Shown here piece by piece: positions 1 through 64,000 of a stretch of DNA of 64,000 nt. This DNA is from an uncultured bacterium (GTDB lineage Bacteria > Patescibacteriota > Minisyncoccia > Phycocordibacterales > DATDWN01). The stretch's first letter is position 1. Each line of letters starts with the position of its first letter. The notes beneath the pieces are model-generated. The model was given only the letters and a program-made list of their open reading frames with translations, made no database searches and had not been told where the DNA came from. The translations under genes and the position numbers were made by a program. The stretch spans positions 2,665 to 66,664 of the forward strand of contig CAIQCQ010000034.1 in NCBI GenBank assembly GCA_903870365.1, given 5' to 3'.

Positions 1-532
1 AACAGTCTGATCAGGGGCGGTAGTATGTGCCCCATAACTTCACACCCCTGATCAGAATCACAAGTATCACCTCCTTTTATGCCTCGCCGTGGCAGACTTC
101 CTAAGCTGGATCGCCCCCTTTCAAGGACTTGGTCATGGCAAAGTAATAATTACATATAAAACACAAAATCCACAGTAGGAGCTGTGGACAAGATACAAAC
201 AAAAAATGATTACGCGGTGAGGGATCCAGGGAGGAATCTGGTTTATACTCTCCCTCCCGCGTATTTTGGAGGAATTTTAAGCGATAGGCACCTCCTTTCA
301 GATGTCTGTGGATACCCTATCATCTATATACAAAAAAACAACTCCCGCAGGAGCTGTTGTACGAAAGAAATCATCTCGGGGGTGGGAGGAGGCCCAACAA
401 TTACACCACCCCCGAGACACAGACCTAGGGTCTCTCAGCTCTACCAAAAAGAGGAATAGAAAAAATAGAGCCGGATCCGTCTCAAGTCCAAAATCAATAT
501 AGCACACTCATTCTATTTAGTAAAGTAAAAAA

Positions 533-563
533 ATACAGCTCCATAGCCGGAGCTGTTCGCGCA
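533..563 (-). terminator. rho-independent terminator (ACAGCTCC-ggctat-GGAGCTGT-ATTTTTTT)
   Basis: About 110 nt downstream of the tgt stop, on the minus strand. Confidence 0.65.
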
Positions 564-670
564 GGGGACCACAAAGAAAGCTGCTCTTAGTGGCTGAGTG
601 GACGCGTCTAGTCGCGTTCTCATGATACTCAGAGATTTTGCCCTCCTTCGTATCCCCCCCTGCGCTCACT

Positions 671-1951
671 TTAAGATACCATGGTATATCGTTTCAAAAA
701 AGATTCTTTGTATTCAAAAAATTTTCCATCATATATAGACTGACGTATCGTATCTACAAGATGAATAATAAAATACAAATTATGAATGGATGATAATGTT
801 GACCCAAGCATTTCTTTGGATCGAAAAAGATGACAAATATATGCCCTCGTGTAATGTTGGCATGTATAACAACCACAATCAGATTCAATAGGAGTAACAT
901 CTGTTCGATAGCTATTATTTACAATATTCATCCGACCATCTTTGGTATACAACGTGCCATTTCTCCCCTGTCGAGTAGCGGCAACACAGTCAAATAAATC
1001 ACACCCATTTTCTACCGCACCAAACAAGTCGGCTGGCTCACCAATACCAAGTAAATGCCTCGGTTTATCTTCAGGTAAGATTTCATTGCACCACCGCACT
1101 GCGTGCATCATATCTTCTTTTTCAAACGAACCCCCAATACCAAAACCATCAAATCCCATTAGAGAGCTGTGTAATGTATCACCAGCCTCTAACGGGACAG
1201 GTCCTCTTGCTACCATTTCTGAAATTGTTTGTGCGGATTCTTTACGCAATCGTTCGGACCGGCCACCTTGGACAATACCAAACAGAGCCTGCTGTTCTGC
1301 GTGTCCACTATTTTTATGATAATCAAGTGATCTTTGAGCCCAGCGATGTGTTCGATCCAAAGCTTCGGCTTGATAGTGATCACTTTCATCTGGTGCAGTA
1401 CATTCATCAAATGCAAAAATAATGTCAGCACCAAGGTTGTGTTGAATATCGATTGATTTCTCTGGGGTAAAATAATGTGCTGAACCATCAACATGAGATC
1501 GAAAAGTCACACCGTTTGGATCGATCGTCGCTTTTCCGGGTCGCAACTCCACGTCCTCATCAATGGCATGCGTTTCAGGTAATAACAATTCCTTACGACT
1601 ATCTGAAATTTTACCGATCTTACGGTTGAATGCCGCGCCGAGAGAAAAAACCTGAAAGCCACCAGAGTCTGTCATAGTTGGGCCCGACCAGTTCATGAAC
1701 TTTCCCAATCCACCAGCGTCACGAACAATTTCATCTCCTGGCTGAAGGTACAGGTGATATGTATTGGCCAAGACCACCTGAGCACCCAAATCTTTGGTTT
1801 GTTCTGGTGTCAAAGCTTTGACAGTGGCTTTGGTCCCCACCGTCACAAATGCAGGCGTCTGAATGTCACCGTGAGATGTCTTCAAAATACCTGCGCGACC
1901 TAACGCATTTGGTAATTTTTTATTAATTTGAAATGAAATAGGTTTTTTCAA
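671..1951 (-). CDS. tgt: queuine tRNA-ribosyltransferase
   Basis: 426-aa ORF with TGT-family sequence throughout; C-terminal Zn site CGCYTCQHYTRAYICHL. Confidence 0.9.
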   Translation of the reverse strand: MKKPISFQINKKLPNALGRAGILKTSHGDIQTPAFVTVGTKATVKALTPEQTKDLGAQVVLANTYHLYLQPGDEIVRDAGGLGKFMNWSGPTMTDSGGFQVFSLGAAFNRKIGKISDSRKELLLPETHAIDEDVELRPGKATIDPNGVTFRSHVDGSAHYFTPEKSIDIQHNLGADIIFAFDECTAPDESDHYQAEALDRTHRWAQRSLDYHKNSGHAEQQALFGIVQGGRSERLRKESAQTISEMVARGPVPLEAGDTLHSSLMGFDGFGIGGSFEKEDMMHAVRWCNEILPEDKPRHLLGIGEPADLFGAVENGCDLFDCVAATRQGRNGTLYTKDGRMNIVNNSYRTDVTPIESDCGCYTCQHYTRAYICHLFRSKEMLGSTLSSIHNLYFIIHLVDTIRQSIYDGKFFEYKESFLKRYTMVS

Positions 1952-2122
1952 TTTTGAATTTTGAATTTTGAAACAATTTTTAATGATCCAATTTTTAACA
2001 AAACCTATCTAACTATTACTGTATCAAAATACTGTTCTTGAAAAGAAATTGTTTAGCTAGTTCGAAAGATTTTGAAGATTCAGTTATCTTTTCCATATAA
2101 TTTTATTTTTTAAAATAGATAC

Positions 2123-2185
2123 TGGATTCCGGATCCCTAGTAGTAGAGCAAAGCTCACTACGGGACAGGCAAGCTCGGAATGACG
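2123..2185 (+). repeat. REP-like unit with a long central hairpin
   Basis: CTGGATTCC...GCTCACTACGGGAC...GGAATGACG; paralog at 38055-38115. Confidence 0.7.
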
Positions 2186-2222
2186 AAAAAAATATTTTAT
2201 CTTTATGAATAAAGATCGGAAG

Positions 2223-2342
2223 CTTTCATAATTTCGCCAAGATCGCTTATAAAATTTAAAAAAGTGAGGAGGCGTACTTAGCAGTACGATGACGAGGATT
2301 TTTAAATTTTAGAAGATGAGATTGGTGAAATTTGGAAGTTTC
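2223..2342. repeat. Repeat-C copy 1
   Basis: See copy 2; it abuts the 3' end of the FKBP gene. Confidence 0.8.
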
Positions 2343-2345
2343 CAG

Positions 2346-2819
2346 CTATTTTTGGACACTTACAAGCTCAACTTGAAAAACCAATGTAGACCCTCCAGGA
2401 ATGGGGCCGTAGTCGGTTGGGCCATACCCCAACTCCGGCGGTACAGTCAATATACGTGTTCCACCCACCTTCATCCCAATCAAACCCTGATCCCATCCAG
2501 AAATTACTTTTCCTGCACCAAGCACAAAAGTAAATGGTACACCTCGAGCAATAGAACTATCAAATACTTTTCCATCTGTAAATGCACCGACATAATTGAC
2601 CGTAAGCGTCTCGCCCGGAGCAGCCACATCACCGGTACCAAGGACAGTATCCTGAACAACAACTTGTGGAGTGGTTGATGCTACGACGACAGTCTCACCG
2701 CCTGGCAACATACCTGTTCTAAAGATAGACACGAGTAATCCACCAAAGACAAAGAAAAAACCAACAACGACAATACCAACGACCACTGCTATTTTTTCAT
2801 TTCTATTCAAAGTTTTCAT
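2346..2819 (-). CDS. FKBP-type peptidyl-prolyl cis-trans isomerase, membrane-anchored
   Basis: FKBP domain (GETLTVNYVGAFTDGKVFDSS...GVPFTFVLGAGKVISGWDQGLIGMKVGGTRIL); N-terminal TM helix; start taken at the second Met (MKTLNR); ORF track extends to 2852. Confidence 0.8.
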   Translation of the reverse strand: MKTLNRNEKIAVVVGIVVVGFFFVFGGLLVSIFRTGMLPGGETVVVASTTPQVVVQDTVLGTGDVAAPGETLTVNYVGAFTDGKVFDSSIARGVPFTFVLGAGKVISGWDQGLIGMKVGGTRILTVPPELGYGPTDYGPIPGGSTLVFQVELVSVQK

Positions 2820-2834
2820 ATAAAATATTTTAAT

Positions 2835-2866
2835 TCTGGATTGAGGGCTCAAGCCCGGAATGACAG
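2835..2866 (+). repeat. REP-like unit (TCTGGATTG-AGGGCTCAAGCCC-GGAATGACAG)
   Basis: Same flanks, different hairpin. Confidence 0.6.
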
Positions 2867-3067
2867 AAAGGGTTGGTTAATACAAATGTTTTTCGAGAGC
2901 CTATTGACAATCCCATGTCTGAATCAAACTCCAAAATTTTGATCAAAAATCACACAATTCGAGGAAACATATCGAGATACGTTGACGAGAAGTGGACGAT
3001 TTGTAGCCGAAATTTTGGAATTTGAGCAGACAAGCATTAGCCTAAGTCTTGTAAGATGTGTTGAGAT

Positions 3068-3859
3068 TTGAATAGGCTCTCAGTAATTATATATGATATA
3101 GTACAAGACACAAGTAACAAAAAATATATGGATGAACACAATCTTAATGTACCTGGTAAAGATTTACCTGTCCGACCGCTGACAAAAGCCGAACTCCAAG
3201 AAACTGCACAGGAACGTGTGCACCTTATTTCAAAAGAATTTACCGAGGGATTTGAGTTTTTAGAGGATTATCCAAAATCTGTCACTTTTTTTGGTAGTGC
3301 TCGCAATGTAGAGGGTGATCCGATGTATGAAAAAGCAAGAAGTTTGGCAAAACGTATTACAACAGAACTCAAATACTCTATCGTTTCAGGTGGCGGTCCA
3401 GGTATCATGGAGGGTGCAAACCGCGGAGCCTTTGAAAATGCTGGTGAGTCTGTTGGTTTAACTATTGAATTGCCTGACAAAGGCCAAGCAACAAACCCAT
3501 ACATCAATAAAGGTGTTGATTTTTACTATTTCTTTGTTCGTAAAGTCTGTCTTGCATTTTCTGCCGAAGCCTATATCTTTTTCCCTGGTGGTTTTGGCAC
3601 CTTTGACGAAATGTTTGAGATCCTGACACTGGTGCAAACACACAAAATCGAACGTATACCCATTATCCTCGTTGGTAGTGAATTTTGGAGTGCGCTCGAC
3701 ACTCTGATGAAAAAAGAATTGCTTGGTCGAGGATTGATCGACCCAGAAGATACATCTCTCTATACTATTACAGACGACGAGAACGAGATCATAAATATTA
3801 TCAAAAACGCACCGGTCAGAAATGGCGAAGAGTTCAAAGGGCAAAAGTATGCGGGGTAA
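3068..3859 (+). CDS. LOG family protein (Rossmann-fold nucleotide-binding, TIGR00730-like)
   Basis: Motifs GGGPGIMEGANRGA and PGGFGTFDE; true start may be the Met at 3127. Confidence 0.75.
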   Translation: MNRLSVIIYDIVQDTSNKKYMDEHNLNVPGKDLPVRPLTKAELQETAQERVHLISKEFTEGFEFLEDYPKSVTFFGSARNVEGDPMYEKARSLAKRITTELKYSIVSGGGPGIMEGANRGAFENAGESVGLTIELPDKGQATNPYINKGVDFYYFFVRKVCLAFSAEAYIFFPGGFGTFDEMFEILTLVQTHKIERIPIILVGSEFWSALDTLMKKELLGRGLIDPEDTSLYTITDDENEIINIIKNAPVRNGEEFKGQKYAG

Positions 3860-3923
3860 TTTTGTACACATCTAATTGTGGTAAAAACTTTTTCTCTGGT
3901 ATCATTCTCCTGGAGATGATCTT

Positions 3924-4151
3924 TTGACTACACGCTACGCAGTAAACTACTGTTCACATGGTGAACACGAAAATGAGTTGGTAAGTTTCAAGGTTCGTAC
4001 TCTACTTGGCCGAACCACGAAAACTTGTCCAACCTGTCAGTATCGAAAACGAGAACGTCGTCGTGAACAAAAAAGAGCGCTTGTAGCTTCACTTATGCTC
4101 TTAATAACAACACTTGTCGCTTTCACACGACGAGTACTCGCAACCACGTAA
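3924..4151 (+). CDS. small hypothetical protein, zinc-ribbon-like (CxxH..CPTC) plus C-terminal TM
   Basis: 75-aa ORF with TTG start, followed by a strong terminator hairpin at 4158-4185. Confidence 0.25.
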   Translation: MTTRYAVNYCSHGEHENELVSFKVRTLLGRTTKTCPTCQYRKRERRREQKRALVASLMLLITTLVAFTRRVLATT

Positions 4152-4157
4152 CACAAA

Positions 4158-4185
4158 AGGAGACCTCCGGGTCTCCTTTGCTTTA
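4158..4185 (+). terminator. rho-independent terminator (GGAGACC-tccg-GGTCTCC followed by a T-run)
   Basis: Perfect 7-bp stem followed by TTTGCTTT. Confidence 0.6.
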
Positions 4186-4227
4186 TAATTACTTATGAAA
4201 ACCGTATATTTTCACTTCCCCTCTGTC

Positions 4228-4252
4228 TTTCCCGCGAAAGCGGGAATTCAGG
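4228..4252 (-). repeat. REP-like unit (GNRA-loop variant TTCCCGC-GAAA-GCGGGAA)
   Basis: Partner of the 4318 unit; BIME-like inverted pair. Confidence 0.7.
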
Positions 4253-4317
4253 ATCTTAATTTTAAATTTCGAATTTCTAATTTCGAAACAATGATTGAAT
4301 GTTTTAATTTTTGAAAC

Positions 4318-4346
4318 ACTGGATTCCCGTCTGCACGGGAATGACG
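4318..4346 (+). repeat. REP-like unit CTGGATTCC-CGTCTGCACGG-GAATGACGG (stem ATTCCCG / CGGGAAT)
   Basis: Identical copy at 35326-35355; inverted partner unit at 4228-4252. Confidence 0.8.
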
Positions 4347-4353
4347 GGGAGGG

Positions 4354-4575
4354 TTACTTATCCGCCAGCTCTTTTTTGATCTCAGTAAACTCATTCTCTA
4401 TCTCTTTGAGGCGTTCCTTTGAATCCTTTATCAACACTGCACCTTCTTTAATTAGTTCCAGACCCTTCTCGACATCAATCTCTTCTTGATTTTCAAACCA
4501 CGAAACAATTTTTCCCAACTGACTGAGTTTCTCACTGAGATCACCTTTATTTTCTTTGTGTGTTTCTTTTGTCAT
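4354..4575 (-). CDS. xseB: exodeoxyribonuclease VII small subunit
   Basis: 73-aa coiled-coil protein (EKLSQLGKIVSWFENQEE...LELIKEGAVLIK) immediately downstream of xseA. Confidence 0.8.
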   Translation of the reverse strand: MTKETHKENKGDLSEKLSQLGKIVSWFENQEEIDVEKGLELIKEGAVLIKDSKERLKEIENEFTEIKKELADK

Positions 4576-4673
4576 CCCGTTAAAGTTTTAATGAAATTTT
4601 TTAATAATTTAATAGTCTCTGTGATATGCAAATACGTCTACAATAACAATCCTATAGATACAACTCTCATGGG
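4576..4673 (-). mobile_element. MITE-like 98-nt element, copy 1 (TIR CCCGTTARAGTTTTA), inserted at the xseB start codon
   Basis: 15-bp terminal inverted repeats; flanked by direct repeat ATGA(T/C); one of 5 copies. Confidence 0.7.
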
Positions 4674-4674
4674 A

Positions 4675-6012
4675 TCATGTACGTTTCGCATCTATCGTAC
4701 CATCTGCGACCAAAATCTGAAAATCCTCCCCCTCCTTTACATCACTCACCGAACGAACAACCTTGCCACCAGCCCGTGTAATAGACCAGCCAAGCTTGAG
4801 CTGCCGTTCTGGTGAGCGAGCTTCTAGTATTTTTTCATAATTCTCAATCTTATTCTGTACTGTCGTAACCAGTCGGGACGCTGCGGTAAACATGAGCCTG
4901 GTGTCCCGCTCTATATCCACCGTATAGCGAGCAATACTATGAGCGATTCTTTCTTCTGCACGACTCATGTACTGAAAATAATAATTAAACTTTTCAAAAA
5001 TGAGTCGAAAACTTTTTTCCATAATTTGTTCACCTTCTTCAAGCAGATAGATGCTGTCTCGCAGTGCATGTTCAAACGTAGACAATATACTTTGTTCGGC
5101 CAGCCTGACTTGCGATACAGCCTCGCGAAAACCAGCCGACAAAAGATTTGCCACCGCAGTTGGGGTAGAAACATTTTTATCTGAGACCATTCCCACCAGT
5201 GAAATGTCTTTATCATGACCAATACCAGTCAGGACTGGTGCGGGAAACGTGGCCACCGCTCGGACAAGCATCTCATTGTTGAATGCTTGAAATGATTCGA
5301 GCGAACCACCTCCACGCATCATGACCAGGACATCAACTTTTTTTGTGGCGAGTGTTTTAACTGCAGCCAGCAAATCTTTGATCGCTGCATCGCCCTCCAC
5401 TTTTGAATCAACAAAAATAATTTCAAACCCACATTTACCAATATTAGACAAAAAGTCGTTTATAACTGCACCAGATTTGGAAGTAATGACACCGATAGTA
5501 TGTGGGAACTCTGGGATTGGTCGTTTACGAGCCTCATCAAATAAACCTTCGGCTGATAACTTGGCTTTTAATTTCTCATAGGCTATTTGTAATGCACCCT
5601 CACCCACCAGTTCAATACTTTCCACCTGCAGACTAATAGTACCGTTTGGTTTGTATATACTCGGGTAAGCCGTGACAATAACCTCGAGACCGTCCTGTAG
5701 ATCAACTCCTGAAAGACTAAAATCCCGTTTCCACATAAAACAATTCAAGGTACTCTGGTCTACTTTATCCTTAATAGAATAATACAAATAACTCCGACCT
5801 TCGTACATTTTGACACCAGTCACTTCACCAATGATGCGAGCTTTTTGAGATTTCAGATTTTTATTAACCGAGTCAACATATTCTGACACCGACACAATCT
5901 CCTGCCCTACGACTGTCGTAGGCAGTTTCGATGAGAGTGGTTTTTTCACACTCCGTGTGGAAATATCTTTCTCGTTCTGTATGTTATTTTCAATTTCATC
6001 AAATAAATTCAT
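4675..6012 (-). CDS. xseA: exodeoxyribonuclease VII large subunit
   Basis: 445 aa; N-terminal OB-fold; catalytic core motifs MMRGGGSLESFQAFNNE and GIGHDKD. Confidence 0.9.
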   Translation of the reverse strand: MNLFDEIENNIQNEKDISTRSVKKPLSSKLPTTVVGQEIVSVSEYVDSVNKNLKSQKARIIGEVTGVKMYEGRSYLYYSIKDKVDQSTLNCFMWKRDFSLSGVDLQDGLEVIVTAYPSIYKPNGTISLQVESIELVGEGALQIAYEKLKAKLSAEGLFDEARKRPIPEFPHTIGVITSKSGAVINDFLSNIGKCGFEIIFVDSKVEGDAAIKDLLAAVKTLATKKVDVLVMMRGGGSLESFQAFNNEMLVRAVATFPAPVLTGIGHDKDISLVGMVSDKNVSTPTAVANLLSAGFREAVSQVRLAEQSILSTFEHALRDSIYLLEEGEQIMEKSFRLIFEKFNYYFQYMSRAEERIAHSIARYTVDIERDTRLMFTAASRLVTTVQNKIENYEKILEARSPERQLKLGWSITRAGGKVVRSVSDVKEGEDFQILVADGTIDAKRT

Positions 6013-6102
6013 AATGAAATTATACTTTGAAACGGTAGTTCAAAATACTTGACTTTTTTGTATTAAGTGTGTTATTTTTCACCATAGGTAAGGAGACCCG
6101 AT

Positions 6103-6324
6103 ATGGAAGCACCATCAGAAAAATGGACCGAGGATGAAAGAAAAAGTGTTGTTTTAGCGGTTACAGAAATAATGCTCCAGAGCATAAGAGAACCTCAGCG
6201 ATCCATTGTGGGAGCATCGGAAGTGCAAGAATGGGCAGAAACAATAGATTTTGTTCTTACAAAAGATGCCCATTTTCTTCAGGTAAACCGGGGAAGAATT
6301 TTGAGAACAATTGGAATCAGATAA
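6103..6324 (+). CDS. hypothetical protein
   Basis: 73-aa ORF followed by a long hairpin plus T-run at 6326-6372. Confidence 0.3.
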   Translation: MEAPSEKWTEDERKSVVLAVTEIMLQSIREPQRSIVGASEVQEWAETIDFVLTKDAHFLQVNRGRILRTIGIR

Positions 6325-6393
6325 CCCCCGCCACGTCGTCACAAAAAGTCCGACGGGCGGGCTTTTTGTTTATACAGATTCTCCTTCTCGCGC

Positions 6394-6418
6394 CATTCCC
6401 GTGCAGACGGGAATCCAG
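6394..6418 (-). repeat. REP-like unit (CATTCCCGTGCAGACGGGAATCCAG)
   Basis: Same family. Confidence 0.8.
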
Positions 6419-6445
6419 TGTATCCAATCATACTTATTATTACAT

Positions 6446-6511
6446 CCTGGATCCCCGCCTTCGCGAGGATGACAAGAATGGGTGGATTCCAGGTCAAGAC
6501 GGGAATGACAG
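6446..6511 (+). repeat. two degenerate REP-like units
   Basis: CCTGGATCCCCGCCTTCGCGAGGATGAC and TGGATTCCAGGTCAAGACGGGAATGACAG. Confidence 0.6.
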
Positions 6512-6560
6512 AGAAGGAAAAGTTTCCACTTTCTAACTTGCACCTTTCAAAACTTTTAAA

Positions 6561-6941
6561 CTACTTCACTTCCAAATCAAGACACACACTATTCAAACAA
6601 TACCGTTTACCCGTTGGAGTTGGTCCATCAGTAAATACATGTCCTAAATGGCTCCTACACTTTGAACACGTGATTTCAGTCCGATGCATTCCCATTTCAT
6701 CATCACTTTTTTCTATGACACTTCCGGCAATTGCTTGGTCAAAACTCGGCCAACCAGTACCCGAATCAAACTTGGCGTCTGACATGAACAAGCCTTGTCC
6801 ACAAACCTTGCACTTATACATACCATCACGATCATCATGCAGTAGCTTGCCGCTAAATGGGGCTTCGGTCCCCTTTTCACGGAGAACTTTGTATTCTTCT
6901 GGTGTTAATTTTGCTTTTAACTCTTGTTCGTTTATGTCCAT
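6561..6941 (-). CDS. msrB: peptide methionine sulfoxide reductase MsrB
   Basis: SelR motifs CxxC...CxxC and [12 protein letters not shown]. Confidence 0.9.
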
Positions 6942-6947
6942 ATTGTA

Positions 6948-7484
6948 TTAGTTATTTTTTAGTAAATTTGCAAACTGTTTCTGTACCTTCTCCAACTTTG
7001 GATTGATAATCACCTGGCAATACGGAGCGTAGCTGTGATTAGAAAAATAATCTTTATGATAATCCTCTGCCGGGTAAAAGACAGTGAGCATCTCTACCTC
7101 GGTCACAATTGGCGCACCTTCTTTGGTACTATTGAGATCTGCAATAAATTGCTCCGCCTCAGTCTTTTGCTCTGCCGTCGCACAAAAGATAGACGATCGA
7201 TACTGTGGACCAATATCCGCACCCTGTCTGTTTTTAGTAGTCGGATCATGGCTACCAAAAAACACCGTCAACAAGTCATGCAGTTTGACTTGTTCTGGAT
7301 CATAGACGATAGAGACTGCTTCAGCATGACCGGTGTCCCCTGTACACACTTGCTCATATGTTGGGTTCGGTACGTGACCACCAGTATACCCAGGTGTCAC
7401 AGACTCGACACCTTTCAACATTTTAAAGATAGCCTCTGTGCACCAGAAACAGCCACCGCCAAAAACAATTTGTTGTTTATTCAT
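6948..7484 (-). CDS. msrA: peptide methionine sulfoxide reductase MsrA
   Basis: GGCFWC active-site motif near the N-terminus. Confidence 0.9.
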   Translation of the reverse strand: MNKQQIVFGGGCFWCTEAIFKMLKGVESVTPGYTGGHVPNPTYEQVCTGDTGHAEAVSIVYDPEQVKLHDLLTVFFGSHDPTTKNRQGADIGPQYRSSIFCATAEQKTEAEQFIADLNSTKEGAPIVTEVEMLTVFYPAEDYHKDYFSNHSYAPYCQVIINPKLEKVQKQFANLLKNN

Positions 7485-7521
7485 CCCTCTATTATATCAG
7501 ACGTGTCAAGCGATACTACTT

Positions 7522-7710
7522 AATTTCGAATTTTGAATTTTGAATTTCCAATTTTGACATTGTTTTTTACGAACACAGTGAGTTAGAACTACAAGAAGTA
7601 CCCTTGTGGTAGAAACAAATTAAAATTTCTGAATGATTGGAAACAGCATCTAATTCAAAATTAAATCATTGAAACATTGTTTCAAAATTGGAAATTCGAA
7701 ATTTTACTTT
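7522..7710. repeat. AT-rich intergenic palindromic block: ~40-bp imperfect inverted arms of (AATTTYGAA)-type repeats around a GAGTTAGAACTACAAGAAGTACCCTTGTGG hairpin
   Basis: Arms 7522-7566 vs 7667-7710; the central 30-mer recurs at 13921-13955. Confidence 0.6.
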
Positions 7711-8444
7711 GCCGGTACCAGCTTGCCAGCACACGTAGCACTCGCCCACAATCCAATTCCTCCCTCTCGGGCATATTTTTCTGTTGACCGAAATTCCGCT
7801 TGAAACTGATACGGTTTTTTATATGTGTACTCAAACCCATAGCCTTCTTGAATAATTTCTTCATCCACTAACACATCACCTAAATACACATACCGGAGCC
7901 AGCGACCATATTTATCAACATCATTTTGTGTTGGGTCTGTTTCTAGTCGCACAACGGTATCAGCTGGTAACATATGTTTGAGATATTCTGAGGCTTCTTT
8001 ACCAAAACACTGCACTGGTTTACGAGGATCAACTGTCTCCGGAGTATTCACCCCTATCAAACGGACCGTATGATCACCTCCAACATCACTATGGACGACA
8101 ACAGTATCGCCATCCACCACCCTGGTGACATAGTAACTATGCTCCGGCAATACCGTCTCCTGACTTTGTATGACCGCAGCACTTTGTTCACTCGTAAATG
8201 GTGTATGTGACGACGTATGTACTGCAACAATACTACAAATAAACACAAGGAGTGGGATCGCTATCATCAAAAAATATTTTTTATTCGAGAAATACCCCGT
8301 CAGCTTTGCTGCGGGGATTGGTATAACAGTATCGGCGGAGGCCGATTCTTCTTCAAACACAAAAGCCTGGTCCCGTCCCGCGGATACCTCGTCCCTTGTA
8401 GGGTGAGAATCAACGGGACGAGCTTTTTTATTTTGTCTCATCAT
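7704..8444 (-). CDS. thermonuclease (SNase / micrococcal-nuclease family), membrane-anchored
   Basis: VVDGDTVVVH...VRLIGVNTPE...YGRWLRYVY; the N-terminal 60 aa are encoded by Repeat-B, so the real start may be the Met at ~8265 (MIAIPLL). Confidence 0.75.
   Translation of the reverse strand: MMRQNKKARPVDSHPTRDEVSAGRDQAFVFEEESASADTVIPIPAAKLTGYFSNKKYFLMIAIPLLVFICSIVAVHTSSHTPFTSEQSAAVIQSQETVLPEHSYYVTRVVDGDTVVVHSDVGGDHTVRLIGVNTPETVDPRKPVQCFGKEASEYLKHMLPADTVVRLETDPTQNDVDKYGRWLRYVYLGDVLVDEEIIQEGYGFEYTYKKPYQFQAEFRSTEKYAREGGIGLWASATCAGKLVPAK
8272..8424 (-). repeat. Repeat-B copy 1
   Basis: See copy 2; it overlaps the annotated 5' end of the nuclease ORF. Confidence 0.8.
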
Positions 8445-8475
8445 AGCGTATAGTATAGCTTCTCAGAGCAGTTTT

Positions 8476-9060
8476 TTGCTGTGTACAACCACAATTATGA
8501 ACAAAAGTGACCAAGACATCATCACCGAATACTTGTCTGGCAATGAAATAGCGTTTAATGAGCTCATCCAGCGATATATGACCTCAGTGTACACTTTTAC
8601 CTATGGATTAACTCATTCTGTCCAAGATGCCGAAGACATCACTCAAGATACCTTTGTTAAAGCCTGGAAAAATATCAAAAAATACGACAAAAAATACACA
8701 TTTAAAACGTGGGTACTGACCATTGCTCGAAATACCACATATGACTTTTTTCGTAAGAAAAAAAACATTCCTTTTTCGGCTTTTGATAATACAGATGGAG
8801 ATAATGTTCTGACAGCTCAGCTTGCAGACGAGCAACCACTTGCTCTGGAAATCAGCGTACTGGCTGAAGACAAGGATATACTCGACACCGCCATCGAACA
8901 ATTACCTCCAGTCTACAAAGAAGTCATCTCCTTGCGATATGGTCAAGATTTGACGTTTGAAGAAATGAGTGTAGTTGTTAAACGCCCACTCAATACAGTC
9001 AAAAGCCAAGTTCGCCGAGGATTAATTGCACTCAAAGAAGTCCTTCGCGCACCAAAATAA
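8476..9060 (+). CDS. ECF-type RNA polymerase sigma factor (sigma-70 family)
   Basis: Region 2 (ITQDTFVKAWKNIKKYD) and region 4 HTH (LTFEEMSVVVKRPLNTVKSQVRRGL). Confidence 0.85.
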   Translation: MLCTTTIMNKSDQDIITEYLSGNEIAFNELIQRYMTSVYTFTYGLTHSVQDAEDITQDTFVKAWKNIKKYDKKYTFKTWVLTIARNTTYDFFRKKKNIPFSAFDNTDGDNVLTAQLADEQPLALEISVLAEDKDILDTAIEQLPPVYKEVISLRYGQDLTFEEMSVVVKRPLNTVKSQVRRGLIALKEVLRAPK

Positions 9061-9078
9061 GCATTATTCACGTAATAT

Positions 9079-9498
9079 TTGATACACTTTACACACATGA
9101 AACATACACTCTCAGACAACCTCTCAGTCACCCCTCGAGAAAGTCTCTATGCCACTATAGTAGCTCGTATTGATATGGAAAAAGTTCGACACGCACGACG
9201 TCAATTTGGACGGCTCGTTTCAGGTGCAATCGCTTCTTTTGTACTTTTTATTGGAGCAGTACAATACGCTACACTCCAATTTACTCAATCAGAATTTCCA
9301 CAATATCTTTCTCTCATACTATCTGAAAAAACAGACCTTTTTAACTATTGGCGAGAATTTCTTTATGCCCTGACTGAGTCTTTGCCACTCCTTAGTATCA
9401 CCATATTCTTGGGAGCATTTGGAGTCATGCTTTTCTTTATACAAAAAACATTGAAAAACTTTGGATCGGTATTACCACACGCCACACTTATCTCTTAA
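9079..9498 (+). CDS. putative anti-sigma factor / membrane protein
   Basis: 139 aa with two TM helices, immediately downstream of the ECF sigma gene. Confidence 0.35.
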   Translation: MIHFTHMKHTLSDNLSVTPRESLYATIVARIDMEKVRHARRQFGRLVSGAIASFVLFIGAVQYATLQFTQSEFPQYLSLILSEKTDLFNYWREFLYALTESLPLLSITIFLGAFGVMLFFIQKTLKNFGSVLPHATLIS

Positions 9499-9507
9499 TA
9501 TATTTTT

Positions 9508-10020
9508 ATGCAAGAACAAAACCACACACCATCACATATACGAAGTTTTTTTGAGTCACCATTAATACGTACGGTAATCTCAAAAATACTGATTGTGATT
9601 GTTGGCGTCATTATTGTCGCTTGTATATTTTTGGTTGGCGAAACAGTCGGTTATCACAAAGTTGAAACTTCATATCGTTTTGGCGAAAATTACAACCGTA
9701 TTTTTGAAGGCCAACAGGGTATGCACAATATATTTCTCATGCCTATAGATAATATGTTTTCTGGTACACATGGAGCGTTTGGTAAAATTGTCAAAATAAC
9801 ACTTCCTCAAGTTGTCATTGTCGGACAAGATGGATTAGAAAAAATTATTGTTCTCAATGATGATTCAATTATTAAAGAATTTCGTGGTGATGTCTCTTCA
9901 TCTAGTTTGAGTGTCGGAGACACGATTACTGTCCTCGGGTCTCCTGATGACACTGGGCAAATAACTGCAAAACTGATCCGCGTCGTTCCGAGTACTGCAA
10001 CATCAACTAACATCAAATAA
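9508..10020 (+). CDS. hypothetical membrane-anchored protein
   Basis: 170 aa with an N-terminal TM helix; in the same operon as the sigma/anti-sigma pair. Confidence 0.4.
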   Translation: MQEQNHTPSHIRSFFESPLIRTVISKILIVIVGVIIVACIFLVGETVGYHKVETSYRFGENYNRIFEGQQGMHNIFLMPIDNMFSGTHGAFGKIVKITLPQVVIVGQDGLEKIIVLNDDSIIKEFRGDVSSSSLSVGDTITVLGSPDDTGQITAKLIRVVPSTATSTNIK

Positions 10021-10047
10021 CACAACACACTAATATCACACATCACC

Positions 10048-11826
10048 ATGAAAAATATCTTTGATGCAGTAAAAAAATATGCTCTCGCTCACAAAATAAT
10101 CAGCACGATTGTTATCTTGGTGGTGATATACGGCGGATACAAAATATATGTGAGCGCTCACACCACCACAGGAGTGACTCGCTATGTCCTTGGTACCGTA
10201 CAAAAAGGCCTTGTTATTTCTAGTCTGTCAGAAAGTGGTCAAGTATCAACCACAAACCAGATTGATGTTGCATCAAAAGTTTCTGGGAATATTACGTGGG
10301 TTGGAGTCAAAGTTGGTGACACTGTCTATGCTGGCCAAGCACTTGCAAGTATTGATAATACAACAGCCAAACAAGCCGTAACTGATGCTGAAGCTTCTCT
10401 TGCCGGAGCCCAATTGCAATATCAACAAGATCAAGCATCCGCACCAATCAACTATCAAAATACACTCACTGCTTTAACAACCGCTCAAGACAACCTTGCT
10501 ACAGAATACAACAATACATTTAATGATCTTTCTAATACATATCTGGATCTCCCGACGGTGATCAATGGTGCACAAAATATTTTATACGGTTTTGATTTGA
10601 GTCCAAGTAAAACACAGGCCAATGCTGACGTATTGATCAATACATTTAACAATGATCTTCAGACGACCGTACGAACGTCGGCAACACAAGCAGAAAGTGA
10701 TTATACAACAGCTCGGTCTTCATATGACCCCGCTCTTGCCCAATATCAAATTACTCAAAGAAATTCTGCAACCAGTACCATCGAAACACTCTTGACGACA
10801 TCAATTCAAACGACTACAAATATTGCGCAAGCACTACAAAGTGAACTTAACTTCCTCGCTCTTGTCAGTGATGTGGCTACCCAAAACAATATTCATATAC
10901 CGACCACAATTACCACACTGCAAACAAATGCAAGAAATTATCTCACCACAACAAACAACGATCTCAGTCTCTTACTTTCAGAAAAGAAAGCCTTACAATC
11001 AGCAAAACAAACAATTACAACTGATCAACAAAACATCGTACTTCTCCAGGTTGGCAACCCAACTCAAGACAACCCCATCACGCTCCAAATTGAAAAAAAT
11101 AACTTGGCCAAACAACAACAAGATTTAGATAATCTCAAAACTACACTCGGATACTATACGATCACCGCTCCTTTTGCCGGCACCATATCTGCTGTGCCTG
11201 CAAAAGTTGGTCTCAATGCGGGAACCATTGCCACTGTGGTCACCAACCAACAAATTGCTCAACTTTCTGTCAACGAAGTAGACGCAGCAAAAATTGCTCT
11301 CGGAGACAAAGCGGTTATTACTTTTGATGCGTTGAGTGACTTGAGTATTACGGGAACTATTAATGAAATTGATCCTGTCGGTACCGTCAGTCAAGGTGTG
11401 GTGAGCTATATCGTCAAAATAACGTTTGATACCCAAGACCCACGTGTCAAACCAGGCATGACAGTCAACGCTTCGATCCAAACAGCAGCACATCCAGATG
11501 TACTGTACGTACCAAGCAGTGCAGTCAAAACAACTGCTGGTGCAAGTTATGTTCAAGCTTTTACTCCCCCACTCGTTGATACCAGTAATGGTGCCGGCAT
11601 GACATCAGCAACACCACCAGTACAAACACCAGTTACTGTTGGTATATCAAACAGCACCAGTGTTGAAATCCTTTCTGGAGTGACCGAAGGACAACAAATT
11701 GTCACACGAACTACGACTGGCACAACAGCCACAAAAACAACAACTACTCCAACTGCCACATCACTCCTTGGGGGTGGTGCCGGAGGACGTCCTGGAGCAA
11801 CTGGTGGGGTAAGAATTGGAGGATAA
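10048..11826 (+). CDS. efflux transporter periplasmic adaptor (HlyD/MacA family) with an extended Q/T/N-rich coiled coil and a Gly-rich tail
   Basis: N-terminal TM; biotinyl-lipoyl-like and beta-barrel segments (ITAPFAGTISAV...GTINEIDPVG); upstream of the MacB-type ABC pair. Confidence 0.7.
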   Translation: MKNIFDAVKKYALAHKIISTIVILVVIYGGYKIYVSAHTTTGVTRYVLGTVQKGLVISSLSESGQVSTTNQIDVASKVSGNITWVGVKVGDTVYAGQALASIDNTTAKQAVTDAEASLAGAQLQYQQDQASAPINYQNTLTALTTAQDNLATEYNNTFNDLSNTYLDLPTVINGAQNILYGFDLSPSKTQANADVLINTFNNDLQTTVRTSATQAESDYTTARSSYDPALAQYQITQRNSATSTIETLLTTSIQTTTNIAQALQSELNFLALVSDVATQNNIHIPTTITTLQTNARNYLTTTNNDLSLLLSEKKALQSAKQTITTDQQNIVLLQVGNPTQDNPITLQIEKNNLAKQQQDLDNLKTTLGYYTITAPFAGTISAVPAKVGLNAGTIATVVTNQQIAQLSVNEVDAAKIALGDKAVITFDALSDLSITGTINEIDPVGTVSQGVVSYIVKITFDTQDPRVKPGMTVNASIQTAAHPDVLYVPSSAVKTTAGASYVQAFTPPLVDTSNGAGMTSATPPVQTPVTVGISNSTSVEILSGVTEGQQIVTRTTTGTTATKTTTTPTATSLLGGGAGGRPGATGGVRIGG

Positions 11827-11928
11827 CGCAAGCCGAAATAAGAATAACGAATTAAGAATTACGAATAATTTTTCCATCGTTTTCTATCCATCGTATTTCA
11901 TAATTCATACTTCGTAATTCTACCCAAC

Positions 11929-12639
11929 ATGATTGAAATTAAAAATATCACAAAAACATACGGTACTGGTGATACAGCCTTCCAGGCATTAAAAGGTGTT
12001 TCTTTTACCATCGAAGACGGTGATTTTGTAGCCATCATGGGTCCATCTGGTTCTGGTAAATCGACCTTGATGCATATCCTTGGTTGTCTCGATACACCAA
12101 CCAGTGGAACATACCTACTCGACAAACACGATGTCTCTACATTTTCTGATGACGAACTGGCTGACATACGCAAAGATAAAATTGGTTTTGTGTTTCAATC
12201 GTTCAATCTTCTGCCTCGTACCACCGTGTTACGTAATGTCATGCTTCCACTCATTTACGCTGGTGTTGATGAAGAGACGCGAGAAAAACGCGCCAAAGAT
12301 GCACTCCTTGCTGCCGGCCTTGCCGAAACGCACTTTGAACACCGCTCAAATGAAATATCTGGTGGACAGATCCAACGTGTGGCAATTGCCCGAGCACTGG
12401 TCAATGATCCATCACTAATACTCGCCGATGAACCAACAGGAAATCTTGATACAAAAACGGGAGACATTGTTCTTGGCACATTTGAGCGTCTCAATCGTGA
12501 ACGTGGACGTACTATTATCCTCATCACTCATGAACCTGATGTAGCAGAACATGCACGTAGAATTATTACTATTCGTGATGGACTCATTGTCAGTGATAGT
12601 ACAGCGCATAAACGAATACATGCAAAAATAGAAAACTAA
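11929..12639 (+). CDS. ABC transporter ATP-binding protein (MacB/LolD type)
   Basis: Walker A GPSGSGKST, signature ISGGQIQRVAIARAL, Walker B ILADEPTGNLD. Confidence 0.9.
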   Translation: MIEIKNITKTYGTGDTAFQALKGVSFTIEDGDFVAIMGPSGSGKSTLMHILGCLDTPTSGTYLLDKHDVSTFSDDELADIRKDKIGFVFQSFNLLPRTTVLRNVMLPLIYAGVDEETREKRAKDALLAAGLAETHFEHRSNEISGGQIQRVAIARALVNDPSLILADEPTGNLDTKTGDIVLGTFERLNRERGRTIILITHEPDVAEHARRIITIRDGLIVSDSTAHKRIHAKIEN

Positions 12640-12644
12640 CATTT

Positions 12645-13877
12645 ATGAACATTACCGACATCTTACAGGAGACTTATACGGCACTATCAGCGAACAAGGT
12701 TCGTAGCAGTCTTACTGTGCTCGGTATTGTCATCGGTATCTCTTCGGTTATCGCTATGGTAGCTATTGGAAACGGTGCCTCTGCATCCATCTCTTCACGT
12801 ATTTCATCACTTGGATCAAACCTCATCATGATCTCCCCTGGTGCGCAACGTTCACAGGGTTTTGGAGTCAGTTCTGGCCGAGGCGCAGCTAAAAGTCTGA
12901 CCCAAGGAGACGCTGATGCTATATCCGCACAAGTTTCAAATGTTGTGGCAGTTGCTTCAGAAGTCTCTGGTCGATATCAAATTACGGCAAAAGGTACAAA
13001 TACAAATACCACCGTTGACGGGGTAACTTCCGCATATGCATCTATCCGTAACGTAGCAATAGATCAAGGCTCATTTATCTCTGACAATGATGACCAATCA
13101 GTCTCAAAAGTAGCTGTCATTGGACCAACCGTCGTAACTGATTTGTTTGGAACGACAGCCGTACCTTCTGATGCAATTGGTCAGACAATCCGCATCAATG
13201 GTATGGAGTTTACAGTCATTGGTGTCACAGTAGCAAAAGGTGGTACTGGTTTTGGAAATCAAGATGACATGATCTATATTCCCGCACAAAGTGCTATGCG
13301 TTACCTCAGTGGTAGTCAATATGTCACGTCGATTGATGTCCAAGCCTCTGATCCCAACGCCATGACTCAAGCACAGTCAGATATCACCAACCTCCTGCTC
13401 CAACGTCACAATATCAGTGACCCGACCCAAGCAGACTTTAGTGTTCTCAATCAAAATGATATTCTTGCTACCGCTTCAAGTGTAACAAATACTTTGACTT
13501 ACCTCCTGGCAGCAGTGGCTGGTATTTCGCTCGTCGTCGGTGGTATTGGTATCATGAACATGATGCTCACCACAGTGACTGAACGTACTCGAGAAATTGG
13601 TCTACGAAAAGCTATTGGTGCAAAAAAAGAAGATATCAGTAAACAATTTTTGATTGAAGCCACTGCTCTGACCCTCATTGGTGGTACCATCGGTATCAGC
13701 CTCGGGTGGCTCATTGCGTATGGAGTCAATGCACTGGGCATCATTAGCGCCACAGTGTCGCTGTCTTCAGTGTTATTGGCTTTTGGGGTGAGTGCGGTGA
13801 TTGGGATTACCTTTGGGTATTACCCAGCCCGCCGAGCTTCTGCTTTAAATCCCATTGAGGCTCTGAGGTATGAGTAA
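12645..13877 (+). CDS. ABC transporter permease (FtsX/MacB family)
   Basis: 410 aa; MacB periplasmic domain and C-terminal FtsX 4-TM region (LTTVTERTREIGLRKAIGA). Confidence 0.85.
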   Translation: MNITDILQETYTALSANKVRSSLTVLGIVIGISSVIAMVAIGNGASASISSRISSLGSNLIMISPGAQRSQGFGVSSGRGAAKSLTQGDADAISAQVSNVVAVASEVSGRYQITAKGTNTNTTVDGVTSAYASIRNVAIDQGSFISDNDDQSVSKVAVIGPTVVTDLFGTTAVPSDAIGQTIRINGMEFTVIGVTVAKGGTGFGNQDDMIYIPAQSAMRYLSGSQYVTSIDVQASDPNAMTQAQSDITNLLLQRHNISDPTQADFSVLNQNDILATASSVTNTLTYLLAAVAGISLVVGGIGIMNMMLTTVTERTREIGLRKAIGAKKEDISKQFLIEATALTLIGGTIGISLGWLIAYGVNALGIISATVSLSSVLLAFGVSAVIGITFGYYPARRASALNPIEALRYE

Positions 13878-14147
13878 TGCTTTGGTCTTTTTGTCCGATT
13901 TCATCTTCCGACTTTGTTTTCTTACGAGCAAAGCGAGTTAGAAACACAAGAAGTACCCTTGTGGTGAAATTTTAAAAATGCTCGTCACCGTACGACAGGT
14001 ACGGCTTCTCACATTTTTAAATTTTCCCATTATGAATACATAATGAGTAAGTGTTCCCTTATAAGCGAACTCGAACAAAAATCCTCAAAGTGTGGTTAAC
14101 CTTTAGAAATTAGAAATTTTATTTAAAAAAATAATTTAATTACACAT

Positions 14148-14552
14148 ATGAATAAAACAACTGGCATCATATTAGGTTTGGTTCTCATAATTCTCTCTTT
14201 CTACGGTGGTATGAAATACGATCAGAGTAAGGTCGCTTCCACACAAACAGCTCGCACAGGTCAATTTGCTGGACGTGCTGGTGGTGCACGTGGTGGAGTT
14301 TTTGGTGGTGGTGCCATGGGTCAAATTCTTTCCAAAGACGCTCAGAGTATTACCATTGCCCTCATGAGCACATCATCTACTGTCTCCACAGGTTCTGCTA
14401 TTGTCTACGTATCTGCCAGTACCACCATCGCTAAAACAACTACCATACCATTATCTGCTTTGAATATTGGTGACACTGTTATTGTTGCAGGATCAAAGGA
14501 TGCGAGTGGGGCTATCAGTGCAACCTCCATCCAAATTCGCCCTTTACGTTAG
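14148..14552 (+). CDS. hypothetical membrane-anchored Gly-rich protein
   Basis: 134 aa; signal/TM then GRAGGARGGVFGGGAMGQ. Confidence 0.4.
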   Translation: MNKTTGIILGLVLIILSFYGGMKYDQSKVASTQTARTGQFAGRAGGARGGVFGGGAMGQILSKDAQSITIALMSTSSTVSTGSAIVYVSASTTIAKTTTIPLSALNIGDTVIVAGSKDASGAISATSIQIRPLR

Positions 14553-14741
14553 TAAGATAAACAACAGAACTTCCAAATCTGGCGCATTTCGTTGTCAGAC
14601 TTCAAAAAATATTCCTCACCGTACGTCTAGTACGGCTCGAAACATTTTTATCGTCTTCCTAGAACTGCATCCAGATTTGAAAGTTGAGCTTAACCTAACC
14701 TCTAGTTTTGATACAATCATGCAAAATGCTATGATTTTGTA

Positions 14742-15515
14742 ATGGAAATAGACAAACACAAAAAGCAGTTCGGCAATCAAGCTGAAAATTACACAAAATA
14801 TAGAAAGCCTTATACAGAGAAGTTGTATGAGCTTCTTTTTTCGCTTGCGCCACAAGGACAAAAGAAAATCCTTGATATTGCTTGTGGAACAGGAAAATCA
14901 ACAGAACCATTAGTAAAAGACGTTGTTGAAGTATTTGGCTGTGATCACGATCCGCTAATGATTACTGAGGCTCAAAAGCAGGCTGAAATAAAAAATCTTT
15001 CCATTCACTACAGTGTTGCTGATGTTGAACATTTACCATTTGCTGATGCAAGTTTTGATGTTGTCACTGTTGGTACTGCTTTTCACTGGTTTGTAAATGA
15101 AAAATCTGCAACAGAGATTAAGCGTGTTTTGAAAGATAAAGGCTTGTTATTTGTATTTTGGACATTAACCGTAAAAGATGTACCAGAAGAAGACTCCCTC
15201 CCGAGAAGTTTTTTCCAGTCGTTTAATTGGGAAAAAGTCCCACAAAAATTGAGAGATTTGAATTATATTTCCACTTTCTTTAAAGAACAGGGTTTTGAGA
15301 ATATTGAAACATCACGAATTTCAGTGAGTCACAATGATACTGTTGAGGAGCAAGTTGGACTCATGAAGACTGCTTCCAGTTATGAGCTTCTTTCAGAAAG
15401 CGAAAAAGAACGATTTGTAAAAGAGATGACTGAAACTTTGACTAAAAAATTAGGTACCAGACTATACTTTACTTTTGAAGAGGAAGTACAGGTATGTTAC
15501 GGATTTAAAATTTAA
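14742..15515 (+). CDS. class I SAM-dependent methyltransferase
   Basis: Motif I ILDIACGTGKST; post-I DVVE.FGCD. Confidence 0.8.
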   Translation: MEIDKHKKQFGNQAENYTKYRKPYTEKLYELLFSLAPQGQKKILDIACGTGKSTEPLVKDVVEVFGCDHDPLMITEAQKQAEIKNLSIHYSVADVEHLPFADASFDVVTVGTAFHWFVNEKSATEIKRVLKDKGLLFVFWTLTVKDVPEEDSLPRSFFQSFNWEKVPQKLRDLNYISTFFKEQGFENIETSRISVSHNDTVEEQVGLMKTASSYELLSESEKERFVKEMTETLTKKLGTRLYFTFEEEVQVCYGFKI

Positions 15516-15522
15516 CAATCAC

Positions 15523-16077
15523 ATGGAACAACCTAAAAAAGTTTTTATCTACGGCGTTCCGGGCTCTGGGAAAACCACATTTTCTTTGTATCTAAATAAT
15601 ACACTGAATTATCCACTTATTGAGGGAGATACCTTGAGGACTCTTGCTCAGAAAGATAAAACCAGAGAAAAAGATCCTTTTGCGTATATAGGAATTAGTG
15701 GTGCATTCCGAAAATTTGGTGACCCAACAGAAGAAAATGTCATCAAAGGACTCAAAGCTGTAAGACAAAATATGGTTCCCTATATACAAGAAGAGATAGA
15801 AAAATATCCCAATGAATTAATACTGGAATGCGCTTTTTTAGATCCGGAGCAAGTAATGGGTAAAGGTAAAATAATTCTATTAACTAAAGAAGACGAAGAA
15901 GCTCATCGAAAACAGTTTTTTGATCACAGAGAAGAAAACGAAAAAAGTCTGGAACATTTTAAAGCAGCCCGAATCATTCAAAATTACTTAATTAAAGAAG
16001 CAACAAAATATATTGTGGAAACAGTAGAAAATAATTTCGATTTCAAACCATCAGAGCACAATCAAAATATAAGTTAA
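15523..16077 (+). CDS. P-loop NTPase / putative nucleoside(-monophosphate) kinase
   Basis: Walker A GVPGSGKTT; start taken at MEQPKK (ORF track starts at 15475). Confidence 0.5.
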   Translation: MEQPKKVFIYGVPGSGKTTFSLYLNNTLNYPLIEGDTLRTLAQKDKTREKDPFAYIGISGAFRKFGDPTEENVIKGLKAVRQNMVPYIQEEIEKYPNELILECAFLDPEQVMGKGKIILLTKEDEEAHRKQFFDHREENEKSLEHFKAARIIQNYLIKEATKYIVETVENNFDFKPSEHNQNIS

Positions 16078-16088
16078 TACCCTATATA

Positions 16089-16667
16089 TTACACCACCTC
16101 AACACTCTTCCTTTTCTCCCGTATCTTCACCAAAACATACACTAATGGCACAATGAGTACGACGGCGATGGTGTAATAGGCAATGTATGTCGGACCAAGG
16201 CGGAGGGCGTAGCGGCCAAAGTAATAGCCGATAGCAAGCAGGATGAGTGAACGGATGGCATTGAGGACACCGGCAAAGGTCAAAAAGTTTTTGAACGACA
16301 TTTTTGACACACCACTCGCCACCATAAAAGCCATACCGAGACCGTATGATGCTTTTGCTACGATCATAGTCTTCCACGGTGAACGCTCATACTGTTCCTC
16401 TATCTTTGCAATACGTTCATCAGTCATTCGTAAAAATTTCCATCGTCGAATAGCGGTCTTTCCTCCCCTTCCTAAAAAGTAAAAAAATGAATCTGATATA
16501 AGATCACCAAAAAAGACCACGAGAAATGCCCCTAAAAAAGTCAGCACTCCACGCGAGACTAAAAAACCAGAAATGATGGTGATAATCGGTCCTTCGAGTA
16601 CCGCAATAGGAAAAATCGCTTGGTACTTGTACATTCGAAAAAAACTGATGAGTGCACGCATGGTCAT
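16089..16667 (-). CDS. DedA family membrane protein
   Basis: DedA/SNARE-associated pattern (FPIAVLEGPIITIISGFLVSRG...FFGDLISDSFFYFLGR). Confidence 0.8.
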   Translation of the reverse strand: MTMRALISFFRMYKYQAIFPIAVLEGPIITIISGFLVSRGVLTFLGAFLVVFFGDLISDSFFYFLGRGGKTAIRRWKFLRMTDERIAKIEEQYERSPWKTMIVAKASYGLGMAFMVASGVSKMSFKNFLTFAGVLNAIRSLILLAIGYYFGRYALRLGPTYIAYYTIAVVLIVPLVYVLVKIREKRKSVEVV

Positions 16668-16676
16668 ATGTATATA

Positions 16677-16841
16677 TTATTGGCTGATTTTATACCCTAC
16701 ATAAATTCCCAAGATACCGCCGACCGCTCCCCACACCATAGCTGACATAGATAATTCGCTCGCGCCCCACAGAAGTGGCAAAAAACTTCCTACGAGAGAT
16801 CCTACCATCATCCCTCCCCAAATCAACTGTTTTGCTTCCAT
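16677..16841 (-). CDS. small glycine-zipper membrane protein (GlsB/YeaQ/YmgE-like), 54 aa
   Basis: Unlisted ORF read from the sequence: MEAKQLIWGGMMVGSLVGSF...GAVGGILGIYVGYKISQ. Confidence 0.4.
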   Translation of the reverse strand: MEAKQLIWGGMMVGSLVGSFLPLLWGASELSMSAMVWGAVGGILGIYVGYKISQ

Positions 16842-16846
16842 AAAAA

Positions 16847-17272
16847 TTAATTTTGTATATTCGTATTAACCTGTTCTTGAACCAAACTCATGTTTTGTTT
16901 TCCTTGTAACCAGATTGTATCAAGAGACCAATCATCTCTGCCATTCAAAAATATAGAGACTGCAGACAGTGCCAAACCAACATCACGCACTGCCACGTCC
17001 CCATACCCCACCGTATAGGCAATATCAAACAAATGAAGAGCAATGATCAGTGCTGTGTACCGAGTGGCTATACCTGCAATCAGAGCGGTGCCAACGACAA
17101 GTTCAAATGCACCATTGAGATATATAAGTACTGTTGGACTAAGGCCAAGCATAGTAGTCCATGTAGGGAGCAAAAACACCCACATCTCTGGATGCAATAT
17201 CTGTTCCACACCAAACCACAGCACAACTAAGGCAATACCGACTCGCACAACGACAGGGGCGTATTTTTTCAT
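16847..17272 (-). CDS. DoxX family membrane protein
   Basis: 141 aa, 4 TM helices, DoxX-like. Confidence 0.7.
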   Translation of the reverse strand: MKKYAPVVVRVGIALVVLWFGVEQILHPEMWVFLLPTWTTMLGLSPTVLIYLNGAFELVVGTALIAGIATRYTALIIALHLFDIAYTVGYGDVAVRDVGLALSAVSIFLNGRDDWSLDTIWLQGKQNMSLVQEQVNTNIQN

Positions 17273-17369
17273 CCCGTTAGAGTTTTAATAAGAATTTTTT
17301 AATAATTAAACAGTCTACAGAGTAAATATACCTGTACTATATTAACCCCTTAGATAAAACTCTAACGGG
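17273..17369 (-). mobile_element. MITE-like 98-nt element, copy 2, inserted at the doxX start codon
   Basis: TIR CCCGTTAGAGTTTTA / TAAAACTCTAACGGG; flanking direct repeat ATGA. Confidence 0.7.
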
Positions 17370-17429
17370 ATCATATGAATATATTATACGCAATATACGT
17401 ATGTAAGTACATTTTGTATGCACACACAT

Positions 17430-18314
17430 TTACCTCTTTTCAAGAAACAATTCTCCAGGAAAACCGTCTGATTTTTCACATGAATAATCACTTTTTATGA
17501 TGACGTATTCAAATGTAAAGTGATGACGTAATATATCTGGCGACACAAAAAACAAACCCGTGGTCAAGGCATCTGCGACGATGGTGCTATCAGCCACCAC
17601 CCATACAGCCAAAATATCTTGTGGCGAGGTTAATGTCTCTGGACTAATAACATGATGGAAGTTCTGCCACACTCGACGATTACCGGCAGAGCCACACAAA
17701 CTCGCATTGGACAAAGTAACTGTACCAATAACTTGAGTTGTATCCTCTGGATGTTCCAAGCCTACCGTCAATGCGGGACCCGCGACATGACGATGACGCA
17801 TATCTCCTCCTGCATCTACACAATACGCATGAATCCCATATCCTTCTATCACTTGCGATACAACATCAACACAATATCCTTTACCCGCTGCTCCAAAATC
17901 AAGCAGTGCTGGTACGCGCATGTGTATCTGTGGGGCTGTATATGAAAACACCTCGTCCCACCCAAGAGGTTTTGTCAGTGGTTTCTTTTGTATCAAAGAA
18001 TATTTCGCATCATACCCTGCATCCACAAGTACCTGGCCAATAAGTGGTGTGACTAGACCATGCGTCACATCGTACATTTTTTTGTAGACAGCAAATAATT
18101 CTTTTGCATCATCTGGTAGTACATAGTCACCAGCAGTCCGAGCCATTTCTGATACTACCGAATCATCTCGAAAACGCGAATAGGTTTTATCAAAGATTGC
18201 AATACGCTCAAGGATCTTGTGGTACACCAAATCGACTTGTTCAGCTGTGTATTCGCCGTACAAGTCGATGACCCAATGAGTGCCAATAGCCTCGAAAATA
18301 AGTTGAGAGGACAT
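17430..18314 (-). CDS. apbE: FAD:protein FMN transferase
   Basis: ApbE-family sequence (DFGAAGKGYCVD...VDAGGD). Confidence 0.85.
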   Translation of the reverse strand: MSSQLIFEAIGTHWVIDLYGEYTAEQVDLVYHKILERIAIFDKTYSRFRDDSVVSEMARTAGDYVLPDDAKELFAVYKKMYDVTHGLVTPLIGQVLVDAGYDAKYSLIQKKPLTKPLGWDEVFSYTAPQIHMRVPALLDFGAAGKGYCVDVVSQVIEGYGIHAYCVDAGGDMRHRHVAGPALTVGLEHPEDTTQVIGTVTLSNASLCGSAGNRRVWQNFHHVISPETLTSPQDILAVWVVADSTIVADALTTGLFFVSPDILRHHFTFEYVIIKSDYSCEKSDGFPGELFLEKR

Positions 18315-18353
18315 ATGAACGGAAATGCAAATTCCTATTGTTTAATTAGAAAA

Positions 18354-18508
18354 ACTTTCATAATTTGATTGAGATCGCGTATAAGGGCACACTTACTCAT
18401 TATGTATTCATAATGGGAAATTTTCGGAAGATTCGTAGACGTATTAGACATACGGCGGAGAATATTTTTTAGAATTTAGACGATGAGATCGGTCAAATTT
18501 GGAAGTTT
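18354..18508. repeat. Repeat-C copy 3 (divergent, with an insertion)
   Basis: Shares CTTTCATAATTT...CGATGAGATCGGTCAAATTTGGAAGTT with 2223-2342 and 38776-38895. Confidence 0.6.
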
Positions 18509-18515
18509 TAAAAGT

Positions 18516-19025
18516 TTACGCTGTTGCCTGAGTTTTAATTTTGGAAACCGCATCATTAAACCCTCGTGGTGTCAGTGATGAACCAGATACTTTAGTAAGA
18601 TTCAATGTACTGATATCCTGACCGACAACATACGCTTTATATCCTCCAATAAACATTGCTTGATAGCGGGCTGATGTTCCATCACCAGCTCCAGAGGTTA
18701 CTGTAGCGTCTGTCACAATATCATTTTTCAAAACCAACGTGACGTGTACTGCATCATTACCACCAGGTGATGAATAATATCCATCCGCAGAATATGTACC
18801 ATCTTTATATTTTGATGTTGGTGCGACATCTGCTGGTGTCGTAGAAGAAGCTGGTGTTGTCACGGGGGCAGTATTAGTCGTATCTACTGGTGCCACTGCT
18901 ACAGGCTGACTGTTTGACTGGTTATTTTTTACTGCAAAAATAACTGCTCCAGCAATAACAACGACCCCAACAATACCTGCAATGAGACTTGTGTTTGATT
19001 TTTTTATTGGTTGAATAGGATCCAT
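18516..19025 (-). CDS. FMN-binding domain protein (probable ApbE flavinylation substrate), membrane-anchored
   Basis: N-terminal TM; FMN_bind-like C-terminus with VSGSSLT (cf. SGATLT flavinylation motif); adjacent to apbE. Confidence 0.55.
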   Translation of the reverse strand: MDPIQPIKKSNTSLIAGIVGVVVIAGAVIFAVKNNQSNSQPVAVAPVDTTNTAPVTTPASSTTPADVAPTSKYKDGTYSADGYYSSPGGNDAVHVTLVLKNDIVTDATVTSGAGDGTSARYQAMFIGGYKAYVVGQDISTLNLTKVSGSSLTPRGFNDAVSKIKTQATA

Positions 19026-19226
19026 ATGTGAAAAATTAAATTATAATCGACTATTATAGCATACGTATATACCCGAGCAAAAAGATTCAAATACCAAGAT
19101 ACTCCACCATTTCATATTCACTTCTGTCTTTATAGACTTTAGATTTTTCACCTCAGGAGTACCTGATGTATAAGTGTTCATTTCATTCCGTTATGGACTT
19201 TTAATTGTGGTGCTATACTTATTCCC

Positions 19227-19850
19227 ATGCGGCCATTTCCCTATAAACAAGACTCTCGATTTGCCCTATTCAAAAAGCTCAATTCCCCTGCAAAAATACA
19301 GGATTTTCTCAATACCATCCCATTTAACTTTGAAACAAACGGCGACACCTGCAAATCCCCGCTTCGCACCCTTACAGAACACTCTGCCCAGTGCATGGAA
19401 GGTGCTATGCTTGCTGCTGCCATACTCTGGTACCACGGCGAGAGACCTTTGATCCTCGACCTTCGTACCAACAAACATGATTTTGATCATGTTGTCACTC
19501 TCTTTACACGCAATGGCCTGTGGGGTGCAATCAGCAAAACAAACCACGCCGTCCTCCGCTATCGTGATCCAGTCTATACCAGCGTACGTGAACTGGTCAT
19601 GTCATATTTTCATGAATACTTTACTGATGATGGTAAAAAAACGCTAGTGAGTTATTCTGCGCCATATAGTCTACTCTGTTTTAGTAATGACTGGCTGATC
19701 GCAGACGAAGACATCTGGTATATCCCCACTCAGCTCGATGATTCCAAACACATTCCCATCGCTCCACTATCAATTATGAAAAACCTCCGTCCCACTGACC
19801 AAGTCGAGAGAGAATATGGAAAGATTGTTGAATGGAAGAAAAAATCTTGA
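19227..19850 (+). CDS. hypothetical protein, possible transglutaminase-like Cys/His/Asp papain-fold
   Basis: 207 aa; SAQCMEGAMLAAAIL...DFDHVV arrangement. Confidence 0.3.
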   Translation: MRPFPYKQDSRFALFKKLNSPAKIQDFLNTIPFNFETNGDTCKSPLRTLTEHSAQCMEGAMLAAAILWYHGERPLILDLRTNKHDFDHVVTLFTRNGLWGAISKTNHAVLRYRDPVYTSVRELVMSYFHEYFTDDGKKTLVSYSAPYSLLCFSNDWLIADEDIWYIPTQLDDSKHIPIAPLSIMKNLRPTDQVEREYGKIVEWKKKS

Positions 19851-19856
19851 ATAAAC

Positions 19857-19881
19857 AAAAAACCGCCGAAGCGGTTTTTTA
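19857..19881. terminator. bidirectional rho-independent terminator
   Basis: AAAAAACCGC-cgaa-GCGGTTTTTT between convergent genes. Confidence 0.7.
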
Positions 19882-19920
19882 TTTATCAATAGGACATGTA
19901 TCCTACAGAAAAAATTACAA

Positions 19921-20178
19921 TTATGATAGATGCTTTGAAACAAGCTTAGTCATTTCAAACATGTTGACCACAGCCTTACCACCAAACACTTTCTTCAAAG
20001 GTTCATCTGCGACAATGTTTCGCTTGTTCTTTGGATCCTGGAGGTCCTTACCCTTGATGTATACCCAAAGCTTCTTTACAACCTCTGATCGAGGCATTGG
20101 ACCCTTTCCTACGACAACAGCCAAATCAGGACTGATGGTCATTGGCTTCATAAATGCAGAATTTACTTTTTTTTCCAT
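19921..20178 (-). CDS. SWIB/MDM2 domain protein
   Basis: ISPDLAVVVGKGPMPRSEVVKKLWVYIKGKDLQDPKNKRNIVADEPLKKVFGG...MFEMTKLVSKHL matches the SWIB fold consensus. Confidence 0.7.
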   Translation of the reverse strand: MEKKVNSAFMKPMTISPDLAVVVGKGPMPRSEVVKKLWVYIKGKDLQDPKNKRNIVADEPLKKVFGGKAVVNMFEMTKLVSKHLS

Positions 20179-20295
20179 AATATTTGTCGGACTTTCACAA
20201 AGTCCCTCTTAATTCTAATTATTATTAACTGTCCCACTACTATACCATAGGCTCTCCCTAGGGGGAAATACCTTGTCCACTGTACAGAATCACTC

Positions 20296-20388
20296 GGATT
20301 GTTTTTAAAAGAGCACGCATAAAACTTTGCTAAGTTTTTGCTCAGTCTCGCGCCGCCGCGCTTGCGAAGCCTCTTTTAAAAACAATCC
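20296..20388. repeat. 18-bp perfect inverted repeat (GGATTGTTTTTAAAAGAG / CTCTTTTAAAAACAATCC) around a 57-nt loop
   Basis: Read directly from the sequence; intergenic. Confidence 0.8.
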
Positions 20389-20425
20389 TCATTCCAGCTA
20401 AATAAAACAAAAAATACGAGTGATT

Positions 20426-21556
20426 TCACTTTACTTCGCTAACGAGTGTACCTATTGGTGTCCCCACCACCGTAAATCGTATAGTACCGATAATCTGTCC
20501 ACTTTCCGTCTCGACATTCACCCGCCACTTTCCTGGAGAGAGATCATTTCTCATGGAATATGTTCGGAAACCTCCATCGCGCCCACCAGCTACATACAGA
20601 GGCACGGTGCCTTTATCTAGCCATGCTTCTGCCACAGGATCATAGACTTGATAGTGATGTTCGATAGTCAAGTTGAGTAATGGTGGCGAAAAGATCGCAC
20701 TGTATATGAACACTGGTGTGCCCGTCGCCACATGTACGTCATCATACAAAATAAAAAAATTACGCCAAGTTGTCGGCTCCGCCGTGACCACATAGTTACC
20801 AGCACCATCCTTTTCGATTGAGTGATACACACCAGAATCTTTTAATGAAAGTGGTATTGGTGGAATAAGATTAAAAAAATATAACAAATTGAAAGTCAGA
20901 AACAACATACAAATAGACGCCAAAACCTTATTACGTTCATATCGCAGTTTTCGCTCGGTCACATATGACAATACAGCCAAAAACATAAATAACACAACCA
21001 AACTCAATAGACCGGATAATAGAAATATACTATAGCCGATTTTGTGCAATACCACTGGCACAAGGAACACAGAGAAAGCAAAAAGTGAGACATACAACAA
21101 CACAATTTGAAATGTCAGTCGGACATATTCTCGTTTCAATGATTCATTTGCCCAAAAAGCCAAACCGAGTATACAAAGGAACGGCCAGTTGGAGGCAAGT
21201 GACGCACTACGGAAATAAAAAACAAGATAGGTAGACAAAATACCTCCAAAGAAAAACTGCATCACATTAACCAGCCAAAAATGCAACGTGGCTGGATTCT
21301 GAACACGACTTCGAGCAAGTGTCCGCCGGCTCGCTTGATCTTCTGCCATCTTCACATCTTCACGATTGATCAAAATAATACAGACCGCCACGATGAGCAG
21401 GTGGGCTACAACCCAGACATTGTCCCACAAGGCATCGACACGCTGGAGGGTCACCGCATCAAAAATAAATCCACCGACAAGAGACAGCGACGAGATCGGT
21501 CGTTCAAACCGTCCGTAAAAATTCCGTATATGAGTAAAAATATTCCACTCGTTCAT
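20426..21556 (-). CDS. hypothetical polytopic membrane protein with a C-terminal extracytoplasmic domain
   Basis: 376 aa; about 8 TM helices then a ~150-aa soluble domain. Confidence 0.5.
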   Translation of the reverse strand: MNEWNIFTHIRNFYGRFERPISSLSLVGGFIFDAVTLQRVDALWDNVWVVAHLLIVAVCIILINREDVKMAEDQASRRTLARSRVQNPATLHFWLVNVMQFFFGGILSTYLVFYFRSASLASNWPFLCILGLAFWANESLKREYVRLTFQIVLLYVSLFAFSVFLVPVVLHKIGYSIFLLSGLLSLVVLFMFLAVLSYVTERKLRYERNKVLASICMLFLTFNLLYFFNLIPPIPLSLKDSGVYHSIEKDGAGNYVVTAEPTTWRNFFILYDDVHVATGTPVFIYSAIFSPPLLNLTIEHHYQVYDPVAEAWLDKGTVPLYVAGGRDGGFRTYSMRNDLSPGKWRVNVETESGQIIGTIRFTVVGTPIGTLVSEVK

Positions 21557-21583
21557 TGTGTATAGTATACAGGATTACAAAGA

Positions 21584-21997
21584 CTATTTTAATCTTTCAA
21601 TTATCGTCTGTTTAATTTTTTGTACGAGTACTTCTGAAATTTTAAAATCTGGGTTTGTTAGATAATTCTTGCCCCACCGATCATCCACAAAAGTGACGTT
21701 ATCAAATTCTATTGGTTTTGAATATCTTGGTATAATATGACCATGAAGATGATGCGTTATGTTACCCAAAAAAGCATAATTTAACATATCAGCTCCGAAT
21801 ATATCTATTAAATTCCCTTCAAGTTCACGTAAAATCTCAAATACTTCTATTTGTTCATCAGGGGTAGCGTCGGGTAAATCAAAAGCATCTTTCCTTTTAC
21901 ACCACACGTAGCATCGTCCAAGATAACTTTGATTCTCATGTAGGTACGTACTCCAATATACATATTCTTTTATTTTAAAATTCTGATATGGATCCAT
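21584..21997 (-). CDS. HIT family protein (histidine triad)
   Basis: CYVWCK (CxxC) and THHLHGHIIPRY, cf. HIT HxHxHxx. Confidence 0.65.
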   Translation of the reverse strand: MDPYQNFKIKEYVYWSTYLHENQSYLGRCYVWCKRKDAFDLPDATPDEQIEVFEILRELEGNLIDIFGADMLNYAFLGNITHHLHGHIIPRYSKPIEFDNVTFVDDRWGKNYLTNPDFKISEVLVQKIKQTIIERLK

Positions 21998-22506
21998 TAT
22001 TTTTGATATTTATCCAACAACCACGTAGACGTATATTTTTTATACTTTTTTCTTACCACACCAGGCATATTACCGTATGCTCCAATCACTTTTCTACACG
22101 AGCCTGTCCCACAACTACAAGCCATACGCCAATACGGATGATCCTCTGTCATCTCATAGTCCCAGGTTATTTCTTCACCTAGCAGTATATTCCGCATGGC
22201 CACAATTTGAAATAAATTTTGTATGCCACAGTTTGGTTCACATGAATGATTGATCAGTCGAGCTATGCCAGTAGAGTCCCGCCATTTTTTCTCTTCAAAT
22301 TGAATACAGTGATTGTATAAATCTTCATTCCATTTGGTCGAACGAGAACTGTATACCCGGCCATCAAAAGCCGCAATAACCTCCCCTTTCTTGATCATAT
22401 CAATAGCAAATATCCCCTTGCCATGGTGCGTAGTCTTACGTATTTCTACTTTTGTATTATCCATATAAACAAGTGTAGCATACCGAATATCTAACAAAAT
22501 TGACAA
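21997..22506 (-). CDS. SET domain protein (putative protein-lysine methyltransferase)
   Basis: RLINHSCEPNC signature; Y.EL; post-SET CSCGTGSC. Confidence 0.8.
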   Translation of the reverse strand: MSILLDIRYATLVYMDNTKVEIRKTTHHGKGIFAIDMIKKGEVIAAFDGRVYSSRSTKWNEDLYNHCIQFEEKKWRDSTGIARLINHSCEPNCGIQNLFQIVAMRNILLGEEITWDYEMTEDHPYWRMACSCGTGSCRKVIGAYGNMPGVVRKKYKKYTSTWLLDKYQK

Positions 22507-22531
22507 CTATCAACAAAAAAGTGAGCAGACA

Positions 22532-22813
22532 TTATGACATCTGCCCACTCACAACCTCTCTGAGAATCCGTTGAAACTCTTCAAATGAAATCTCGCCAAA
22601 AGTATAACATTCATCGCCTTCTTCATCGTGACATACACAATCCGGATCACAATCACAGTCAGTCTTCCAACGTATATACTGTCCTTCTGGAGTCAGCAAT
22701 ACATGGGGACCCCAGTGTTCCGGCAAAATACACTCTCCCATGTAGTCATCATCTCTGTGACCAATGATATCCTCTCTGCGCGGTGGAATCGTCAAGCACA
22801 TTCTCATACACAC
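22532..22813 (-). CDS. hypothetical Cys-rich small protein
   Basis: 93 aa (CDCDPDCVCHDEEGDEC). Confidence 0.3.
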   Translation of the reverse strand: MCMRMCLTIPPRREDIIGHRDDDYMGECILPEHWGPHVLLTPEGQYIRWKTDCDCDPDCVCHDEEGDECYTFGEISFEEFQRILREVVSGQMS

Positions 22814-23054
22814 CTCCTTCCCATAAAATACGGTCTTTTGTATAAAAAGTAAACTGTCAAATCTCCACCTTTATCTTTGGCCATTTTTCTAACCACTTCT
22901 TTTGTGTCATTCGCTCTCTTACTCTCTCAATCCCGTCTGGAAACTGTGGGCTTGGTCTGACGATCATACCCACAAGATCATCAATTCCATATGGAGCAAC
23001 AAATCGCAAACTTCCATTTTCAAGTCGGACACCAACTGCTGTTGCGGTTTCTGG

Positions 23055-23441
23055 CTAATGAGCAATAGCATCCTGAGTTGATGTATACGGAAGTATACCA
23101 TTCCATATATGAGCATAAAATTCATTTACCACTTCCCATTCAATACCAGTTTCCTTTTTTAATTTTTCTGACAATTCATCATCTGCTTTTTCATCATTAC
23201 CATCTGGATCAAAATAAACCAAATCAACATCACTTCCTCTATGCAGATTATTTGTGTACCCAGAGATATGGTTCCATACCTTATTCCGTACAAATCCCGC
23301 ACCAATCAACCAATCTTTTAACTGTAAACTTTCTGCGGTACGTAAAATATCCATCATCCATTTATCTTGTTCTATTACATTGAGAATGTCTTGTTCGATC
23401 ATAATTCCAATAATTTCTTTCGTATCTCTTTCCTCAACCAT
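23055..23441 (-). CDS. nucleotidyltransferase-fold protein; an in-frame TAG is followed by 68 more sense codons (possible pseudogene or readthrough)
   Basis: GAGFVRNKVW...GSDVDLVYFD NTase motif; the same frame continues PETATAVGVRLENGSL... down to ~22852. Confidence 0.5.
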   Translation of the reverse strand: MVEERDTKEIIGIMIEQDILNVIEQDKWMMDILRTAESLQLKDWLIGAGFVRNKVWNHISGYTNNLHRGSDVDLVYFDPDGNDEKADDELSEKLKKETGIEWEVVNEFYAHIWNGILPYTSTQDAIAH

Positions 23442-24325
23442 AGTTTATCTGTTACCCCAACATCACCATCAAAACTAATAGTAATAATCTTTGATAATAA
23501 CTCTTTCACCTTTTTACTTTCCGTATACATATAATTTTTCTTTTCAGAAATAGACGGTATACTCAAAAACCAATCCGGGTGCCCAAATTTTTCTAGTGCA
23601 GCTTGAGCTTCCACCTTATGTTTATCCAGAAATGTATTCGCACTCCACAGCTCCAACTGCCCCATAACAACAGGGAAAGGAACTGTTTCCAGGTTTAGTG
23701 TTTTAGTATCGCTCGTTATCGCATGACCTATATCTGTATATATACTTTGTTCAACCTCTTCAAAATATTGCTCGGTCCAATTTAGCGGCAAATCTATATA
23801 TTTTTTAAGTTCTTCAAAAGCAGTAACATCCCTATCTGTAGTAACTGAAGCTCCAAAATTAAGAGTGTTTGAAAGGATGGCAATAGTAAGAAGATTCGCA
23901 CTCAGTTTTGATACCTTATCTGCAAAACCTCTCTTTTTATATTCTTCCCAAATCAAAGTGGCACAAGCGCCAACAAGTTCCACATGAGCATGTTCACTCA
24001 ACTTTTCCTTCCAAAAATCTTGAAAACCAAAACGATGATCGTACACTTCTACAACATGTTCCATTTGTATAAATTTTGAAATATAAGTCAGTTCAGATAC
24101 ATCAACAATTACAATATCACTTTCAATATCTGTCGGCTGTGTTACATAGTTTATATTCCATGAGCGAATAGTAGATGTGATACTACTATTAAACACACCT
24201 GGTAACACAATCTCATTCTTTTTATTCTCTAGAGTAAGCAACTCAGAATATGCAACAGCGCACGCCAAAACATCAATATCTGTAAATGCTTCTCCTGCTG
24301 TAATAACGGTAGTTTTCATAATCAA
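23399..24325 (-). CDS. DHH-family phosphoesterase homolog (family II pyrophosphatase PpaC-like) with degenerate catalytic motifs
   Basis: Collinear similarity to PpaC, but HQNPDTD is GEAFTDID, DHN is DVS, DHH is DHR. Confidence 0.55.
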   Translation of the reverse strand: MIMKTTVITAGEAFTDIDVLACAVAYSELLTLENKKNEIVLPGVFNSSITSTIRSWNINYVTQPTDIESDIVIVDVSELTYISKFIQMEHVVEVYDHRFGFQDFWKEKLSEHAHVELVGACATLIWEEYKKRGFADKVSKLSANLLTIAILSNTLNFGASVTTDRDVTAFEELKKYIDLPLNWTEQYFEEVEQSIYTDIGHAITSDTKTLNLETVPFPVVMGQLELWSANTFLDKHKVEAQAALEKFGHPDWFLSIPSISEKKNYMYTESKKVKELLSKIITISFDGDVGVTDKLWLRKEIRKKLLEL

Positions 24326-24331
24326 TATTTT

Positions 24332-24802
24332 CTATACACCTCGCTTTCCTTTCGCCAGCATTACACACACTTTCGCAATTCGCACGCCGCGCTTTTCTAG
24401 ATCTCTACCTGCATCTATCCAGTCGACCAGATCCCGTCGTTCGTCTGCAGTCAGACTACTCCACATAGCCTTTGACCGTGGGCTGGCATTGAGCGCTGTA
24501 TACAAACTCATCGGTACCACCGCATAACAGCATGGGCGTCGTTTGCCAGAGGCAAGCATCGAACTCACTCGGTCAACCCGACGCTTTCGTGTCTCTGGTT
24601 GTTTGGCTGATTCTATCCATCGTATAAAATCTCGATGCGCAATCGGAGTCAAATCTTTCCACAGTGTTTGTACGTGCGAACCACCCAGAGCCAGGGCTTT
24701 ACGGAGGTCTGTTGGCACCTCCCTCGATTCCACACCCTCTCTACTCACAGTTTGATTCGTCTTTTTCATATGTCTGATTATACTGCTATTATCTAAAAGC
24801 AA
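24332..24802 (-). CDS. YdeI/OmpD-associated family protein (DUF1801-like)
   Basis: Tandem-repeat architecture; real start is probably MKKTNQ at 24769. Confidence 0.45.
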   Translation of the reverse strand: MLLDNSSIIRHMKKTNQTVSREGVESREVPTDLRKALALGGSHVQTLWKDLTPIAHRDFIRWIESAKQPETRKRRVDRVSSMLASGKRRPCCYAVVPMSLYTALNASPRSKAMWSSLTADERRDLVDWIDAGRDLEKRGVRIAKVCVMLAKGKRGV

Positions 24803-25071
24803 AAGCCATTAGTACAATAGTCAAGGCATTGAGAACAACCAATACACCAACAAATGTTGTTTTTGAAGTCACAATTCTAGGATTCATTAAAAGATATACC
24901 GTGTAGATGATCGCCACAATCGCCGCACCAAGAAAATTTCCTTGTATCATATATGTATAGTTAAGTTAGTTGAGTAAAATGATCCTTTGATAAGTATACT
25001 CCTTTTAAAGGTCTATGCTGCTATGTAGATATGTAAGGATAGCACTTACAAACTATCCGAAACACGGACCG

Positions 25072-25545
25072 CTACGCAGATGTCTTTAACTCATCCCTCA
25101 TTTTCATCCATATTCTACCGATGTGATTTAACCCACTTCCATCTTCCCCATCATCCCAAAACCCATCACCTGGAGGTGGTGTAACGATATGTTTAACAAT
25201 CATAACATCTCCCGAGTTTACAAGTGCCGTACGGACATCTTCATGTTGTTCAACCTTGAGCCTCATCATCTTCTCCATTATTTCTAGTTTATATGATTCT
25301 TGTTTAAATTCTGGAATTTGTTCATGTTTATATTTTGAAGATACCTCCCAAGCCTTAACAGCACTGCGCGCGTTTCGTATTTCTTCAATAATCTGCGTAT
25401 CAGTATACCGTGCACACTGATATGCATGTTCAACCGTAGGATACACCAAACCACCTATCTCGATAGCATGAGCAGTATATGGAGAAAAATAAATATAAAA
25501 AATTTCCAGAGGAAGTGTATCTTTCATCGCGTATAAGTATATCAA
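25072..25545 (-). CDS. NADAR domain protein (YbiA-like N-glycosidase)
   Basis: FYSPYTAHAIEIGGLVYPTVEHAYQ...GLNHIGRIWMKMR. Confidence 0.65.
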   Translation of the reverse strand: MIYLYAMKDTLPLEIFYIYFSPYTAHAIEIGGLVYPTVEHAYQCARYTDTQIIEEIRNARSAVKAWEVSSKYKHEQIPEFKQESYKLEIMEKMMRLKVEQHEDVRTALVNSGDVMIVKHIVTPPPGDGFWDDGEDGSGLNHIGRIWMKMRDELKTSA

Positions 25546-25638
25546 ACTTTACGAACTACAGCTCTGGTACAAAGCTGGACTCACACAACACAAAACCCAC
25601 TATCTCTCGACAGAAAGTCCTGTGGTAAATAGTGGGTC

Positions 25639-26112
25639 CTAAAATGGCAGAAACGGAAGTTGATCCATGCCAGTAGCATGTATCACCACACACACTGCAG
25701 TTTCTCCAAGAACTTTTGAAACAAATTCTTTGGGGTGATGTTTTCCCACAAGAATCAAGTACTCCGGATGCTTCTCGCTCTGCCACACTCCTTCTTCGAA
25801 ATGTCCCGTGAGACAGTCCACTTCTTTAGTAGACCAATTTCCACCCTTTCGGAAAAGTACTGTTGAGTTGATACTTTTGGTCTTTTTCTCAAACTGCCTC
25901 TTGTAAAACTCACTGGCTTCCTTGCACTTTATCTTCTTGCAAGGATCGCAGTAATAGCCGGGGATGCCTGGAGGCATATCTCCTGACAACTGATTGGATG
26001 CATTTTCTGCACCACAGAGCCCACAGCGAACCCCAAAGCCATCGAACTTTGAACCAAAACTCATACTTCCAATTCCAGACATTCTAAAATCAATTTTTCC
26101 GACTTCCATCAT
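25639..26112 (-). CDS. hypothetical Cys-rich protein
   Basis: 157-aa ORF, no recognised motif. Confidence 0.35.
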   Translation of the reverse strand: MMEVGKIDFRMSGIGSMSFGSKFDGFGVRCGLCGAENASNQLSGDMPPGIPGYYCDPCKKIKCKEASEFYKRQFEKKTKSINSTVLFRKGGNWSTKEVDCLTGHFEEGVWQSEKHPEYLILVGKHHPKEFVSKVLGETAVCVVIHATGMDQLPFLPF

Positions 26113-26187
26113 GCCTCACCTCTATATAGATACAAACATATGTATAAATAAAAATCAAGCGCTGGCCGTCTGGGAGAGTTGCCTAAA

Positions 26188-26400
26188 TTTTATTTTGACT
26201 AGCATTGAATGAAGTGGAAAAGTACTCTTTTCCACTTCTGAGATGTGACGTCAAAACAAACGACAGTTTGTTTTGCGAATAACCCACTGCGTGAGCGTGG
26301 GGATGAAACAAAAGTTTCCTGAAGCTTTGCTTCAGGATGAATTGGCTTCGCCAATTCATCTCAGGAATACCCCGGGCATGAGCCCGCGGGTCGTTTATTT
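26188..26400. repeat. Repeat-E copy A (213 bp, multi-hairpin)
   Basis: About 95% identical to the reverse complement of 50301-50514. Confidence 0.85.
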
Positions 26401-26901
26401 AAAAGTATTATCGTCAGCTGATGGACCATAGATAGACGGCACGGGTATATTGTTTAGACGCATATACACAGTCAATTGCCCCCTGTGATGCACCCAATGT
26501 CTGAGCTGAGAAGCAACACTTTCATCTTTTGCAGATTTCATCAATTCCTTATCACCCATTTTTAAATAAAACATTTTTGTGGTCAATTCTTCGTCCGAAA
26601 TCTTCTTAAGAGAGTTCTTTGCTAATTCAATATTGTCATCAAAATATTTTAATAAATCAGCATTGGTACTCAATGTATACTTTTTCCAGGTCGCAAAATC
26701 AATTTCACCTTTTTCTATTGTAATACTAATCCATTTTGGAACCTCTGCTACGATAGTAGACAAATAACCCATCTGCATAGATTTCTCATGAGGTTTGTAA
26801 TCGTATAGACTTTCTGGAATTCTCTCTAAACATTTCCTGGTAGCCGCCACCTCCTCTTCCAATTCTTTTAAAAACATGTGAGCGATTATATTTTTATTCA
26901 T
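26395..26901 (-). CDS. DinB/YfiT-like metal-dependent hydrolase superfamily protein
   Basis: HWVHHRGQ motif; about 168 aa. Confidence 0.6.
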   Translation of the reverse strand: MNKNIIAHMFLKELEEEVAATRKCLERIPESLYDYKPHEKSMQMGYLSTIVAEVPKWISITIEKGEIDFATWKKYTLSTNADLLKYFDDNIELAKNSLKKISDEELTTKMFYLKMGDKELMKSAKDESVASQLRHWVHHRGQLTVYMRLNNIPVPSIYGPSADDNTFK

Positions 26902-26987
26902 AAATATATGATAATAATTTTATTTAAATAATAACTATGTGTCCTGCACGAAATCCAAACTTTTTAAATATCCCTGATGATCAAAAA

Positions 26988-27224
26988 TTAATCGTTTTCT
27001 TTTTTGTCCCATTCACTCTGAAACCACGCAAACCACTTTTTTCGGTCTTCTTCTGTATGATTTGGATTCAACATCATTTCTCGCATTGTTGCATGTACCT
27101 CATCTGTTGAACTAGAAACATGCTTACTACATTGACTTGCAACATTCACAGGATCTGCTCCGATAAACTTCATCTCACACCCTCCTTCGTTATTCATAAT
27201 TTCTTTACATGTAAATGTTTTCAT
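26988..27224 (-). CDS. DUF1059-like small metal-binding protein
   Basis: MKTFTCKEI...GGCEMKF...H pattern. Confidence 0.4.
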   Translation of the reverse strand: MKTFTCKEIMNNEGGCEMKFIGADPVNVASQCSKHVSSSTDEVHATMREMMLNPNHTEEDRKKWFAWFQSEWDKKEND

Positions 27225-27286
27225 AAATATACTTTGTTATTTATAAATTTATAATTCGACACAACCTGAGCATCACTCGACTTGGC

Positions 27287-27355
27287 TGGGAGACTAGGAA
27301 TCGAACCTAAATTAAAGGCTTCAAAGGCCTCTGTCCTGCCGTTAGACGATCTCCC
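27287..27355 (-). tRNA. tRNA-Gln(TTG)
   Basis: Hand-folded cloverleaf; anticodon loop CTTTGAA; T-loop TTCGATT. Confidence 0.65.
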
Positions 27356-27468
27356 AATGTTTTCTACTGTATCAGATTTTTTATTATTTTTCTATATAGC
27401 ACTATAGAAAAATGCCCTTGCAGAGTCCACTGGTGGTGAACATTCTGCAAGGGCATGACGACTCAAAA

Positions 27469-27684
27469 CTATACATCTTGTAAGGTCATCGGAAAAATTT
27501 GTTTAATAGCAGAAGTCACAGGGTTCTCATCTCCCTCATCACACTTTTGAAAAGCGAGTGTAACAACCTCCATCCTTTTTTCAGCCGATACTTCTATTCC
27601 TTTCAAATGTACTTCTAGTTCCCCAAACACGAGCCTTCTTACTTCTCGTGCATACGCTTCAGTATCATTTAGTGTCGGTGGCAC
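27469..27684 (-). CDS. hypothetical protein
   Basis: 71-aa ORF downstream of dnaX (the usual ybaB position, but the sequence is not YbaB-like). Confidence 0.3.
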   Translation of the reverse strand: MPPTLNDTEAYAREVRRLVFGELEVHLKGIEVSAEKRMEVVTLAFQKCDEGDENPVTSAIKQIFPMTLQDV

Positions 27685-27733
27685 AAAGCTCTCCTTCCCT
27701 CTCTTTTATACCACACCACAAAAAATCAGTCTA

Positions 27734-28759
27734 CTATTTATCTCCTACTATCTCCATCAACGCCAATTCGAGTGGCAGAGACGCAATATATGCTCGAGTA
27801 GTGGCTGTGTACGCATCAAGCAGTTTAACGATCGTATCAGAGCCGACCGTTACATTTGTATCGAGAGCGATTTTTGAGATAAATGCAAAATCATCTTCAG
27901 ACATATCCCCTTTGACCAAATCCTCGGATCCAAAGCGAACAAGCAGCACCGCTCGCATTTTTTGCAACAATAATTTTAATAACACCGACATGTCGAGGTT
28001 GGCTTGTGACGCCTCACGCACAGCATTCAGTCCTTTATGCAAATCCTTTTCAGTAATAGCAGAGACGATAGCGTTGACCAGTTCCCCTTTTGGCGCACCC
28101 GTGACGGTCAAGACGTCTTCATCTGATATTTTTTTCGCCACTGCGGCTGACAACACTTTTTGCAACGTCCCCAATGTATCCCGAAATGATCCATCGCCAA
28201 TGAGGGCGACCAAATCTGCTGACACATCAGACAGCGTATACCCTTCTTTCTTGGCCACACTCAAGACTACTTTTTTTAAAGTCTCTTGGTTTGGTTTACG
28301 AAAAGTATGAACTTCACAACGAGAAAGTATGGTCTCGGGGATCTTGTGTGTCTCGGTCGTAGCCAGGATAAAGATGACATGTTCTGGTGGCTCTTCGAGG
28401 GTCTTCAAAAACGCATTGCTCGCCGACTTGGACAACATATGGACTTCGTCCAGTATGTATACTTTATATTTTGAATCAAATGGCAGTGTGTTGACTGATT
28501 CATTGAGCTCACGAATATCGTCCACCGATGTTTTTGACGCAGCATCTATCTCATAAATGTCGTTTGGTGAGGTGCCCAGCTCTCGAGCCAGGATACGAGC
28601 GATCGAGGTCTTACCGATGCCCCGAGAACCAGCAAACAAATAGGCGTGCCCGACAGTGCCGTTTGTGATCTGAGCTTGTAGTGTTTTAACAATGGCATCT
28701 TGGCCAACAACATCAGTAAATGTATGTGGACGATATTTTCGATAGAGAACTTCTGACAT
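27734..28759 (-). CDS. dnaX: DNA polymerase III subunit gamma/tau (short form)
   Basis: Walker A GSRGIGKTS; LDEVHMLS...EEPPEHVIFILATTE. Confidence 0.85.
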   Translation of the reverse strand: MSEVLYRKYRPHTFTDVVGQDAIVKTLQAQITNGTVGHAYLFAGSRGIGKTSIARILARELGTSPNDIYEIDAASKTSVDDIRELNESVNTLPFDSKYKVYILDEVHMLSKSASNAFLKTLEEPPEHVIFILATTETHKIPETILSRCEVHTFRKPNQETLKKVVLSVAKKEGYTLSDVSADLVALIGDGSFRDTLGTLQKVLSAAVAKKISDEDVLTVTGAPKGELVNAIVSAITEKDLHKGLNAVREASQANLDMSVLLKLLLQKMRAVLLVRFGSEDLVKGDMSEDDFAFISKIALDTNVTVGSDTIVKLLDAYTATTRAYIASLPLELALMEIVGDK

Positions 28760-28814
28760 GAGGATAGTTTAGCATACGAATATCCGAATTGGGAATTTCC
28801 GAATAGTTTTGAAT

Positions 28815-28967
28815 AAAAGCAGCCCTGCCGTCCATCCTCGCAGTAGAACTGACGAGGTATTAGCGGCAGGAACCAGGGCTCTTATATTCGTAGAAGAATC
28901 GGCCTCCGCCGATACTGTTATACCAATCCTCGCTGCAGAGCAGACGAGGTATTTCTCGAATAAAAAA
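28815..28967 (+). repeat. Repeat-B copy 2 (structured ~150-nt element)
   Basis: Reverse-complement match to 8272-8424, with an identical 40-nt core and covarying stems. Confidence 0.8.
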
Positions 28968-28979
28968 AATTTGATTAAA

Positions 28980-29700
28980 AAAAGACCCCCCGCCCGCGTA
29001 CGAGACGCGAGCGAGGGTTTGAGGGAGAAGACTACTGGCAACGAGAGACCGGGGGAGCACCCGGACCACATAGGAGGTTAAACATCAATCGTCCGGGACA
29101 AATATCCCGGACCCGACGAGGTTAGACTTTGCCGGCACCCTGCAGTGCCGCAAACTGATTCGTGTTCGTGCGCTTTGTCATGGTTGTAGGCCCTCCTAAG
29201 AGCCATTCCATTTGTTAGAATATCAAATCAATACATCCTGTCAAATATTTTTTTACAAACTTGTGAACAACTTTTTGCAAAAAGAAAACCGCACTCTTGT
29301 GGAGTGGGTTGTATAGGGCGCCGCATGGAGGAATCATCCAGCGCCCGTATTTGAGAATTCTTCCAAGGGGTTCTTATTCCCTTCTGATCCACTGATTGAT
29401 GTGACCAGATTTGGCAACTTTGCGAAAATTAAAACCGATTGTTCCTGTCGCCAAGGTATCATGGAAAGATTTTGTTGTCAAGTAAATTTTTGCAACAGAA
29501 AACCCCACGTCTTAGGTGGGGGTACTACTCGCTGGCCGGCGACTGTTACCAGGTGATGGTTGTGGTCGCTTGCCCGCGGCCGTCAGGTCGTCGCCGTGGC
29601 GCCGGTGGTGAAGGAAATGAACGTTGTCATATTATGGGTGCCTAGGCGGAGCGTGCGTGCGGACGTGGTCGGCGGACTGTGAAGTCGTATGTATTTCTCC
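28980..29700. ncRNA. ORF-free GC-rich region, candidate large structured RNA(s); identity unresolved
   Basis: About 1.2 kb between dnaX and dus with no ORF over 100 aa; local GC well above the genome background; many stable hairpins; internal repeat TTTTTGCAAnAGAAAACC plus hairpin at ~29270 and ~29487. Confidence 0.4.
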
Positions 29701-29932
29701 TTGTTGTTGACTCGGTACTCTCTTGGTAGCAAAAACAAACAAATGAAAAATGAATCTGGATAGTAGGTTAGCAAACTTCACAGAAATAGTCAAGTGTCAA
29801 ATGCAGAAAAATCAATTTTCTTTTTTATATTTGAAAAATATGGCTTACAATATGGATGCTTTTGGATGGTGGAAAAAATAAGATTTTTTGAGAGTCTCTT
29901 TTTTTCACTTTTGACTTTACGGACTTTCGACT

Positions 29933-30961
29933 TTATAGACTACTCAAGTATTCCCGAATCACCCCCTCCACCTCCCCCGCATTATTACATTCCATCAGTC
30001 TCACCCGCAATTCCTTTGCCCCATCCCACCCATTCACATATGCTTTGAAATGTTTTTTCATCACCGAGAAATTTTTATATGCACACAATTCTTCAAATGC
30101 TTTGGTATGTTCAACCAATACCAATAATCGTTCTTCTGGGGTTCTACTTTTTCTATCACTTGCAAACAACCACGGGTTTCCAAAAATAGCACGGCCAAGC
30201 ATGGCACCGTCGGCCCCCGTTTCTGCACACAGTCTTTTTCCATGTTCAATATCGGTCACGTCGCCATTACCGAGTATCAAGGTTTTTGATTTTAGTTCAT
30301 CACGAATCTCCACTGCACGTTTGATATGTTCCCATCTAGCAGGTACTAATGACATTTCCTTTCGTGTTCGTGCATGTACCGTGATCGCTGCTGGCTCCGC
30401 AGATAATAGTATGGGTAACCATGTTTCAAGTTCATTCTTGTTGTATCCAATGCGAGTTTTAACAGAGACAGGGATCTCTTTCTCCTGCCATTCTTTAATT
30501 TCTTTTTCACTTGTATTTTCCTCTCTTAATTTTTCTATTTTTCTATTTTTATATTCTTCTATACCTCGCTGTGCAGCTTTAATAAGCTCGACAGCGAGAG
30601 GCGGATTTTTGATCAACCCCGCACCAGCACCCTGCTTCTCCACCGACTTATCTGGACAACCCATATTGATATCGATCCCATCAAAACCAAGCTCTACTGC
30701 AAGTTGTGCCGCGCGCTCCATCATATCTGGACGACTGGTGAAAAATTGTGCCACGATCGGTCGCTCACTTTCGGAATATGCAAGATCTTTGATGAGAGAA
30801 TCGTATCCACCCATAAACAGACCATCAGCCGACACAAACTCTGTCCACATCACGTCTGGTTTACCATACGTGGCAATGATACGTCGAAAAGCTGGATCAG
30901 TCACATCTGCCATGGGGGCTAACACAAGTATAGGGTGCTGTAATTTTTTCCAAAAACTCAT
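29933..30961 (-). CDS. dus: tRNA-dihydrouridine synthase
   Basis: VLAPMADVTD...DINMGCP... Confidence 0.85.
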   Translation of the reverse strand: MSFWKKLQHPILVLAPMADVTDPAFRRIIATYGKPDVMWTEFVSADGLFMGGYDSLIKDLAYSESERPIVAQFFTSRPDMMERAAQLAVELGFDGIDINMGCPDKSVEKQGAGAGLIKNPPLAVELIKAAQRGIEEYKNRKIEKLREENTSEKEIKEWQEKEIPVSVKTRIGYNKNELETWLPILLSAEPAAITVHARTRKEMSLVPARWEHIKRAVEIRDELKSKTLILGNGDVTDIEHGKRLCAETGADGAMLGRAIFGNPWLFASDRKSRTPEERLLVLVEHTKAFEELCAYKNFSVMKKHFKAYVNGWDGAKELRVRLMECNNAGEVEGVIREYLSSL

Positions 30962-31090
30962 ATCCGTTAGAGTAACTTAATTCATCCAGTAAGTCTAACG
31001 TGTAAATTTCTACCTCAGGAGTACCTGATGTGTAAGTGTTCCCTTATAATTAACCTAATTACTAATTTCTAAAGGAGACCGTTTAAAGAA

Positions 31091-31441
31091 CTAACATTTT
31101 TTATATATTGCATTGAATATAAGATTTAATTCTTTTGCTTCGGTCCAAAGTTTTCTTGCCTCTATTTTTACTTCTGGAACTGCAACAACAGACATTCGTA
31201 AAAAATGCTTTGTTTCTCTAGATTCTTTTTTACAAATACCTATTTTATGTTGAAAATCTTTCCGAGACTCAGCGTCATCAGCTTCACAATAGTTTGCACC
31301 CACACTTGTGCCGCATTTTACTAATTGATTTATAAGAGGTCGTGTAATTTCATTTTTTGGTAAATTTTTACAAAATATAATAATATCTTCACCAAATTTA
31401 GCAGTTCTTTCCTCTAGGTTAAAACGTGACGTACTATCCAT
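31091..31441 (-). CDS. four-helix-bundle protein (TIGR02436; 23S rRNA intervening-sequence protein family)
   Basis: KFGEDIIIFCKNLPK...GTSVGANYCEA...KDFQHKIGICKKESRETKHFLRM. Confidence 0.8.
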   Translation of the reverse strand: MDSTSRFNLEERTAKFGEDIIIFCKNLPKNEITRPLINQLVKCGTSVGANYCEADDAESRKDFQHKIGICKKESRETKHFLRMSVVAVPEVKIEARKLWTEAKELNLIFNAIYKKC

Positions 31442-31477
31442 TTGAATTTTTAGAAATTAGAAATTAGAAATTTTTTC

Positions 31478-32335
31478 TCATCTCACTTTGTAATATACTT
31501 TATTACCGTATCGTAGATCAATATAATCGACAAGTAACTCTCCATCTTTTTCTGGCACAAGATTTGCTGTCTGTAACAACTTTTGCAGATTAGATGCCGT
31601 TTCAGCGAGTGGAGACTTGGCATCAAAAATAATATAGCCACCACCGTACAAATACATTTCAAAATCATCCTGTGTAGTCGCTACTATATATAGTGGGGTG
31701 ATATTGAGGGCCTTCACGGCTTCAACAAATTGCGACAATTGTCCAAAGGTATCTGATGATGACAAATATGATGAACCAATAGCTGATTCAAATGGCACCA
31801 ACCCATAATATTTAAAATAAGCATCACCAGAAAAGTCTGGGGCTTGAGAAAAAACAAAACCTGTCTTGTCGAGGAAATAACACTGTGGGGCTATAGTCGG
31901 GTCGGTACTCGAAGCAATTTGTTCCGGAGAGAGATTGCACCACAAAGCAGATGGTTGGCGTTCGGTCACAGTCACGCCGATAGTATGATAATTAACCAAA
32001 CTCACAGAGACAGTCTGTATGCGTGGAAATTGCTGTTGGAGAAAAATAGTCAGGCCTTTTCGTGGGTACAATAGCGCATTTTTCTTGCTCAAGACATATA
32101 TATAGTTACCCGAAATATACTGCGAGACAGACTGTTTAATTTGGTCAGGTGACAAGATGACTGTACCAGTCACCTGAACCATATCAATGGATACTTTTGA
32201 CCAGTGAGTTAGGCCAGCAAAGCCAGCAATGAGTATCACGAGTACCACACACCAGAAAGAAACATGTTGAATAAGACGCTTTTTCTTTTTCTCCAAATAA
32301 TCAGGGTTATGATACGTTTGTGATTTTTGAATCAT
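31478..32335 (-). CDS. putative cell division protein FtsQ/DivIB-like (TM plus POTRA-like)
   Basis: N-terminal TM and overall size/architecture; weak. Confidence 0.35.
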   Translation of the reverse strand: MIQKSQTYHNPDYLEKKKKRLIQHVSFWCVVLVILIAGFAGLTHWSKVSIDMVQVTGTVILSPDQIKQSVSQYISGNYIYVLSKKNALLYPRKGLTIFLQQQFPRIQTVSVSLVNYHTIGVTVTERQPSALWCNLSPEQIASSTDPTIAPQCYFLDKTGFVFSQAPDFSGDAYFKYYGLVPFESAIGSSYLSSSDTFGQLSQFVEAVKALNITPLYIVATTQDDFEMYLYGGGYIIFDAKSPLAETASNLQKLLQTANLVPEKDGELLVDYIDLRYGNKVYYKVR

Positions 32336-32433
32336 CCCGTTAGAGTTTTATTGAGGGTCTTCTAATAATCAAATAGTCTACGTGCCAAGAATATATCCAT
32401 ATCATAACAAACTATAGCTAAAACTCTAACGGG
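32336..32433 (-). mobile_element. MITE-like 98-nt element, copy 3, inserted at the start codon of the ftsQ-like gene
   Basis: Perfect 15-bp TIRs; 5-bp direct repeat ATGAT on both sides. Confidence 0.75.
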
Positions 32434-32507
32434 ATCATCTGCTTATTGTATCAAAAATCTCTACTTTCGTAGAGATTTTTGTACTTTCTTCTTCGTAATT
32501 CTTACTT

Positions 32508-33812
32508 CTAGTTTCTTTTTTCTATCTTTGTCTGTCCACCCATATATGGCACGAGCGCGTCAGGGATTTTGATTGAACCATCTGATTGCTGGTAGTTTTC
32601 CATAATCATGATCAGCGGTCGACCAGACAATGCAGTGTTGTTCAGAGAGTGTACAAATTTTAACTTTCCGTCATCATCTCGATAGCGAATATTCAATCGA
32701 CGTGTTTGGAAATCATGAAAATATGACGCTGAGCCAGTCTCTCTGTATGCATTCTCAGATGGCAACCAGACTTCGATATCATATTTTTTGACTTGGCCGA
32801 GACCAAGGTCACCACCACAATTGACCACCACGTGATATGGCAAACCAAGAGCTTCGGTAATCTCCTCAGTATTTCTCTGCACTTCTTCGTGATAGGTGAC
32901 TGACTCAGTATGTGAAGCTTCACACAAGACAACTTGTTCTAGTTTATAAAATTCATGCACACGCAAAATACCACGGGTATCCTTGCCATGACTACCTGCT
33001 TCACGCCGAAAGGCAGATGAAAACGACAGCATCTTTAATGGTAAATCTTTCTTATCCAAAATTTCATCCATATAATATCCCATGGTCGCTACCTCTGCAG
33101 TACCTGACAAATACTCACCGTCCTGTGTTTTATACAAATCATCTTCACCTTGTGGAATATAGCCAGTCCCGAGCAACAATTCGCGTTTTAACAAACTGGG
33201 CACAATCATTGGATTCCATTGTACTGTCCGTTCTGATCCTTCGGAAACGGTTGCACTTTTTTTATGAAAAAAATCTTGGACAAACTGCCACAATGCAAAC
33301 TCTAATCGAACAGCGTCACCTTTCAAAAAATAGCCACGAAAACCGGCAACCTTTGTACCACGTTCGAGGTCGAGCATTCCCAAGTTAGTCATCAACTCAA
33401 TATGATCCTTTGGCGTAAAATCAAATTTCGGAATCGTCCCCCATGTTTTGATTTCCATATTTTCACTATCGTCCACTCCATCTGGTACAGACATATCTGG
33501 TACGTTTGGCACAGCAATCATCAATGTCTGCCATTCTTTCATCACATCTTTCAATGTCTCTTCTTGTTTTTGTAGTGTTTCCTTGAGCAACTTCATCTCT
33601 TCGAGCAAGATACCCCGACGACTTTCGTCTGCTGTGGGGATCTCCTTACTGACCTCGTTTTGTCGGGCACGTGCAGTCTCCACACTGGCCATGAGCTCAC
33701 GGCGTTTGTCGTCTACTGCAATGAGGGCTTCGACGTCAAAATCAATGTGCTTTTTCTTGGCACCTAGGGCAACAATATCTTTGTTCTCGCGGATGAATTT
33801 AATGTCGAGCAT
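32508..33812 (-). CDS. serS: seryl-tRNA synthetase
   Basis: N-terminal coiled coil; class II motifs (FRREAGSHGKDTRGILRVHEF...GSASYFHDFQTRR). Confidence 0.9.
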   Translation of the reverse strand: MLDIKFIRENKDIVALGAKKKHIDFDVEALIAVDDKRRELMASVETARARQNEVSKEIPTADESRRGILLEEMKLLKETLQKQEETLKDVMKEWQTLMIAVPNVPDMSVPDGVDDSENMEIKTWGTIPKFDFTPKDHIELMTNLGMLDLERGTKVAGFRGYFLKGDAVRLEFALWQFVQDFFHKKSATVSEGSERTVQWNPMIVPSLLKRELLLGTGYIPQGEDDLYKTQDGEYLSGTAEVATMGYYMDEILDKKDLPLKMLSFSSAFRREAGSHGKDTRGILRVHEFYKLEQVVLCEASHTESVTYHEEVQRNTEEITEALGLPYHVVVNCGGDLGLGQVKKYDIEVWLPSENAYRETGSASYFHDFQTRRLNIRYRDDDGKLKFVHSLNNTALSGRPLIMIMENYQQSDGSIKIPDALVPYMGGQTKIEKRN

Positions 33813-33841
33813 TGTGTATGTATAGTAACAATAAAATTAAC

Positions 33842-33877
33842 AAAAGAAAATCGGCTAGCGTCCAAAGACAGCTAGCC
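33842..33877 (-). promoter_or_regulatory. terminator-type hairpin in the serS 5' leader (candidate attenuator / T-box-like leader)
   Basis: CGGCTAGC-loop-GCTAGCCG followed by ATTTTCTTTT on the minus strand, ~35 nt upstream of the serS ATG; no upstream co-directional gene. Confidence 0.4.
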
Positions 33878-34001
33878 GGAGGAGTTGGTCTCTTGAGCAA
33901 AGCTCATTGTAGGCGTCCCACAAACGCCTCGTTCTTCGGTCTCCATAGACCTACACCAAACGTTGCTCATATAGTAATAAAAGCTGTATTATTAGTCAAA
34001 C

Positions 34002-34889
34002 ATGATCGACAAGACTATTCGCACAGTCAAAACTACTGACTTTTCCCCACTCCTGGCAGAGATCTACCACTGTCCAGAAACTTTTCGCATGCAAGGCACT
34101 TTTCCAGTTGACGAAAATGGTGATGTGAAATACCTGACCGTCGTCGGCTCACGCAAATACAGCGACTACGGCAAAGCGGTCTGTGAATACCTTATTACTG
34201 GGTTGCGTGGATATCCTATCGTAGTCATCTCTGGCCTCGCACTTGGTATGGATGGTATTGCACTCCGTTCAGCACTGAACGCTGGTTTGAAAACCGTGGC
34301 TGTACCTGGATCAGGACTGTCTGACATGGCCATACACCCAAAAACAAACATTGGTATACGGGATGCAATATTGAACGCCGGTGGGTGCATCCTCTCAGAA
34401 TTCCCCGATGATTTTCGTGCGACACTCTACAGCTTTCCCCAACGCAATCGCATCATGGCGGGTCTGGCTCATGCCACACTGATCATCGAAGCAGAAATTA
34501 AATCAGGCACACTGATCACTTCAAAATACGCCACCGAATACAACCGCGATGTGTTTACCGTGCCACACCCCATTTTTTCGAGCACCTCCGAAGGTCCACA
34601 TATGCTCCTCCGTCTCGGCGCCACACCGATCACCAAGCCAGAAGATATTTTAGATGCCTTTGGTTTTGCGCCGCGCGAAGGATTGTTCGGCGGTAATAAT
34701 TCTTTGCGTGACTACAGTGACTGTTCCGAAGATGAACTGCTCGTGGTCAACCTCCTGACCCAGCCACTCGAGCGGGATACTATTATACGGGAGTTGGGCA
34801 AGCCAGTACATGTGACTCAGGCAATATTGTCGATCATGGAGATTAAGGGACTTATCAAGGAAGAGCTCGGCGAAATACGCCTCGTGTAA
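34002..34889 (+). CDS. dprA: DNA processing protein DprA (Smf)
   Basis: Rossmann DprA core (VVISGLALGMDGIALRSAL...). Confidence 0.85.
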   Translation: MIDKTIRTVKTTDFSPLLAEIYHCPETFRMQGTFPVDENGDVKYLTVVGSRKYSDYGKAVCEYLITGLRGYPIVVISGLALGMDGIALRSALNAGLKTVAVPGSGLSDMAIHPKTNIGIRDAILNAGGCILSEFPDDFRATLYSFPQRNRIMAGLAHATLIIEAEIKSGTLITSKYATEYNRDVFTVPHPIFSSTSEGPHMLLRLGATPITKPEDILDAFGFAPREGLFGGNNSLRDYSDCSEDELLVVNLLTQPLERDTIIRELGKPVHVTQAILSIMEIKGLIKEELGEIRLV

Positions 34890-34985
34890 TTACTAATTGA
34901 CCTAATTATTCTAATTTCTAAAGAATTTTGATATACTTGACATATCAATAAAAATACAATACATTATTCTCTAGGAGAAAACTTT

Positions 34986-35180
34986 GTGCAAACAATTGTA
35001 GTCAAACGACATCCAAACGGAAGGGTTAAGACAATCCATATGCAATCAGAAAACCCTGACGAACACACTACCCTTTCGGAAATTCACGTGCAGTTAGCAA
35101 ATCGTTGCTTCGGAGATCATCCCAGCATCAAGTCTACAGATTTTTCTCAGGGAAAAATCACACTTGAGATCGACGCTTGA
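34986..35180 (+). CDS. hypothetical small protein
   Basis: 64-aa ORF followed by a terminator hairpin at 35219-35250. Confidence 0.35.
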   Translation: MQTIVVKRHPNGRVKTIHMQSENPDEHTTLSEIHVQLANRCFGDHPSIKSTDFSQGKITLEIDA

Positions 35181-35270
35181 AAATACTTTGCCACTAATCA
35201 ATCCCGCCACCACGGCAACGGAAATCCGTTCGCTTCGGTGTGCGGATTTTTTGTATTAATTAATTTTTCT

Positions 35271-35298
35271 GTCATTCCCGCGAAAGCGGGGATCCAGG
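35271..35298 (-). repeat. REP-like unit (GTCATTCCCGCGAAAGCGGGGATCCAGG)
   Basis: Same family. Confidence 0.8.
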
Positions 35299-35325
35299 AT
35301 GTAAAGATGAATATGATTGGATACA

Positions 35326-35355
35326 CTGGATTCCCGTCTGCACGGGAATGACGGG
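35326..35355 (+). repeat. REP-like unit, identical to the 4318 copy
   Basis: Same family. Confidence 0.8.
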
Positions 35356-35461
35356 AAAAAATATTTAGAAATTAGAAATTAGTAATTAGGAATTTTTTAA
35401 ATAAAAAAATATCACTTATTTGCAAAAAGTTTAAAATACGGTAATACTAGACGAATATGAT

Positions 35462-35559
35462 CCCGTTAGAGTTTTTATACGACTCAGTACGGGCAAATAA
35501 CGTTTTTCATAAAATGAACAACTTGTAAGCACATACTTTAATCAAAAAACTCTAACGGG
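35462..35559 (+). mobile_element. MITE-like 98-nt element, copy 5 (divergent interior), inserted at the topA start codon
   Basis: TIR CCCGTTAGAGTTTTT...AAAAACTCTAACGGG; flanks ATGAT / ATGAA. Confidence 0.7.
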
Positions 35560-37818
35560 ATGAAAAAATTACTAATAGTAGAAAGTCCAGCCAAAGCCAA
35601 AACCATTTCAAAATATTTGAGTGGTGAAAAGGACACATACACCGTCGTCGCATCTGTCGGACACGTACGTGATCTTCCAAAGTCAAACAAAAAAGCCATC
35701 GATGTGGCTGCTGGTTTTGTGCCTCACTATGAAATTTCCAAAGGTAAAGAAAAAGTAATTGATGAGATATCTGCCCTGGCAAAAAAATCTGATGAAGTCC
35801 TGCTGGCGACCGACCCCGACCGTGAAGGTGAAGCCATCGCGTGGCATATCGCTGAGCTCTTGAAGAGCTCAGCGAAGTCAAAAGTCAAAAGTCAAAAGTC
35901 GAAAGAAAATACAGGACCAAAGATACAGAGAGTGACATATCATGAGATCACCAAAGAAGCCATCGAGGAAGCACTCAAACACCCTCGAGCCATTGACCAA
36001 AACTTGCGCAAAGCCCAAGAAGCTCGGCGTGTGCTCGACCGACTGGTGGGCTACGACCTCTCTGGTATCATTTGGAAAAAAGTGCGCTACGGTCTGTCTG
36101 CTGGCCGTGTCCAGTCCCCTGCGTTGCGTATCATCATGGAACGCGAGCGAGAAATACGTGCCTTCACCTCACACGCCTTTTGGGTCATTACTGCTGACGT
36201 GGCCAACAAAGACACATTCAAATTTGTCGTCACCTGCGAAGAAGAACCGACTGATCAGAAAAAAGTTGATGCCATCCTAGCCACAGGGAAAAAAGAAAAC
36301 TGGACCGTGACTGATATCAAAGCAACTGAAGTCAAGAAAACACCTCGTGCACCGTTTATCACTTCGACACTCCAGCAGACTGCATCGACACGACTTGGCT
36401 TTGCACCATCACGTACCATGGGTATTGCGCAAAAGTTATACGAAGCTGGACACATTACCTACATGCGTACTGATTCGACTACCCTTTCCAAAACTGCCCT
36501 TGCAGAAATCTCTACCGTCATCGAAAAAAAATTTGGTAAAGAATATCTCCAGCTCCATACTTTTACGACCAAATCAAAAAATGCACAGGAAGCTCATGAA
36601 GCCATCCGTCCAACACATGTGACACTGACAAGCGCCGGTAAAAATGATGATGAGAAAAAACTCTATGACTTGATCTGGGCTCGCACTGTGGCATCACAAA
36701 TGAAAGACGCAAATACACTGCGTACAAAAATTCTCGTCCAAGTTGGTGACGGCAAGATCAGTCCTGATTTTTCTGTTAACGGTTCACGAGTATTGTTTGA
36801 CGGCTGGATGGCCTCTGACCCGATGTCACGCACAGACGATATTGAAGTCCCAAAAGTCGAACTCAACGAGAAATTAAATTTTCATGATATCCATGCGCTC
36901 GAAAAGCAAACTGAACCACCGGGTCGCTACAGTGAAGCAGGTTTGATCAAAGAACTTGAAAAACGTGGCATTGGCCGACCGAGTACATATGCATCCATCC
37001 TCCGTACCATCGAAGAGCGTGGATATGTGGACAAGGTCAACAAAGCTCTGGTGCCGACAGACACTGGTGATGTAGTCTCGTCGTTCCTCGAAGACAACTT
37101 CGCTGACTACATTAGTGATACCTTTACTGCCGAAATGGAAGACAAGCTCGACCTCATTGCTGAGGGTAAACAAGAATACGAAAAAATCCTCAAAGATTTC
37201 TATACACCGTTTAGCAAAGAGGTAAAAATTAAAGACAAGCTCGACAAAGCCACCAACATGGGTGTAGCTGATCCAAAATTTACATGTCCGATCTGTGGCG
37301 AATCCATGATCATCAAACTTTCTCGTTCTGGGAAATTTCTTTCTTGTTCAACATACCCAGACTGTGATGGAGCACTCGATATGGAAGGTCGCGAGATCAA
37401 GAAAAATGAACCGATTGGTATTGATCCGACAACAGGTCTGCAGATTTTTATGATGGACGGTAAATATGGTCCATATGTTCAACTTGGCGAACGAGCAAAA
37501 GGTAAGGGTTCAAAGAAAGCGGTTAAACCACGCATGGCTGGCGTACCAAAAACAAAAGATCCAAACACCGTGACACTGACTGATGCCCTTCTCTACTTGT
37601 CATTACCAAAAGTCCTCGGTGTACACCCAGTCACTGGCCTGCCCATCACTGCCAACATTGGTATGTTTGGTCCATATGTCGTTCATGATAAAGATTTCAG
37701 ATCGCTCAAAGTGGATGATGTATATACGATCGAGCTTCCTCGGGCACTAGAAATCTTTGCCGAAGAAAAAAAAGTAGGACGACGTGGTCGATTTGCAAAA
37801 AAGAAGAAAGAAGAGTAA
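35560..37818 (+). CDS. topA: DNA topoisomerase I
   Basis: TOPRIM, catalytic Tyr region, C4 zinc ribbon CPICGESM; a hexanucleotide SSR at 35877-35900 encodes KSKVKSQKSK. Confidence 0.9.
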   Translation: MKKLLIVESPAKAKTISKYLSGEKDTYTVVASVGHVRDLPKSNKKAIDVAAGFVPHYEISKGKEKVIDEISALAKKSDEVLLATDPDREGEAIAWHIAELLKSSAKSKVKSQKSKENTGPKIQRVTYHEITKEAIEEALKHPRAIDQNLRKAQEARRVLDRLVGYDLSGIIWKKVRYGLSAGRVQSPALRIIMEREREIRAFTSHAFWVITADVANKDTFKFVVTCEEEPTDQKKVDAILATGKKENWTVTDIKATEVKKTPRAPFITSTLQQTASTRLGFAPSRTMGIAQKLYEAGHITYMRTDSTTLSKTALAEISTVIEKKFGKEYLQLHTFTTKSKNAQEAHEAIRPTHVTLTSAGKNDDEKKLYDLIWARTVASQMKDANTLRTKILVQVGDGKISPDFSVNGSRVLFDGWMASDPMSRTDDIEVPKVELNEKLNFHDIHALEKQTEPPGRYSEAGLIKELEKRGIGRPSTYASILRTIEERGYVDKVNKALVPTDTGDVVSSFLEDNFADYISDTFTAEMEDKLDLIAEGKQEYEKILKDFYTPFSKEVKIKDKLDKATNMGVADPKFTCPICGESMIIKLSRSGKFLSCSTYPDCDGALDMEGREIKKNEPIGIDPTTGLQIFMMDGKYGPYVQLGERAKGKGSKKAVKPRMAGVPKTKDPNTVTLTDALLYLSLPKVLGVHPVTGLPITANIGMFGPYVVHDKDFRSLKVDDVYTIELPRALEIFAEEKKVGRRGRFAKKKKEE

Positions 37819-37839
37819 ATTTTTTGCAGGAGGAATTTT

Positions 37840-37998
37840 ATGGCATGTCAAAGTTGCGGTGGAAATCAATTTGATAAAAATGGTAACTGTGTACGATGTC
37901 CACTTGGACCCATAGTTGGTCCAGGACTCCGAGCTGATCAGTGGGATATAGATGAATTTGTCCCTGACATCCGAGAACTCTTTGACGCAATAGACTAA
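37840..37998 (+). CDS. small zinc-ribbon protein (52 aa)
   Basis: Unlisted ORF MACQSCGGNQFDKNGNCVRCPLGP...; GGAGG SD 7 nt upstream; terminator at 38001-38038. Confidence 0.5.
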   Translation: MACQSCGGNQFDKNGNCVRCPLGPIVGPGLRADQWDIDEFVPDIRELFDAID

Positions 37999-38000
37999 CA

Positions 38001-38038
38001 AAAAGCCACGATGCAAATCGTGGCTTTGTATTTTTGTT
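38001..38038 (+). terminator. rho-independent terminator
   Basis: GCCACGAT-gcaaa-TCGTGGC followed by TTTGTATTTTT. Confidence 0.7.
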
Positions 38039-38054
38039 AATTTCTGAAACGGTT

Positions 38055-38115
38055 GATTCAGGATTCCTAGCAGCAGAGGAAAGCTCACTACGGGACAAGC
38101 AAAATTGGAATGAAA
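38055..38115 (+). repeat. REP-like unit with a long central hairpin
   Basis: Paralog of 2123-2185. Confidence 0.7.
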
Positions 38116-38128
38116 TAAACACAAATAC

Positions 38129-38698
38129 TTGACAACTTTTTTAGAATATGTAAATATCTCCAGCGGAGAACAGCACATGCTCTATAAAAACTGGAAAGAA
38201 ATCTGCAAGATCGAAAATGCATACTTCCTTCTTGCAGTAGCACTCGCAACTGATATCAAATTCCTTGGCGACCTCGCCATTGGATTTCCTCACCTATTCA
38301 CCGACATCAAACCGGAACACCCGGGACCGTTTCCACTCTCCTTCCTCCGGAAGATTGCAGATTCTGCTCAGGATATTCATAGTCTAGATGAAATTTTTCT
38401 TGAATATGGACTTCCGGCAATTCCGTACGCTCACAGGGAGTCATTTTACTTCCGCACAATGGAAGAAAGGGATGAAAAGCCTGTACTTTGGATGGGTAGT
38501 GCCATGTCTCAAGAAGAGTACAACGTGTGGTCAGAAAAATACACAGCGGCATATCCTCTTTTCCCGTATACCCTGGAAACACTTACGATCGACGATGTTA
38601 ATTACTACGTCGGTTATGTCAATACAAACGGTCCAGACGTTGATGAGCTCAAGGATATGTACCTCTACCCTACCGACCTCGTCGACGTGAATACGTAG
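38129..38698 (+). CDS. hypothetical protein
   Basis: 189-aa ORF; terminator at 38722-38752. Confidence 0.45.
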   Translation: MTTFLEYVNISSGEQHMLYKNWKEICKIENAYFLLAVALATDIKFLGDLAIGFPHLFTDIKPEHPGPFPLSFLRKIADSAQDIHSLDEIFLEYGLPAIPYAHRESFYFRTMEERDEKPVLWMGSAMSQEEYNVWSEKYTAAYPLFPYTLETLTIDDVNYYVGYVNTNGPDVDELKDMYLYPTDLVDVNT

Positions 38699-38775
38699 AC
38701 CGGATCAGTTCACAGACGAACAACGGCCCCGAAATCGGGGCCGTTTATTTTTATACAAAATTAGTTTGCACCAGA

Positions 38776-38895
38776 ACTTTCACAATTTCGCCAAGGTCGC
38801 TTATAAAATATGAAAAGGGACCGGAGACGTAGTTAGCACTACGATGAGGACCATTTTTATATTTTAGAAGATGAGATTGGTGAAATTTGGAAGTT
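38776..38895. repeat. Repeat-C copy 2
   Basis: About 85% identical to 2223-2342; hairpin CGTAGT-tagc-ACTACG covaries with copy 1 (CGTACT-tagc-AGTACG). Confidence 0.8.
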
Positions 38896-39945
38896 CTACA
38901 GTGAGAAATTTTTTATTGAGTAAAGTTCCTCATCATCCTCCGTATTATCCGCCTTTTTGATTTCCTCTTCTGAACGATCATCGAGTATAGTCACGGGATC
39001 AGACTCTTGCTGAACAATGATCTCTTCAGATTTTATGTCCGACCCATTTGTAATTTCTAATTCGTTATTCTTAATTCCCTCTCCATTCAAGCTTCCAACT
39101 TCAAGATTCGAGCTTCGATCGTTCTTGAGTTTACTCAACAGCGATTTGAGGTCTTCCTCCGAGAAAAAGGCAATAGTCACCTTGCCACCTGGTGCTTCAT
39201 GTTTCTTTTCAATAACCACACGAGTGCCGAGGCTCTCCGTCAGTCGGTCCTCGATCTCTCGTGTCTGCATGTCGAGCATGTCGCCCTTAATACGTGCCCG
39301 GTCCAATGCAATACGTCGTGAGATCAGTTCTGCCTCGCGCACGGTCATCTTGCGGAGTATGATTTCCTTGAGCAAGGTCATCTGCTCTTCTGGTCGGTCG
39401 ATCAACATGAGCAGTGGTCGAGTGTGACCTTCACTGATCTTGCCCGCTTTCAAAGCATCAATAATTTCTGCATTCAAATTTAGTACACGAATACTGTTGG
39501 ACACATATTCACGACTCTTGCCGACTTTTTCTGCAATAGTGATGTGTTTAAAACCAAATTCATCGGCCAGACGTTTAAAGGCAATGGCTCGATCCACCAC
39601 GTTGAGATCCTCACGCTGAAGGTTTTCAATGATAGCCAACTCCAGTTTCATCTGGTCAGTCTCATCACCATCTTTGATCAAGACTGGCACGACAGATAGA
39701 CCAGCAAGTTTTGAAGCACGCAGCCGACGTTCACCCGCAATGAGTTCGTACTCTACCACCAGACCATCATCTTTTTGTACTTCTTTACGAGTCACTACCA
39801 GGGCCTGCAAGACACCATATTGACGGATCGAATCCGCCAAGCTCTGGAGCTGAGCTGGGTCAAAATCCCGTCGTGGCTGAAACGGGTTTGGTTTGATCTT
39901 TTCAACCTCTATCCAAAATATTGAATCTTTGTAGAATTGGCTCAC
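38896..39945 (-). CDS. parB: chromosome partitioning protein ParB/Spo0J
   Basis: ParB box (GERRLRASKLAGL), HTH, C-terminal dimerisation plus acidic tail. Confidence 0.85.
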   Translation of the reverse strand: MSQFYKDSIFWIEVEKIKPNPFQPRRDFDPAQLQSLADSIRQYGVLQALVVTRKEVQKDDGLVVEYELIAGERRLRASKLAGLSVVPVLIKDGDETDQMKLELAIIENLQREDLNVVDRAIAFKRLADEFGFKHITIAEKVGKSREYVSNSIRVLNLNAEIIDALKAGKISEGHTRPLLMLIDRPEEQMTLLKEIILRKMTVREAELISRRIALDRARIKGDMLDMQTREIEDRLTESLGTRVVIEKKHEAPGGKVTIAFFSEEDLKSLLSKLKNDRSSNLEVGSLNGEGIKNNELEITNGSDIKSEEIIVQQESDPVTILDDRSEEEIKKADNTEDDEELYSIKNFSL

Positions 39946-40068
39946 GAATGTTACGAATTAGATTGAATAATACAAACATTTTAGCATGGAATAGAAGGAG
40001 TTGTGAATATATAGAAAAACAGGCCCCCTCCGTGTGGAAACGAGCCTGTATTATTTTATACTTCTCAC

Positions 40069-40473
40069 TTATGGGGATGGTGCATTTTGATCCTCCAAAT
40101 TAATCATTGCCATTTTGATTGCCTGGAAAACATACTCCTCAGAAGGAACGGGTTCCATTAATTTCAGTGGACATGTAGACACTGATGACAAACCAAAGTA
40201 TAACTTCTGACCGTCATATATAACACAGGCGCACAAACGTATCATGCTAGTTTTAGTATGAGGAACAGCAACGAGTCCGTTCTCAATACCAAAACTTAAA
40301 TCGCACCCGTTAAAAACAGTTTTGGCACGATTGACCGCACCCCTAAGTATTTCTACCAGAGATTTTGGTCGCTCTGATGCCTGAGACGAAAGTTCGACTG
40401 AAGCAACTTTTACTCCATTAAAAACAAGACGTCTAGAAATAAGGTCATGAACAGCCCTCACATTAATTTTCAC
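40069..40473 (-). CDS. inosine/xanthosine triphosphatase-like (DUF84/YjjX family), possibly N-terminally short
   Basis: ASERPKSLVEILRGAVNRAK...FGIENGLV resembles the YjjX core. Confidence 0.4.
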   Translation of the reverse strand: MKINVRAVHDLISRRLVFNGVKVASVELSSQASERPKSLVEILRGAVNRAKTVFNGCDLSFGIENGLVAVPHTKTSMIRLCACVIYDGQKLYFGLSSVSTCPLKLMEPVPSEEYVFQAIKMAMINLEDQNAPSP

Positions 40474-40624
40474 AATGATCTTCTCCGCAAATAATATTAC
40501 TTAATATATATAAAAAAACAAGTAGAATTTAAAAATTTACTTAGTGATATACACATAACAGTAGAAAATGGTAAGGAAGGACTTTTCCTCAAAAAAACTC
40601 ACACCATCGTGTGAGTTTTTTCTG

Positions 40625-40688
40625 GACACCAGATTGGCGACAAACGCTACTGCGTTCGTAGACCGCTGATTCGTGCAAGTCCCTCATA
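40625..40688 (-). repeat. Repeat-D copy (tRNA-downstream palindromic element)
   Basis: CAGATTGGCGACAAAC...GTTCGTAGACC; family shared with 44551, 55031 and 63446. Confidence 0.75.
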
Positions 40689-40744
40689 CAAAGCTCCGCT
40701 TTATTCTCCGGCACAAAAAAACCGCTCACGCGGATTTTTTCTTG

Positions 40745-40827
40745 TGCCGGAGGAGGGACTTGAACCCTCATCCCTTTCGAGACACGATTTTGAGTCGTGC
40801 GCGTATACCAATTCCGCCACTCCGGCT
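40745..40827 (-). tRNA. tRNA-Leu(CAA)
   Basis: Hand-folded; anticodon loop CTCAAAA; long variable arm; T-loop TTCAAGT. Confidence 0.75.
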
Positions 40828-40848
40828 TTAGTGCTAGAATACGTCAAA

Positions 40849-41760
40849 ATGAAGCAAAAATCAACACAAAAACCCACCATCATCGTCATCCTTGGACCGA
40901 CTGCCACCGGCAAGTCTGATTTGGCCGTGGCTGTGGCAAAACAACTGCAGGGTGAGGTCATTTCCGCCGACTCACGCCAGATCTACACCGGTCTCAATAT
41001 TGGTACTGGCAAGATCACCACACGCGAGATGTGTGGTATTCCCCATCACCTGCTTGACGTGGTCAATCCCAAAAAAGTTTTCTCCGTGGCTGAATGGCAA
41101 ACCTTGGCGAATAAAAAAATAGAGGAAATACTAGCTCGTGGCCATACACCGATTATAACTGGTGGTACTGGTTTCTATATCCAATCAATCGTCGACAGCA
41201 TTGTTTTGCCAGAGGTTGCACCAAACCCCGTATTGCGTAAAAAACTGGAACAAAAAAGTCTCGAAGAACTCGTGAGTATGTTGAAAAAACTTGACCCAAA
41301 ACGTATTAAAACTATTGATACCAAAAATCCTGTTCGCCTCATCCGAGCCATCGAGATTGCCACTGAGCTCGGTGTGGTGCCCAAGATAAAAAACCTAAAA
41401 AGTCCGTACCATTTTATCCAAATCGGACTGACTGCTGACCCAGAGATTCTCAAAACACGCATCCACACTCGCCTCCTCAAACGAATGAAACAAGGTATGG
41501 TGGCCGAAGCCACACGCCTGCACACAGCCGGCCTGTCGTACAAACGCATGCGCCAGCTTGGACTGGAGTATCGATACCTGGCTGACTTCCTTGAAAAGAA
41601 AATTACACGAGCAGAACTCGTAGAAAATATATACTCAGGAAATATTGATTATGCCCGACGCCAAATGACATGGTTCAAGCGAGATAAAAAGATTCAGTGG
41701 GTTGACGTGGGCGAGAAAAAACTTTTTCAAAAAGTTATGTTGCTTCTACAACCAAACTAA
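40849..41760 (+). CDS. miaA: tRNA dimethylallyltransferase
   Basis: P-loop GPTATGKS; start moved to MKQKST because the longer ORF overlaps tRNA-Leu. Confidence 0.85.
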   Translation: MKQKSTQKPTIIVILGPTATGKSDLAVAVAKQLQGEVISADSRQIYTGLNIGTGKITTREMCGIPHHLLDVVNPKKVFSVAEWQTLANKKIEEILARGHTPIITGGTGFYIQSIVDSIVLPEVAPNPVLRKKLEQKSLEELVSMLKKLDPKRIKTIDTKNPVRLIRAIEIATELGVVPKIKNLKSPYHFIQIGLTADPEILKTRIHTRLLKRMKQGMVAEATRLHTAGLSYKRMRQLGLEYRYLADFLEKKITRAELVENIYSGNIDYARRQMTWFKRDKKIQWVDVGEKKLFQKVMLLLQPN

Positions 41761-43235
41761 GCTACAAGAAATTTTTCTGGTATATGTTCAAAATCTCCAT
41801 TACTCATAAAGACGACAACATCTCCTTCACATATCTGTTTAGACAAAACACTTAGTGCTTGATTTGGATTTTCTGCGGTGTACATGACCTTACCCATGGC
41901 TGTAATATTTTTCTGTACAACAGAAATATCTATAAAATTATCTTTACTATCACCTGGACGAAACGGTGGTACCACAATAATAGAAAGATCTGCATGTGCA
42001 AGTGCCTCTGGATACACACTTTCAAACGCTTTTCTTCTGCTGGTTATGGATCGAGGTTCAAAAACACACAGTAATCTTTTTTTTGGATAGTGTTGTCGCA
42101 AGCCCTGTAAGGTAACAGAGACCGCAGTCGGGTGATGTGCAAAATCACGAATCACGATAACATCTTTACCTGTGGTGCCTAATATTTCCTGTCGTTCACG
42201 AACACCTGGATATGTTTTGAGACCTTCTCGTATAGCCACCATATCTAGTCCTTCAAATAATGCCAGTGCAAACACAGCGCTGACATTGGCCACATTGTAT
42301 TCACCAAACAGCGGGATTTCTATATCAATATATTTCTCACCTTGTACATGTACAGAAAAAATTGTTCCCGTATTCGTCACCGAAGTGATTTCATACGACA
42401 AATCATTAGATCGTTGGACACCATACACGTACACGTTGCCTGCACACTTGGAAATATCGACATGGGCACAGACTGATTCATGCACAACAAGATGTCCGCC
42501 TGGTGGTATATCATCAACCAAAAACTGAAATGCCTGCTTGTAATCTTCGAATGTTGGATACAAGTCAACATGATCATGCTCAATCGAGGTGATTATTGCA
42601 GAAGTAGGTAGATATCGTAGAAACTTTGGTGCTTTATCAAAATATGCACAGTCATATTCATCACCTTCAAATATGGCGTGCGTGGTATGGACTCCACCGA
42701 CACTGTAACTTTCTCCAGTATGTTGAAACACACCACCAATCAAATATGCAGGATCACATTGTGCAGTCATAAATACATGCACGAGGAGAGAACTCGAGGT
42801 GGTTTTGCCATGTGTCCCCGCCACCACTAATGAACGCTTGTGAGAAATAAGTAACTCTGCCAATACTTCAGAACCAGACATCATAGGAATATCTTTGTCG
42901 CGTGCATACGTCACTTCCTCATCATGTGCCGGAAGCATATTACCTGGCACAAACAAATCAATATCACGCAAATTCTCTATAGACGGAGTTCGGCAATCAA
43001 TGTGGTGGTCACGAAGCACATCGCTCATGGGTGGATGAAAAGAAAAGTCACTACCGGTCACCATGTATCCCGCATCTACCAGCATACAGGCGATGGACGC
43101 CATTGCCTTACCACACACCGCTGATACATGAATCCGGGCACCTGCGACGAGTGTGCCAATTTTTCTTTGTCGTATATGAGCATCTGGTAGGAGATTACGT
43201 TTAGCAAGATAATACAACTCGTAAGATTTCATCAC
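41757..43235 (-). CDS. Mur ligase family protein (MurC / Mpl-like UDP-N-acetylmuramate ligase)
   Basis: GSDFSFHPPMS; AGTHGKTTSSS; EGDEYDCAYFDKAPKF. Confidence 0.7.
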   Translation of the reverse strand: MMKSYELYYLAKRNLLPDAHIRQRKIGTLVAGARIHVSAVCGKAMASIACMLVDAGYMVTGSDFSFHPPMSDVLRDHHIDCRTPSIENLRDIDLFVPGNMLPAHDEEVTYARDKDIPMMSGSEVLAELLISHKRSLVVAGTHGKTTSSSLLVHVFMTAQCDPAYLIGGVFQHTGESYSVGGVHTTHAIFEGDEYDCAYFDKAPKFLRYLPTSAIITSIEHDHVDLYPTFEDYKQAFQFLVDDIPPGGHLVVHESVCAHVDISKCAGNVYVYGVQRSNDLSYEITSVTNTGTIFSVHVQGEKYIDIEIPLFGEYNVANVSAVFALALFEGLDMVAIREGLKTYPGVRERQEILGTTGKDVIVIRDFAHHPTAVSVTLQGLRQHYPKKRLLCVFEPRSITSRRKAFESVYPEALAHADLSIIVVPPFRPGDSKDNFIDISVVQKNITAMGKVMYTAENPNQALSVLSKQICEGDVVVFMSNGDFEHIPEKFLVA

Positions 43236-43296
43236 CCGAGTATATCAAAAAAGTAAACGTAACAAAAAGGGGCAGGCCGTAGCCCACCCCCTTATT

Positions 43297-44289
43297 TTAC
43301 GAACAAAGTATCTCGCGAATTACTTCCCACGAAAAATCAGAGAACCTTTTTCGAGACACCTCGTTGTCACCACAAAAAACACGGTTAGTCAGAATACACA
43401 CAGTAACTGCCGGATCCCGAGTAAAAAACACCCGACACCCCGTCCAGCCGGCAAACAACAACGGCCTGTCTACCGAAATTCCAGTCAGATTTTTCGCGTA
43501 CGGAATATCGAACCCAAGGGCATATTCATAATCCACGATGCCCAGTTTACCAAGCTGATTACTTGATGCTCTATCGTAGAAAAGAGACCGGCGCATTGCA
43601 CCAATCGTGACGTGAAAAATATCTGCAATCATAGCTGCGTCCGAAAACAAACCGGCAGCAACAATATTGTCATGCGGATGATTTGATGACAAAGGATCGT
43701 GGACCAGTCCACGAAGACCCTCATCAGCCCGTGTTGGCACGATCAAGCCTGGTTGAACCAAACCCCGACGAACTGGGTTAAAAAGAAAATTTTCTTTATT
43801 CAAACCACCAAGTAAATGCGTGTGGAGTATATCCTCGATACCTCCAGAAAAAAAACTTTCGAGAAATAAGCCAACGTATGCACTTGCCAAATTATCGTAA
43901 TGAAACTCCTTCTCCCAGTGCGCAAAACCAGTTTTCATTAGAATTTCTTTGAAGGGCCCAAGGTTGCCGATCCGCAACATATCAAAATCAAAAGCATACG
44001 TCTGTACAACGTACGTCATGAAATGCCACAGTTGCCGACCATTACTGTTCGGTACGGACAAAAAGTCACCCAAGTCATCTTCTGGTGATATCGCCTCCTG
44101 AAAAAATAACTTCCACATCAACAGATAGGTCACCGCCTTGGTCAGACTGGATACATCAAACAGTCGTGCACCTTTCGACAAATGTTGACCACCTGAAAAC
44201 TCGATATCAATGGGACCTCTCACACACACATCAAAGTCTGTGAAGAGACCCTCCGCCACACCTCTTTCAAACAGCCTTTGTATGTTCAT
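43297..44289 (-). CDS. serine hydrolase, beta-lactamase / DD-peptidase fold
   Basis: SxxK motif (SSLTK) near the N-terminus; 330 aa. Confidence 0.6.
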   Translation of the reverse strand: MNIQRLFERGVAEGLFTDFDVCVRGPIDIEFSGGQHLSKGARLFDVSSLTKAVTYLLMWKLFFQEAISPEDDLGDFLSVPNSNGRQLWHFMTYVVQTYAFDFDMLRIGNLGPFKEILMKTGFAHWEKEFHYDNLASAYVGLFLESFFSGGIEDILHTHLLGGLNKENFLFNPVRRGLVQPGLIVPTRADEGLRGLVHDPLSSNHPHDNIVAAGLFSDAAMIADIFHVTIGAMRRSLFYDRASSNQLGKLGIVDYEYALGFDIPYAKNLTGISVDRPLLFAGWTGCRVFFTRDPAVTVCILTNRVFCGDNEVSRKRFSDFSWEVIREILCS

Positions 44290-44550
44290 CTACCAACCTC
44301 CGCAAGCAAGTATACCCACCTCGTAATTTTAAGCAAGAAGGACTTTGTGGGTACAATAGAGTGGATAGTTAAAACCACTAAAATTACTTTATCTTTCTAA
44401 TCAACTCCAAAAATTATTTTATCATGTCTCACAACAACAATGACAGGATAAATTTTTGTATTACCAATTTGTAATAGTCTTTCCATATATTTATATATTT
44501 TTTGGAGAAATCTCCCTCGAAAATTTTGCGCCGTCGCTTAAAATTTTCTG

Positions 44551-44612
44551 GTCACCAGTTTGGCGACAAACTCTGCTGAGTTCGTAGACCACCAAACTGT
44601 TCAATTCCTCGA
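44551..44612 (-). repeat. Repeat-D copy
   Basis: CAGTTTGGCGACAAAC...GTTCGTAGACCACCAAACTG downstream of tRNA-Trp. Confidence 0.75.
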
Positions 44613-44634
44613 CAAAAAAACTTCGGTTTTTCTG

Positions 44635-44705
44635 CGGGCCCACGAGGAATCGAACCCCGGTCGCTCCTTTTGGAGAGGAGTATTCTGCCACTAAACTATA
44701 AGCCC
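44635..44705 (-). tRNA. tRNA-Trp(CCA)
   Basis: Hand-folded; anticodon loop CTCCAAA. Confidence 0.7.
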
Positions 44706-44958
44706 GTAAGTTCTCATACTAACAAAAATTCGCCATTTCGGCGAATTTTTGAATACTTTTTGATTATTTCTTTGCTTCCTTGAAGGTAATCCGCTTTCTC
44801 AGCTTTTTTGAGTACTTCTTGAGCTCGATTTTTCGCTCAACTTTCTTCTTATTCTTGCGCGTCCAATACACCTCTCCGGATGCCTTGTTTTTTATTTGGA
44901 TCAATCTGTCTTGTGACATAGTAGGACCATAATAGCCTAAAATCAGCCAGAGAGCAAG

Positions 44959-45801
44959 CTAGTACTTCCGGCTATTGTTTTCAAACAATTCCATGACCTG
45001 CTTGGTCACTGGACCAACATTGCCTGTACCGATCACCGTGTCCCCCACCTTGACCACCGGTACCACGTCTTTAAAGCTCGAGCTGATAAAACACTCATCG
45101 GCATCATAGAGCTCTTCGAGCGATACGTTACATTCCAGCACTTCTAAGCCCTGTGCTCGAGCGAGATCAATGACCACTTTACGTGTCACTCCATACAAAA
45201 TACTATCTTTTGGTGTCAGAATTTTTCCTCCAGCCACCACAAAAAAGTTACTGGTGGCACATTCCAAAATCTGCCGTCGCCAGGTATACAAAGTTTCGAG
45301 TGCATGAGCTTCCTTCATCTTTTTCTGCAACGGCACCGCACTAATGTAATTGATGGTTTTGTACTCTGGATATTCCCGCAAATGTTCTTTGAGTAGGACA
45401 CTCGCTCCATGTGTATAATATTTTTCGTCAATCGGTTTCCACTCTTCAGTAAAGATATAGAATGTTGGGGTGCTCCGATCGTAATCAATACCACCAATTG
45501 CCTCTCCTCCAGTCAAGATGAACTTGATATTTGTCCGTACAAACCCATTTTTCTCTACCAATTCATACATGATCCGAACAATCTCTTCATCACTGACAGG
45601 AACAGGTATATCCAAAAACTGCGCTGACCTACGAAACCGAGCGAGGTGGTCGTCACACATAAAAACCTTCCCATTTAAAGTGGTCAGGGCTTCGTATATA
45701 CCAAAGCCACGCAACATACCAATATCAAAAATACTCACCTTGGCCTCACTCTCTGGTATGATATCTCCGTTTAAGTAGCAATATCGCATAGTGCTCATGA
45801 T
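44959..45801 (-). CDS. class IV aminotransferase (branched-chain amino acid / D-amino acid aminotransferase)
   Basis: Fold-type IV sequence; start moved to MSTMRY because the longer ORF overlaps tRNA-Tyr. Confidence 0.75.
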   Translation of the reverse strand: MMSTMRYCYLNGDIIPESEAKVSIFDIGMLRGFGIYEALTTLNGKVFMCDDHLARFRRSAQFLDIPVPVSDEEIVRIMYELVEKNGFVRTNIKFILTGGEAIGGIDYDRSTPTFYIFTEEWKPIDEKYYTHGASVLLKEHLREYPEYKTINYISAVPLQKKMKEAHALETLYTWRRQILECATSNFFVVAGGKILTPKDSILYGVTRKVVIDLARAQGLEVLECNVSLEELYDADECFISSSFKDVVPVVKVGDTVIGTGNVGPVTKQVMELFENNSRKY

Positions 45802-45849
45802 AACAGAAGAGTGAGGAACAAAAAACACCTTTGTAAGGTGTTTTTTTTG

Positions 45850-45932
45850 TGCGCCGAGTTGGACTCGAACCAACGATACCCAATGGGTGGGAGATTTACA
45901 GTCTCCTGGAATAGCCGCTATCCGATCGGCGC
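45850..45932 (-). tRNA. tRNA-Tyr(GTA)
   Basis: Hand-folded; anticodon loop CTGTAAA; long variable arm; T-loop TTCGAGT. Confidence 0.75.
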
Positions 45933-45998
45933 ATACTTCTGCATATAGGACTGTATCATATTTTTGATATCTAGTAAAAGCATTCTGTTTGCATTTAT

Positions 45999-46391
45999 TT
46001 GGCACAACATAGGAAAAATATGACCCTCGAAGCTCTTTCTGATTATTTTATCGCTGAAGTAGATCCTTGCCTATCAAATACCTTCATGCTGACGTTTCGG
46101 TATGATGAGGCCACAGTAACCATTCGCCTTAAGTTTGCTGATGAAGAAAGTGGTACCGATATGATCATCACCGGTGTCACGACTCATCCGTTTACGGAGA
46201 GAAAAAGTAATTATGCCAACATAGCGTTGCAACAAGTACTCGACTGGGCTGATGAACAAAACCTATGGAGTATCGAAGCCATACGAGTGAGCAGACGGGA
46301 TGAGTCTTTCTGGAGGAGAAATCATTTCTGGCCAATCGGTAACCCCACCAGAGATTTCAAGTTTACACATACACAAAAGAGGACCGAGTGA
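45999..46391 (+). CDS. hypothetical protein
   Basis: 130-aa ORF. Confidence 0.4.
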   Translation: MAQHRKNMTLEALSDYFIAEVDPCLSNTFMLTFRYDEATVTIRLKFADEESGTDMIITGVTTHPFTERKSNYANIALQQVLDWADEQNLWSIEAIRVSRRDESFWRRNHFWPIGNPTRDFKFTHTQKRTE

Positions 46392-46432
46392 ATATACTCA
46401 GTCCTCTTTTTTTATTAGCAACGTAAAATGTT

Positions 46433-49144
46433 TTAACCTTCCGTCACTTCACTAACCACAAAGTTTTCCGTCACCCCAGACTTGCGTGGATTCTTCACAT
46501 CAAAAGTAAACTCCATTGCACCATCACCTTTTTTATCCCCTGCTTTGACCGAGACACTCACACGACTACCCTTGCCCATCTTCTTACCCACCATGAGTGA
46601 GGCAATAGGCGTCAAGATTTTGTTTTGAATCAAACGTTTGAGTGGTCGTGCGCCATACTGTGGGTTGTATCCGTCTTTTGCCAACTGCTCCAACACACCA
46701 TCACTCAACTCTAGTCGAATTTCTTTTTCTGCTAGTCGGCGGACCACCAACTCAACCTGGATTTTCACAATATCTTTAATTATTTCTTTGCCCAATACAT
46801 CAAAGACAATAATATCATCGAGACGGTTCAAAAATTCTGGACGGAAATGGTCTTTCAGTGCTTCGAGTACTTTATTTTTTGCTTCTGTGTAATTTGTTTT
46901 TTCTGTTTGTTCACCTTCACCATGGGCATTAAAGCCAATTTTTTCCATACGATCAATGTACTGCCCACCAATGTTTGAGGTCAGGATGATTACCGTATTG
47001 CGAAAGTTCACTACTCGTCCCTTGGCATCGGTCAGTTTACCGTTGTCGAGGACTTGTAACAAAATATTAAAGACTTCTGGATGGGCCTTTTCTATCTCAT
47101 CAAAGAGAATAACTGAATATGGTCGATGACGCACGGATTCGGTAAAATTACCTGAATCATCGTGGCCAACATATCCTGGAGGTGCGCCGATCAATTTACT
47201 AACGGAATGTTTTTCCATAAATTCTGACATATCGACACGGATCAGCGCTTTGTCGTCGTCAAACATAAACTCAGCCAATGCTTTGGTTAGCTCGGTCTTG
47301 CCCACACCAGTCGGACCAAGGAAGAGGAACGAACCAATTGGTCGGTTTGGATCAGCAATACCGACACGAGAACGCTTGATAGTGTCCGAAATCTTCTTGA
47401 CTGCTTCTACTTGACCGACAATGCGTTCTCGCAAAACTTCTTCCATGCGGTGGAGCTTGTCTGCTTCTTGCTCAAGCATGCGGGAGACCGGCACACCAGT
47501 CCATTTGGAAACAATACGGGCAATATCATCTGCGGTGACTTCTTCTTTCAAGATGCGTCGTGATGACTGCAATTTCTTCAATCGCTTTACACGCAAATCC
47601 AATTCTTTTTCTGTTGCAGGAATAGTACCGTAGCGGATTTCTGCCGCCTTTGCCAAATCCACTCGCGCTTCTGCCGAGTCGGCGTCAAGGCGCAGTTCCT
47701 CCAACTTTTTTTTGATTATTTTAATCTCTACCACCACCTCTTTTTCGTTTTTCCATTTCAAATCAATCTCACCAGTCTTGTCTTTCAAATCTGCGATGGC
47801 TTTTTGAATCTCCGTCACACGAGCCTTTGATTTTAAATCAGTTTCTTTTTTCAAAGCCTCTCGTTCGATTTCAAGTTTGACCAAGGCTGAATGTGCTTCT
47901 TGCAATACTGGTGGCATATTTTCCAAAGCAATCTTTAAATACGATGATGCTTCGTCAATCAAATCCACTGCTTTATCTGGCAAAAATCTATCAGTAATAT
48001 ATCGTGCAGAGAGGTTGACCGCAGCTACAATTGCTTCGTCGGTAATGTGAACACCGTGATACAACTCGTACTTTTCTTTTAATCCACGGAGGATAGTGAC
48101 TGCATCATCAATCGATGGCTCGTTGACATAGACCGGCTGGAAACGTCGTGACAAAGCTGGATCCTTTTCAATATGTTTCTGATATTCACGTAAAGTCGTC
48201 GCGCCAATAGCTCGCAGTTCTCCGCGGGCAAGGGCTGGCTTCAACATATTTGATGCATCGAGAGATCCTTCGGCCGCACCTGCACCCACCAGGGTATGCA
48301 ATTCGTCGATAAACAAGACAATTTTACCGTCAGATTTTTCAATTTCTTTTAAAATATTTTTCAATCGTTCTTCAAATTCACCACGGTATTTGGTACCAGC
48401 TACGAGGAGGCCAAGATCAAGTGAGACCAACTCTTTATCTTTGAGTGATTCTGGTACATCGCCCATAGACATACGAATAGCCAAGCCCTCAGCAATAGCA
48501 GTCTTGCCCACACCAGCTTCACCAATCAAGATGGGATTATTTTTCGTTCGTCGAGATAATATTTGTACAATACGCGAGATCTCTTCTTCACGACCAATAA
48601 CTGGATCAAGTTTGTTCTGCTGAGCAAGCTTGGTGAGTGATCGAGTGTACTTTGATAATGCTTTAAATTTTTTGGGTGAAGATATTTCTTCGTTTTTCTT
48701 TGTTCTGATTTCTTCTACCACCTGCATGACTTGTGGTTTGGTCAATTTAAATCGAGACAGTAAATCACGAGCGACACCAGGAATTTCTAGTGCAGAGATA
48801 AACAAATGTTCTGTAGAAACAAATTCATCGTTCATTTCTCGAGCGATCTTGGCTGAGTTTTCAATCATCTGGGCCAACTCAGGAGTCAGATAAATCTGAT
48901 ACGACGGTGACAAAGTTTGTCCGGCATCAGTCCCCTCGATAGCTTCAATGAGTGAGTCAGTGAGTAAAATAGTATCTATTTCCAGTCGATCAAGCAGTGA
49001 AGGAACAATTGATTCCTCTTGCAAGACAAGGGCCGTCAACAAATGTAGTGGTGAGACGTGGTTTTGACCACGTTCAATAGCCAGCTCGTGTGCTCGGCGA
49101 ATGGCTTCTTTTGCTTTTGTGGTGAAATTATTAAATGGAGGCAT
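46433..49144 (-). CDS. clpB: ATP-dependent chaperone ClpB
   Basis: 903 aa; two AAA+ modules (GEAGVGKTA; GPTGVGKTE) with a long middle coiled coil. Confidence 0.9.
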
Positions 49145-49286
49145 ATAAATAGAGGTTAGAATCTAGAATTAAGAATTACGAATAATAAAAACTGATAAAA
49201 ACCCTTGATAATAACCAAATTATAGCTAAAAAACCAAAATGTCAAAAAAAAGGATATTATCGATAAATTCTCAAACTTCAAGATTC

Positions 49287-49320
49287 TAGCTTGTAGCTTG
49301 TAGCTTGTAGCTTGTAGCTT
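49287..49320. repeat. tandem heptamer (AGCTTGT) x ~4.7
   Basis: Read directly; immediately 3' of the 49321 ORF. Confidence 0.8.
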
Positions 49321-50148
49321 CTACTTCGCCACTTGGATCGACTGCAAATCCTGTTTAATAATGGCCGAGGGCAGATATGATTTTGTTGAAGCAAATTCCG
49401 ACAATGATATGCCGATGACATTACCTGATAATGACAAAATAGGGGCACCAGAAACAGCATCGATAGGACTGACATCCCCTTCTACTGAAGATACGGACTT
49501 GGTGGCTGGTGTGGTGCTTGAAGCTGCCGTTTCTTTCATAGTGAGATACGCCACCCGACCCACAGCTACCGCATTACTACTGTCTCCACCAATTGATATA
49601 ATAGTCTGTCCAAGCTGGGCATCATTAACATCCAAAGTAGCTGGTGTAAATGTATACGGCTTCACTGGTTTTGCTTTAAAAAAAGAAACTTGCCATTTTT
49701 TATCTCCGGCAATAGCTACCAATGGAATAGTTACTCCATCTGAAGTCAGTGCCACATAATTCATAACTGGGGAAATATATTGTTTGTCTGCTACAACAAT
49801 ACCGTCACTCGAGATAATTACGCCGAGACTGTACAAGTTGTCGACACTCCCATCTGCATTTTGTTCACGAATACGAACAATCGATGGCGTATTTTTAGCG
49901 ATAGATGAGGTGACACTGTCATCCTCGTTGACCACCACAGTGGTGGTCTGTTTTCCTGTATTTGTACCAGTCACGGCCGCTGGGGTCACAGTCTCGATAG
50001 TTTTCTCTACTACTTGATTAACGGTCTTGGTTAGCTCCACTGGTGCTTGCATGAGCAAAGAGGTGGTCATGATACCGGTAGCAATAGATACGACAAAAGA
50101 GATGAGGATACAGAGGAGAATAATTTGATGTTTGTTGAGATCGTCCAT
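49321..50148 (-). CDS. membrane-anchored trypsin-fold (HtrA/DegP-like) protein, catalytic His apparently absent
   Basis: SLGVIISSDGIVVADKQYI (cf. GSGVII..GY.VTNNHV) and VSGAPILSLSGNVIGI (cf. GNSGGPL..G.VIGI). Confidence 0.4.
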   Translation of the reverse strand: MDDLNKHQIILLCILISFVVSIATGIMTTSLLMQAPVELTKTVNQVVEKTIETVTPAAVTGTNTGKQTTTVVVNEDDSVTSSIAKNTPSIVRIREQNADGSVDNLYSLGVIISSDGIVVADKQYISPVMNYVALTSDGVTIPLVAIAGDKKWQVSFFKAKPVKPYTFTPATLDVNDAQLGQTIISIGGDSSNAVAVGRVAYLTMKETAASSTTPATKSVSSVEGDVSPIDAVSGAPILSLSGNVIGISLSEFASTKSYLPSAIIKQDLQSIQVAK

Positions 50149-50248
50149 CCCGTTAGAGTTTTAATGAAAACCTTCTAATAATAAAATAGTTTACGTAGTA
50201 AAAAATATATGTACATACTATCAATCCCATAGATAAAACTCTAACGGG
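50149..50248 (-). mobile_element. MITE-like element, copy 4, inserted at the start codon of the 49321 gene
   Basis: Perfect TIRs; both flanks are ATGG (TSD-like). Confidence 0.75.
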
Positions 50249-50300
50249 ACCATAGCGTGTTAAGTATAACAAATCTACATCTCAAAGCCCAAACGTCAAA

Positions 50301-50514
50301 AAATAAACGACCCACGGGCTCACGCCCGGGGTATTCCCGAGATGAATTGGCGAAGCCAATTCATCCTGAAGCAAAGCTTCAGGAAACTTTTGCTTCATCC
50401 CCACGCTCACGCGATGGGGTATTCGCAAAACAAACTGTCGTTTGTTTTGACGTCACATCTCAGAAGTGGAAAAGAGTACTTTTCCACTTCATTCAATGCT
50501 AGTCAAAATAAAAA
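50301..50514. repeat. Repeat-E copy B (inverted relative to copy A)
   Basis: About 95% identical to the reverse complement of 26188-26400. Confidence 0.85.
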
Positions 50515-50762
50515 TGAGGTCACTGTTTTACCAGTGACCTCCCTGCTTTCGAGATGACATTTATTAGTTGGGCCTAACCATACAACAGGTCCCGGACTGC
50601 GCCCGGAAAAGCACGGGTCCATTCCATAACCAAACGAACAAACTTTTCTTGCAAAATTACTGCAAGGTCATCTCCTAAAAGACTAACCTATACGAAAAAT
50701 AATGTCAACATCTTTTAAACACAAAACCCACCGAAGCAGGCTGTGCCATATTTGGTGGGTTG

Positions 50763-51008
50763 TCAATATTGTTCTTCTGCAAGTGGAACCCTGTAACCTT
50801 CCCGTAAAATTGCCACACACTCACTGACACACCTATCACAAATATACGTAATGACAGAAATTGACAATTTTACCGTAGCTTTTGCAGAGGACAATTTAAT
50901 ATCTTGCGTGTTGCAATCTGTATCCTCTGGACTTCTTATCATTTTTTCGACATAGCCTTGAGATTTCCCACAAAAATTACACCGTATATCGTCCATATAG
51001 ATCTCCAA
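50763..51008 (-). CDS. stand-alone ClpX-type C4 zinc-finger domain protein
   Basis: CNFCGKSQ...YICDRCVSEC, cf. the ClpX N-terminus CSFCGKSQ..YICDECV..C. Confidence 0.45.
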   Translation of the reverse strand: MEIYMDDIRCNFCGKSQGYVEKMIRSPEDTDCNTQDIKLSSAKATVKLSISVITYICDRCVSECVAILREGYRVPLAEEQY

Positions 51009-51120
51009 AAAAACATTAACATTACTTTATTTGATTTGTCAACTAAAGATGAATCAGGTAGATTCCGGGTCAAATCCGGAATGACCAAGTTGGAGACTTT
51101 TAAACGTACGACTTTATGGA

Positions 51121-52311
51121 CTACTTCCCCACCTGTTTCAACGCCTTTTCCAAAGCGTGCAGTGCGAAATCAATATCTGCCTGAGTTGTCTCACGACCAA
51201 GTGTAAAGCGGATAGATGACAGTGCACAGTCTGGCTTACCAAGCGAAGCCACCACATAGGACGACGAATCTTCTTTCAATGTTTGGCACGATGATGAATA
51301 CGACGCTGCTACTCCGTAGGTGTCCAAGGCCACTACCAGATATTCTGCATCAAGACCTTTGAAACAGATGCTTATATTATTCGGTACTCGATGTTTACGA
51401 GAACCATTGATTTCCGCACCTTCAAATCGTTTGAGAATTTCATCAATACAATAGTCTCGTAATTTTTCTAGACGAATCGATAGTTCCTTCCGTTCAACCT
51501 TTGCACACGATAAAGCTGTAGCCAGACCAAGCATCCGGGTAACATCTTCTGTACCACTGCGCAAACCCATTTCTTGTCCCCCACCAAACATAACCGGTGA
51601 CCAGTTAACTCCATGACGCACATACAAACAACCAATTCCAGCAGGTCCATACACCTTTAACCCATCCAAAGTTAACAGATCCACTCCCAACGTCGATACA
51701 TCTAATGTGTAGAACAATGGCGCCTGACACGCATCAGTGTGGAAAAGAATCTCGAAGCGAGAAGCTTGAGATTTAATTTTGACTGCGCGGACAATCTCGC
51801 GCAATGGTTGCACGACCCCAATCTCATTATTCACATACATGATCGACACCAACACCGTATTGTTTTGTATCGCATCCACAACCTGCTGTGCAGTAATCAA
51901 TCCATCGGAATCCGGTGTGAGTAATGTTACTTCACCACCTCGTCTGGTGACCTCTGCCAATACTTCCCGGACCGACGAATGTTCGGTCAATACAGAAATA
52001 ATATGTGGTCGTGCAATACCATGCTGTTGTGCATATGCAAATGTACCAAGAATAGCGAGATTGTTACTCTCCGTACCACCAGCAGTAAAAACAATCCGCT
52101 CGTGTGCTGTGTTTAAAAAACGAGCCACTTCACTGCGCGCCTGGAGCATGATTTCTTTGACCTGCCGAGCTTCGGTATACAATGCACTTGGATTGGCAAA
52201 ATGTAACTCCGCATAATCACGCATAACAACTTTAACCTCTGCACGAACAGGGGTGGCCGACGCATAGTCGAGAAATATGCGCTCTTGTTTTTTCTTCAAA
52301 AAATTAAACAT
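51121..52311 (-). CDS. cysteine desulfurase (IscS/NifS family)
   Basis: Class V aminotransferase fold; start taken at MFNFLKK. Confidence 0.8.
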   Translation of the reverse strand: MFNFLKKKQERIFLDYASATPVRAEVKVVMRDYAELHFANPSALYTEARQVKEIMLQARSEVARFLNTAHERIVFTAGGTESNNLAILGTFAYAQQHGIARPHIISVLTEHSSVREVLAEVTRRGGEVTLLTPDSDGLITAQQVVDAIQNNTVLVSIMYVNNEIGVVQPLREIVRAVKIKSQASRFEILFHTDACQAPLFYTLDVSTLGVDLLTLDGLKVYGPAGIGCLYVRHGVNWSPVMFGGGQEMGLRSGTEDVTRMLGLATALSCAKVERKELSIRLEKLRDYCIDEILKRFEGAEINGSRKHRVPNNISICFKGLDAEYLVVALDTYGVAASYSSSCQTLKEDSSSYVVASLGKPDCALSSIRFTLGRETTQADIDFALHALEKALKQVGK

Positions 52312-52373
52312 ATGTTGAGTGTACCGCAAAATGCTTCTTTGCAAAAGAGTATTTTTACTGTATAGTAAATTTC

Positions 52374-52853
52374 ATGCAAATTGACGTTTATTTGATCACA
52401 TATGCACTTGCTGGCATGAGCATCATATTGCTCGGCTGGGTCATCTACCTGCACATAAAAATCCGCCGACTACTCGTAGGTAAAGACGCAAAGTCCCTCG
52501 AAGATACACTGACTCATGCACATGCAGAGATTCGAGAATTGCGAAAATTTGAAACAGAGTGTTTGGCATATTTTACAGATGTTGAAAAACGCCTGAGCAG
52601 ATCCATCCAGGCAGTCGAGACTGTTCGCTTTAACCCTTTTCAGGGTTCAGGTGTCGGAGGAAACCAGAGTTTTTCAACAGTCCTCTTGTCTGAAAAAGGT
52701 GACGGTGTTGTCCTGTCATCTCTCTACTCGCGAGATCGTGTCAGTATTTTCTCCAAGCCACTATCAAAATTCCAAAGTGATTTTGACATGACAGAAGAAG
52801 AACTGTCTGTACTCACATCTGCAAAAGCCAAGGTAGGAATAAACCAAAAATAA
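52374..52853 (+). CDS. DUF4446-like membrane/coiled-coil protein
   Basis: N-terminal TM, coiled coil, FNPFQGSGVGGNQSF. Confidence 0.35.
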   Translation: MQIDVYLITYALAGMSIILLGWVIYLHIKIRRLLVGKDAKSLEDTLTHAHAEIRELRKFETECLAYFTDVEKRLSRSIQAVETVRFNPFQGSGVGGNQSFSTVLLSEKGDGVVLSSLYSRDRVSIFSKPLSKFQSDFDMTEEELSVLTSAKAKVGINQK

Positions 52854-52938
52854 AAATCGATACAATATTTTAATTTCGAAATTTAAAATTTACTCTGAGA
52901 CAAATCTTTACGATGCCGAAACATAATAAAAACAAACC

Positions 52939-54444
52939 ATGCCCGACACTAGCCACACTACAACAAAACGTCCTCCTGTCGTCGCCATCATGGGTCATAT
53001 TGATCATGGTAAATCAACACTCCTCTCATATATTCGTAAAAGCGCCCTCGCGTTAAACGAAGCAGGTGGTATCACTCAGCATATTTCTGCGTATGAAGTC
53101 GAACATCCTACAGCAGACGGCGTAGCGAAGATCACCTTCATCGACACACCCGGACATGCCGCTTTTTCTGGTCACCGCAACCGTGGAGCATCTATCGCTG
53201 ATGTATGTATCCTCGTGGTCTCTGCCGAAGATGGTGTCAAACCTCAAACTGTCGAAGCCCTCAATTCAATAAAAAAAAGCAACACTCCGTATATTGTCGC
53301 CATTACAAAGACAGACAAGCCTGATGCCAATATTGAGCGCACAAAACAATCACTGGCTGAACACGACATCTTTGTTGAAGGCTACGGTGGCGATATCCCT
53401 ATGGTAGCTGTTTCTGGAAAAACCGGCGCTGGTATTCCCGAACTTCTTGATATGATCCTCCTAGTGGCTGATTTGGAAAACCTCATGGGAGATCGCGGAG
53501 CTCTTGCCTCTGGTATGATTATTGAAAATAATCTCGATATCCGTAAAGGTATCTCTGCAACCTGTATCATCACTAATGGAAGTTTGGTCAAGGGTAATTT
53601 TGTTATTTCTGAACAAGCCATCACCCCTGTCCGTATGGTAGAAAATTGGAAAGGCCAACCAATACAAGACGCCACTTTTTCCATGCCGATAAAACTCATT
53701 GGTTGGGATAGTCTACCAACAGTTGGAAGTACCTTTAAAACATTTGAAACAAAAAAAGAAGCGGAAGAATATATAAAGCAAATGGAAAGTGGAAAGTCGA
53801 AAGTGGAAAGTCGAGAAGATACACAGAAAAATACAGACGTTAAAGATTTTCCACTCGTCATCAAAGCAGATACTGGTGGTAGTTTGGAGGCACTGACTCA
53901 GGAGATCATGAAGTCAGAAATGGAACGCATCCGACCACATATTGTTTTTTCTGGTATCGGCGCGGTATCTGAAAACGATATTCGTATGGCCAAAGGTAAA
54001 GACAATGCTATCGTTATCGGTTTTCATGTCAAAGTGGATCCACAAGCAAAAACTCTGGCTGAACGAGATGGTGTGACCATACAACATTTTGATGTCATTT
54101 ATACTATGTCAGAATGGCTCAAAGAAACACTCCTCGCACAAACACCAAAAAGAGAAGTTGAGGAACAAACTGGCGAAGCAAAAGTACTCAAAATGTTCAG
54201 TAAAGTCAAAGACAAACAAGTCATTGGCTGTCGTATGGAAACAGGTAGTATGCACGTCGGCGACATTGTTAAAATCATGCGTCGAGATAGTGAGATTGGT
54301 AGTGGTAAAGTACGCGAACTACAATCACAGAAATTAAAAATCTCGAGTGTCGAAGAAGGTAAAGAATTTGGCACCTTGGTCGAAGCAAAAATAGAAATCG
54401 CTCCTGGTGACAAACTACAGGTATTTACTCTTACTCAAAAATAA
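52939..54444 (+). CDS. infB: translation initiation factor IF-2 (short form)
   Basis: GTPase G1-G4 (GHIDHGKST, DTPGH, TKTD) plus C-terminal domains. Confidence 0.9.
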   Translation: MPDTSHTTTKRPPVVAIMGHIDHGKSTLLSYIRKSALALNEAGGITQHISAYEVEHPTADGVAKITFIDTPGHAAFSGHRNRGASIADVCILVVSAEDGVKPQTVEALNSIKKSNTPYIVAITKTDKPDANIERTKQSLAEHDIFVEGYGGDIPMVAVSGKTGAGIPELLDMILLVADLENLMGDRGALASGMIIENNLDIRKGISATCIITNGSLVKGNFVISEQAITPVRMVENWKGQPIQDATFSMPIKLIGWDSLPTVGSTFKTFETKKEAEEYIKQMESGKSKVESREDTQKNTDVKDFPLVIKADTGGSLEALTQEIMKSEMERIRPHIVFSGIGAVSENDIRMAKGKDNAIVIGFHVKVDPQAKTLAERDGVTIQHFDVIYTMSEWLKETLLAQTPKREVEEQTGEAKVLKMFSKVKDKQVIGCRMETGSMHVGDIVKIMRRDSEIGSGKVRELQSQKLKISSVEEGKEFGTLVEAKIEIAPGDKLQVFTLTQK

Positions 54445-54461
54445 TACAAATAACACATACC

Positions 54462-54791
54462 ATGAGCCTACGAGACGAACGTATAGAAGAACAGTTACGA
54501 GGATTGGCAGGACAGTTTTTGTCGTTGCATGGTAATACCTCATCCTTGCTAACTGTCACCAAAGTTGAGATGTCAAAAGACGCGAAAAATGCTATGATCT
54601 TTTTCACAGTATTCCCGCAAAGTTTCGAGAAAACTGCGTTGCAATTTGCCAAGCGAAAGCGAAGTGAATTTAAACATTTCATCAAAGATAACGTGAGTTT
54701 TGGCAAAATCCCTTTCATTGATTTTGCTATTGATTTGGGTGAGAAAAACCGTCAACGTATTGATGAGATATCAAACATAACCGAAGAATAA
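54462..54791 (+). CDS. rbfA: ribosome-binding factor A
   Basis: 109 aa downstream of infB; KH-like RbfA pattern. Confidence 0.8.
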   Translation: MSLRDERIEEQLRGLAGQFLSLHGNTSSLLTVTKVEMSKDAKNAMIFFTVFPQSFEKTALQFAKRKRSEFKHFIKDNVSFGKIPFIDFAIDLGEKNRQRIDEISNITEE

Positions 54792-54794
54792 TAC

Positions 54795-54869
54795 GACCTG
54801 GTGGCCAAGTGGTAAGGCGAAGCTCTGCAAAAGCTTTATACGGCGGTTCGATTCCGCCCCAGGTCTCCA
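54795..54869 (+). tRNA. tRNA-Cys(GCA), CCA encoded
   Basis: Hand-folded; anticodon loop CTGCAAA; T-loop TTCGATT. Confidence 0.8.
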
Positions 54870-54895
54870 AGAAAAAGTTTTACTTTTTCTCACAT

Positions 54896-54977
54896 GCCTG
54901 GGTGGTGGAATTGGTTTACACGCACGACTTAAAATCGTGTTCCGCAAGGAATATGGGTTCGACTCCCATCCCAGGCA
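54896..54977 (+). tRNA. tRNA-Leu(TAA)
   Basis: Hand-folded; anticodon loop CTTAAAA; long variable arm. Confidence 0.75.
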
Positions 54978-55030
54978 CTAGAAAATCACAAAGTGATTTT
55001 TAGCTGGGAAACAAAACCAATATCTTGGTT

Positions 55031-55098
55031 TTGTGTTGGGAATCGAACAGATTGTCGGTCTACGCTCACACCAGTGAGTGTCGACAATCTGGTGCCCA
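55031..55098 (+). repeat. Repeat-D copy (10-bp stem CAGATTGTCG / CGACAATCTG)
   Basis: Preceded by an A6CC..GGT6 hairpin; lies between two perfect 26-bp copies of the tRNA-Leu 3' end (54961-54986 and 55136-55161). Confidence 0.8.
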
Positions 55099-55169
55099 GA
55101 AATATTCAAGCGACGGCGAGAACATTTCGAGGGAGACTCCCATCCCAGGCACTAGAAAATACTTTCACA

Positions 55170-55201
55170 AAAAATTTCCATACGTGTATGGAAATTTTTT
55201 G
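55170..55201. terminator. bidirectional terminator hairpin
   Basis: AAAAAATTTCCATAC-g-GTATGGAAATTTTTT. Confidence 0.7.
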
Positions 55202-55207
55202 TATCTG

Positions 55208-55280
55208 TGCGCCCACCAGGGATCGAACCTGGGACCTTGTCCTTAAGAGGGACCTGCTCTACCAGCTGAGCTATAGGCGC
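55208..55280 (-). tRNA. tRNA-Lys(CTT)
   Basis: Hand-folded; anticodon loop CTCTTAA; T-loop TTCGATC. Confidence 0.75.
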
Positions 55281-55487
55281 ATATTAATTTATTCTCACAT
55301 ACCGAGCCTCTACTGTATACCGACCAAAACAGTCCCAAACCAGACAAAAAGTATTCTACCATTTTATTTATGAAAACCAAAGTACACCCCCAGAATTTTC
55401 TACATAAAAAATTATTGATAATCCCCTTTTCATCATTTTCAGAGTTGATATAATTGGTATACACTATTTGTCTTAGTTATAGAAAAA

Positions 55488-56138
55488 ATGAGTAAAAGAA
55501 AATCAAAAATAAAAATCATCTGGACAACAAATTTTGCATACGCAATAGGGCTAATTACTACAGATGGTAACCTATCCAATGATGGTAGACATATTCTCTA
55601 TACAACAAAAGATGAACAACTAGCTATTACATACAAAAAATGCCTAGATATCACAAATAAAATTGGTAAAAAATCAAGAGGATTTGGAAAAGAAAAAAAG
55701 TATTACGTAATACAGTTTGGTGATATAAATTTTTATGAATTTCTTATTACTATTGGAATAACACCCCGCAAATCAAAAACCCTTATACAAATACAAATAC
55801 CAAATAAATATTTTGCGGATTTTTTACGAGGATGTATTGATGGTGACGGTACTATTTCAATATCAGATCATCCAGAGTCACAATACAAACAATTAAAAAT
55901 TCGTTTATCTTCTGCAAGCCCGTTATTTCTTCAATGGATTGGCGAAAAAATAGCTCTTTTGATCAAAACAAAAGGTGGTCATATTTATACAGATAAAACA
56001 AAATCCGTCTCAACACTTTCTTATGCAAAAGCAGATGGTGGAAAAATCCTGAAATGTATGTATTATAAGAAGGATCTTCCTTGTTTAAAAAGAAAAGAGA
56101 AGATTGCTAAAAAATGGGCGAGTGGCGCAATTGGCTAG
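55488..56138 (+). CDS. LAGLIDADG homing endonuclease (two-motif, free-standing)
   Basis: FAYAIGLITTDGNL and FLRGCIDGDGTISI; the last 7 codons and the stop overlap tRNA-Leu(TAG). Confidence 0.8.
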   Translation: MSKRKSKIKIIWTTNFAYAIGLITTDGNLSNDGRHILYTTKDEQLAITYKKCLDITNKIGKKSRGFGKEKKYYVIQFGDINFYEFLITIGITPRKSKTLIQIQIPNKYFADFLRGCIDGDGTISISDHPESQYKQLKIRLSSASPLFLQWIGEKIALLIKTKGGHIYTDKTKSVSTLSYAKADGGKILKCMYYKKDLPCLKRKEKIAKKWASGAIG

Positions 56139-56198
56139 ACGCGCTAGTCTTAGGAACTAGTGGAGCAATCCGTGGGGGTTCAAGTCCCCCCTCGCCCA
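56116..56198 (+). tRNA. tRNA-Leu(TAG)
   Basis: Hand-folded; anticodon loop CTTAGGA; long variable arm; T-loop TTCAAGT. Confidence 0.75.
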
Positions 56199-57820
56199 CC
56201 CTTAGAGACTTTGAGGTCTTCGAGATCATCAAAGGGTGAATTAAGTGTTGTATTTACTACATTTTTTCCTTGAATGGTAAAGTTCAAGAAGATTTTGCGT
56301 ATAAAATAGTCCAATTCTTTCATATCTCTGCTTTTAGCTATATAACTAGCGGTATTATCTAGTAGTTCAAGGAACTCAGCGTAAGTCAGTATATTGACCT
56401 TGCCCTTAGCGATAAGTTTTTGAGCTTTTTGTATCTCCCCATTGATCGTAACTATTTCTGCCTTAGACTTCTGTAAATCTAATTTATACTCATCCTTTAT
56501 TTCCTTTGTCTCATCACTAATAAGCATATCCTTTATCTTGACGATCTTCTCATTTATTTTTCTTTCTTTAGCTTGCAAAGAAAGTACTTGTGTTTTTGCT
56601 TTAGAAATCCTCTGATCAGAAACTATTTTCATTTCTTTGGTGTAGTGATCGTAACTCTTTTCGGATGAAAAAGGCTTTTGATCCAAATACTTACAAATAT
56701 AATCAATCACTACTTTTGCTCTGACTGATTTCCCATACATATCACAGTCATCAGTTTCGCATCTATAATAAAAATAGTTTGTTGTACCCTCTTTCGTTTT
56801 CTTTGCAGTAATACCTGCACTCATAGGCTCACCACACTCTGCACACAAAACCATTCCTCTCAGCAGATCAGCTTTCACACCACCAGTTTTCCTATACTTT
56901 TTTGTGATAGCTATAAGTTGTTTGTCCTTAGAAAGTTTATTGATTGTCATAAACTCTGGAACGGTAATCATGGCTGAAAATCCATAATGTTCAATCAAAT
57001 TGATCACATCATTTTTCCCATAGTTGAGAATACCTGTATAGATAGGGTCTTTCATAAACTTCTCTACCCTTTGCTTGGTCATTTTTATAAATCTTGGCGT
57101 ATGATCCTTATGCCAGGTATGGTAGCCATTACTATTTAGAAAATCAGCTATTTCTGACATAATAACGCCACGCAATCTCATCTTAAATGCTTCTTTGATG
57201 AGAAGAAAATTATTGCCATCTGGCTGCAAACGCTGAAGTGCATCTTTGTAATATCCATGCTTTGCTTTATTGATATACTTGCCCTCACCCACACTTCTCT
57301 TATTACCTCTGCTCACATTATCGCTGAGCTTGTCAGAGTATTCTTTTGACAACACAAAGGTAATGCCTAAAAGCATTTTTCCACTCGTGTCATTTTGAAA
57401 AGTAAAACTGACAAACTTCAAATCTCTGATAATCTGCTTATCAACAAGATCAATAATTTCTCCCGCCTCTTTCATATTTCTAGCAAGACGATCAGGATGC
57501 CATGCTATCACCCCACCGTATTTACCCTTTTTAAGGTCATTGAGTAACTGTCTAAACTTAGGTCTCGTATCAGGCTCTTTTGCCGACTCAGCTTCTACAA
57601 TAATATCTTGCTTCTTTACAGTAATATCATTCCTCTCTGCAAACTCAGTACACTCTGCTATTTGGTCCTGCAAAGAGCGAACTTGTTTATCACTTTCATC
57701 AGTGGATTTTCTAACATAAATTGCATAGACGCAGTCTTCAGGGACAAAAACACTATCACTGCTTTTTAGCTGTTGTAGTGCATTTTTTAGTTCTTCAGGA
57801 GTTGTAATCGGATTAAGCAT
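56180..57820 (-). CDS. large serine recombinase (integrase)
   Basis: N-terminal resolvase domain (AIYVRKSTDESDKQVRSLQDQ) plus a large C-terminal recombinase / zinc-ribbon / coiled-coil region; 546 aa. Confidence 0.85.
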   Translation of the reverse strand: MLNPITTPEELKNALQQLKSSDSVFVPEDCVYAIYVRKSTDESDKQVRSLQDQIAECTEFAERNDITVKKQDIIVEAESAKEPDTRPKFRQLLNDLKKGKYGGVIAWHPDRLARNMKEAGEIIDLVDKQIIRDLKFVSFTFQNDTSGKMLLGITFVLSKEYSDKLSDNVSRGNKRSVGEGKYINKAKHGYYKDALQRLQPDGNNFLLIKEAFKMRLRGVIMSEIADFLNSNGYHTWHKDHTPRFIKMTKQRVEKFMKDPIYTGILNYGKNDVINLIEHYGFSAMITVPEFMTINKLSKDKQLIAITKKYRKTGGVKADLLRGMVLCAECGEPMSAGITAKKTKEGTTNYFYYRCETDDCDMYGKSVRAKVVIDYICKYLDQKPFSSEKSYDHYTKEMKIVSDQRISKAKTQVLSLQAKERKINEKIVKIKDMLISDETKEIKDEYKLDLQKSKAEIVTINGEIQKAQKLIAKGKVNILTYAEFLELLDNTASYIAKSRDMKELDYFIRKIFLNFTIQGKNVVNTTLNSPFDDLEDLKVSKGGRGGT

Positions 57821-57971
57821 AGTTGGCAGTATTTTATCATTTTTGCTTACTACCGCCTAAATACACTGGATTATGAAAAATGGAGTGGTTTTGAGACAAA
57901 CCATAGTATTTACTGGTTACGAGCTATAGAGAGCAGGATCCTTTGAATAGGAGCTGGTGTGGGTCTATATA

Positions 57972-58742
57972 TCAATCAGACCAGCCTAAACGCTCGTTAT
58001 TTTTAGGACGAAACATTTTGAACTTTATTCGGTATTCAACTTCTTTAGATATAAATACGGGATCGCCACCACCATATAAAGAAATCTTTGGCTTTCCATT
58101 TTTCTCATAAAAATCTTTATCGTGTTTCTCTATATCAAAAATAGTAGCTTCATATGCAAGTCGATGCTCGTATGAGAAACCTCTGTCTTTCAATTCTTTC
58201 TCGATATGATCAGGCCACTTGATAATGAGGTTATCTTCAGAGTCATCGAAACGTAGACCGAGTTCAACAAGAAACTGTACGATGCTATTCAGAGGAAAGA
58301 TCACGAGCCAATCTTCTTTCTTTCCAATCGTATCAAGTCCACCGATATATTGATCAAAACAATTATTACGGATGCTGTCTTCGGTAATAGCGACTGCATA
58401 TTTATTCTCTAGGACTCTATCAACAGTAGGTCCCATTTTAGAGCCAAACATATAACCACAGTGCATAAACTCGTCTGTTGGAAAAGTTCGTTCTATGTCT
58501 CCCGATGCTATCCTTTGAAAACGACTAGTTAGACCACTTGCTGAGTCATAATATTCAGTGAACTCGTAATATGTTCCGTATATTCCATGTCTGCCGTTTT
58601 TCTCATATTCTGCGAACATTTCTTTCAACTCCTGTGAAATTTCTGACCCAGCAATTTTCTCAGCCAATCTTTTCCAGTCGACAAACGGCGTAACATCTAA
58701 TTTGTATCCGAATTGTTTTGGGAAGATTTGTTTTCCGAACAT
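57972..58742 (-). CDS. hypothetical protein (island cargo)
   Basis: 256-aa ORF, no recognised motifs. Confidence 0.5.
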   Translation of the reverse strand: MFGKQIFPKQFGYKLDVTPFVDWKRLAEKIAGSEISQELKEMFAEYEKNGRHGIYGTYYEFTEYYDSASGLTSRFQRIASGDIERTFPTDEFMHCGYMFGSKMGPTVDRVLENKYAVAITEDSIRNNCFDQYIGGLDTIGKKEDWLVIFPLNSIVQFLVELGLRFDDSEDNLIIKWPDHIEKELKDRGFSYEHRLAYEATIFDIEKHDKDFYEKNGKPKISLYGGGDPVFISKEVEYRIKFKMFRPKNNERLGWSD

Positions 58743-58772
58743 AGTATTTTTATATAAAGATATTATAGCTTT

Positions 58773-59132
58773 TTATGCACCTATTCGTCCAAACCTTGCA
58801 TCATTGATCATTTGTTCCCACGATGAGAAATAACTTGATAATCGAGATAGATTTCCAAGAGCACCCCAAGCCATAACGGAAAAATGCTCAATTTTTACTT
58901 TCTGTTCCTTACCGTTTTCTTGGTAAAGAACATACAAATGATCTACACCAGCGCCAACGCCCTTTTGACTATTCACACTTTGAATACTTTTGACTGGTAT
59001 AGTAAACATTTTCTTACCACCTTTTGTCTCAAAATATAGATCCATCTTTGTGAGCACAAGTGCACCAGACTTTGTATTGAATAAACCACCTTTGAACTTT
59101 AGTTTATCTTCTTTCTTTATAATTTGTTCCAT
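58773..59132 (-). CDS. hypothetical protein, PH/GRAM-like (bPH-like)
   Basis: GALVLTKMDLYFETKGGKKMFTIPVKSI pattern. Confidence 0.35.
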   Translation of the reverse strand: MEQIIKKEDKLKFKGGLFNTKSGALVLTKMDLYFETKGGKKMFTIPVKSIQSVNSQKGVGAGVDHLYVLYQENGKEQKVKIEHFSVMAWGALGNLSRLSSYFSSWEQMINDARFGRIGA

Positions 59133-59367
59133 GTGTTTTCAGTTATCTAGTAAGCCACATGGAAACTTTTTGATACAAAAAGCCCACCACATGGGTGAGG
59201 GCCGAAGCCCTCCATACCAGTTTCCCGATATGACCTGTAACAGCACCCCATATGATGGGTTTTTTATCTGTTACAGGATTTTTCACCATGCCAGTGATTG
59301 CTCAGTGGTTTAGGCTACTTTTGCTTATTCAGTTGTATACTTCTATCATATCACTTTTCCAATAAAA

Positions 59368-60663
59368 TTAAACTGTTTTAAGAATACTAATAATTTTAAT
59401 GTTATTCTCTAGGACATCTTTAACTTCAGAAGCTACTGGCTCTTTGCCTTTATGGATAATTTCATTTCTAACCAAATCGTAAGATTTTAACCATTTATCC
59501 CATAAACCCTTATCTTTTTCAGCAATAGTAAAACCAATCGCTTCTTTCAATACATCTTTCAGACGGTCTTTAGTCCTCCAATTTTTATCTAGATAATCAA
59601 TTGCATCTTTTTCACTCAATCCTTTATTTTTTTTAAGTTGCTCAATCAAAAAGTTTTCAACAAAAATCTCTAGAGATTGGAAAGATTGCATAACCGCCAA
59701 AGGGTAGTTGCGTATGTTGAATGAGTTTTGCGCATCAAGTAACAAAAGATTGTAGAGATCGGGAGTTTCCCCAGTTTCAAGCATTCTTTCCATTTCTTCT
59801 ATTTCCTTTTTGGACCTATTCATAACCGCTGCTTCTGTATTTACAGGAGAAAAAACCAACCCCTCATTTAAGTCAATAAAATAAACCATGTTTAAAGTTA
59901 CTTCCCCCAATCTCGTAAGATGCTCTTGTTTTGTTACAAATCTATAAGTATCTATGAGATTATTTACGATTTTAAAACAGATTTCTTTTACTTTTTCTTC
60001 TATGAGAGTTCGTGCAGACTCCTCTTCAAGTTCTTCTTTCTTAACTGAAAGATCAAACTGAACATACAGACGAGTAAAACGAAATCGACCATTACGATCC
60101 TTCATCCTCTGAACATTAAACCCAGTGTAATTATGTTCCCACCCCTCAGTAGAGTCCAAAGGTATTTTAGGTCCTACGATGACGTACTTTTGAAAATACA
60201 AAACCTTATCTTCAGCGAAAAAATCTGTTGGATTAGAGACTTCTGTATCAGTTTGTGCTTTCTTTGTCCAAATCTTTGTAGGAATTATTAAAGCTTTTTC
60301 TCCAGTTTCTTTTGAAAATAAGACTTCAATTTCATAGTCATTAGGTATATCAATACAATAAGGGATGTGTAACTCTGCCAAAACATTTCCGTAATCAAAA
60401 TCTTTTAGAAAATCTGAGTCAACATACTTGAACGAAGTTCCTAATTTATAAATACCGCTTACAGGAGTAGGAGAAACATTTTTAAGGTCTACCATTAAAG
60501 CACTCTTTTGTTGTTCTTCTGTCATACTTAAAAATCTCTCCTTATCGACTAAAGAGTTTAATTTAAGAGTCTCCACTCTGTCTTGTATGGAAACTGTCGC
60601 ATCAATAAAGACGGACATCTTTTTTCTTCGTACTGGATCAGACATGACTTTTCCAAGCAACAA
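59368..60663 (-). CDS. hypothetical protein with a C-terminal HEPN-like domain (RNxxxH)
   Basis: LVRNEIIHKG gives the R-N-x3-H motif within the last ~40 residues of a helical C-terminal region; N-terminal 300 aa unknown. Confidence 0.5.
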   Translation of the reverse strand: MLLGKVMSDPVRRKKMSVFIDATVSIQDRVETLKLNSLVDKERFLSMTEEQQKSALMVDLKNVSPTPVSGIYKLGTSFKYVDSDFLKDFDYGNVLAELHIPYCIDIPNDYEIEVLFSKETGEKALIIPTKIWTKKAQTDTEVSNPTDFFAEDKVLYFQKYVIVGPKIPLDSTEGWEHNYTGFNVQRMKDRNGRFRFTRLYVQFDLSVKKEELEEESARTLIEEKVKEICFKIVNNLIDTYRFVTKQEHLTRLGEVTLNMVYFIDLNEGLVFSPVNTEAAVMNRSKKEIEEMERMLETGETPDLYNLLLLDAQNSFNIRNYPLAVMQSFQSLEIFVENFLIEQLKKNKGLSEKDAIDYLDKNWRTKDRLKDVLKEAIGFTIAEKDKGLWDKWLKSYDLVRNEIIHKGKEPVASEVKDVLENNIKIISILKTV

Positions 60664-60982
60664 TTATCTGTATTATTCCGACTACCACTAACGCAGCAGT
60701 TAGCCATTGCATTGCTGTAGCATGACGATCATTACTTTTAGCTAGAGTCTCATTTGATTTAATCAATTTGTCTGTTGTTTCGTGAAGTGCAACTCGATTT
60801 TCTTTTGTTGACTCGGCTACCTGCAACTGAAGTAATTGCAATGACTCCGCTACATTCAAAGAAGCAAGTGCAGTTGCATACCCAGTATGTGCATCCATTT
60901 GAGCACCTAAACCCAAGCCATTTAATTGGGAAAGTTTTTGTTCAACTTGGTCATTTCTAGTTTTGTTTGGTAATTTGTCCAT
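60638..60982 (-). CDS. small coiled-coil protein with a C-terminal TM anchor
   Basis: 114 aa; overlaps the next ORF by 26 nt (translational coupling). Confidence 0.45.
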   Translation of the reverse strand: MDKLPNKTRNDQVEQKLSQLNGLGLGAQMDAHTGYATALASLNVAESLQLLQLQVAESTKENRVALHETTDKLIKSNETLAKSNDRHATAMQWLTAALVVVGIIQIIVAWKSHV

Positions 60983-61084
60983 ATACCCAGTATGATACTC
61001 TCTTCAAAATAAAATGTCATATTCGTGGTATTTACCGTAAAATTATAGTAAACTGTGTTGTAATTAACATTAACAACAATTATC

Positions 61085-62494
61085 ATGTCGAACTCAGAGG
61101 CTACTATTATCAATGACGATCAGGATCTCATTGATGCAGGTTACAAACCACAACTAAAGCGAAAAATTGGTTTCTTTGCTTCCTTCGCAGCCTCATTCTC
61201 CATTATGTCAGTACTCATGGGAGTATTTACAAACTATGGGTATGTACTTGGTAAAGCGGGGCCGTTTGGTTTGTGGACATGGTTTATTGTTGGCTTTGGG
61301 CAGCTCATGGTAGCACTTGTTTTTGCTGAGATGGCAGGGCGTATTCCACTCACAGGAGCTTTGTATAACTGGAATGATAAACTAGGTCATCCTGCGATCA
61401 GTTCTCTTGTCGCTTGGCTCTCAATTTTTGCATACGCCATTGGAGCAGCAGGCATCATTGTCATTATGATGGCACCGCTTCAATCACTCATTGGACACAG
61501 TTTAAGTATGGGTACAATTCAAATAGTTGGACTAGCGATTATTGCTGTTCAAATGTTTATTAGCATTTACGGTATTCGTTTAGCTGCTTCAATAAACAAG
61601 TTTGCTGTTGTTGCTGAGATACTTGCTCTTATTGTTTTCGGTGGATTACTTCTTTTTGTAGTTGCAGCAAAAGGCCAGATCAATACTTCTTACCTAACAA
61701 CAATTCCTAGTACTCCAGTTCCATATTGGCCAGCTTTCCTTATTTCAATTCTTTTGGGAGCTTGGACAATTTTTGGTTTTGAGGCACCATCTGATCTTTC
61801 TGAAGAAACTCTAAATGTGAAACGTATAGTGCCGAAAAGTATTATCTCAGGCATTATCACTTCTATTGTTCTCGGTGCTTTCTTTATTGGAGTAGTAACA
61901 ATTGCCATTCCTAATCTTGCAACAGTTACTGCATCTGCTGATCCTATTTCTACAATCTTCGCTACTCATTTAGGTCAAGGGTTAACAAATGTAATGCTTC
62001 TCATGGTTCTTATTGCGATGTTTGCTACCGCACTTCTCAATCTCACAGTTGCAACTCGTGTTTTGTTTGCAATTTCTCGTGATGAAAAGTTTGTCGGACA
62101 TTCATTGCTCAAAAAAGTTTCTTCTCATGGTATCCCTGTCTATTCTGTCATTGCAATCATTGCAGTTGAAGTCATCACATTCTTAACCATGTACGGACTA
62201 TCAGCAATTTATGCTTCTGCTATTGTTTTACTTGGATTGGCTTACTTGATCACAGTAGTTAATTTTGTGTTGAACATTAAAAAATTACCACCTACAACAA
62301 ACTTTTCATTGGGCAAGTGGCACTGGCCAGTAGTAATAATCTCAATAGTTTGGTTGGTTCTTTTGCTTATTGTTCTCACAATACCGCAAGAGTTCCATCT
62401 AGCAGCAGAGATTGGTGCAGGAGTTGTTATTCTGGGATTTGTACAGTATTTTCTTCAGCGAGCTTCTAAAGGTAAAGTTGTAGCGATTTCCTAA
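61085..62494 (+). CDS. amino acid permease (APC superfamily)
   Basis: 469 aa, 12 TM, APC-type N-terminus. Confidence 0.8.
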   Translation: MSNSEATIINDDQDLIDAGYKPQLKRKIGFFASFAASFSIMSVLMGVFTNYGYVLGKAGPFGLWTWFIVGFGQLMVALVFAEMAGRIPLTGALYNWNDKLGHPAISSLVAWLSIFAYAIGAAGIIVIMMAPLQSLIGHSLSMGTIQIVGLAIIAVQMFISIYGIRLAASINKFAVVAEILALIVFGGLLLFVVAAKGQINTSYLTTIPSTPVPYWPAFLISILLGAWTIFGFEAPSDLSEETLNVKRIVPKSIISGIITSIVLGAFFIGVVTIAIPNLATVTASADPISTIFATHLGQGLTNVMLLMVLIAMFATALLNLTVATRVLFAISRDEKFVGHSLLKKVSSHGIPVYSVIAIIAVEVITFLTMYGLSAIYASAIVLLGLAYLITVVNFVLNIKKLPPTTNFSLGKWHWPVVIISIVWLVLLLIVLTIPQEFHLAAEIGAGVVILGFVQYFLQRASKGKVVAIS

Positions 62495-62958
62495 GTTGTG
62501 GCCGTCTCTTTTGAAGTCATGATCACCTTAGCTGTCGTGAAGGTTCTTCCTTTAACCCTCTTACCTTTTGGACTCCATCCTGCAACTACTTGAAGCCACA
62601 GAGCTACACTTCCTGGATCACCAGTTTGTATAGCTCTCCTGTACAAAGAAAACAAAACATTTTTAGTCAGATTGTGTCCCCACCGAGATATTTCACTTAA
62701 AGACTCATTCTGTTTGATCAGATTATTCCAGTTGGTCAGTGTAGACATTTCAACTCCATACTTTTGAGAAAACTCAGTCTGAGTACGGATTTTGAGTAAC
62801 TCACCATACTGAGCATCTTCGTCGGTAAGTTGCTGTGCTACCCTTTCAGCAATTTGACGCTTCAAAAGCACGGGAATAGTTCTCCATGTTTTATATACTT
62901 CAAACACATCTCTCCTATAGGGTTGTGCTGTATTTTTGGTATTTTTTGGTATTTCCAC
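62491..62958 (-). CDS. hypothetical HTH-containing protein
   Basis: 155 aa; FSQKYGVEMSTLTNW HTH-like. Confidence 0.35.
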   Translation of the reverse strand: MEIPKNTKNTAQPYRRDVFEVYKTWRTIPVLLKRQIAERVAQQLTDEDAQYGELLKIRTQTEFSQKYGVEMSTLTNWNNLIKQNESLSEISRWGHNLTKNVLFSLYRRAIQTGDPGSVALWLQVVAGWSPKGKRVKGRTFTTAKVIMTSKETATT

Positions 62959-63027
62959 AATACCTTAATTTTACCAAATCTCGTCAAAGAAGACAGGGAT
63001 CAGGTACAGAGTTCAAGATAAATACTC

Positions 63028-63243
63028 TTATTGTTTTGGAGGAGGATTTTGACCCAAAGTAATGATTTCTCCTGTCGGAGCGACTACTTGCTGAGGACCA
63101 GATGCTTGGGGCGGCTGAGGGTTACTGACGGGTGCAGGATTTGCTTGTGGAGCAGGAGGTGTCGGAGGAGTTGGAGGTAATACTTCGATCACATCGGTCA
63201 AATTATCTTTGTTTGTAGGTCTAAATGGGCTATTCATAAGCAT
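63028..63243 (-). CDS. hypothetical Pro-rich small protein
   Basis: 71 aa, PPTPPTPPAPQANPAP. Confidence 0.3.
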   Translation of the reverse strand: MLMNSPFRPTNKDNLTDVIEVLPPTPPTPPAPQANPAPVSNPQPPQASGPQQVVAPTGEIITLGQNPPPKQ

Positions 63244-63396
63244 ATTATATCAAATCAGAATGTTACATACAATGCAGATTTCTCTCTTTCTTTAGCCATA
63301 AACTTTCTAATATCATCATTCCACTGCTCTATAGTTTCTATGTTAGTATTTATGATATCGAAAAGTTCAAGCGTAGCATTTAAATGCCCACAAATC

Positions 63397-63420
63397 AAAA
63401 AACCGCGAAAGCGGTTTTTT
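63397..63420. terminator. bidirectional terminator
   Basis: AAAAAACCGC-gaaa-GCGGTTTTTT. Confidence 0.7.
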
Positions 63421-63445
63421 GTTTGGTGCGAGAACAAAACAAAGC

Positions 63446-63516
63446 TTTGTGTGGGAGACTTGAACAGATTGTCGGTCTACGCTCGTACCAACAAGTGTCG
63501 ACAATCTGGCGACTAG
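63446..63516 (+). repeat. Repeat-D copy
   Basis: GAACAGATTGTCGGTCTACGCTC...TGTCGACAATCTGG; same preceding-hairpin architecture as the 55031 copy. Confidence 0.8.
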
Positions 63517-63584
63517 AATTTTTTAATTTGACGAAATTAAAAAATTCGGTGGCTAGTCCCCCTCACCCCCACCCCCCACACCCA

Positions 63585-63956
63585 CTACACAAAAAGCAAC
63601 AACAAACCAAGCACGAGGACGATCACGCCACCCCATACAAAGACACTCCCTTTATTCATCTTTTTATAATATGCAACACTAGCCCGTGGAAAGATGAGAA
63701 TACACGCGCCCTTGATCAAAACAAGCCACCCTACGATAGTGACAAAAAGTGGTAGTCCAGACGTCCACATATTGTTAACCACCACGAGGACTGCTCCGAG
63801 CATGACGGCAATCAATCCAGATATCCACAAAATCCCCTGGTCTTGCACCATCTCCTCCACCACACGTGTAGTCCATTTTTTATTACAAAGCATTGATATG
63901 CCTAATATACTAAAACTGATTCCTAATATATGAGCGACAAGAATAGATGTATCCAT
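63585..63956 (-). CDS. hypothetical 4-TM membrane protein
   Basis: 123-aa ORF. Confidence 0.4.
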   Translation of the reverse strand: MDTSILVAHILGISFSILGISMLCNKKWTTRVVEEMVQDQGILWISGLIAVMLGAVLVVVNNMWTSGLPLFVTIVGWLVLIKGACILIFPRASVAYYKKMNKGSVFVWGGVIVLVLGLLLLFV

Positions 63957-64000
63957 GTATATATGATTATGTTAATAACAAATTTCTTATATACATACTA

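Follow-up and report, generated by a model that had tools for sequence, protein, structure and literature searches.

Oriented hairpin repeats of the SRM/NTS family in a Parcubacteria chromosome

Known hairpin repeats and their enzymes

The NTS-like repeats termed SRMs ("Ssn-related motifs") were described in 2025 by Chenal et al. (Nat Commun, PMC11893778), whose main text documents them across many bacteria and presents a curated set of 29 genomes from four phyla, with counts taken from RefSeq representatives. According to that text, the 28-nt NTS, CGTCATTCCCGCGMAVGCGGGAATCYRG, has as its palindromic core the dRS3 repeat of Neisseria (ATTCCC-N8-GGGAAT), and the repeats are recognition sites of SsnA, a single-domain GIY-YIG nuclease of ~95 aa (cd10448). 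SsnA is reported there to bind the hairpin as single-stranded DNA (ssDNA) only, on one strand, and to nick it a few nucleotides 5′ of the GTC head; the GTC before the palindrome is needed for cleavage and the C directly after it for binding. The strand-specific binding and cleavage data come from the Neisseria and Wolbachia homologs, and in Neisseria the Ssn system affects natural transformation.

Two other systems share elements of this organization. REP/BIME and REPIN-RAYT repeats are likewise extragenic palindromes that form inverted doublets and are apparently duplicated as doublets, and in REPIN-RAYT, as in the SRM-ssnA system, a single-copy enzyme gene lies amid its own repeats, the enzyme recognising the hairpin in ssDNA. 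The SRM enzyme, however, is a GIY-YIG nickase and not a Y1 HUH transposase, and Ssn has no known counterpart of the covalent 5′-phosphotyrosine and strand transfer chemistry of RAYT. IS200/IS605 elements and PATEs resemble SRMs in that subterminal ssDNA hairpins are recognised and cut a short distance away, and PATEs, as gene-less miniatures keeping just the two end hairpins, resemble SRM doublets. The left and right end hairpins of IS200/IS605 elements also differ from each other, which may be compared with the two loop types of the doublets described below, but both lie on the same strand, whereas the doublet arms studied here are inverted, with cleavable sites on opposite strands, and are accompanied by neither TnpA nor TnpB.

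Repeat units of a Parcubacteria chromosome

The 64-kb stretch of DNA analysed here (the window) contains 11 oriented hairpin units at seven sites, all intergenic, none inside a gene, and written below in the published orientation, GTCATTCC-hairpin-GGAATCCAG. By both sequence and structure they are SRM/NTS repeats, a new example of a known system in a bacterium of the candidate phyla radiation (CPR). The published SRM pattern, HGTCWYN(0-2)YYVSBRHN(0-5)WNVSBRGN(0-2)RNCYNB, is matched exactly by four units (4319-4346, 6447-6474, 35270-35297 and 35326-35353), against 0.15 matches expected from first-order Markov controls, and CGTCATTCCCG-loop-CGGGAATCCAG corresponds to the NTS definition in all but its loop and stem-closing pair. 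A covariance model trained on SRM matches recovers five further units; run over the 64 kb with filters off, it returns six matches with E < 2e-6, three weak ones and no others. ATTCCCG-N6-CGGGAAT with up to two mismatches occurs five times in the window (0.14 expected), and the bare 9-mer CTGGATTCC with one mismatch occurs 17 times against 12 expected, which is not significant alone. A chance origin of the units is excluded. A sequence-only reading had listed ten of them, all of which are present within a few bases of where it placed them (its 38055 becoming 38059), as are the GAAA-loop and TCTGCA-loop variants that it described; the eleventh, at 51058, lies outside its range.

The units share with the SRM/NTS-SsnA system of Chenal et al. 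the GTC head, the ATTCC-stem hairpin, the C-YRG tail, the extragenic, multi-copy occurrence and the gene-flanking layouts. They differ in that the host is a CPR/Parcubacteria metagenome-assembled genome, that the stem of the dominant variant closes with a T-A pair around a GCAG/TGCAGA loop instead of GCGMAVGC, and that long variants carry an extra internal hairpin. The likeness to Neisseria dRS3 noticed in the sequence-only reading reflects homology and not coincidence, dRS3 being the core of the NTS: ATTCCC-N8-GGGAAT is exact in three units and has one mismatch in two more, and the arrangement of repeats around short spacer segments in intergenic DNA recalls the Neisseria NIMEs. Unlike the unoriented, 20-bp dRS3, however, the window units have oriented 28-nt NTS-type flanks, and the host is not Neisseria. 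Other genomes, from some 15 or more phylum-level lineages, contain the exact 27-nt core of unit 4319-4346 in at least 115 stretches, a spread that we did not find in the main text of PMC11893778.

The six canonical units form ssDNA hairpins of -6.3 to -8.3 kcal/mol when folded with DNA parameters, whereas the folds of the decayed units 6482, 2836 and 38059 show no advantage over shuffled sequence. Of the 11 units, nine carry the GTC head (the exceptions being 6391, with GCC, and 38059, with TTC) and all but 4224-4251, which has T, carry the C after the palindrome. Head and C are both invariant in an alignment of 41 different 28-mers, taken from the window and from loci across many phyla, and they are the positions that the main text of PMC11893778 reports as critical for cleavage and binding. 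In this alignment 97.6% of stem cells are paired, compared with no more than 55% after sliding of the partner, although the paired percentage is biased because the 28-mers were gathered with the SRM pattern. Five of the eight pairs have changed on both sides; thus, the stem pairs covary, whereas the GTC head and CCAG tail are fixed.

The DNA is a genuine Parcubacteria chromosome. The surrounding genes are Parcubacteria housekeeping genes, in agreement with the earlier remark that they are not Neisseria-like, and the nearest named SerS homologs (72-78% identity) all belong to Patescibacteria/Parcubacteria. The window sequence recurs with 100% identity in contigs of at least three separate assemblies (ENA samples ERZ18668134 and ERZ27313605 and Logan run ERR4194716), and no Neisseria context, such as RS-type spacers, DUS or Correia elements, was seen. 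Because identical sequence is found in separate assemblies and the genes around are of CPR type, the possibility raised earlier of a chimera with Neisseria DNA does not hold.

The individual units vary in both form and preservation. The first (2122-2185, minus strand) is a long variant of 64 nt with head CGTCATTCC and tail GGAATCCAG, between which lie an internal hairpin and GAGCTTGCCTGT; its ssDNA fold has -10.5 kcal/mol (z = -3.2), a minus-strand start codon (2097) follows 25 nt downstream, and similar long variants are present in three Nitrospirota loci (L017, L060 and L094). The other long variant of the window (38059-38114, minus strand) is decayed, with head TTC and tail CCTG and no stable fold, yet 38055-38113 and 2125-2183 are 85% identical. 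It lies 31 nt past a bidirectional terminator (38002-38027) downstream of topA, so that topA and a 52-aa ORF are bracketed by units. A short, decayed unit, GTCATTCCGGGCTTGAGCCCTCAATCCAG (2836-2865, minus strand; 14.7 bits in the covariance model, E = 0.17; weak fold), stands 17 nt ahead of the start codon (2819) of a gene for a membrane FKBP-type isomerase, so called from its translation, which has units on both sides. The solitary unit GTCATTCCGGATTTGACCCGGAATCTAC (51058-51086, minus strand; 14.8 bits, E = 0.16; ssDNA fold -7.1 kcal/mol, z = -2.9) lies between two tandem minus-strand genes and resembles units flanking ssnA in another Parcubacteria contig (L120).

Inverted doublets and linkage to ssnA in other genomes

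Three sets of units form inverted, tail-to-tail doublets, the pairs recognised in the sequence-only reading being real, with spacers of 67, 28 and 28 nt. In doublet 1, the left arm is TGTCTTTCCCGCGAAAGCGGGAATTCAG (4224-4251, plus strand), of GAAA-loop type (34.5 bits, E = 1.2e-6; ssDNA fold -8.3 kcal/mol), 45 nt past an intrinsic terminator (4156-4179), and the right arm, 8 nt past the xseB stop codon, is the canonical TGCAGA-loop unit CGTCATTCCCGTGCAGACGGGAATCCAG (4319-4346, minus strand; 46.5 bits, E = 9e-10; ssDNA fold -7.6 kcal/mol, z = -4.2). The AT-rich spacer between them (4252-4318) holds a copy of a GAATTTYGAAAC-type AT-rich motif; the same motif also occurs at 1945-1986 and 7531-7572. 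Doublet 2 consists of a TGCAGA-loop arm (6391-6418, plus strand; 37.9 bits, E = 1.5e-7), about 23 nt past a terminator-like hairpin with a T-tract read by eye at ~6330-6370, a spacer (6419-6446) and the arm TGTCATCCTCGCGAAGGCGGGGATCCAG (6447-6474, minus strand), which has a GCGAAGGC loop and the top covariance-model score (47.3 bits, E = 6e-10); beside it lies a third, decayed unit, GTCATTCCCGTCTTGACCTGGAATCCAC (6482-6510, minus strand; 18.5 bits, E = 0.017). Doublet 3 comprises a GAAA-loop arm (35270-35297, plus strand; 42.8 bits) located 22 nt past an intrinsic terminator (35228-35247), between topA and a 64-aa ORF downstream of dprA, a spacer (35298-35325) and a canonical TGCAGA-loop arm (35326-35353, minus strand).

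The right arms of doublets 1 and 3 are identical over 28 nt, and their 24-nt core, ATTCCCGTGCAGACGGGAATCCAG, is shared with 6391-6418. Furthermore, doublet 3 (35270-35353) repeats doublet 2 (6391-6474) in inverted orientation, homologous spacer included, 6385-6478 and 35267-35359 being 88% identical over 94 nt in inverted alignment, which indicates that the doublet and not the single hairpin is the copied unit. Tail-to-tail orientation is strongly preferred: among adjacent SRM pairs from all loci, 37 are tail-to-tail, five head-to-head and four in the same orientation. Doublets combine two different loop types, and their geometry is that of SRM-ssnA-SRM cassettes. We did not find the tail-to-tail preference, the heterotypic loops or the cassette-like geometry in the main text of PMC11893778.

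These cassettes provide the link to the enzyme. In three other Parcubacteria contigs (L119, L120 and L121/L122), a GIY-YIG gene of 95-97 aa is flanked by the same repeats as in the window, within 4-105 nt by pattern scan; with the covariance model, the offsets from the aligned ssnA ORF region in these contigs are 4-26 nt. In a Hatepunaea locus (L043), the exact 27-mer lies 31 nt after ssnA. For 19 Ssn ORFs, the closest SRM on the upstream side shares the strand of the gene in eight cases and lies on the opposite strand in four, whereas the closest downstream SRM is on the opposite strand in ten and on the gene's strand in two; the full tail-to-tail SRM-ssnA-SRM cassette is found in eight loci.

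Alternative readings and proposed function

Taken as a whole, the repeats are SRM/NTS hairpins that are probably recognised by a cognate SsnA. Under a different and rather unlikely reading, they would belong to the same family in a genome that has lost, or never had, a functional ssnA, and would be inert or decaying remnants that an earlier invasion or horizontal transfer left behind and that intergenic DNA can tolerate. Such relics would account for the decay of units 2836, 6482 and 38059 and for the changes at critical positions of 4224-4251 and 6391-6418, and the main text of PMC11893778 reports ssnA to be undetectable in 19% of SRM-rich genomes. An HMM of 106 real Ssn homologs found no ssnA in the six-frame translation of the window (best E 8.8), and the annotation of the source contig shows none in the ~4.5 kb past the window's end. 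Yet absence from the window says little, since 64 kb is less than 10% of a typical CPR genome, and other Parcubacteria commonly carry ssnA, in stable synteny. The six units that are still near-perfect, and the identity shared by three arms, also argue against relics.

The sequence-only reading had taken the units for a REP/BIME-like family. Their dispersed, extragenic, hairpin-forming nature and inverted doublets stand, and it is these that resemble REPINs and BIMEs; their identity as RAYT-type REPs, which would be mobilised by an IS200/IS605-like Y1 HUH transposase encoded elsewhere, does not, and we consider it very improbable. RAYT REPs are reported (Nunvar 2010; Ton-Hoang 2012) to have a GTAG-type tetranucleotide at the palindrome, whereas the conserved head here is (Y)GTC followed by ATTCC. 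A Y1_Tnp gene does lie 2.4 kb from the SRM cluster of contig L120 but has no flanking units, and in the window the earlier failure to see a RAYT/IS200-type transposase was borne out both by phmmer against the six-frame translation, with the L120 Y1 protein as query, and by Pfam and NCBIfam annotation of 30 ORFs (no PF01797). Moreover, the partner linked to the SRM family both statistically and biochemically is the nuclease SsnA (PMC11893778, main text, and the ssnA loci above). With no Y1 in the window, a GTC head and Ssn as partner, the RAYT/REPIN reading is disfavoured. Equally improbable is that the units act in RNA, as transcription terminators, mRNA 3′-end stabilisers or attenuators, even though the hairpins are stable, four of the seven loci come shortly after genes or terminators and two stand 17-25 nt ahead of start codons. 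A T-tract is absent from every unit and none was called terminator-like; separate canonical terminators (4156-4179, 35228-35247 and 38002-38027) precede the units by about 22-45 nt, and, as regards the suggested test for Rho-independent termination, the units are not themselves intrinsic terminators. They occur in either orientation relative to adjacent genes and had no match in Rfam even at E up to 1; the RNA form is not bound by SsnA according to the main text of PMC11893778, and a pure hairpin function would leave the fixed, non-palindromic head and tail unexplained. Still less credible is that IS110/Piv-family recombinases or filamentous phages are the primary users of the units, as attachment or target sites. 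It is true that in Neisseria a phage recombinase is documented to target dRS3 (cited in the main text of PMC11893778) and that the SRM core is present in at least 120 IMG/VR viral contigs, but the window has no IS110-type gene, no unit is interrupted by an insertion, and the sole recombinase, a serine recombinase (56180-57820), lies at tRNA-Leu and not at an SRM. Such use would be secondary exploitation and would leave the spread of the family unexplained.

The reading that we favour is recognition by a cognate SsnA, which we infer the genome encodes elsewhere. An SRM in ssDNA would fold into a short hairpin with an 8-bp stem on ATTCC/GGAAT and a loop of 4-6 nt, oriented by the fixed 5′ GTC head and 3′ C-CAG tail, and this oriented hairpin would be the recognition site. 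Whichever strand of a tail-to-tail doublet were exposed as ssDNA, it would offer one cleavable site, cut just outside the doublet, and the gene-less doublets may be miniature derivatives of SRM-ssnA-SRM cassettes that spread as units. We know of no demonstration of mobility by Ssn, and a GIY-YIG nickase alone leaves reinsertion unexplained. Against an intact system stand the three or four decayed units among the 11 and the two otherwise good units altered at reported critical positions (4224-4251, tail T; 6391-6418, GCC head), features that would also fit relics; from the mutagenesis in PMC11893778, as given in its main text, the GCC head is predicted to allow binding without cleavage. For the biochemistry, and for the influence on natural transformation in Neisseria, we rely on the same literature. 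A CPR cell with DprA that probably takes up DNA may use the system to restrict or process ssDNA, either incoming or exposed at replication or repair.

Identity and anatomy of the repeat units

The hairpin repeats of the window represent a new example, from Parcubacteria, of the SRM/Ssn system published in 2025. This identification came from a full-text literature search with sequence strings and "dRS3", which led to Chenal et al. 2025 (PMC11893778); the same sequence-string search retrieved no other relevant paper. According to the available parts of that paper, the oriented 28-nt NTS, CGTCATTCCCGCGMAVGCGGGAATCYRG, has the 20-bp dRS3 palindrome of Neisseria at its core, and NTS-like Ssn-related motifs (SRMs) are found in many bacteria. 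SRMs are linked, both spatially and phyletically, to ssnA, a gene for a 94-aa single-domain GIY-YIG protein (cd10448): an SRM lies nearby in 71% of ssnA homologs, and ssnA is present in 81% of the genomes with more than 200 SRMs. SsnA binds the hairpin only as single-stranded (ss) DNA and only in one of the strands, the cut falling a few nucleotides upstream; cutting depends on the three bases before the palindrome and binding on the C after it, and in Neisseria transformation is modulated by Ssn/NTS (PMC11893778). The window units have exactly this anatomy, namely, a GTC head, a hairpin and a C after the palindrome or, in the literature orientation, (Y)GTC-ATTCC...hairpin...GGAAT-CCAG. Two units depart from it at single positions: 4224-4251 has T after the palindrome, which predicts weak binding, and 6391-6418 has a GCC head, for which binding but no cutting is predicted. 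The likeness to dRS3 pointed out in the sequence-only reading was the right lead: dRS3 is the NTS core, and four of the window units fit the published SRM pattern exactly.

Direct reading of six regions and a tolerant pattern scan located all ten units named in that reading, and the scan added one at 51058-51086, for a total of 11 units, nine short (27-30 nt) and two long (56-64 nt). The pattern ATTCCCG-N6-CGGGAAT, with up to two mismatches, has five matches in the window (0.14 expected), and the published SRM pattern has four exact ones (0.15 expected); the 9-mer CTGGATTCC by itself is not significant there. A covariance model made from 41 distinct SRM family members matches six units at E < 2e-6 and, less strongly, three more, with no further match in the 64 kb, even with filters off. 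All members of the 41-sequence alignment share the GTC head and the C after the palindrome, and five of the eight stem pairs covary; use of the SRM pattern to collect the sequences inflates the percentage of paired stem. As ssDNA hairpins, canonical units fold at -6 to -8 kcal/mol; three units (2836, 6482 and 38059) have decayed. The long variants (2122 and 38059) have an additional hairpin inside, with an ACAAGC-type segment after it, and recur in Nitrospirota. All 11 units are intergenic, at seven sites, and none lies inside a gene. Membership in the SRM family, hairpin potential and extragenic placement are direct observations on the window. The units also create spurious ORFs, at 4295-4489 (+), 6418-6951 (+), 35198-35326 (-) and 35238-35351 (+); such ORFs carry the stereotyped peptides LDSRLHGNDG, WIPAFARMT / WIPAFAGMT and VIPAKAGIQ, which, when seen in hypothetical proteins, are a quick marker for SRM repeats.

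Chromosomal setting and other elements of the window

The window is genuine CPR chromosomal DNA, carrying clpB, topA, a short infB, murC, serS, tgt, xseA/xseB, msrA/msrB, dprA, dnaX, dus and eight tRNA genes. The closest named SerS homologs (72-78% identity) all come from Patescibacteria, Parcubacteria, Paceibacterota or Minisyncoccia, and contigs from at least three separate assemblies (ERZ18668134 and ERZ27313605 in ENA, ERR4194716 in Logan) are 100% identical to the window across repeat sites. Together, these observations rule out a chimera with Neisseria DNA and bear out the earlier remark that the surrounding genes are not Neisseria-like. One short contig of the same population, from a different assembly (L117, Logan run ERR4194716), ends at window position 35216, 54 nt before the doublet at 35270, and the repeats may contribute to assembly breaks.

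In three places, units bracket genes: an FKBP-type isomerase gene (2122-2865); the xseB-xseA operon for the ssDNA exonuclease VII together with a divergent 73-aa ORF at 6103-6324 (4224-6510); and topA, with dprA just upstream (35270-38114). The bracketing of ssDNA-handling genes (xseBA; topA beside dprA) is suggestive but may be due to chance. It echoes the effect on transformation that is reported for NTS-gene-NTS arrangements in Neisseria. Near seven metagenomic xseA relatives (L125-L131, 50-66% identity) there were no SRMs, and the synteny was too different to define empty sites.

Several other repeats are present. A ~124-nt repeat occurs in three direct copies (2219-2340, 18352-18507 and 38774-38895; 67-88% identity), each abutting the 3′ end of a minus-strand gene (FKBP-type, a 169-aa ORF and parB-like, respectively); it holds a small hairpin, CGTACT...AGTACG, and its first copy (2219-2340) has no Rfam match. 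A ~118-nt palindromic element, found at 4573-4691, 17270-17387, 32333-32451 and 50146-50266 and partially at 19316-19339 and 35459-35482, has an AT-rich core framed by 17-nt inverted ends (ATCCCGTTAGAGTTTTA / TAAAACTCTAACGGGAT), and its last three bases are the ATG of a downstream minus-strand gene (xseB, DoxX, FtsQ-like or trypsin-like protease); it may represent a MITE or else a promoter or leader module. Another repeat, 65-70 nt long (40618-40682, 44544-44608, 55040-55109 and 63457-63526) and containing GTCGACAATCTGGTG / CACCAGATTGGCGAC, forms two oppositely oriented pairs with ~80% identity within each pair, and three of its four copies adjoin tRNA genes (tRNA-Leu 40744, tRNA-Trp 44634 and tRNA-Leu/Lys 54896-55280). 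AT-rich intergenic motifs of the GAATTTTGAATTTTGAAAC and TTAGAAATTAGAAATT types (1945-1986, 4260-4301 and 7531-7572; 31445-31472 and 35360-35387), one copy of which lies within the spacer of the doublet 4224-4346 and another just past the doublet 35270-35353, may be promoter or UP-like elements. Finally, GC falls to 0.35-0.37 in the stretch 54000-62000, probably a prophage or other integrated mobile element: the gene for a large serine recombinase (56180-57820, minus) overlaps the 3′ end of tRNA-Leu (56115-56201) and is followed by ORFs without Pfam match. Within this stretch lies a LOOT RNA (Rfam RF03000, 90 bits; 59197-59316, minus).

Doublets, ssnA and alternative readings

Six of the units form three tail-to-tail inverted doublets (4224-4346, 6391-6474 and 35270-35353), each combining a TGCAGA-loop arm with a GCGAAGGC-loop (GCGAARGC-type) arm. 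The latter two doublets are inverted copies of each other, 28-nt spacer included (88% over 94 nt), showing that the copied unit is the doublet. The same arrangement prevails elsewhere, the tail-to-tail and heterotypic rules drawing on ~250 sampled loci. Neighbouring SRMs form 37 tail-to-tail pairs, against five head-to-head and four in the same orientation. A tail-to-tail partner lies within 140 nt of 51 of 119 exact 27-mers, and a head-to-head partner accompanies 7 of 121; 45 of the 51 tail-to-tail partners have the other loop type (GCCTTCGC-like), a rule obeyed by all three window doublets. In seven Nitrospirota loci (L017, L023, L046, L051, L060, L086 and L094) and two from the uncultured bacterium CAZVKN01 (L041 and L055), the doublet is enclosed by a larger palindrome, whose outer inverted repeats measure 13-14 nt (CTCGTAAAAAGTC...GACTTTTTACGAG; CTTTGAAATATTCA...TGAATATTTCAAAG), so that the repeated unit there is longer than the doublet.

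Ssn homologs are abundant (7,899 matches at E <= 1e-5, many named Patescibacteria or Parcubacteria), and Ssn has no specific NCBIfam model, PADLOC system or, by sequence, PDB relative. In three Parcubacteria contigs the same repeats immediately flank ssnA: in L119 a doublet lies 4 nt past the stop codon, in L121/L122 a doublet lies upstream and units downstream, and in L120 two units lie upstream and six downstream. The repeats are hence linked to ssnA in sister lineages of the window genome. L119 (9221-12793) and L121/L122 (4987-8823 and 3121-6957, with the same ssnA protein), which derive from two different assemblies, share the order znuABC, DUF6390, ssnA, small ORFs, DUF3326; this suggests that ssnA is a stably inherited chromosomal gene in this lineage rather than a hopping element. 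For 19 Ssn ORFs, the SRM closest upstream lies on the gene strand in eight cases versus four opposite, and the one closest downstream is opposite to the gene in ten versus two. Complete SRM-ssnA-SRM cassettes were found at eight loci, typically with units 16-26 nt from the ORF (81 and 53 nt in the wider cassette of locus L258), and their geometry is identical to that of the gene-less doublets. L120 (JACPLK010000019.1) also encodes a Y1_Tnp protein (PF01797; 12720-13433) 2.4 kb from the SRM-flanked ssnA and a second, shorter GIY-YIG protein (16878-17135) 6.6 kb away; no SRMs lie beside either gene.

Within the window, ssnA was found neither with a GIY-YIG regular expression and tblastn with a consensus-like seed nor by searching the six-frame translation with an HMM of 106 real Ssn homologs, and gene tables for ~4.5 kb past the window end list no GIY-YIG or Y1 gene. 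That the repeats are relics in a genome missing the nuclease is accordingly a reading to which we give a small but real chance. The sequence-only reading took the units for REPs and expected a RAYT/IS200-type partner. It was correct that the window has no RAYT/Y1 transposase, and this, together with a head that is GTC and not GTAG-type, makes RAYT-type REPs very unlikely; the expected partner was the wrong one, as it is ssnA that is repeat-flanked in other Parcubacteria. A function at the RNA level is just as improbable, since none of the 11 units has a T-tract and units occur in both orientations; Rfam gave no match for them at gathering score or at E up to 1. A role as Rho-independent terminators fails likewise: four of the seven sites sit ~22-45 nt past a separate canonical terminator or terminator-like hairpin, and the units are not terminators themselves. 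Attachment sites for IS110 or phages are the least credible reading, with insertion at none of the units. The correct label for these hairpins is SRM/NTS repeats, not REPs, terminators or small spurious ORFs.

Spread across lineages and a possible mobile cassette

At least 115 stretches of other genomes carry the exact 27-mer CTGGATTCCCGTCTGCACGGGAATGAC, spanning Planctomycetota, Vampirovibrio, Gamma- and Betaproteobacteria, Desulfobacterota, Chloroflexota, Nitrospirota, Balneolaceae, Cyanobacteria, Myxococcota, Bdellovibrionales, Zixibacteria, Hatepunaea, Xenobia, Hydrogenedentes and several CPR groups, that is, at least ~15 phylum-level lineages, with two cultured strains among the matches listed. 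The degenerate SRM core is present in at least 120 IMG/VR viral contigs, in six of which ssnA adjoins. Neither this spread, the viral occurrence and the long variants nor the tail-to-tail preference, heterotypic arms and ssnA-cassette geometry appear in the available parts of the main text of PMC11893778. Each of the five solitary units of the window lies on the minus (G-rich) strand. Strand bias was considered as a mark of ssDNA transposition and dropped, because in 97 loci of other genomes the orientation of SRMs is unrelated to local GC skew (44 vs 52, p = 0.42).

We infer that the window genome encodes its own Ssn. As Ssn recognition is strand-specific, a tail-to-tail doublet would present one site for cleavage on either strand when that strand is single-stranded, and both cut positions would fall just outside the doublet; strand-specific ssDNA binding and the nick 5′ of the head are taken here from the literature, not from the window. 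Doublets may then be miniature, gene-less versions of the SRM-ssnA-SRM cassette. It is conceivable, and we propose it tentatively, that they are non-autonomous miniatures of a mobile cassette moved by a GIY-YIG ssDNA nickase; such cassettes would form a class of elements not recognised before, crossing phyla, including CPR, and partly carried on phages. Movement of such a cassette between phyla would account for the identical 27-mer in ~15 or more phylum-level lineages.

Parcubacteria, ultra-small members of the CPR, are believed to rely on taking up DNA, and in a CPR cell with DprA the Ssn/SRM system might act on incoming or replicative ssDNA. A search for the enzyme should target a ~95-aa GIY-YIG nuclease instead of a RAYT. 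The Ssn/SRM system now extends to Parcubacteria and, if they hold genome-wide, the tail-to-tail preference, heterotypic arms and ssnA-cassette geometry would provide a handle on how SRMs multiply.

Follow-up and report, generated by a model that had tools for sequence, protein, structure and literature searches.

REPINs, the REP doublets that are mobilised by RAYTs, occupy extragenic positions downstream of genes, in old and diverged copies that do not stem from recent bursts. In attC sites, which lie at or over the stop codon of a cassette, the recombining fold is formed by the strand antisense to the gene. Both resemble the element described here, Repeat-C. REPINs are, like Repeat-C, long hairpins (~100 nt) that keep their ends conserved and evolve by compensatory change; they are non-autonomous, and an enzyme encoded in single copy is believed to process them in trans as single-stranded DNA (PMC3337134). 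The attC sites, for example the Vibrio cholerae repeats, share with Repeat-C the AAC and GTT triplets, an imperfect palindrome of similar length and a variable interior, and consist of R and L boxes plus 20-100 nt of variable terminal structure (PMC4889954). The ERIC elements (IRU, RU-1) of enterobacteria and Yersinia are, like Repeat-C, imperfect palindromes (~127 bp) that pair end to end, occupy intergenic or intercistronic positions and are co-transcribed with their neighbours; their effect on the transcript varies with orientation (PMC2229807; PMC3049150). Pneumococcal BOX elements, which are also small modular interspersed repeats at gene 3' ends, supply the stop codon in 36 genes, and RUP elements insert at TA and have TIRs in common with IS630-Spn1 (PMC2229807; PMC3049150). 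The Correia (NEMIS) elements of Neisseria share with Repeat-C TIRs, a comparable length (100-155 bp) and co-transcription; they have TA ends, and RNase III acts on the hairpins in their RNA (PMC2229807).

Repeat-C has no sequence similarity to ERIC/IRU, is found in another phylum and is far more closely tied to the stop codon; its selected fold is antisense, and an RNase E-type effect is known for ERIC only. BOX elements are assembled from modules (boxA, boxB, boxC); Repeat-C, in contrast, forms one hairpin in which tips and apex are conserved. Unlike the RUP and IS630-Spn1 pair, no parent IS with Repeat-C-type TIRs was found in the window or the fetched DNA. The tips, (TAR)AACTTTCA, carry neither the GTAG nor the CGTC tag of REPINs and are not small palindromes. 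Correia sequences are unrelated and contain IHF and promoter motifs, and stop-codon anchoring and an antisense pairing bias, both traits of Repeat-C, are not described for them.

The window, a 64-kb stretch of DNA from an uncultured, small-genome bacterium of the Patescibacteria, contains four full copies of Repeat-C and one chimeric fragment, located at 2.2, 14.0, 14.6, 18.4 and 38.8 kb in both orientations; positions 2223-38895 are the range of these dispersed copies and not one single feature. Copies 1 and 2, both of subfamily A and on the plus strand, have their cores at 2221-2340 and 38775-38895 (2218-2343 including three paired flanking nt on each side, and 38772-38898 with flanks). They are 86% identical, and the covariance model scores them at 105 and 105.2 bits on the plus strand versus 39.7 and 41.7 bits on the minus strand. 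The copies listed in a preliminary description of this DNA were all recovered at or near the positions given there, including a divergent one with an insertion (copy 3, 18353-18507, plus strand; 33.8 bits for 18390-18507), in which a 34-nt hairpin module is nested at 18385-18418. A fragment in reverse orientation, previously placed at ~14030-14080, does exist but is larger (copy 5, 13943-14079, minus strand, 42.2 bits), and the fourth full copy, a member of subfamily C, had been overlooked (copy 4, 14568-14685, minus strand, 106.2 versus 53.8 bits). Shuffled sequence is expected to contain 0 matches to either arm of Repeat-C, be it the 3' arm (26 nt) or the 5' arm (30 nt). A possible degenerate sixth copy (AAACTCCAAAATTTTG...CGAAATTTTGGAATTT, 2926-3023, strand not assigned) gives a weak score (26.8 bits, E=0.005); it lies between the divergent genes for FKBP and at 3068-3859, and carries no weight in the argument.

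Copy 5 retains the inner arms of Repeat-C, the nested module and the apical hairpin, and is 75% complementary to 18364-18476 over 113 nt. Both of its tips have been replaced, the 3' tip now being the module ACCACAAGGGTACTTCTTGTG, as at 7578/13935. The small hairpin module nested in copies 3 and 5 also occurs free-standing at 31003-31049 (plus strand), with a weaker copy at 19141-19187. The two short modules reported as shared between families are present, nested in copy 3 or chimeric in copy 5, and the mosaicism of Repeat-C consists of this nested insertion and this chimeric fragment. It had been likened to a BIME system; because REP units in alternating orientation and the GTAG tag are both absent, and each copy is one 120-nt hairpin, BIMEs are a loose analogy only.

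The Repeat-C unit is ~120 nt long, or ~126 nt when the paired TAR...YTA tips are counted, with copies ranging from 118 to 126 nt and a GC content of 0.28-0.50. The entire ~120 nt form a single imperfect hairpin (-50 to -57 kcal/mol, with z scores of roughly -8 to -10). An internal hairpin had been recognised before, and the change from CGTACT-tagc-AGTACG in copy 1 to CGTAGT-tagc-ACTACG in copy 2 is a genuine compensatory swap; the apical stem does covary, but the pairing spans the whole element and not this stem alone. The near-invariant tips (AACTTTCA-n-AATYTGG ... CCARATTTGGAAGTT) have AAC and GTT as outermost near-invariant triplets, ends that were enforced by the search pattern for 46 copies; beyond these triplets come 1-3 further nt, variable but paired. 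Conserved purine-rich loop sequence is located on both sides of the 6-7 bp apical stem, and purine-rich internal loops with tandem G·A are likewise conserved. The middle stems define at least three subfamilies with different sequence, in which pairing is always kept.

Relatives of Repeat-C were sought with an end-anchored pattern, 46 of the 120 matches being true members, and with the covariance model, for which 66 elements in 451 kb of related DNA passed E<=1e-8. Among these relatives, at least 66, the conserved pairing that had been asked of additional copies is evident: 96.1% of cells are paired, compared with 80.5% in shuffles and at most 48% with slid partners. The covariation test proposed earlier gave changes on both sides in 30 of the 33 modelled pairs (20/33 in the MAFFT-only alignment). 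Wobbles on the element strand are almost exclusively G·T (221, versus 9 A·C), and because of this ratio the fold under selection is that of the strand antisense to the abutting gene. Pairing in Repeat-C is kept by compensatory change, and on one strand only. The folding energies show the same asymmetry. With RNA parameters, the window copies reach -50.6, -52.8, -57.2 and -37 kcal/mol on the element strand and -34.5, -41.3, -35.1 and -20 kcal/mol on the opposite strand (-57.2 versus -35.1 for copy 4), and the asymmetry is likewise present with DNA parameters. In 75 of 76 copies the element strand gives the better fold, with means of -46.5 versus -32.9 kcal/mol. For the gene that ends in TAA or TAG within a few nt of the GGAAGTT end, the selected strand is the template. 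Therefore, the mRNA holds a weaker, C·A-mismatched version of the hairpin, which is part of the 3' UTR of the gene or of an intercistronic spacer.

The genes that abut the plus-strand copies are on the minus strand, as had been noted, and their stops are 5, 0 and 8 nt away: an FKBP-type prolyl isomerase gene next to copy 1 (2346-2852; PF00254, 1.3e-31), the ParB gene next to copy 2 (38896-39945), and an ORF of 169 aa without Pfam match next to copy 3 (18516-19025). The TAG stop of ParB (38896-38898, read as CTA) adjoins copy 2 and pairs with its left flank. Copy 4 lies 15 nt past the stop of a DUF5666-like gene on the plus strand (14148-14552), just upstream of promoter-like sites for 14742-15515. 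A canonical G+C-rich terminator hairpin with a T-tail is located on the plus strand at 38722-38745, 29 nt beyond copy 2, which is placed between the ParB stop and this hairpin.

This arrangement bears on the suggestion, made in the preliminary description, that Repeat-C is a 3'-UTR structure at which transcripts end or are processed; more widely, such a gene-sense hairpin could also hold off 3' exonucleases, and REP, BOX and ERIC would be its counterparts. Sense transcription of Repeat-C is certain inside operons or upstream of a terminator, the sense strand folds well too (-20 to -41 kcal/mol, z down to -8), the element sits at the stop codon, and unrelated long hairpins fill the spot after ParB in other lineages. 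A terminator function is not supported, however. The T-run noted on the gene-sense strand is the 3' half of an internal A-run/T-run stem and not a terminator tail; terminator calling, which does detect the neighbouring hairpin at 38722-38745, finds no G+C-rich stem with T-tail in any copy on either strand; and there is no T tract in the flank logos and no U-tail. Some copies are inside operons, as between nusG and rplK in a conserved operon, and several lie between the stop codon and the canonical terminator of the gene itself, where Repeat-C would be redundant as an end-protector. Selection for an mRNA fold also predicts the reverse of the 221:9 wobble ratio and of the strand preference in 75/76 copies. 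We consider a gene-sense role in any of these forms unlikely.

The position of Repeat-C relative to stop codons is strongly polarised. Of 76 copies, 46 have a converging stop -3 to +10 nt away from their GGAAGTT end and 3 have one at the other end; the stops are 29 TAA, 15 TAG and 0 TGA (background 178/82/45). GC skew in the window is uniformly negative, yet the copies flip along with the genes, and Repeat-C orientation therefore tracks gene direction and not replication. The antisense fold could be explained if Repeat-C were a cis-element of benefit to the host, the hairpin RNA of which forms a polar block, or insulator, against antisense transcripts entering the gene, for example from divergent starts at the promoter of the next gene or from a convergent neighbour. 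In the sense version, C·A mismatches near the base of the stem would let transcription pass such a block. Pairing selected on the antisense strand, a T·G at the sixth stem position that 60 of 66 copies keep, the tight fit against the gene end and the tolerance of Repeat-C within operons are all in line with this idea, as are the occupation of identical housekeeping gene ends in distant classes and an orthologous pair in which the element is conserved above the flanking genes. However, the hairpin is followed by only ~4 U and neither strand receives a terminator-like call, several loci already have a bidirectional canonical terminator on the side of the antisense source, the flank logo shows no conserved upstream promoter, and empty orthologous sites are frequent. 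An insulator is improbable on this balance.

The same antisense fold, as in attC bottom strands, invites comparison with an attC-like or Xer-like single-strand site, at which a tyrosine recombinase would act on the folded bottom strand and gene-end segments would be exchanged. Conserved AAC...GTT triplets bound an imperfect palindrome of attC-like length with a few paired variable nt beyond them, the element starts at or overlaps the stop codon, the interior varies while the structure is conserved, and the layout of the base (7 bp - 5 nt - (bulge) - 7 bp) approximates R box - spacer - L box. Against this, the 5-nt 'spacer' (TTTCA/TGGAA) is paired in at least 60 of 66 copies rather than unpaired, the characteristic extrahelical bases are missing, the single bulged base is absent from many copies and lies on the gene-distal arm, and the flanks misfit RYYY/RRRY. 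Copies are not arrayed, with five over 37 kb in both orientations and beside essential genes, which recombination between copies would remove; there is no intI or attI nearby, and no tyrosine recombinase is encoded in the window. We regard such a site as very unlikely.

Nearly all of the relatives are in MAGs labelled Patescibacteria (Saccharibacteria, Zambryskibacteria, Parcubacteria). The genes that host Repeat-C at their 3' end include tuf, nusG, rplK, groEL, gyrA, parB and FKBP, and distant classes carry it at identical gene ends (tuf three times with an identical junction, and nusG, rplK, FKBP and ParB twice each). Several copies can occur in one 8-kb locus, each bound to a gene end; in one such case (L048), three copies in the same orientation lie within secE-nusG-rplK. 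Repeat-C has no match in Rfam, phages, plasmids, viral contigs or the searched literature. No Rfam 15 family reaches its gathering threshold at the elements, and at E<=10 only sub-threshold models of snoRNAs, miRNA precursors and one Staphylococcus sRNA appear (14-20 bits, gathering 39-94). Independent small-RNA genes transcribed from the element strand would be compatible with the strong, strand-specific covariation and with the purine-rich internal loops and their tandem G·A; but the elements have no conserved upstream promoter and no downstream terminator, occur several to a locus, match no Rfam family and are missing from orthologous sites in some genomes, which makes small-RNA genes the remotest of the readings that we considered.

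Orthologous sites are filled, empty or remnant-bearing, and Repeat-C is multi-copy and dispersed. The site after ParB is filled in the window and in locus L124, whereas the P0002 contig and L120 have it empty and L125 has kept a remnant of 25 nt. In the DprA-SerRS spacer, the one clean filled/empty pair, Repeat-C is present in L124 and the site is empty in L125; TA is on each side of the insert versus a single TA in the empty allele, which fits a duplication of TA but for 3 additional nt. TA occurs one nt beyond both tips in 13 of 56 copies (right 25/56, left 16/56; background 9.6% per side). Direct repeats of 2-5 nt or longer were not above chance at Repeat-C, and no consistent target-site duplication was found. 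Paralogous copies within one MAG are 91-93% identical in unrelated flanks; near-identical copies within a genome were not found (maximum about 91%), and because identity across classes is as high as that within genomes there is no sign of a recent burst. A LAGLIDADG ORF and a serine recombinase are all that the window offers in this respect, and a recombinase or transposase flanked by matching ends was not found there. In ~1.4 Mb of fetched DNA, tblastn with approximate queries for RayT and IS200 TnpA, a weak test, gave no Y1/RAYT match. Tip motifs that the scan found unpaired proved to be opposite strands or variant-tip copies of the short elements, and termini of a longer element were not among them.

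The view of Repeat-C as a covarying hairpin that recurs in multiple copies at gene 3' ends stands, and the filled, empty and remnant sites fit the small mobile repeat that was offered as one option for it. Repeat-C has several of the features by which MITEs are defined: it is <200 bp, non-coding and A+T-rich with 4-5 copies in the window, it has terminal inverted repeats of which the 5' and 3' ends pair into a stem-loop, and its orthologous sites are both filled and empty (PMC2229807). Known MITEs also have a similar size, TIRs, an end-to-end hairpin, stop-codon overlap and orientation effects, and they have TA ends, to which the TA near the tips of some Repeat-C copies may correspond (PMC2229807; PMC3049150). 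We hypothesize, with moderate confidence, that Repeat-C is a non-coding, non-autonomous family of interspersed hairpins of the MITE/REPIN kind that is handled as a folded single strand. In this model, an enzyme acting in trans would copy Repeat-C as a folded single strand, most likely ssDNA, comparable to RAYTs and REPINs or IntI and attC, and fresh copies would insert at TA-containing sites. In very compact genomes, insertions would survive only in the few nt past a TAA or TAG stop, which the terminal purine of Repeat-C may be able to regenerate, and only in the orientation that keeps the strong hairpin off the mRNA; Repeat-C itself would not be a terminator. RNase III action on Correia/NEMIS hairpins is a precedent for such selection against a perfect mRNA hairpin. 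A dsDNA DDE transposase targeting TA would not, alone, explain the pairing of one strand.

Some copies nevertheless look constrained, and a host function therefore remains conceivable. One orthologous pair shows 95% identity within the element but 75-84% in the flanks, and element identity above that of the flanks, together with the gene ends shared across distant classes, suggests constraint at the level of the host. Repeat-C could then be more than junk, namely a single-strand-specific element of ancient origin that was domesticated and is kept where core genes end (tuf, nusG, rplK, groEL, parB and others) across Patescibacteria classes, acting on template-strand DNA or antisense RNA, a proposal that we hold only tentatively. 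As such it could be a polar insulator against antisense transcription or an integron-free recombination handle for the exchange of gene ends.

Patescibacteria (CPR) have streamlined genomes of ~1 Mb, in which MITE-type repeats are undescribed in the searched literature. In CPR MAGs, Repeat-C probably accounts for many short 'ORFs' and seeming 3' UTRs, and the covariance model can be used for masking in CPR annotation. Given the antisense-only pairing (221:9), the single-stranded nucleic acid under selection would be either transposition DNA or an antisense RNA. Between classes as far apart as Saccharibacteria and Parcubacteria, Repeat-C is 85-91% identical, which suggests DNA exchange or strong constraint between lineages. 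With one 120-nt element every few kb, placed after the stops of core genes, the density and spread of Repeat-C imply that structured repeats are tolerated by CPR genomes, or put to use, in considerable amounts.

Five copies of Repeat-C, a dispersed hairpin repeat of ~120 nt, were located in the window. The two best, put at about 85% identity in the preliminary description, lie at 2221-2340 (+) and 38775-38895 (+) and are 86% identical; neither arm occurs in shuffled sequence. The third, at 18353-18507 (+), carries the insertion ascribed to it, 34 nt long, at 18385-18418. The reverse fragment reported at ~14030-14080 is present but spans 13943-14079 (-), as a chimeric copy in which both tips (the near-invariant terminal motifs) are replaced, one of them by a module common to 7578-7610. 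The copies already listed are thus real, but a full copy at 14568-14685 (-) had been overlooked, and a covariance model yields a weak candidate for a sixth at 2926-3023 (26.8 bits). A hairpin module of ~35-47 nt is nested in the third and the chimeric copies (18385-18418 and 14018-14064) and stands free at 31003-31049 and 19141-19187; its stem covaries (CATTATG/CATAATG vs CTCAGG/CCTGATG). The second module, ACAAGAAGTACCCTTGTGG, which substitutes one tip of the chimeric copy, lies at 7578-7610 and 13935-13965. Neither module was found in the 172 loci fetched for comparison.

The internal hairpin that had been taken as the structure is only part of it, as the entire ~120 nt forms a single imperfect hairpin. 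Copies 1, 2 and 4 (2221-2340, 38775-38895 and 14568-14685) fold at -50.6, -52.8 and -57.2 kcal/mol (z -8.3 to -9.6), values equalled by none of 200 shuffles. The outermost stem has 8 bp (AACTTTCA/TGGAAGTT; its sixth position is a T·G wobble) and is followed by an optional bulged base and a second stem of 6-7 bp (AATYTGG/CCARATT). Further inward are middle stems broken by small purine loops, tandem G·A among them, then an A-run/T-run stem, a purine-rich loop (..GGAG / TGAC..) and an apical stem of 6-7 bp with a loop of 4-7 nt. The T-run described earlier therefore exists, but as the 3' half of the A/T stem within the element, and the compensatory swap from C-G to G-C between copies 1 and 2 is a real feature of the apical stem. 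A K-turn was dismissed by eye for the internal loops, as the tandem G·A forms a symmetric 2x2 loop without a 3-nt bulge. One to three flanking nucleotides outside the tips also pair, most commonly as TAA...TTA or TAG...CTA: Watson-Crick matches at ±1, ±2 and ±3 number 37, 36 and 26 of 56 (23, 22 and 17 expected), with chance level farther out.

The window derives from a Patescibacteria genome, and the nearest named homologues of its ParB come from Zambryskibacteria, Paceibacterota and Minisyncoccia MAGs; exact-protein look-ups of FKBP and TopA gave no recorded match. The pattern AACTTTCA-N88-118-ATTTGGAAGTT, run over 185,579 species genomes, returned at least 118 stretches, and the taxonomic census drawn from it is accordingly a sample. 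Of the 120 matches listed, 46 are clear homologues that form strong hairpins of 118-124 nt; the rest are chance matches. Among the matches listed, nearly all homologues are in Saccharibacteria, Zambryskibacteria, Parcubacteria, Paceibacterota, Lloydbacteria or 'Patescibacteria group' MAGs, with a few under generic labels and one labelled 'Alphaproteobacteria'. Single MAGs carry several copies. Across 451 kb, a covariance model built on 49 sequences detects 66 elements at E<=1e-8. Roughly 20 of them have variant tips beyond the pattern's reach, and these still pair (for example AAATCCCA/TGGGATTT and GGCTTTCA/TGAAAGCC). In the covariation test, 96.1% of cells are paired in the model-derived alignment, which favours its own structure, against 80.5% in column shuffles (none of 500 as high) and at most 48% with partners slid, where cells are sequences counted and not independent events. 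Changes on both sides occur in 30 of 33 pairs in the model alignment and in 20 of 33 in a structure-blind MAFFT alignment; the invariance of the tips is partly forced by the search pattern. At least three subfamilies exist, with different middle stems and common tips and apex, and several occur together in one genome.

The hairpin is strongly asymmetric between strands. The better-folding strand, hereafter the element strand, reads AACTTTCA...GGAAGTT and is antisense to the abutted gene. RNA energies in the window are -50.6/-52.8/-57.2/-37 on this strand versus -34.5/-41.3/-35.1/-20 on the opposite one, with the same asymmetry under DNA parameters. In total, 75 of 76 copies fold better on the element strand (mean -46.5 vs -32.9), which the covariance model scores at ~105 bits, compared with 40-54 for its complement. 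Over the 33 modelled pairs of 66 elements, G·T wobbles number 221 and A·C 9, and pairs that switch between U-A and C-G pass via U·G and not C·A (columns 18/115: UG 36, CG 14, UA 5), the signature of pairing selected on the element strand. A general strand bias of gene-end hairpins was ruled out, because unrelated hairpins past parB in two other Patescibacteria loci (L172 and L122) are biased oppositely, as was, by reasoning, a mutational bias, since coding- or lagging-strand deamination predicts the opposite strand. The wobble asymmetry conflicts with the sense-strand role in the 3'-UTR that was originally proposed, and we consider such a role unlikely. The main rival to a mobile element is that the antisense strand itself acts, as a polar block to antisense transcription; it agrees with the folding strand, and we regard it as doubtful.

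Repeat-C is anchored at stop codons. In the window, the reported abutment involves genuine genes, encoding FKBP (5 nt from stop to element), ParB (0 nt), a DUF5666 protein (15 nt) and an ORF without Pfam match (8 nt). The stop of a converging ORF (>=80 aa) lies -3 to +10 nt from the GGAAGTT end in 46 of 76 copies and at the other end in 3 of 76. The modal distance is 0 (14 cases), and 8 stops extend 1-2 nt into the tip. A crude gene call gives neighbour layouts of (-,-) 36, (+,-) 13, (-,+) 7 and (+,+) 6, so that the usual order is gene A stop, Repeat-C and same-strand gene B, with Repeat-C antisense to both. Adjacent stops are TAA in 29 cases, TAG in 15 and TGA in none, where long ORFs of the same loci (178/82/45) predict ~6.5 TGA (P ~0.001). 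Stop-codon read-through, recoding or peptide extension was ruled out, as distances from -2 to +9 are all occupied without frame preference. In a separate orthologous pair (L124 20090-20208 and L125 19157-19275; subfamily tips ..TTCAGAG / CTATGGA..), the upstream ORF enters the repeat by 11 nt, and the repeat encodes its last 3-4 codons and TAG stop (F-K-P-R-L-P vs F-K-P-K-T-P before the stop); tips and flanks of this pair have diverged with compensating changes.

The abutted genes are housekeeping genes that recur across classes: EF-Tu (L094, L049 and L001, with an identical junction 2 nt past the stop and three different subfamilies), NusG (L050, L048), L11 (L048, L105), FKBP (window, L002/L022), ParB (window, L124), and GroEL, GyrA, L6 and an RNase III-type dsRBD protein. 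In L048, 3 kb of the secE-nusG-rplK region contain three copies, one each behind rplK, nusG and a third gene. In nine loci (including window copy 2, L001, L117, L002 and L049) a canonical hairpin-plus-T terminator follows just past Repeat-C, so that the repeat separates the gene's own terminator from its stop codon. A simple terminator scan makes no call at any copy; Repeat-C is not an intrinsic terminator, and the terminator reading of the preliminary description is not supported. An independent sRNA gene family is very improbable, because conserved promoters and terminators are lacking. The GC skew of the window is negative throughout while its five copies flip with local gene direction, so for these copies orientation tracks transcription and not replication, and a replication-set orientation of the IS200/IS605 kind was ruled out for the window. 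In a minority of copies, of (+,+) layout, the GGAAGTT end lies 5-12 nt ahead of the ATG of a same-strand gene (GGAAGTTATAAnnnATG; L097 6794-6913, L036 4270-4389, L069 4924-5044, L079 379-499, L016 66-187), where GGAAG may supply the ribosome-binding site.

Comparison of orthologous sites reveals filled, empty and remnant states. ParB orthologues share the C-terminus ...LYSIKNF(S/N)(I/L), followed directly by Repeat-C in the window and in L119. In the syntenic L120 (ParB 69% identical) the stop is followed by 5 nt and a terminator, and in contig P0002 (75% identical) by a 24-nt spacer. In L124 the copy is divergent and overlaps the stop, and only its first ~25 nt are left in L125; L172 and L122 have unrelated long hairpins at the same spot (5109-5206 and ~11086-11234), one with 17-bp inverted ends ATCCAGCACCAGTTTTG and the other a 150-nt hairpin of -81/-90 kcal/mol. 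In Patescibacteria, palindromic elements in general seem to land just past the stop. The DprA-SerRS spacer reads ...CACTAAGTA / G-AAC...GTT-C / TACTACTATGTTAG... in L124 (filled) and ...CACTGAAAGTA / CTATGTTAG... in L125 (empty), a clean insertion with TA on either side and a 3-nt CTA discrepancy. TA occurs one nucleotide beyond both tips in 13 of 56 copies (chance 9.6% per side); direct repeats in 40-nt flanks and positional target-site duplications of 3-5 nt are at background, leaving TA enrichment as the only signal. No empty allele of the Rifle Zambryskibacteria sites was recovered in two metagenome scans.

One Saccharibacteria MAG has two copies that are 91-93% identical with unrelated flanks; identity within genomes peaks at about 91%, and identity between classes equals the within-genome level. 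A Saccharibacteria and a Parcubacteria copy (L002 and L048) are 91% identical at non-orthologous sites, and window copy 2 is 85% identical to a Saccharibacteria copy. Between the orthologous loci L046 and L118, Repeat-C is 95% identical versus 75-84% for flanking DNA. These identities point to constraint on the element. After tuf and nusG, by contrast, it is more diverged than the gene, because subfamilies differ. The window has no transposase or tyrosine recombinase gene, only a large serine recombinase at tRNA-Leu and a LAGLIDADG ORF, and tblastn with approximate queries, a weak test, gave no match to a Y1/RAYT transposase in the fetched DNA.

That recombinase (56180-57820, -) abuts or overlaps tRNA-Leu 56115-56201 beside the LAGLIDADG-like ORF (55488-56138); GC falls to 0.36 across 56-60 kb, and the region may be an element integrated at the tRNA. 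A LOOT RNA (Rfam RF03000) lies at 59197-59316 (-); it matches the model from end to end and scores 90 bits, where the gathering score is 46.4. The window is unusually repeat-rich for a small genome. A second hairpin/TIR family of ~117 nt (4540-4691, 17270-17387, 32333-32451, 50146-50266; fragment 35444-35475), with 17-bp inverted ends ATCCCGTTAGAGTTTTA / TAAAACTCTAACGGGAT, is anchored at start codons, its terminal ...GGGAT abutting the ATG of minus-strand 16847-17272, 31478-32335 and 49321-50148; it mirrors Repeat-C at gene 5' ends. A 224-nt segment of five or six short hairpins (26177-26400 and 50301-50524, inverted, 95% identical; no Rfam match) is possibly a structured RNA or a further mobile module. 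Repeats of 65-100 nt (~80% identical) lie beside tRNAs (40618-40682 / 44544-44608 and 55040-55109 / 63457-63526, adjoining tRNA-Leu 40744, tRNA-Trp 44634 and tRNA-Lys 55207), and spacers with Repeat-C hold more short families, of GATTCCGGATCCC...GGAATGA and CCCGTCTGCACGGGAATG types (2125-2183 / 38055-38113; 4222-4348, 6385-6476, 35268-35359).

We hypothesize, with moderate confidence, that Repeat-C is mobile but non-autonomous, a hairpin element of the MITE/REPIN kind. Its copies are dispersed, with filled, empty or remnant sites, its junctions are TA-rich, and compensatory evolution is confined to one strand. A trans-acting enzyme would act on the folded single strand, with the tips and perhaps also the apex as its recognition sites, because a transposase that binds TIRs in double-stranded DNA would not select whole-length pairing of one strand. 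Insertion at TA would account for the use of TAA and TAG stops and the lack of TGA, and the terminal purine of Repeat-C could restore the stop codon. With spacers of a few dozen nucleotides, the stretch past the stop and before the terminator or next promoter would be nearly the sole harmless landing site. Judged from its position, Repeat-C would be co-transcribed with the host gene in the orientation that leaves the mRNA with the weaker hairpin, the one with C·A mismatches. In the reverse orientation the message would end in an almost perfect RNA duplex of ~55 bp, probably a target of RNase III, and such insertions would be purged by selection. Repeat-C has AAC/GTT triplets, as attC sites do (PMC4889954). 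Location at the stop codon and folding of the bottom strand are further points in common. Against an attC-like recombination site stand the absence of arrays, of an unpaired spacer and of extrahelical bases, and of an integrase gene in the window, and we consider it very improbable.

Every single property of Repeat-C has precedent, which places this putative mobile hairpin among known kinds of element. Bacterial MITEs resemble it in size, TIRs, TA ends and end-to-end hairpin (PMC2229807), BOX repeats supply the stop codon in 36 pneumococcal genes and ERIC effects depend on orientation (PMC3049150), and REPINs are described as hairpin elements mobilised in trans (PMC3337134). Rfam gave no match at gathering score or at E<=10, BLAST against plasmids and phages gave none, and none of 44 end-pattern matches in viral contigs was hairpin-like or family-like. 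No description turned up in the literature, whether searched by subject or with the literal sequence. To the extent of the libraries covered, and with the census being a sample, Repeat-C is new as a family and new for Patescibacteria. Its strict stop-codon anchoring and one-sided pairing are unusual, and the signs of constraint mean that it may also serve a function in the host.

Follow-up and report, generated by a model that had tools for sequence, protein, structure and literature searches.

The 64-kb window, by which we mean the whole stretch of DNA analysed, contains five copies (c1 to c5) of a short inverted-repeat element, each lying directly before the ATG of a gene unrelated to the other four. 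The first-pass annotation had located these copies and their genes, and both points are upheld: the 15-mer terminus at no more than two mismatches occurs nine times in the 64-kb window against 0.15 expected, and the open reading frames (ORFs) are real. A profile search of the 64-kb window returned no copy beyond the five. Among the downstream ORFs, Pfam matched DoxX, the trypsin-like peptidase and TopA; the FtsQ-like match is weak, and the score of xseB, which directly follows a strong xseA, is borderline. Start codons account for 28 of the 225 non-coding ATGR sites in the window, giving p ~ 3e-5 for the location of all five copies at starts. The features are as follows.

4575-4674, minus strand: c1 with its terminal T...A pair, inside the ATGA stop/start overlap of xseA and xseB; distal arm decayed (four mismatches)
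4675-4678, minus strand: outer duplicated site ATGA of c1; its TGA is the xseA stop codon
4675-6012, minus strand: xseA ORF upstream of c1 (strong Pfam match)
17272-17370, minus strand: c2, whose 15-bp ends match perfectly and whose last base supplies the A of the ATG of the DoxX-family gene
17371-17374, minus strand: outer ATGA of c2; the native -10 box TATAAT (17383-17388) lies 8 nt upstream
32335-32434, minus strand: c3, ahead of the FtsQ-like gene; the ortholog in the relative L116 has an element at the same site too
32435-32438, minus strand: outer ATGA of c3; the native extended -10 TGATACAAT (TACAAT, 32445-32450) lies 6 nt upstream
32401-32406, minus strand: candidate internal gene-directed -10 of c3, TGtTATGAT (element positions 29-34), read from alignments
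4640-4645 (c1, TGtTATTGT), 17336-17341 (c2, TATAGT) and 50215-50220 (c5, TGaTAGTAT), minus strand: boxes equivalent to the c3 candidate -10, read from alignments
35420-35460, plus strand: native topA promoter (TTGCAA, 35420-35425; TAATAC, 35442-35447), conserved in element-free relatives, followed by the outer ATGA of c4 (35457-35460)
35461-35560, plus strand: c4, ahead of topA, with TTTTT/AAAAA variant ends and an interior unrelated to the other four copies
50148-50249, minus strand: c5, ahead of the trypsin-like (HtrA-like) peptidase gene; L176 has an empty site
50250-50253, minus strand: outer ATGG of c5; the native -10 TATACT (50263-50268) lies 9 nt upstream

The element has the layout Y-CCCGTTAGAGTT..AACTCTAACGGG-R with 15-bp inverted ends; in the form adopted for our best explanation it reads Y-CCCGTTAGAGTTnn ... 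nnAACTCTAACGGG-R, with a subfamily-specific interior of ~67 bp between the 15-bp ends. Perfect 15-bp ends had been ascribed to all copies in the window. They are present in c2, c3 and c5, but not in c1, where the distal arm CCCATGAGAGTTGTA has four mismatches and the proximal arm one, nor in c4 with its TTTTT/AAAAA ends. The common interior likewise extends to four copies, that of c4 being unrelated in either orientation. The uniform orientation that had been described cannot be read for c4 by similarity; c4 does carry the distal G-rich motif of the family on the gene strand. The flanking repeats are present as described (ATGA/ATGA, ATGA/ATGA, ATGAT/ATGAT, ATGG/ATGG and ATGA/ATGA), but the duplication is not ATGN. 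The boundary of the element lies one base further out on each side, at the T...A pair, whose A opens the start codon. In the genome of the window, the sequence truly duplicated is therefore 3 nt long, TGA or TGG.

Across the family, positions 2-13 of the terminal repeat are invariant in 139 distinct copies (12 invariant positions), and pairing of the arms ends sharply at 15 bp. The terminal pair covaries (T.A in 91, C.G in 39 and G.C in 2), giving 132 Watson-Crick pairs against 77 ± 5 expected. The arm CCCGTTAGAGTTTTA is, on direct reading, without internal palindrome. By inspection, a third, internal copy of the terminal motif (CGGG-R) tends to covary with the end base. Most elements are 90-105 bp long (mode 97-99 bp, extremes 62 and 168 bp); the window holds five per 64 kb, and at least 9-10 copies were sampled in single MAGs. 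Short ORFs opening at the outer ATG are not conserved; a conserved peptide from this codon was rejected on direct reading, since frame and length vary with the duplication type (3-nt or 4-nt) and from one ortholog to another. The family is small, non-coding and multicopy, with MITE architecture.

Outside the window lineage the duplication is 4 nt, of the form T-N-N-A, mostly TGAA with TGGA, TTGA and TTAA also seen. The terminal purine and the duplicated TG together make an ATG or GTG start; in copies ending in C.G the inner start is GTG, the outer start still being ATG in most. The empty-site comparison that had been proposed for these loci was run, and empty loci were found at topA and at the trypsin-like gene. 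In the window topA reads ATGA+T+element+ATGAAA, while six related loci (L116, L117, L118, L174, L175 and L177) have a single ATGAAR behind the same conserved promoter; the trypsin-like gene of L176 has a single ATGGAA. Contigs with identical proteins were discarded as a source of empty sites, as they represent the same strain with the same insertions; the same-strain contig L112 carries a sequence identical to c2. The flanks covary in 18 of 21 informative copies (permutation p ≤ 2e-4), and an exact duplication of at least 3 nt is found in 65 of 79 copies, against 38.6 ± 2.5 with partners shuffled. The empty sites and the flank covariation establish a target-site duplication rather than an internal part of the element, as the first-pass annotation had argued. 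In 13 of the 79 copies the outer repeat is missing, so the outer start is dispensable. The description as a non-autonomous mobile element is supported in its mobile part by the insertion and the MITE architecture; 'non-autonomous' describes the architecture, no partner having been found in the sequence searched. Neither a transposase nor a longer element with the same ends was detected in the 1.34 Mb of sequence searched or in viral contigs. Long end pairs in L128, L134 and L079, considered as autonomous elements, are chance matches enclosing pilus genes.

The family is spread over more than 100 MAGs, mainly of Patescibacteria. The preference for translation starts seen in the window recurs in an independent sample, where 79 of 119 copies adjoin the first codon of an ORF 60 aa or longer (63 ATG, 16 GTG); others adjoin tRNA ends, -10 boxes, or -35 boxes that have a -10 at the proper spacing. 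A -10 box is located 4-11 nt ahead of the outer start in 37 of the 79 (control 15), and about half of the 79 are at +2 of leaderless-type promoters. The upstream ORF terminates at the outer start in 34 of the 79, about ten of which are ATGA overlaps. No Shine-Dalgarno sequence was found at any of the 79 start-abutting copies; a hairpin-bridged split ribosome-binding site was rejected, as none is located upstream of any of the 79 outer starts. The downstream genes form a broad housekeeping mix with no regulon theme. Some gene families are hit repeatedly (ValRS five times, TopA, SSB and DnaJ), sometimes with different duplication lengths. GAPDH recurs too if the non-class-A copies L027 and L061 are counted; in these the element interrupts the old ORF a few codons from its start, with ATT or ATA following. 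At the ftsQ-like gene, the subfamily in the window is not the one in L116, and the regenerated CGGG/ATGAA junction is itself the exact site of a second, tandem or nested insertion in L074, L048, L035, L057 and L070.

Strong conservation is seen in two ortholog pairs, with one weaker case, all ascertained through intact ends. In the SSB pair, the interior of the element is 90% identical as compared to 44% at third codon positions, and the element is the most conserved 60-nt window within 2.4 kb; in the L038/L062 pair, the values are 84% and 64%. The upstream flanks of orthologous pairs are ~62-70% identical, and the native -10 TACAAT is kept in both SSB orthologs. Orthologous copies are 87-94% identical, whereas paralogs in the same MAG are visibly less alike, with interiors near the shuffled level. 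Copies within a genome are therefore not closer than orthologs, as they would be after the recent bursts typical of MITEs. The reading as no more than a selfish repeat was not supported, orthologous copies being under purifying selection. The distal end is retained in 38 of ~40 genuine one-sided matches; a promoter role does not need this end, and its retention may in part reflect the ascertainment of young copies.

Of the 79 copies, 32 have the distal G-rich motif on the gene strand and one has it mirrored, a polarity of 32:1. The gene strand scores better for extended -10 matches than do the opposite strand (p ~ 9e-4) and shuffled sequences (p ~ 1e-4). The motif [TG]nTATTAT is position-conserved in 10 of 12 members of the largest subfamily, as is TGnTAnnnT in the window copies. 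The earlier suggestion that the element may supply a promoter thus has modest statistical support, from the gene-strand -10 bias and the conserved box positions within subfamilies. A strict two-hexamer sigma-70 scan gave no match in either c3 or c4; as the native topA promoter escaped it too, it is uninformative here. The terminus itself was considered as a promoter of the leaderless type, with AAAACT 8 nt ahead of the ATG, and rejected: TG at -15/-14 occurs in 21 of 99 proximal and 26 of 99 distal ends, and several terminus variants swap the A-run yet keep the arms complementary. First-AUG scanning from an internal promoter was also rejected, as upstream AUGs are not depleted.

The best explanation, which we hold with moderate confidence, is an old MITE-like family, derived from a DNA transposon and widespread in Patescibacteria, that has been retained as a promoter/leader cassette. 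Insertion duplicates a short T-N-N-A target, 4 nt in most lineages and 3 nt (TGA or TGG) in that of the window. At a start site with a TGNA target, the outer copy remains with the old promoter or with the stop codon of the upstream gene, and the last base of the element (A or G) with the inner TG rebuilds an ATG or GTG joined to the ORF. The genes hit lack a Shine-Dalgarno sequence and are either leaderless or translationally coupled. We infer that the element functions as promoter and leader: expression after insertion would probably come from a gene-directed promoter of the extended -10 type in the interior and give an A/U-rich leader, again without Shine-Dalgarno sequence, ending in the conserved terminus. 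Dependence on these signals would account for the fixed polarity and purifying retention of start-codon copies. Against this cassette model, the 1.34 Mb and the viral contigs yielded no transposase or longer same-ended element, the promoter signal is statistical and modest, the start codon is flush to the 15-bp arm with no Shine-Dalgarno sequence, and upstream AUGs are not depleted in the proximal part. A promoter cassette would act from anywhere upstream, so the contact with the start codon is unexplained by it.

A MITE that is purely selfish, with neutral passenger copies and a transposase actively directed to promoter DNA and the first bases of start sites, seems to us rather unlikely. It would accommodate the second insertions at the regenerated junction, the repeated hits on the same gene families with sometimes different duplication lengths, and the different subfamilies at the ftsQ-like gene; a motif-only model cannot yield five of five copies at start codons, and the arms act as DNA-level inverted repeats. 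The apparent conservation would then stem from recency, from hot-spot reinsertion of the same subfamily or from lethal imprecise deletion beside essential starts. However, ortholog interiors are 84-90% identical where synonymous sites are at 44-64% and upstream flanks at ~62-70%, divergence is greater among paralogs of one genome than between orthologs of different species, and a polarity of 32:1 is unexpected of symmetric ends without selection or an oriented targeting factor. At the RNA level, a transcript from the native promoter could fold its 15-bp arms into a hairpin at the start codon, which either gates translation or is trimmed to a short-leader or leaderless mRNA by a double-strand-specific or hairpin-specific RNase, like RNase III on Correia elements. 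The retained native -10 boxes before the outer start (e.g., TACAAT in the SSB orthologs), the stability of the predicted hairpins (mean -28.6 kcal/mol, z -5.4), the coincidence of the last base pair with the first base of the start codon and the documented RNase III cleavage at the inverted repeats of the Correia MITE (PMC10969869) are all consistent with this. We nevertheless consider it doubtful, and the 5'-UTR structure suggested as a possibility in the first-pass annotation was not supported as a functional hairpin: non-Watson-Crick stem positions on the gene strand comprise 10 G.U and 14 A.C, no preference for G.U, only the terminal stem is predicted in four of five subfamilies, with no conserved interior fold, and pairing has an exact limit of 15 bp, like that of a terminal repeat recognised by a protein. 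Rfam gave nothing relevant, whether the window was scanned at the gathering threshold or c3 permissively; with the missing G.U bias and the lone terminal stem in four of five subfamilies, this led us to reject a structured cis-regulatory RNA.

The identity of the ends at the DNA level in very divergent lineages (12 invariant positions), the internal third motif that by inspection tends to covary with the end base, the constrained length (mode 97-99 bp) and the retention of both ends would suit a portable operator pair: a conserved DNA-binding protein, which might be a transposase that was domesticated, would recognise both identical 15-bp ends together with the internal CGGG-R repeat and regulate the gene by looping the promoter region or occluding it. 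This is improbable in our view, as no candidate protein was identified, the housekeeping mix downstream has no regulon theme, and lengths from 62 to 168 bp are poor for helical phasing. An inverton, in which an invertase flips an internal promoter on and off, would likewise explain inverted repeats around a ~67-bp segment with promoter-like boxes by gene starts, and inversion of Correia elements has been reported (PMC10969869). Essentially a single orientation is found in the assemblies (32:1), the empty sites and target duplications point to insertion of the transposition type, and the genes are housekeeping rather than phase-variable surface genes; we regard it as very unlikely. Hardly credible at all is post-transcriptional removal or skipping, by splicing or by ribosome hopping between the duplicated codons as in T4 gene 60 or yeast mitochondrial byp elements. 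The duplicated flanks do supply matching codons automatically, and the GAPDH elements of L027 and L061 lie a few codons into the old ORF with ATT or ATA after them, but 13 of 79 copies have lost the outer repeat, the copies are confined to the extreme 5' end instead of being spread along ORFs, the unrelated interiors make a ribozyme implausible, and excising the L061 element leaves, by inspection, the reading frame unrestored.

More speculative, and to our minds not probable, is a mobile 'start-site module' whose machinery finds start signals and whose invariant 3' terminus is a new Shine-Dalgarno-independent initiation signal; both properties would be unprecedented. Its targets would be +2 of leaderless promoters, ATGA junctions, -35/-10 boxes and tRNA ends, with integration occurring, for example, by riding RNA polymerase or another start-site-bound factor. 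If this were true, it would enable Patescibacteria to give leaderless genes a leader and a regulation of their own.

The genomes of Patescibacteria are tiny and streamlined, and are generally thought to be poor in repetitive and mobile DNA. A radiation-wide repeat, positioned with base precision at the start codons of essential genes and selectively kept, would rank among the clearest wholesale recruitments of a bacterial transposable element into the architecture of gene expression, and it bears on translation initiation without leader and without Shine-Dalgarno sequence in these organisms. For annotation, gene callers may choose the outer ATG or miss GTG, ATT and ATA starts at the junction. 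Shared insertions are a ready phylogenetic marker, and the defined 15-bp site offers a handle for finding the binding or mobilising protein.

The expectation that such elements are undescribed for CPR-type genomes is supported: no prior description was found in the literature, searches on the terminus sequence, CPR, MITE, leaderless and start-codon topics gave chance primer matches only, and a review of prokaryotic MITEs contains no equivalent element. Correia elements duplicate TA and have 26-bp ends of unrelated sequence. Correia/NEMIS elements of Neisseria are comparable to the family here in being ~100-150 bp long with inverted ends, usually directly upstream of genes, and in the functional signal made by the junction of end and target duplication. 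They carry promoters, and their inverted repeats form an RNase III substrate in the mRNA (PMC10969869). Correia elements are known from one genus and are not known to be placed at the start codon, whereas the present family spans a phylum-level radiation, has a T-N-N-A duplication (3-4 nt), creates the start codon itself as its signal and shows no sign of RNA-level selection on the hairpin. Membership was rejected, as TA duplication giving a TATA-type -10 does not agree with the duplications TGAA, TGGA, TTGA and TTAA, or with TGA and TGG in the window. Generic MITEs (ERIC, RUP, MITEAba12, Chunjie) share small size, lack of coding capacity, terminal repeats, target duplication, multiple copies and occasional promoter donation. 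They are typically restricted to a genus or family, loosely intergenic and have a recognisable parent IS; the family here is base-precise at expression signals, has fixed polarity and purifying selection, and no parent was found in the sequence searched.

REPINs are ~100-nt hairpin doublets of a conserved ~15-25-nt sequence around a less conserved spacer, vertically inherited and long-lived. These RAYT-mobilised REP doublets differ in that they are not known to make a target duplication, their arms are small palindromes with GTAG, and they are extragenic, commonly near the 3' ends of genes; the duplication, the arms without self-complementarity and the location at gene starts exclude the present family from REPIN/REP-RAYT. 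Rickettsia palindromic elements and byp elements are similarly mobile palindromic inserts tolerated in or beside essential genes. The former are translated in frame, and byp elements, flanked by matching codons, are scattered through ORFs and skipped by the ribosome; the insert here precedes the ORF, is out of frame and has a dispensable outer repeat. Translational bypass was therefore rejected, the take-off codon being lost in 13 of 79 and the copies lying at ORF starts, not inside. An integron attC site was rejected by reasoning, since the order of the core motifs does not fit and copies are scattered over housekeeping genes. No transposase of the piggyBac/IS1380 or any other family was linked to the element. 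DDE transposons of the piggyBac/IS1380 type have CCC...GGG ends and a 4-bp palindrome-like duplication (TTAA in piggyBac), a likeness in general pattern; TTAA is the duplicated site in one copy of the family (L027).

The five copies of the element that the first-pass annotation had placed in the window are borne out by a search with the terminus CCCGTTAGAGTTTTA, which gives nine matches at two mismatches or fewer (0.15 expected). These are four well-formed pairs and the proximal arm alone of c1, the xseB copy, because its gene-distal arm has decayed; a profile built from the five copies found no further copy in the window. The ATG of a real ORF sits flush against the end of every copy (5/5), as had been claimed, and Pfam agrees with the genes named: a DoxX-family protein (c2), an FtsQ-like protein (c3, weak), TopA (c4), a trypsin-like peptidase (c5, named HtrA-like) and xseB, whose score is borderline but which lies directly after a strong xseA. 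The ends are not perfect over 15 bp in all five, as had been described; the distal arm of c1 carries four mismatches and the arms of c4 end in TTTTT/AAAAA. The partly conserved interior holds for four copies, that of c4 being unrelated to the others in either orientation. With the elements masked, ATGR sites in the window comprise 28 start codons, 197 other non-coding sites and 1009 intragenic sites, giving p~3e-5 for five out of five at starts even if all intragenic insertions are assumed to be lethal. Start-codon placement is not an effect of composition.

A possible, badly decayed sixth copy is located at 30964-31076 (-), upstream of the Dus gene (29933..30961), where the gene start reads ...TTACTCTAACGG-AT-ATG and, about 113 nt upstream, a weak CCTTTAGAAATT is found; its family profile score is not significant. 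A 780-nt contig (L113) encoding an identical DoxX protein has only the proximal ~35 nt of c2 in common and then diverges; the contig was either joined at the repeat during assembly or comes from a strain with the distal part replaced. The native promoter of the ftsQ-like gene is separated from the SerRS gene by a terminator-like hairpin with a palindromic 13-bp stem (32452-32481; T-tail on the + strand, local genes on the - strand), an indication that c3 belongs to an independent transcription unit.

Relatives were fetched via TopA homologs, not via the repeat. In four of these loci (L116, L117, L118 and L174), the topA promoter TTGCAA-N16-TAATAC(T) is conserved and followed 9 nt on by a single ATG, reading ATGAAG, ATGAAA or ATGACA; in the window, the same promoter is followed by ATGA, T, the element and ATGAAAAAA. 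Two further loci, L175 and L177, have a single topA start without the element, and their upstream region is less similar. At the trypsin-like gene, L176 shows only one ATGGAA, against ATGG+T+element+ATGGAC in the window. The element was indeed inserted, with duplication of its target.

A two-ended pattern scan, with one genome per species, gave at least 111 loci, which with the window make 119 copies among the matches listed. Read from the flanks, the element unit is Y-CCCG...CGGG-R, one base longer at either end than first described. Its terminal pair covaries (T.A 91, C.G 39, G.C 2 among the matches listed), with 132 Watson-Crick pairs against 77+-5 with shuffled partners. The duplicated bases sit outside this pair with a consensus of roughly T-N-N-A; TGAA is the commonest among the matches listed, then TGGA, TTGA, TGAG, TGTA, TGCA, TATA and TTAA. 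In window-type lineages, the duplication is TGA or TGG. The duplication proposed earlier is real, as empty sites and covarying flanks indicate, but its unit is not ATGN. Exact duplications of at least 3 nt occur in 65 of the 79 listed start-codon copies, against 38.6+-2.5 (maximum 49) in 5000 shuffles, and the outer flank matches in 18 of the 21 listed whose inner flank is other than TGAA. Copies with a C.G terminal pair have an inner GTG, the outer start still being ATG in most; the first base of the start codon thus comes from the last base of the element, not from the target. Of the 79 listed, 13 have a decayed outer repeat, and initiation at the outer start is therefore not required.

Arm pairing ends sharply at 15 bp and is at chance level from position 16 on. 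Positions 2-13 do not vary, which in part reflects the search pattern; at positions 1, 14 and 15 the bases vary yet stay complementary, with three or four kinds of pair. The commonest lengths are 97-99 bp, with rare short (62-67 bp; L141, L153) and long (109, 124 or 168 bp) elements. At the same gene start in two metagenome contigs (L133, L135), the orthologous element is 124 and 94 nt, owing to an extra ~30-nt segment near the distal end. Interiors are mostly unalignable across the family and were grouped into subfamilies. Among the matches listed, 32/79 copies bear a G-rich motif (ACGGG, GGGG or GTGG) on the gene strand, 21-38 nt in from the gene-distal end, against 1/79 mirrored; the element has polarity. 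The motif is similar to the 3' terminus CGGG-R and, in about 21 copies compared by eye, tends to covary with the base at the 5' terminus.

The annotation had also suggested that the element may supply a 5'-UTR structure or a promoter. An RNA-level role for the arms is not supported: non-Watson-Crick stem positions on the gene strand show no G.U preference (10 G.U, 14 A.C), RNAalifold gives the terminal stem only in four of five subfamilies, and Rfam holds no match to the element. The arms accordingly behave as two copies of one putative protein-recognition sequence rather than as an RNA-selected helix, and the UTR structure is not supported. The promoter proposal gains some statistical support. 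The gene strand gives higher best extended -10 scores than the opposite strand (Wilcoxon p=9e-4), which is at chance level, and than shuffles (p=1e-4). [TG]nTATTAT[AG]C occurs at a conserved position in 10/12 members of the largest subfamily, and TGnTAnnnT is common to the four related window copies at about positions 29-35 of the element. The signal is modest, and a strict two-hexamer scan, which also misses the native topA promoter, finds nothing in c3 or c4.

A start codon with an ORF of at least 60 aa is adjoined by 79 of the 119 listed copies (63 ATG, 16 GTG). No Shine-Dalgarno motif precedes the outer start in any of these 79, and the sequence upstream is as follows.

Sequence upstream of the outer start, among the matches listed
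-10 hexamer ending 4-11 nt before the start (leaderless geometry): 37/79, control position 15
ORF on the same strand that stops at, or shortly before, the start: 34/79
Classic ATGA stop/start overlaps within those 34: about 10, including c1 at xseA/xseB

Leaderless geometry is dominant in the ordinary genes of the window too. Many lack a Shine-Dalgarno and have a -10 box (TATAAT, TATACT, TAAACT; frequently preceded by TG) that ends 6-9 nt short of the ATG (for example 6012-6030, 8444-8460, 19210-19226 and 28759-28775), and a minority carry an evident GGAGG; leaderless genes seem to prevail in this genome.

The remaining 40 of the 119 listed copies are also non-randomly placed. Some lie at -35 hexamers that are followed at the correct spacing by a -10 (L099, TTGACA-N17-TACAAT; L086; L093), where they duplicate TTGA and so preserve the -35 box; others adjoin -10 boxes of leaderless genes (L011, L023, L070) or tRNA gene ends (L105, L029, L046, L109). 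In L105 (4642-4739), the terminal CGGGG is also the first five bases of tRNA-Pro; the 109-nt subfamily (L029, L046, L109) sits at the tRNA 3' CCA end, flanked by the repeat GGTGGACC. At two GAPDH genes, ATT or ATA takes the place of ATG right after the element (L027 7358-7454; L061 320-414), and these genes may use a non-canonical start. The L027 outer flank ATGAAAAAAATTAA keeps the apparent original N-terminus (MKKIK), which puts the element a few codons inside the old ORF. A second insertion in tandem lies exactly at the regenerated CGGG|ATGAA junction in L074, L048, L035, L057 and L070. The downstream genes span a wide range of housekeeping functions and share no regulon theme; families recurring across species among the matches listed are ValRS-like (five), GAPDH (three, counting the non-class-A copies L027 and L061), and TopA, SSB, DnaJ, Nfo and others (two each).

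Three pairs of orthologous copies were compared with their surroundings.

Conservation of orthologous copies
SSB (L012/L107): whole element 94%, interior 90%, third codon positions of next gene 44%, CDS 69%, upstream 150 nt 70%
L038/L062: whole element 87%, interior 84%, third codon positions of next gene 64%, upstream 62%
Nfo (L037/L085), a weaker case: whole element 74%, interior 65%, third codon positions of next gene 46%

Within the 2.4-kb alignment of the SSB pair (55% identical overall), no other 60-nt window is as conserved as the element; in L038/L062, it is on par with the best-conserved coding segments. These orthologs clearly resemble each other more than copies within one genome do, opposite to the pattern of a recently active MITE; the element is old and under selection and does not stem from a recent burst. 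Insertions have also been gained in particular lineages. In four relatives whose TopA is 73-74% identical, 88 kb of sequence hold no copy, and the ftsQ-like copy is common only to the window and its closest relative, L116, where the end subfamily differs. In a one-sided metagenome scan (query, proximal end + ATGAA), the distal end is intact (at most one mismatch) in 38 of about 40 genuine matches, a figure of limited weight because requiring a perfect proximal end probably enriches young or well-conserved copies.

By its architecture the element belongs with the MITEs, which it matches in ends, duplication, size and copy number, although the within-genome similarity pattern of MITEs is absent. 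No parent IS with its ends was found in 1.34 Mb of sequence and viral contigs. The ends (CCC...GGG, 4-nt T-N-N-A/TTAA duplication) presumably resemble those of piggyBac/IS1380, which we take as a lead only. A REPIN was rejected on the target duplication and on arms without internal palindrome, and an inverton is very unlikely given the nearly uniform polarity (32:1 in assemblies), target duplications and empty sites. A bypass element does not agree with outer repeats lost in 13/79 of the matches listed and copies at ORF starts; a known RNA family was rejected on the Rfam result. Closest in behaviour are Correia elements, which donate promoters, build a functional signal at the junction and lie just upstream of genes (PMC10969869); their defining TA duplication is absent here and the phylogenetic range of our element is far wider. 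The searched literature holds no mention of its sequence or of such an element in Patescibacteria, in keeping with the earlier statement that none was known to be described for CPR-type genomes.

We give about even credence to a composite, insertion at the start site followed by retention as a promoter/leader source, in which insertion, structure and selection are observed and the promoter/leader function is predicted from sequence. A DDE-type or other cut-or-copy transposition system would insert the element with a 3-4-nt staggered duplication, and at a start site the duplication and terminal purine would leave both neighbours intact: the outer copy would retain the stop codon of the upstream gene, or stay with the old promoter, and the inner copy would provide the ATG or GTG of the ORF. 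As the target genes had neither leader nor Shine-Dalgarno, their expression after insertion would plausibly depend on a gene-directed promoter and an A/U-rich leader supplied by the element itself. Such dependence is proposed to make the element indispensable at that site and would account for the fixed polarity, purifying selection and enrichment at essential genes. The composite gives no account of the obligate start-codon contact or of how that codon is recognised; tandem insertions and copies at -35/-10 boxes suggest that real start-site targeting contributes.

A few copies (L019, L036, L052, L059, L068, L086, L088, L090, L092) come from MAGs that bear the labels Omnitrophota, Bdellovibrionales, Gammaproteobacteria, Planctomycetia or Nitrospirota, including one from an Omnitrophota contig of 197 kb; either the bins are mislabelled or the element has spread beyond Patescibacteria. 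The window also holds a full-length LOOT RNA (RF03000) match at 59197-59316 (-), with 90 bits against a gathering score of 46. Relatives without the element carry a different ATTCGTAT/ATACGAAT-rich insert of ~60-115 nt between the conserved promoter and the ATG of topA or Dus (L176 ~9880-10000; L175 ~6121-6200; L177 ~6098-6170), which looks like a second repeat family in the same promoter-to-start gap.
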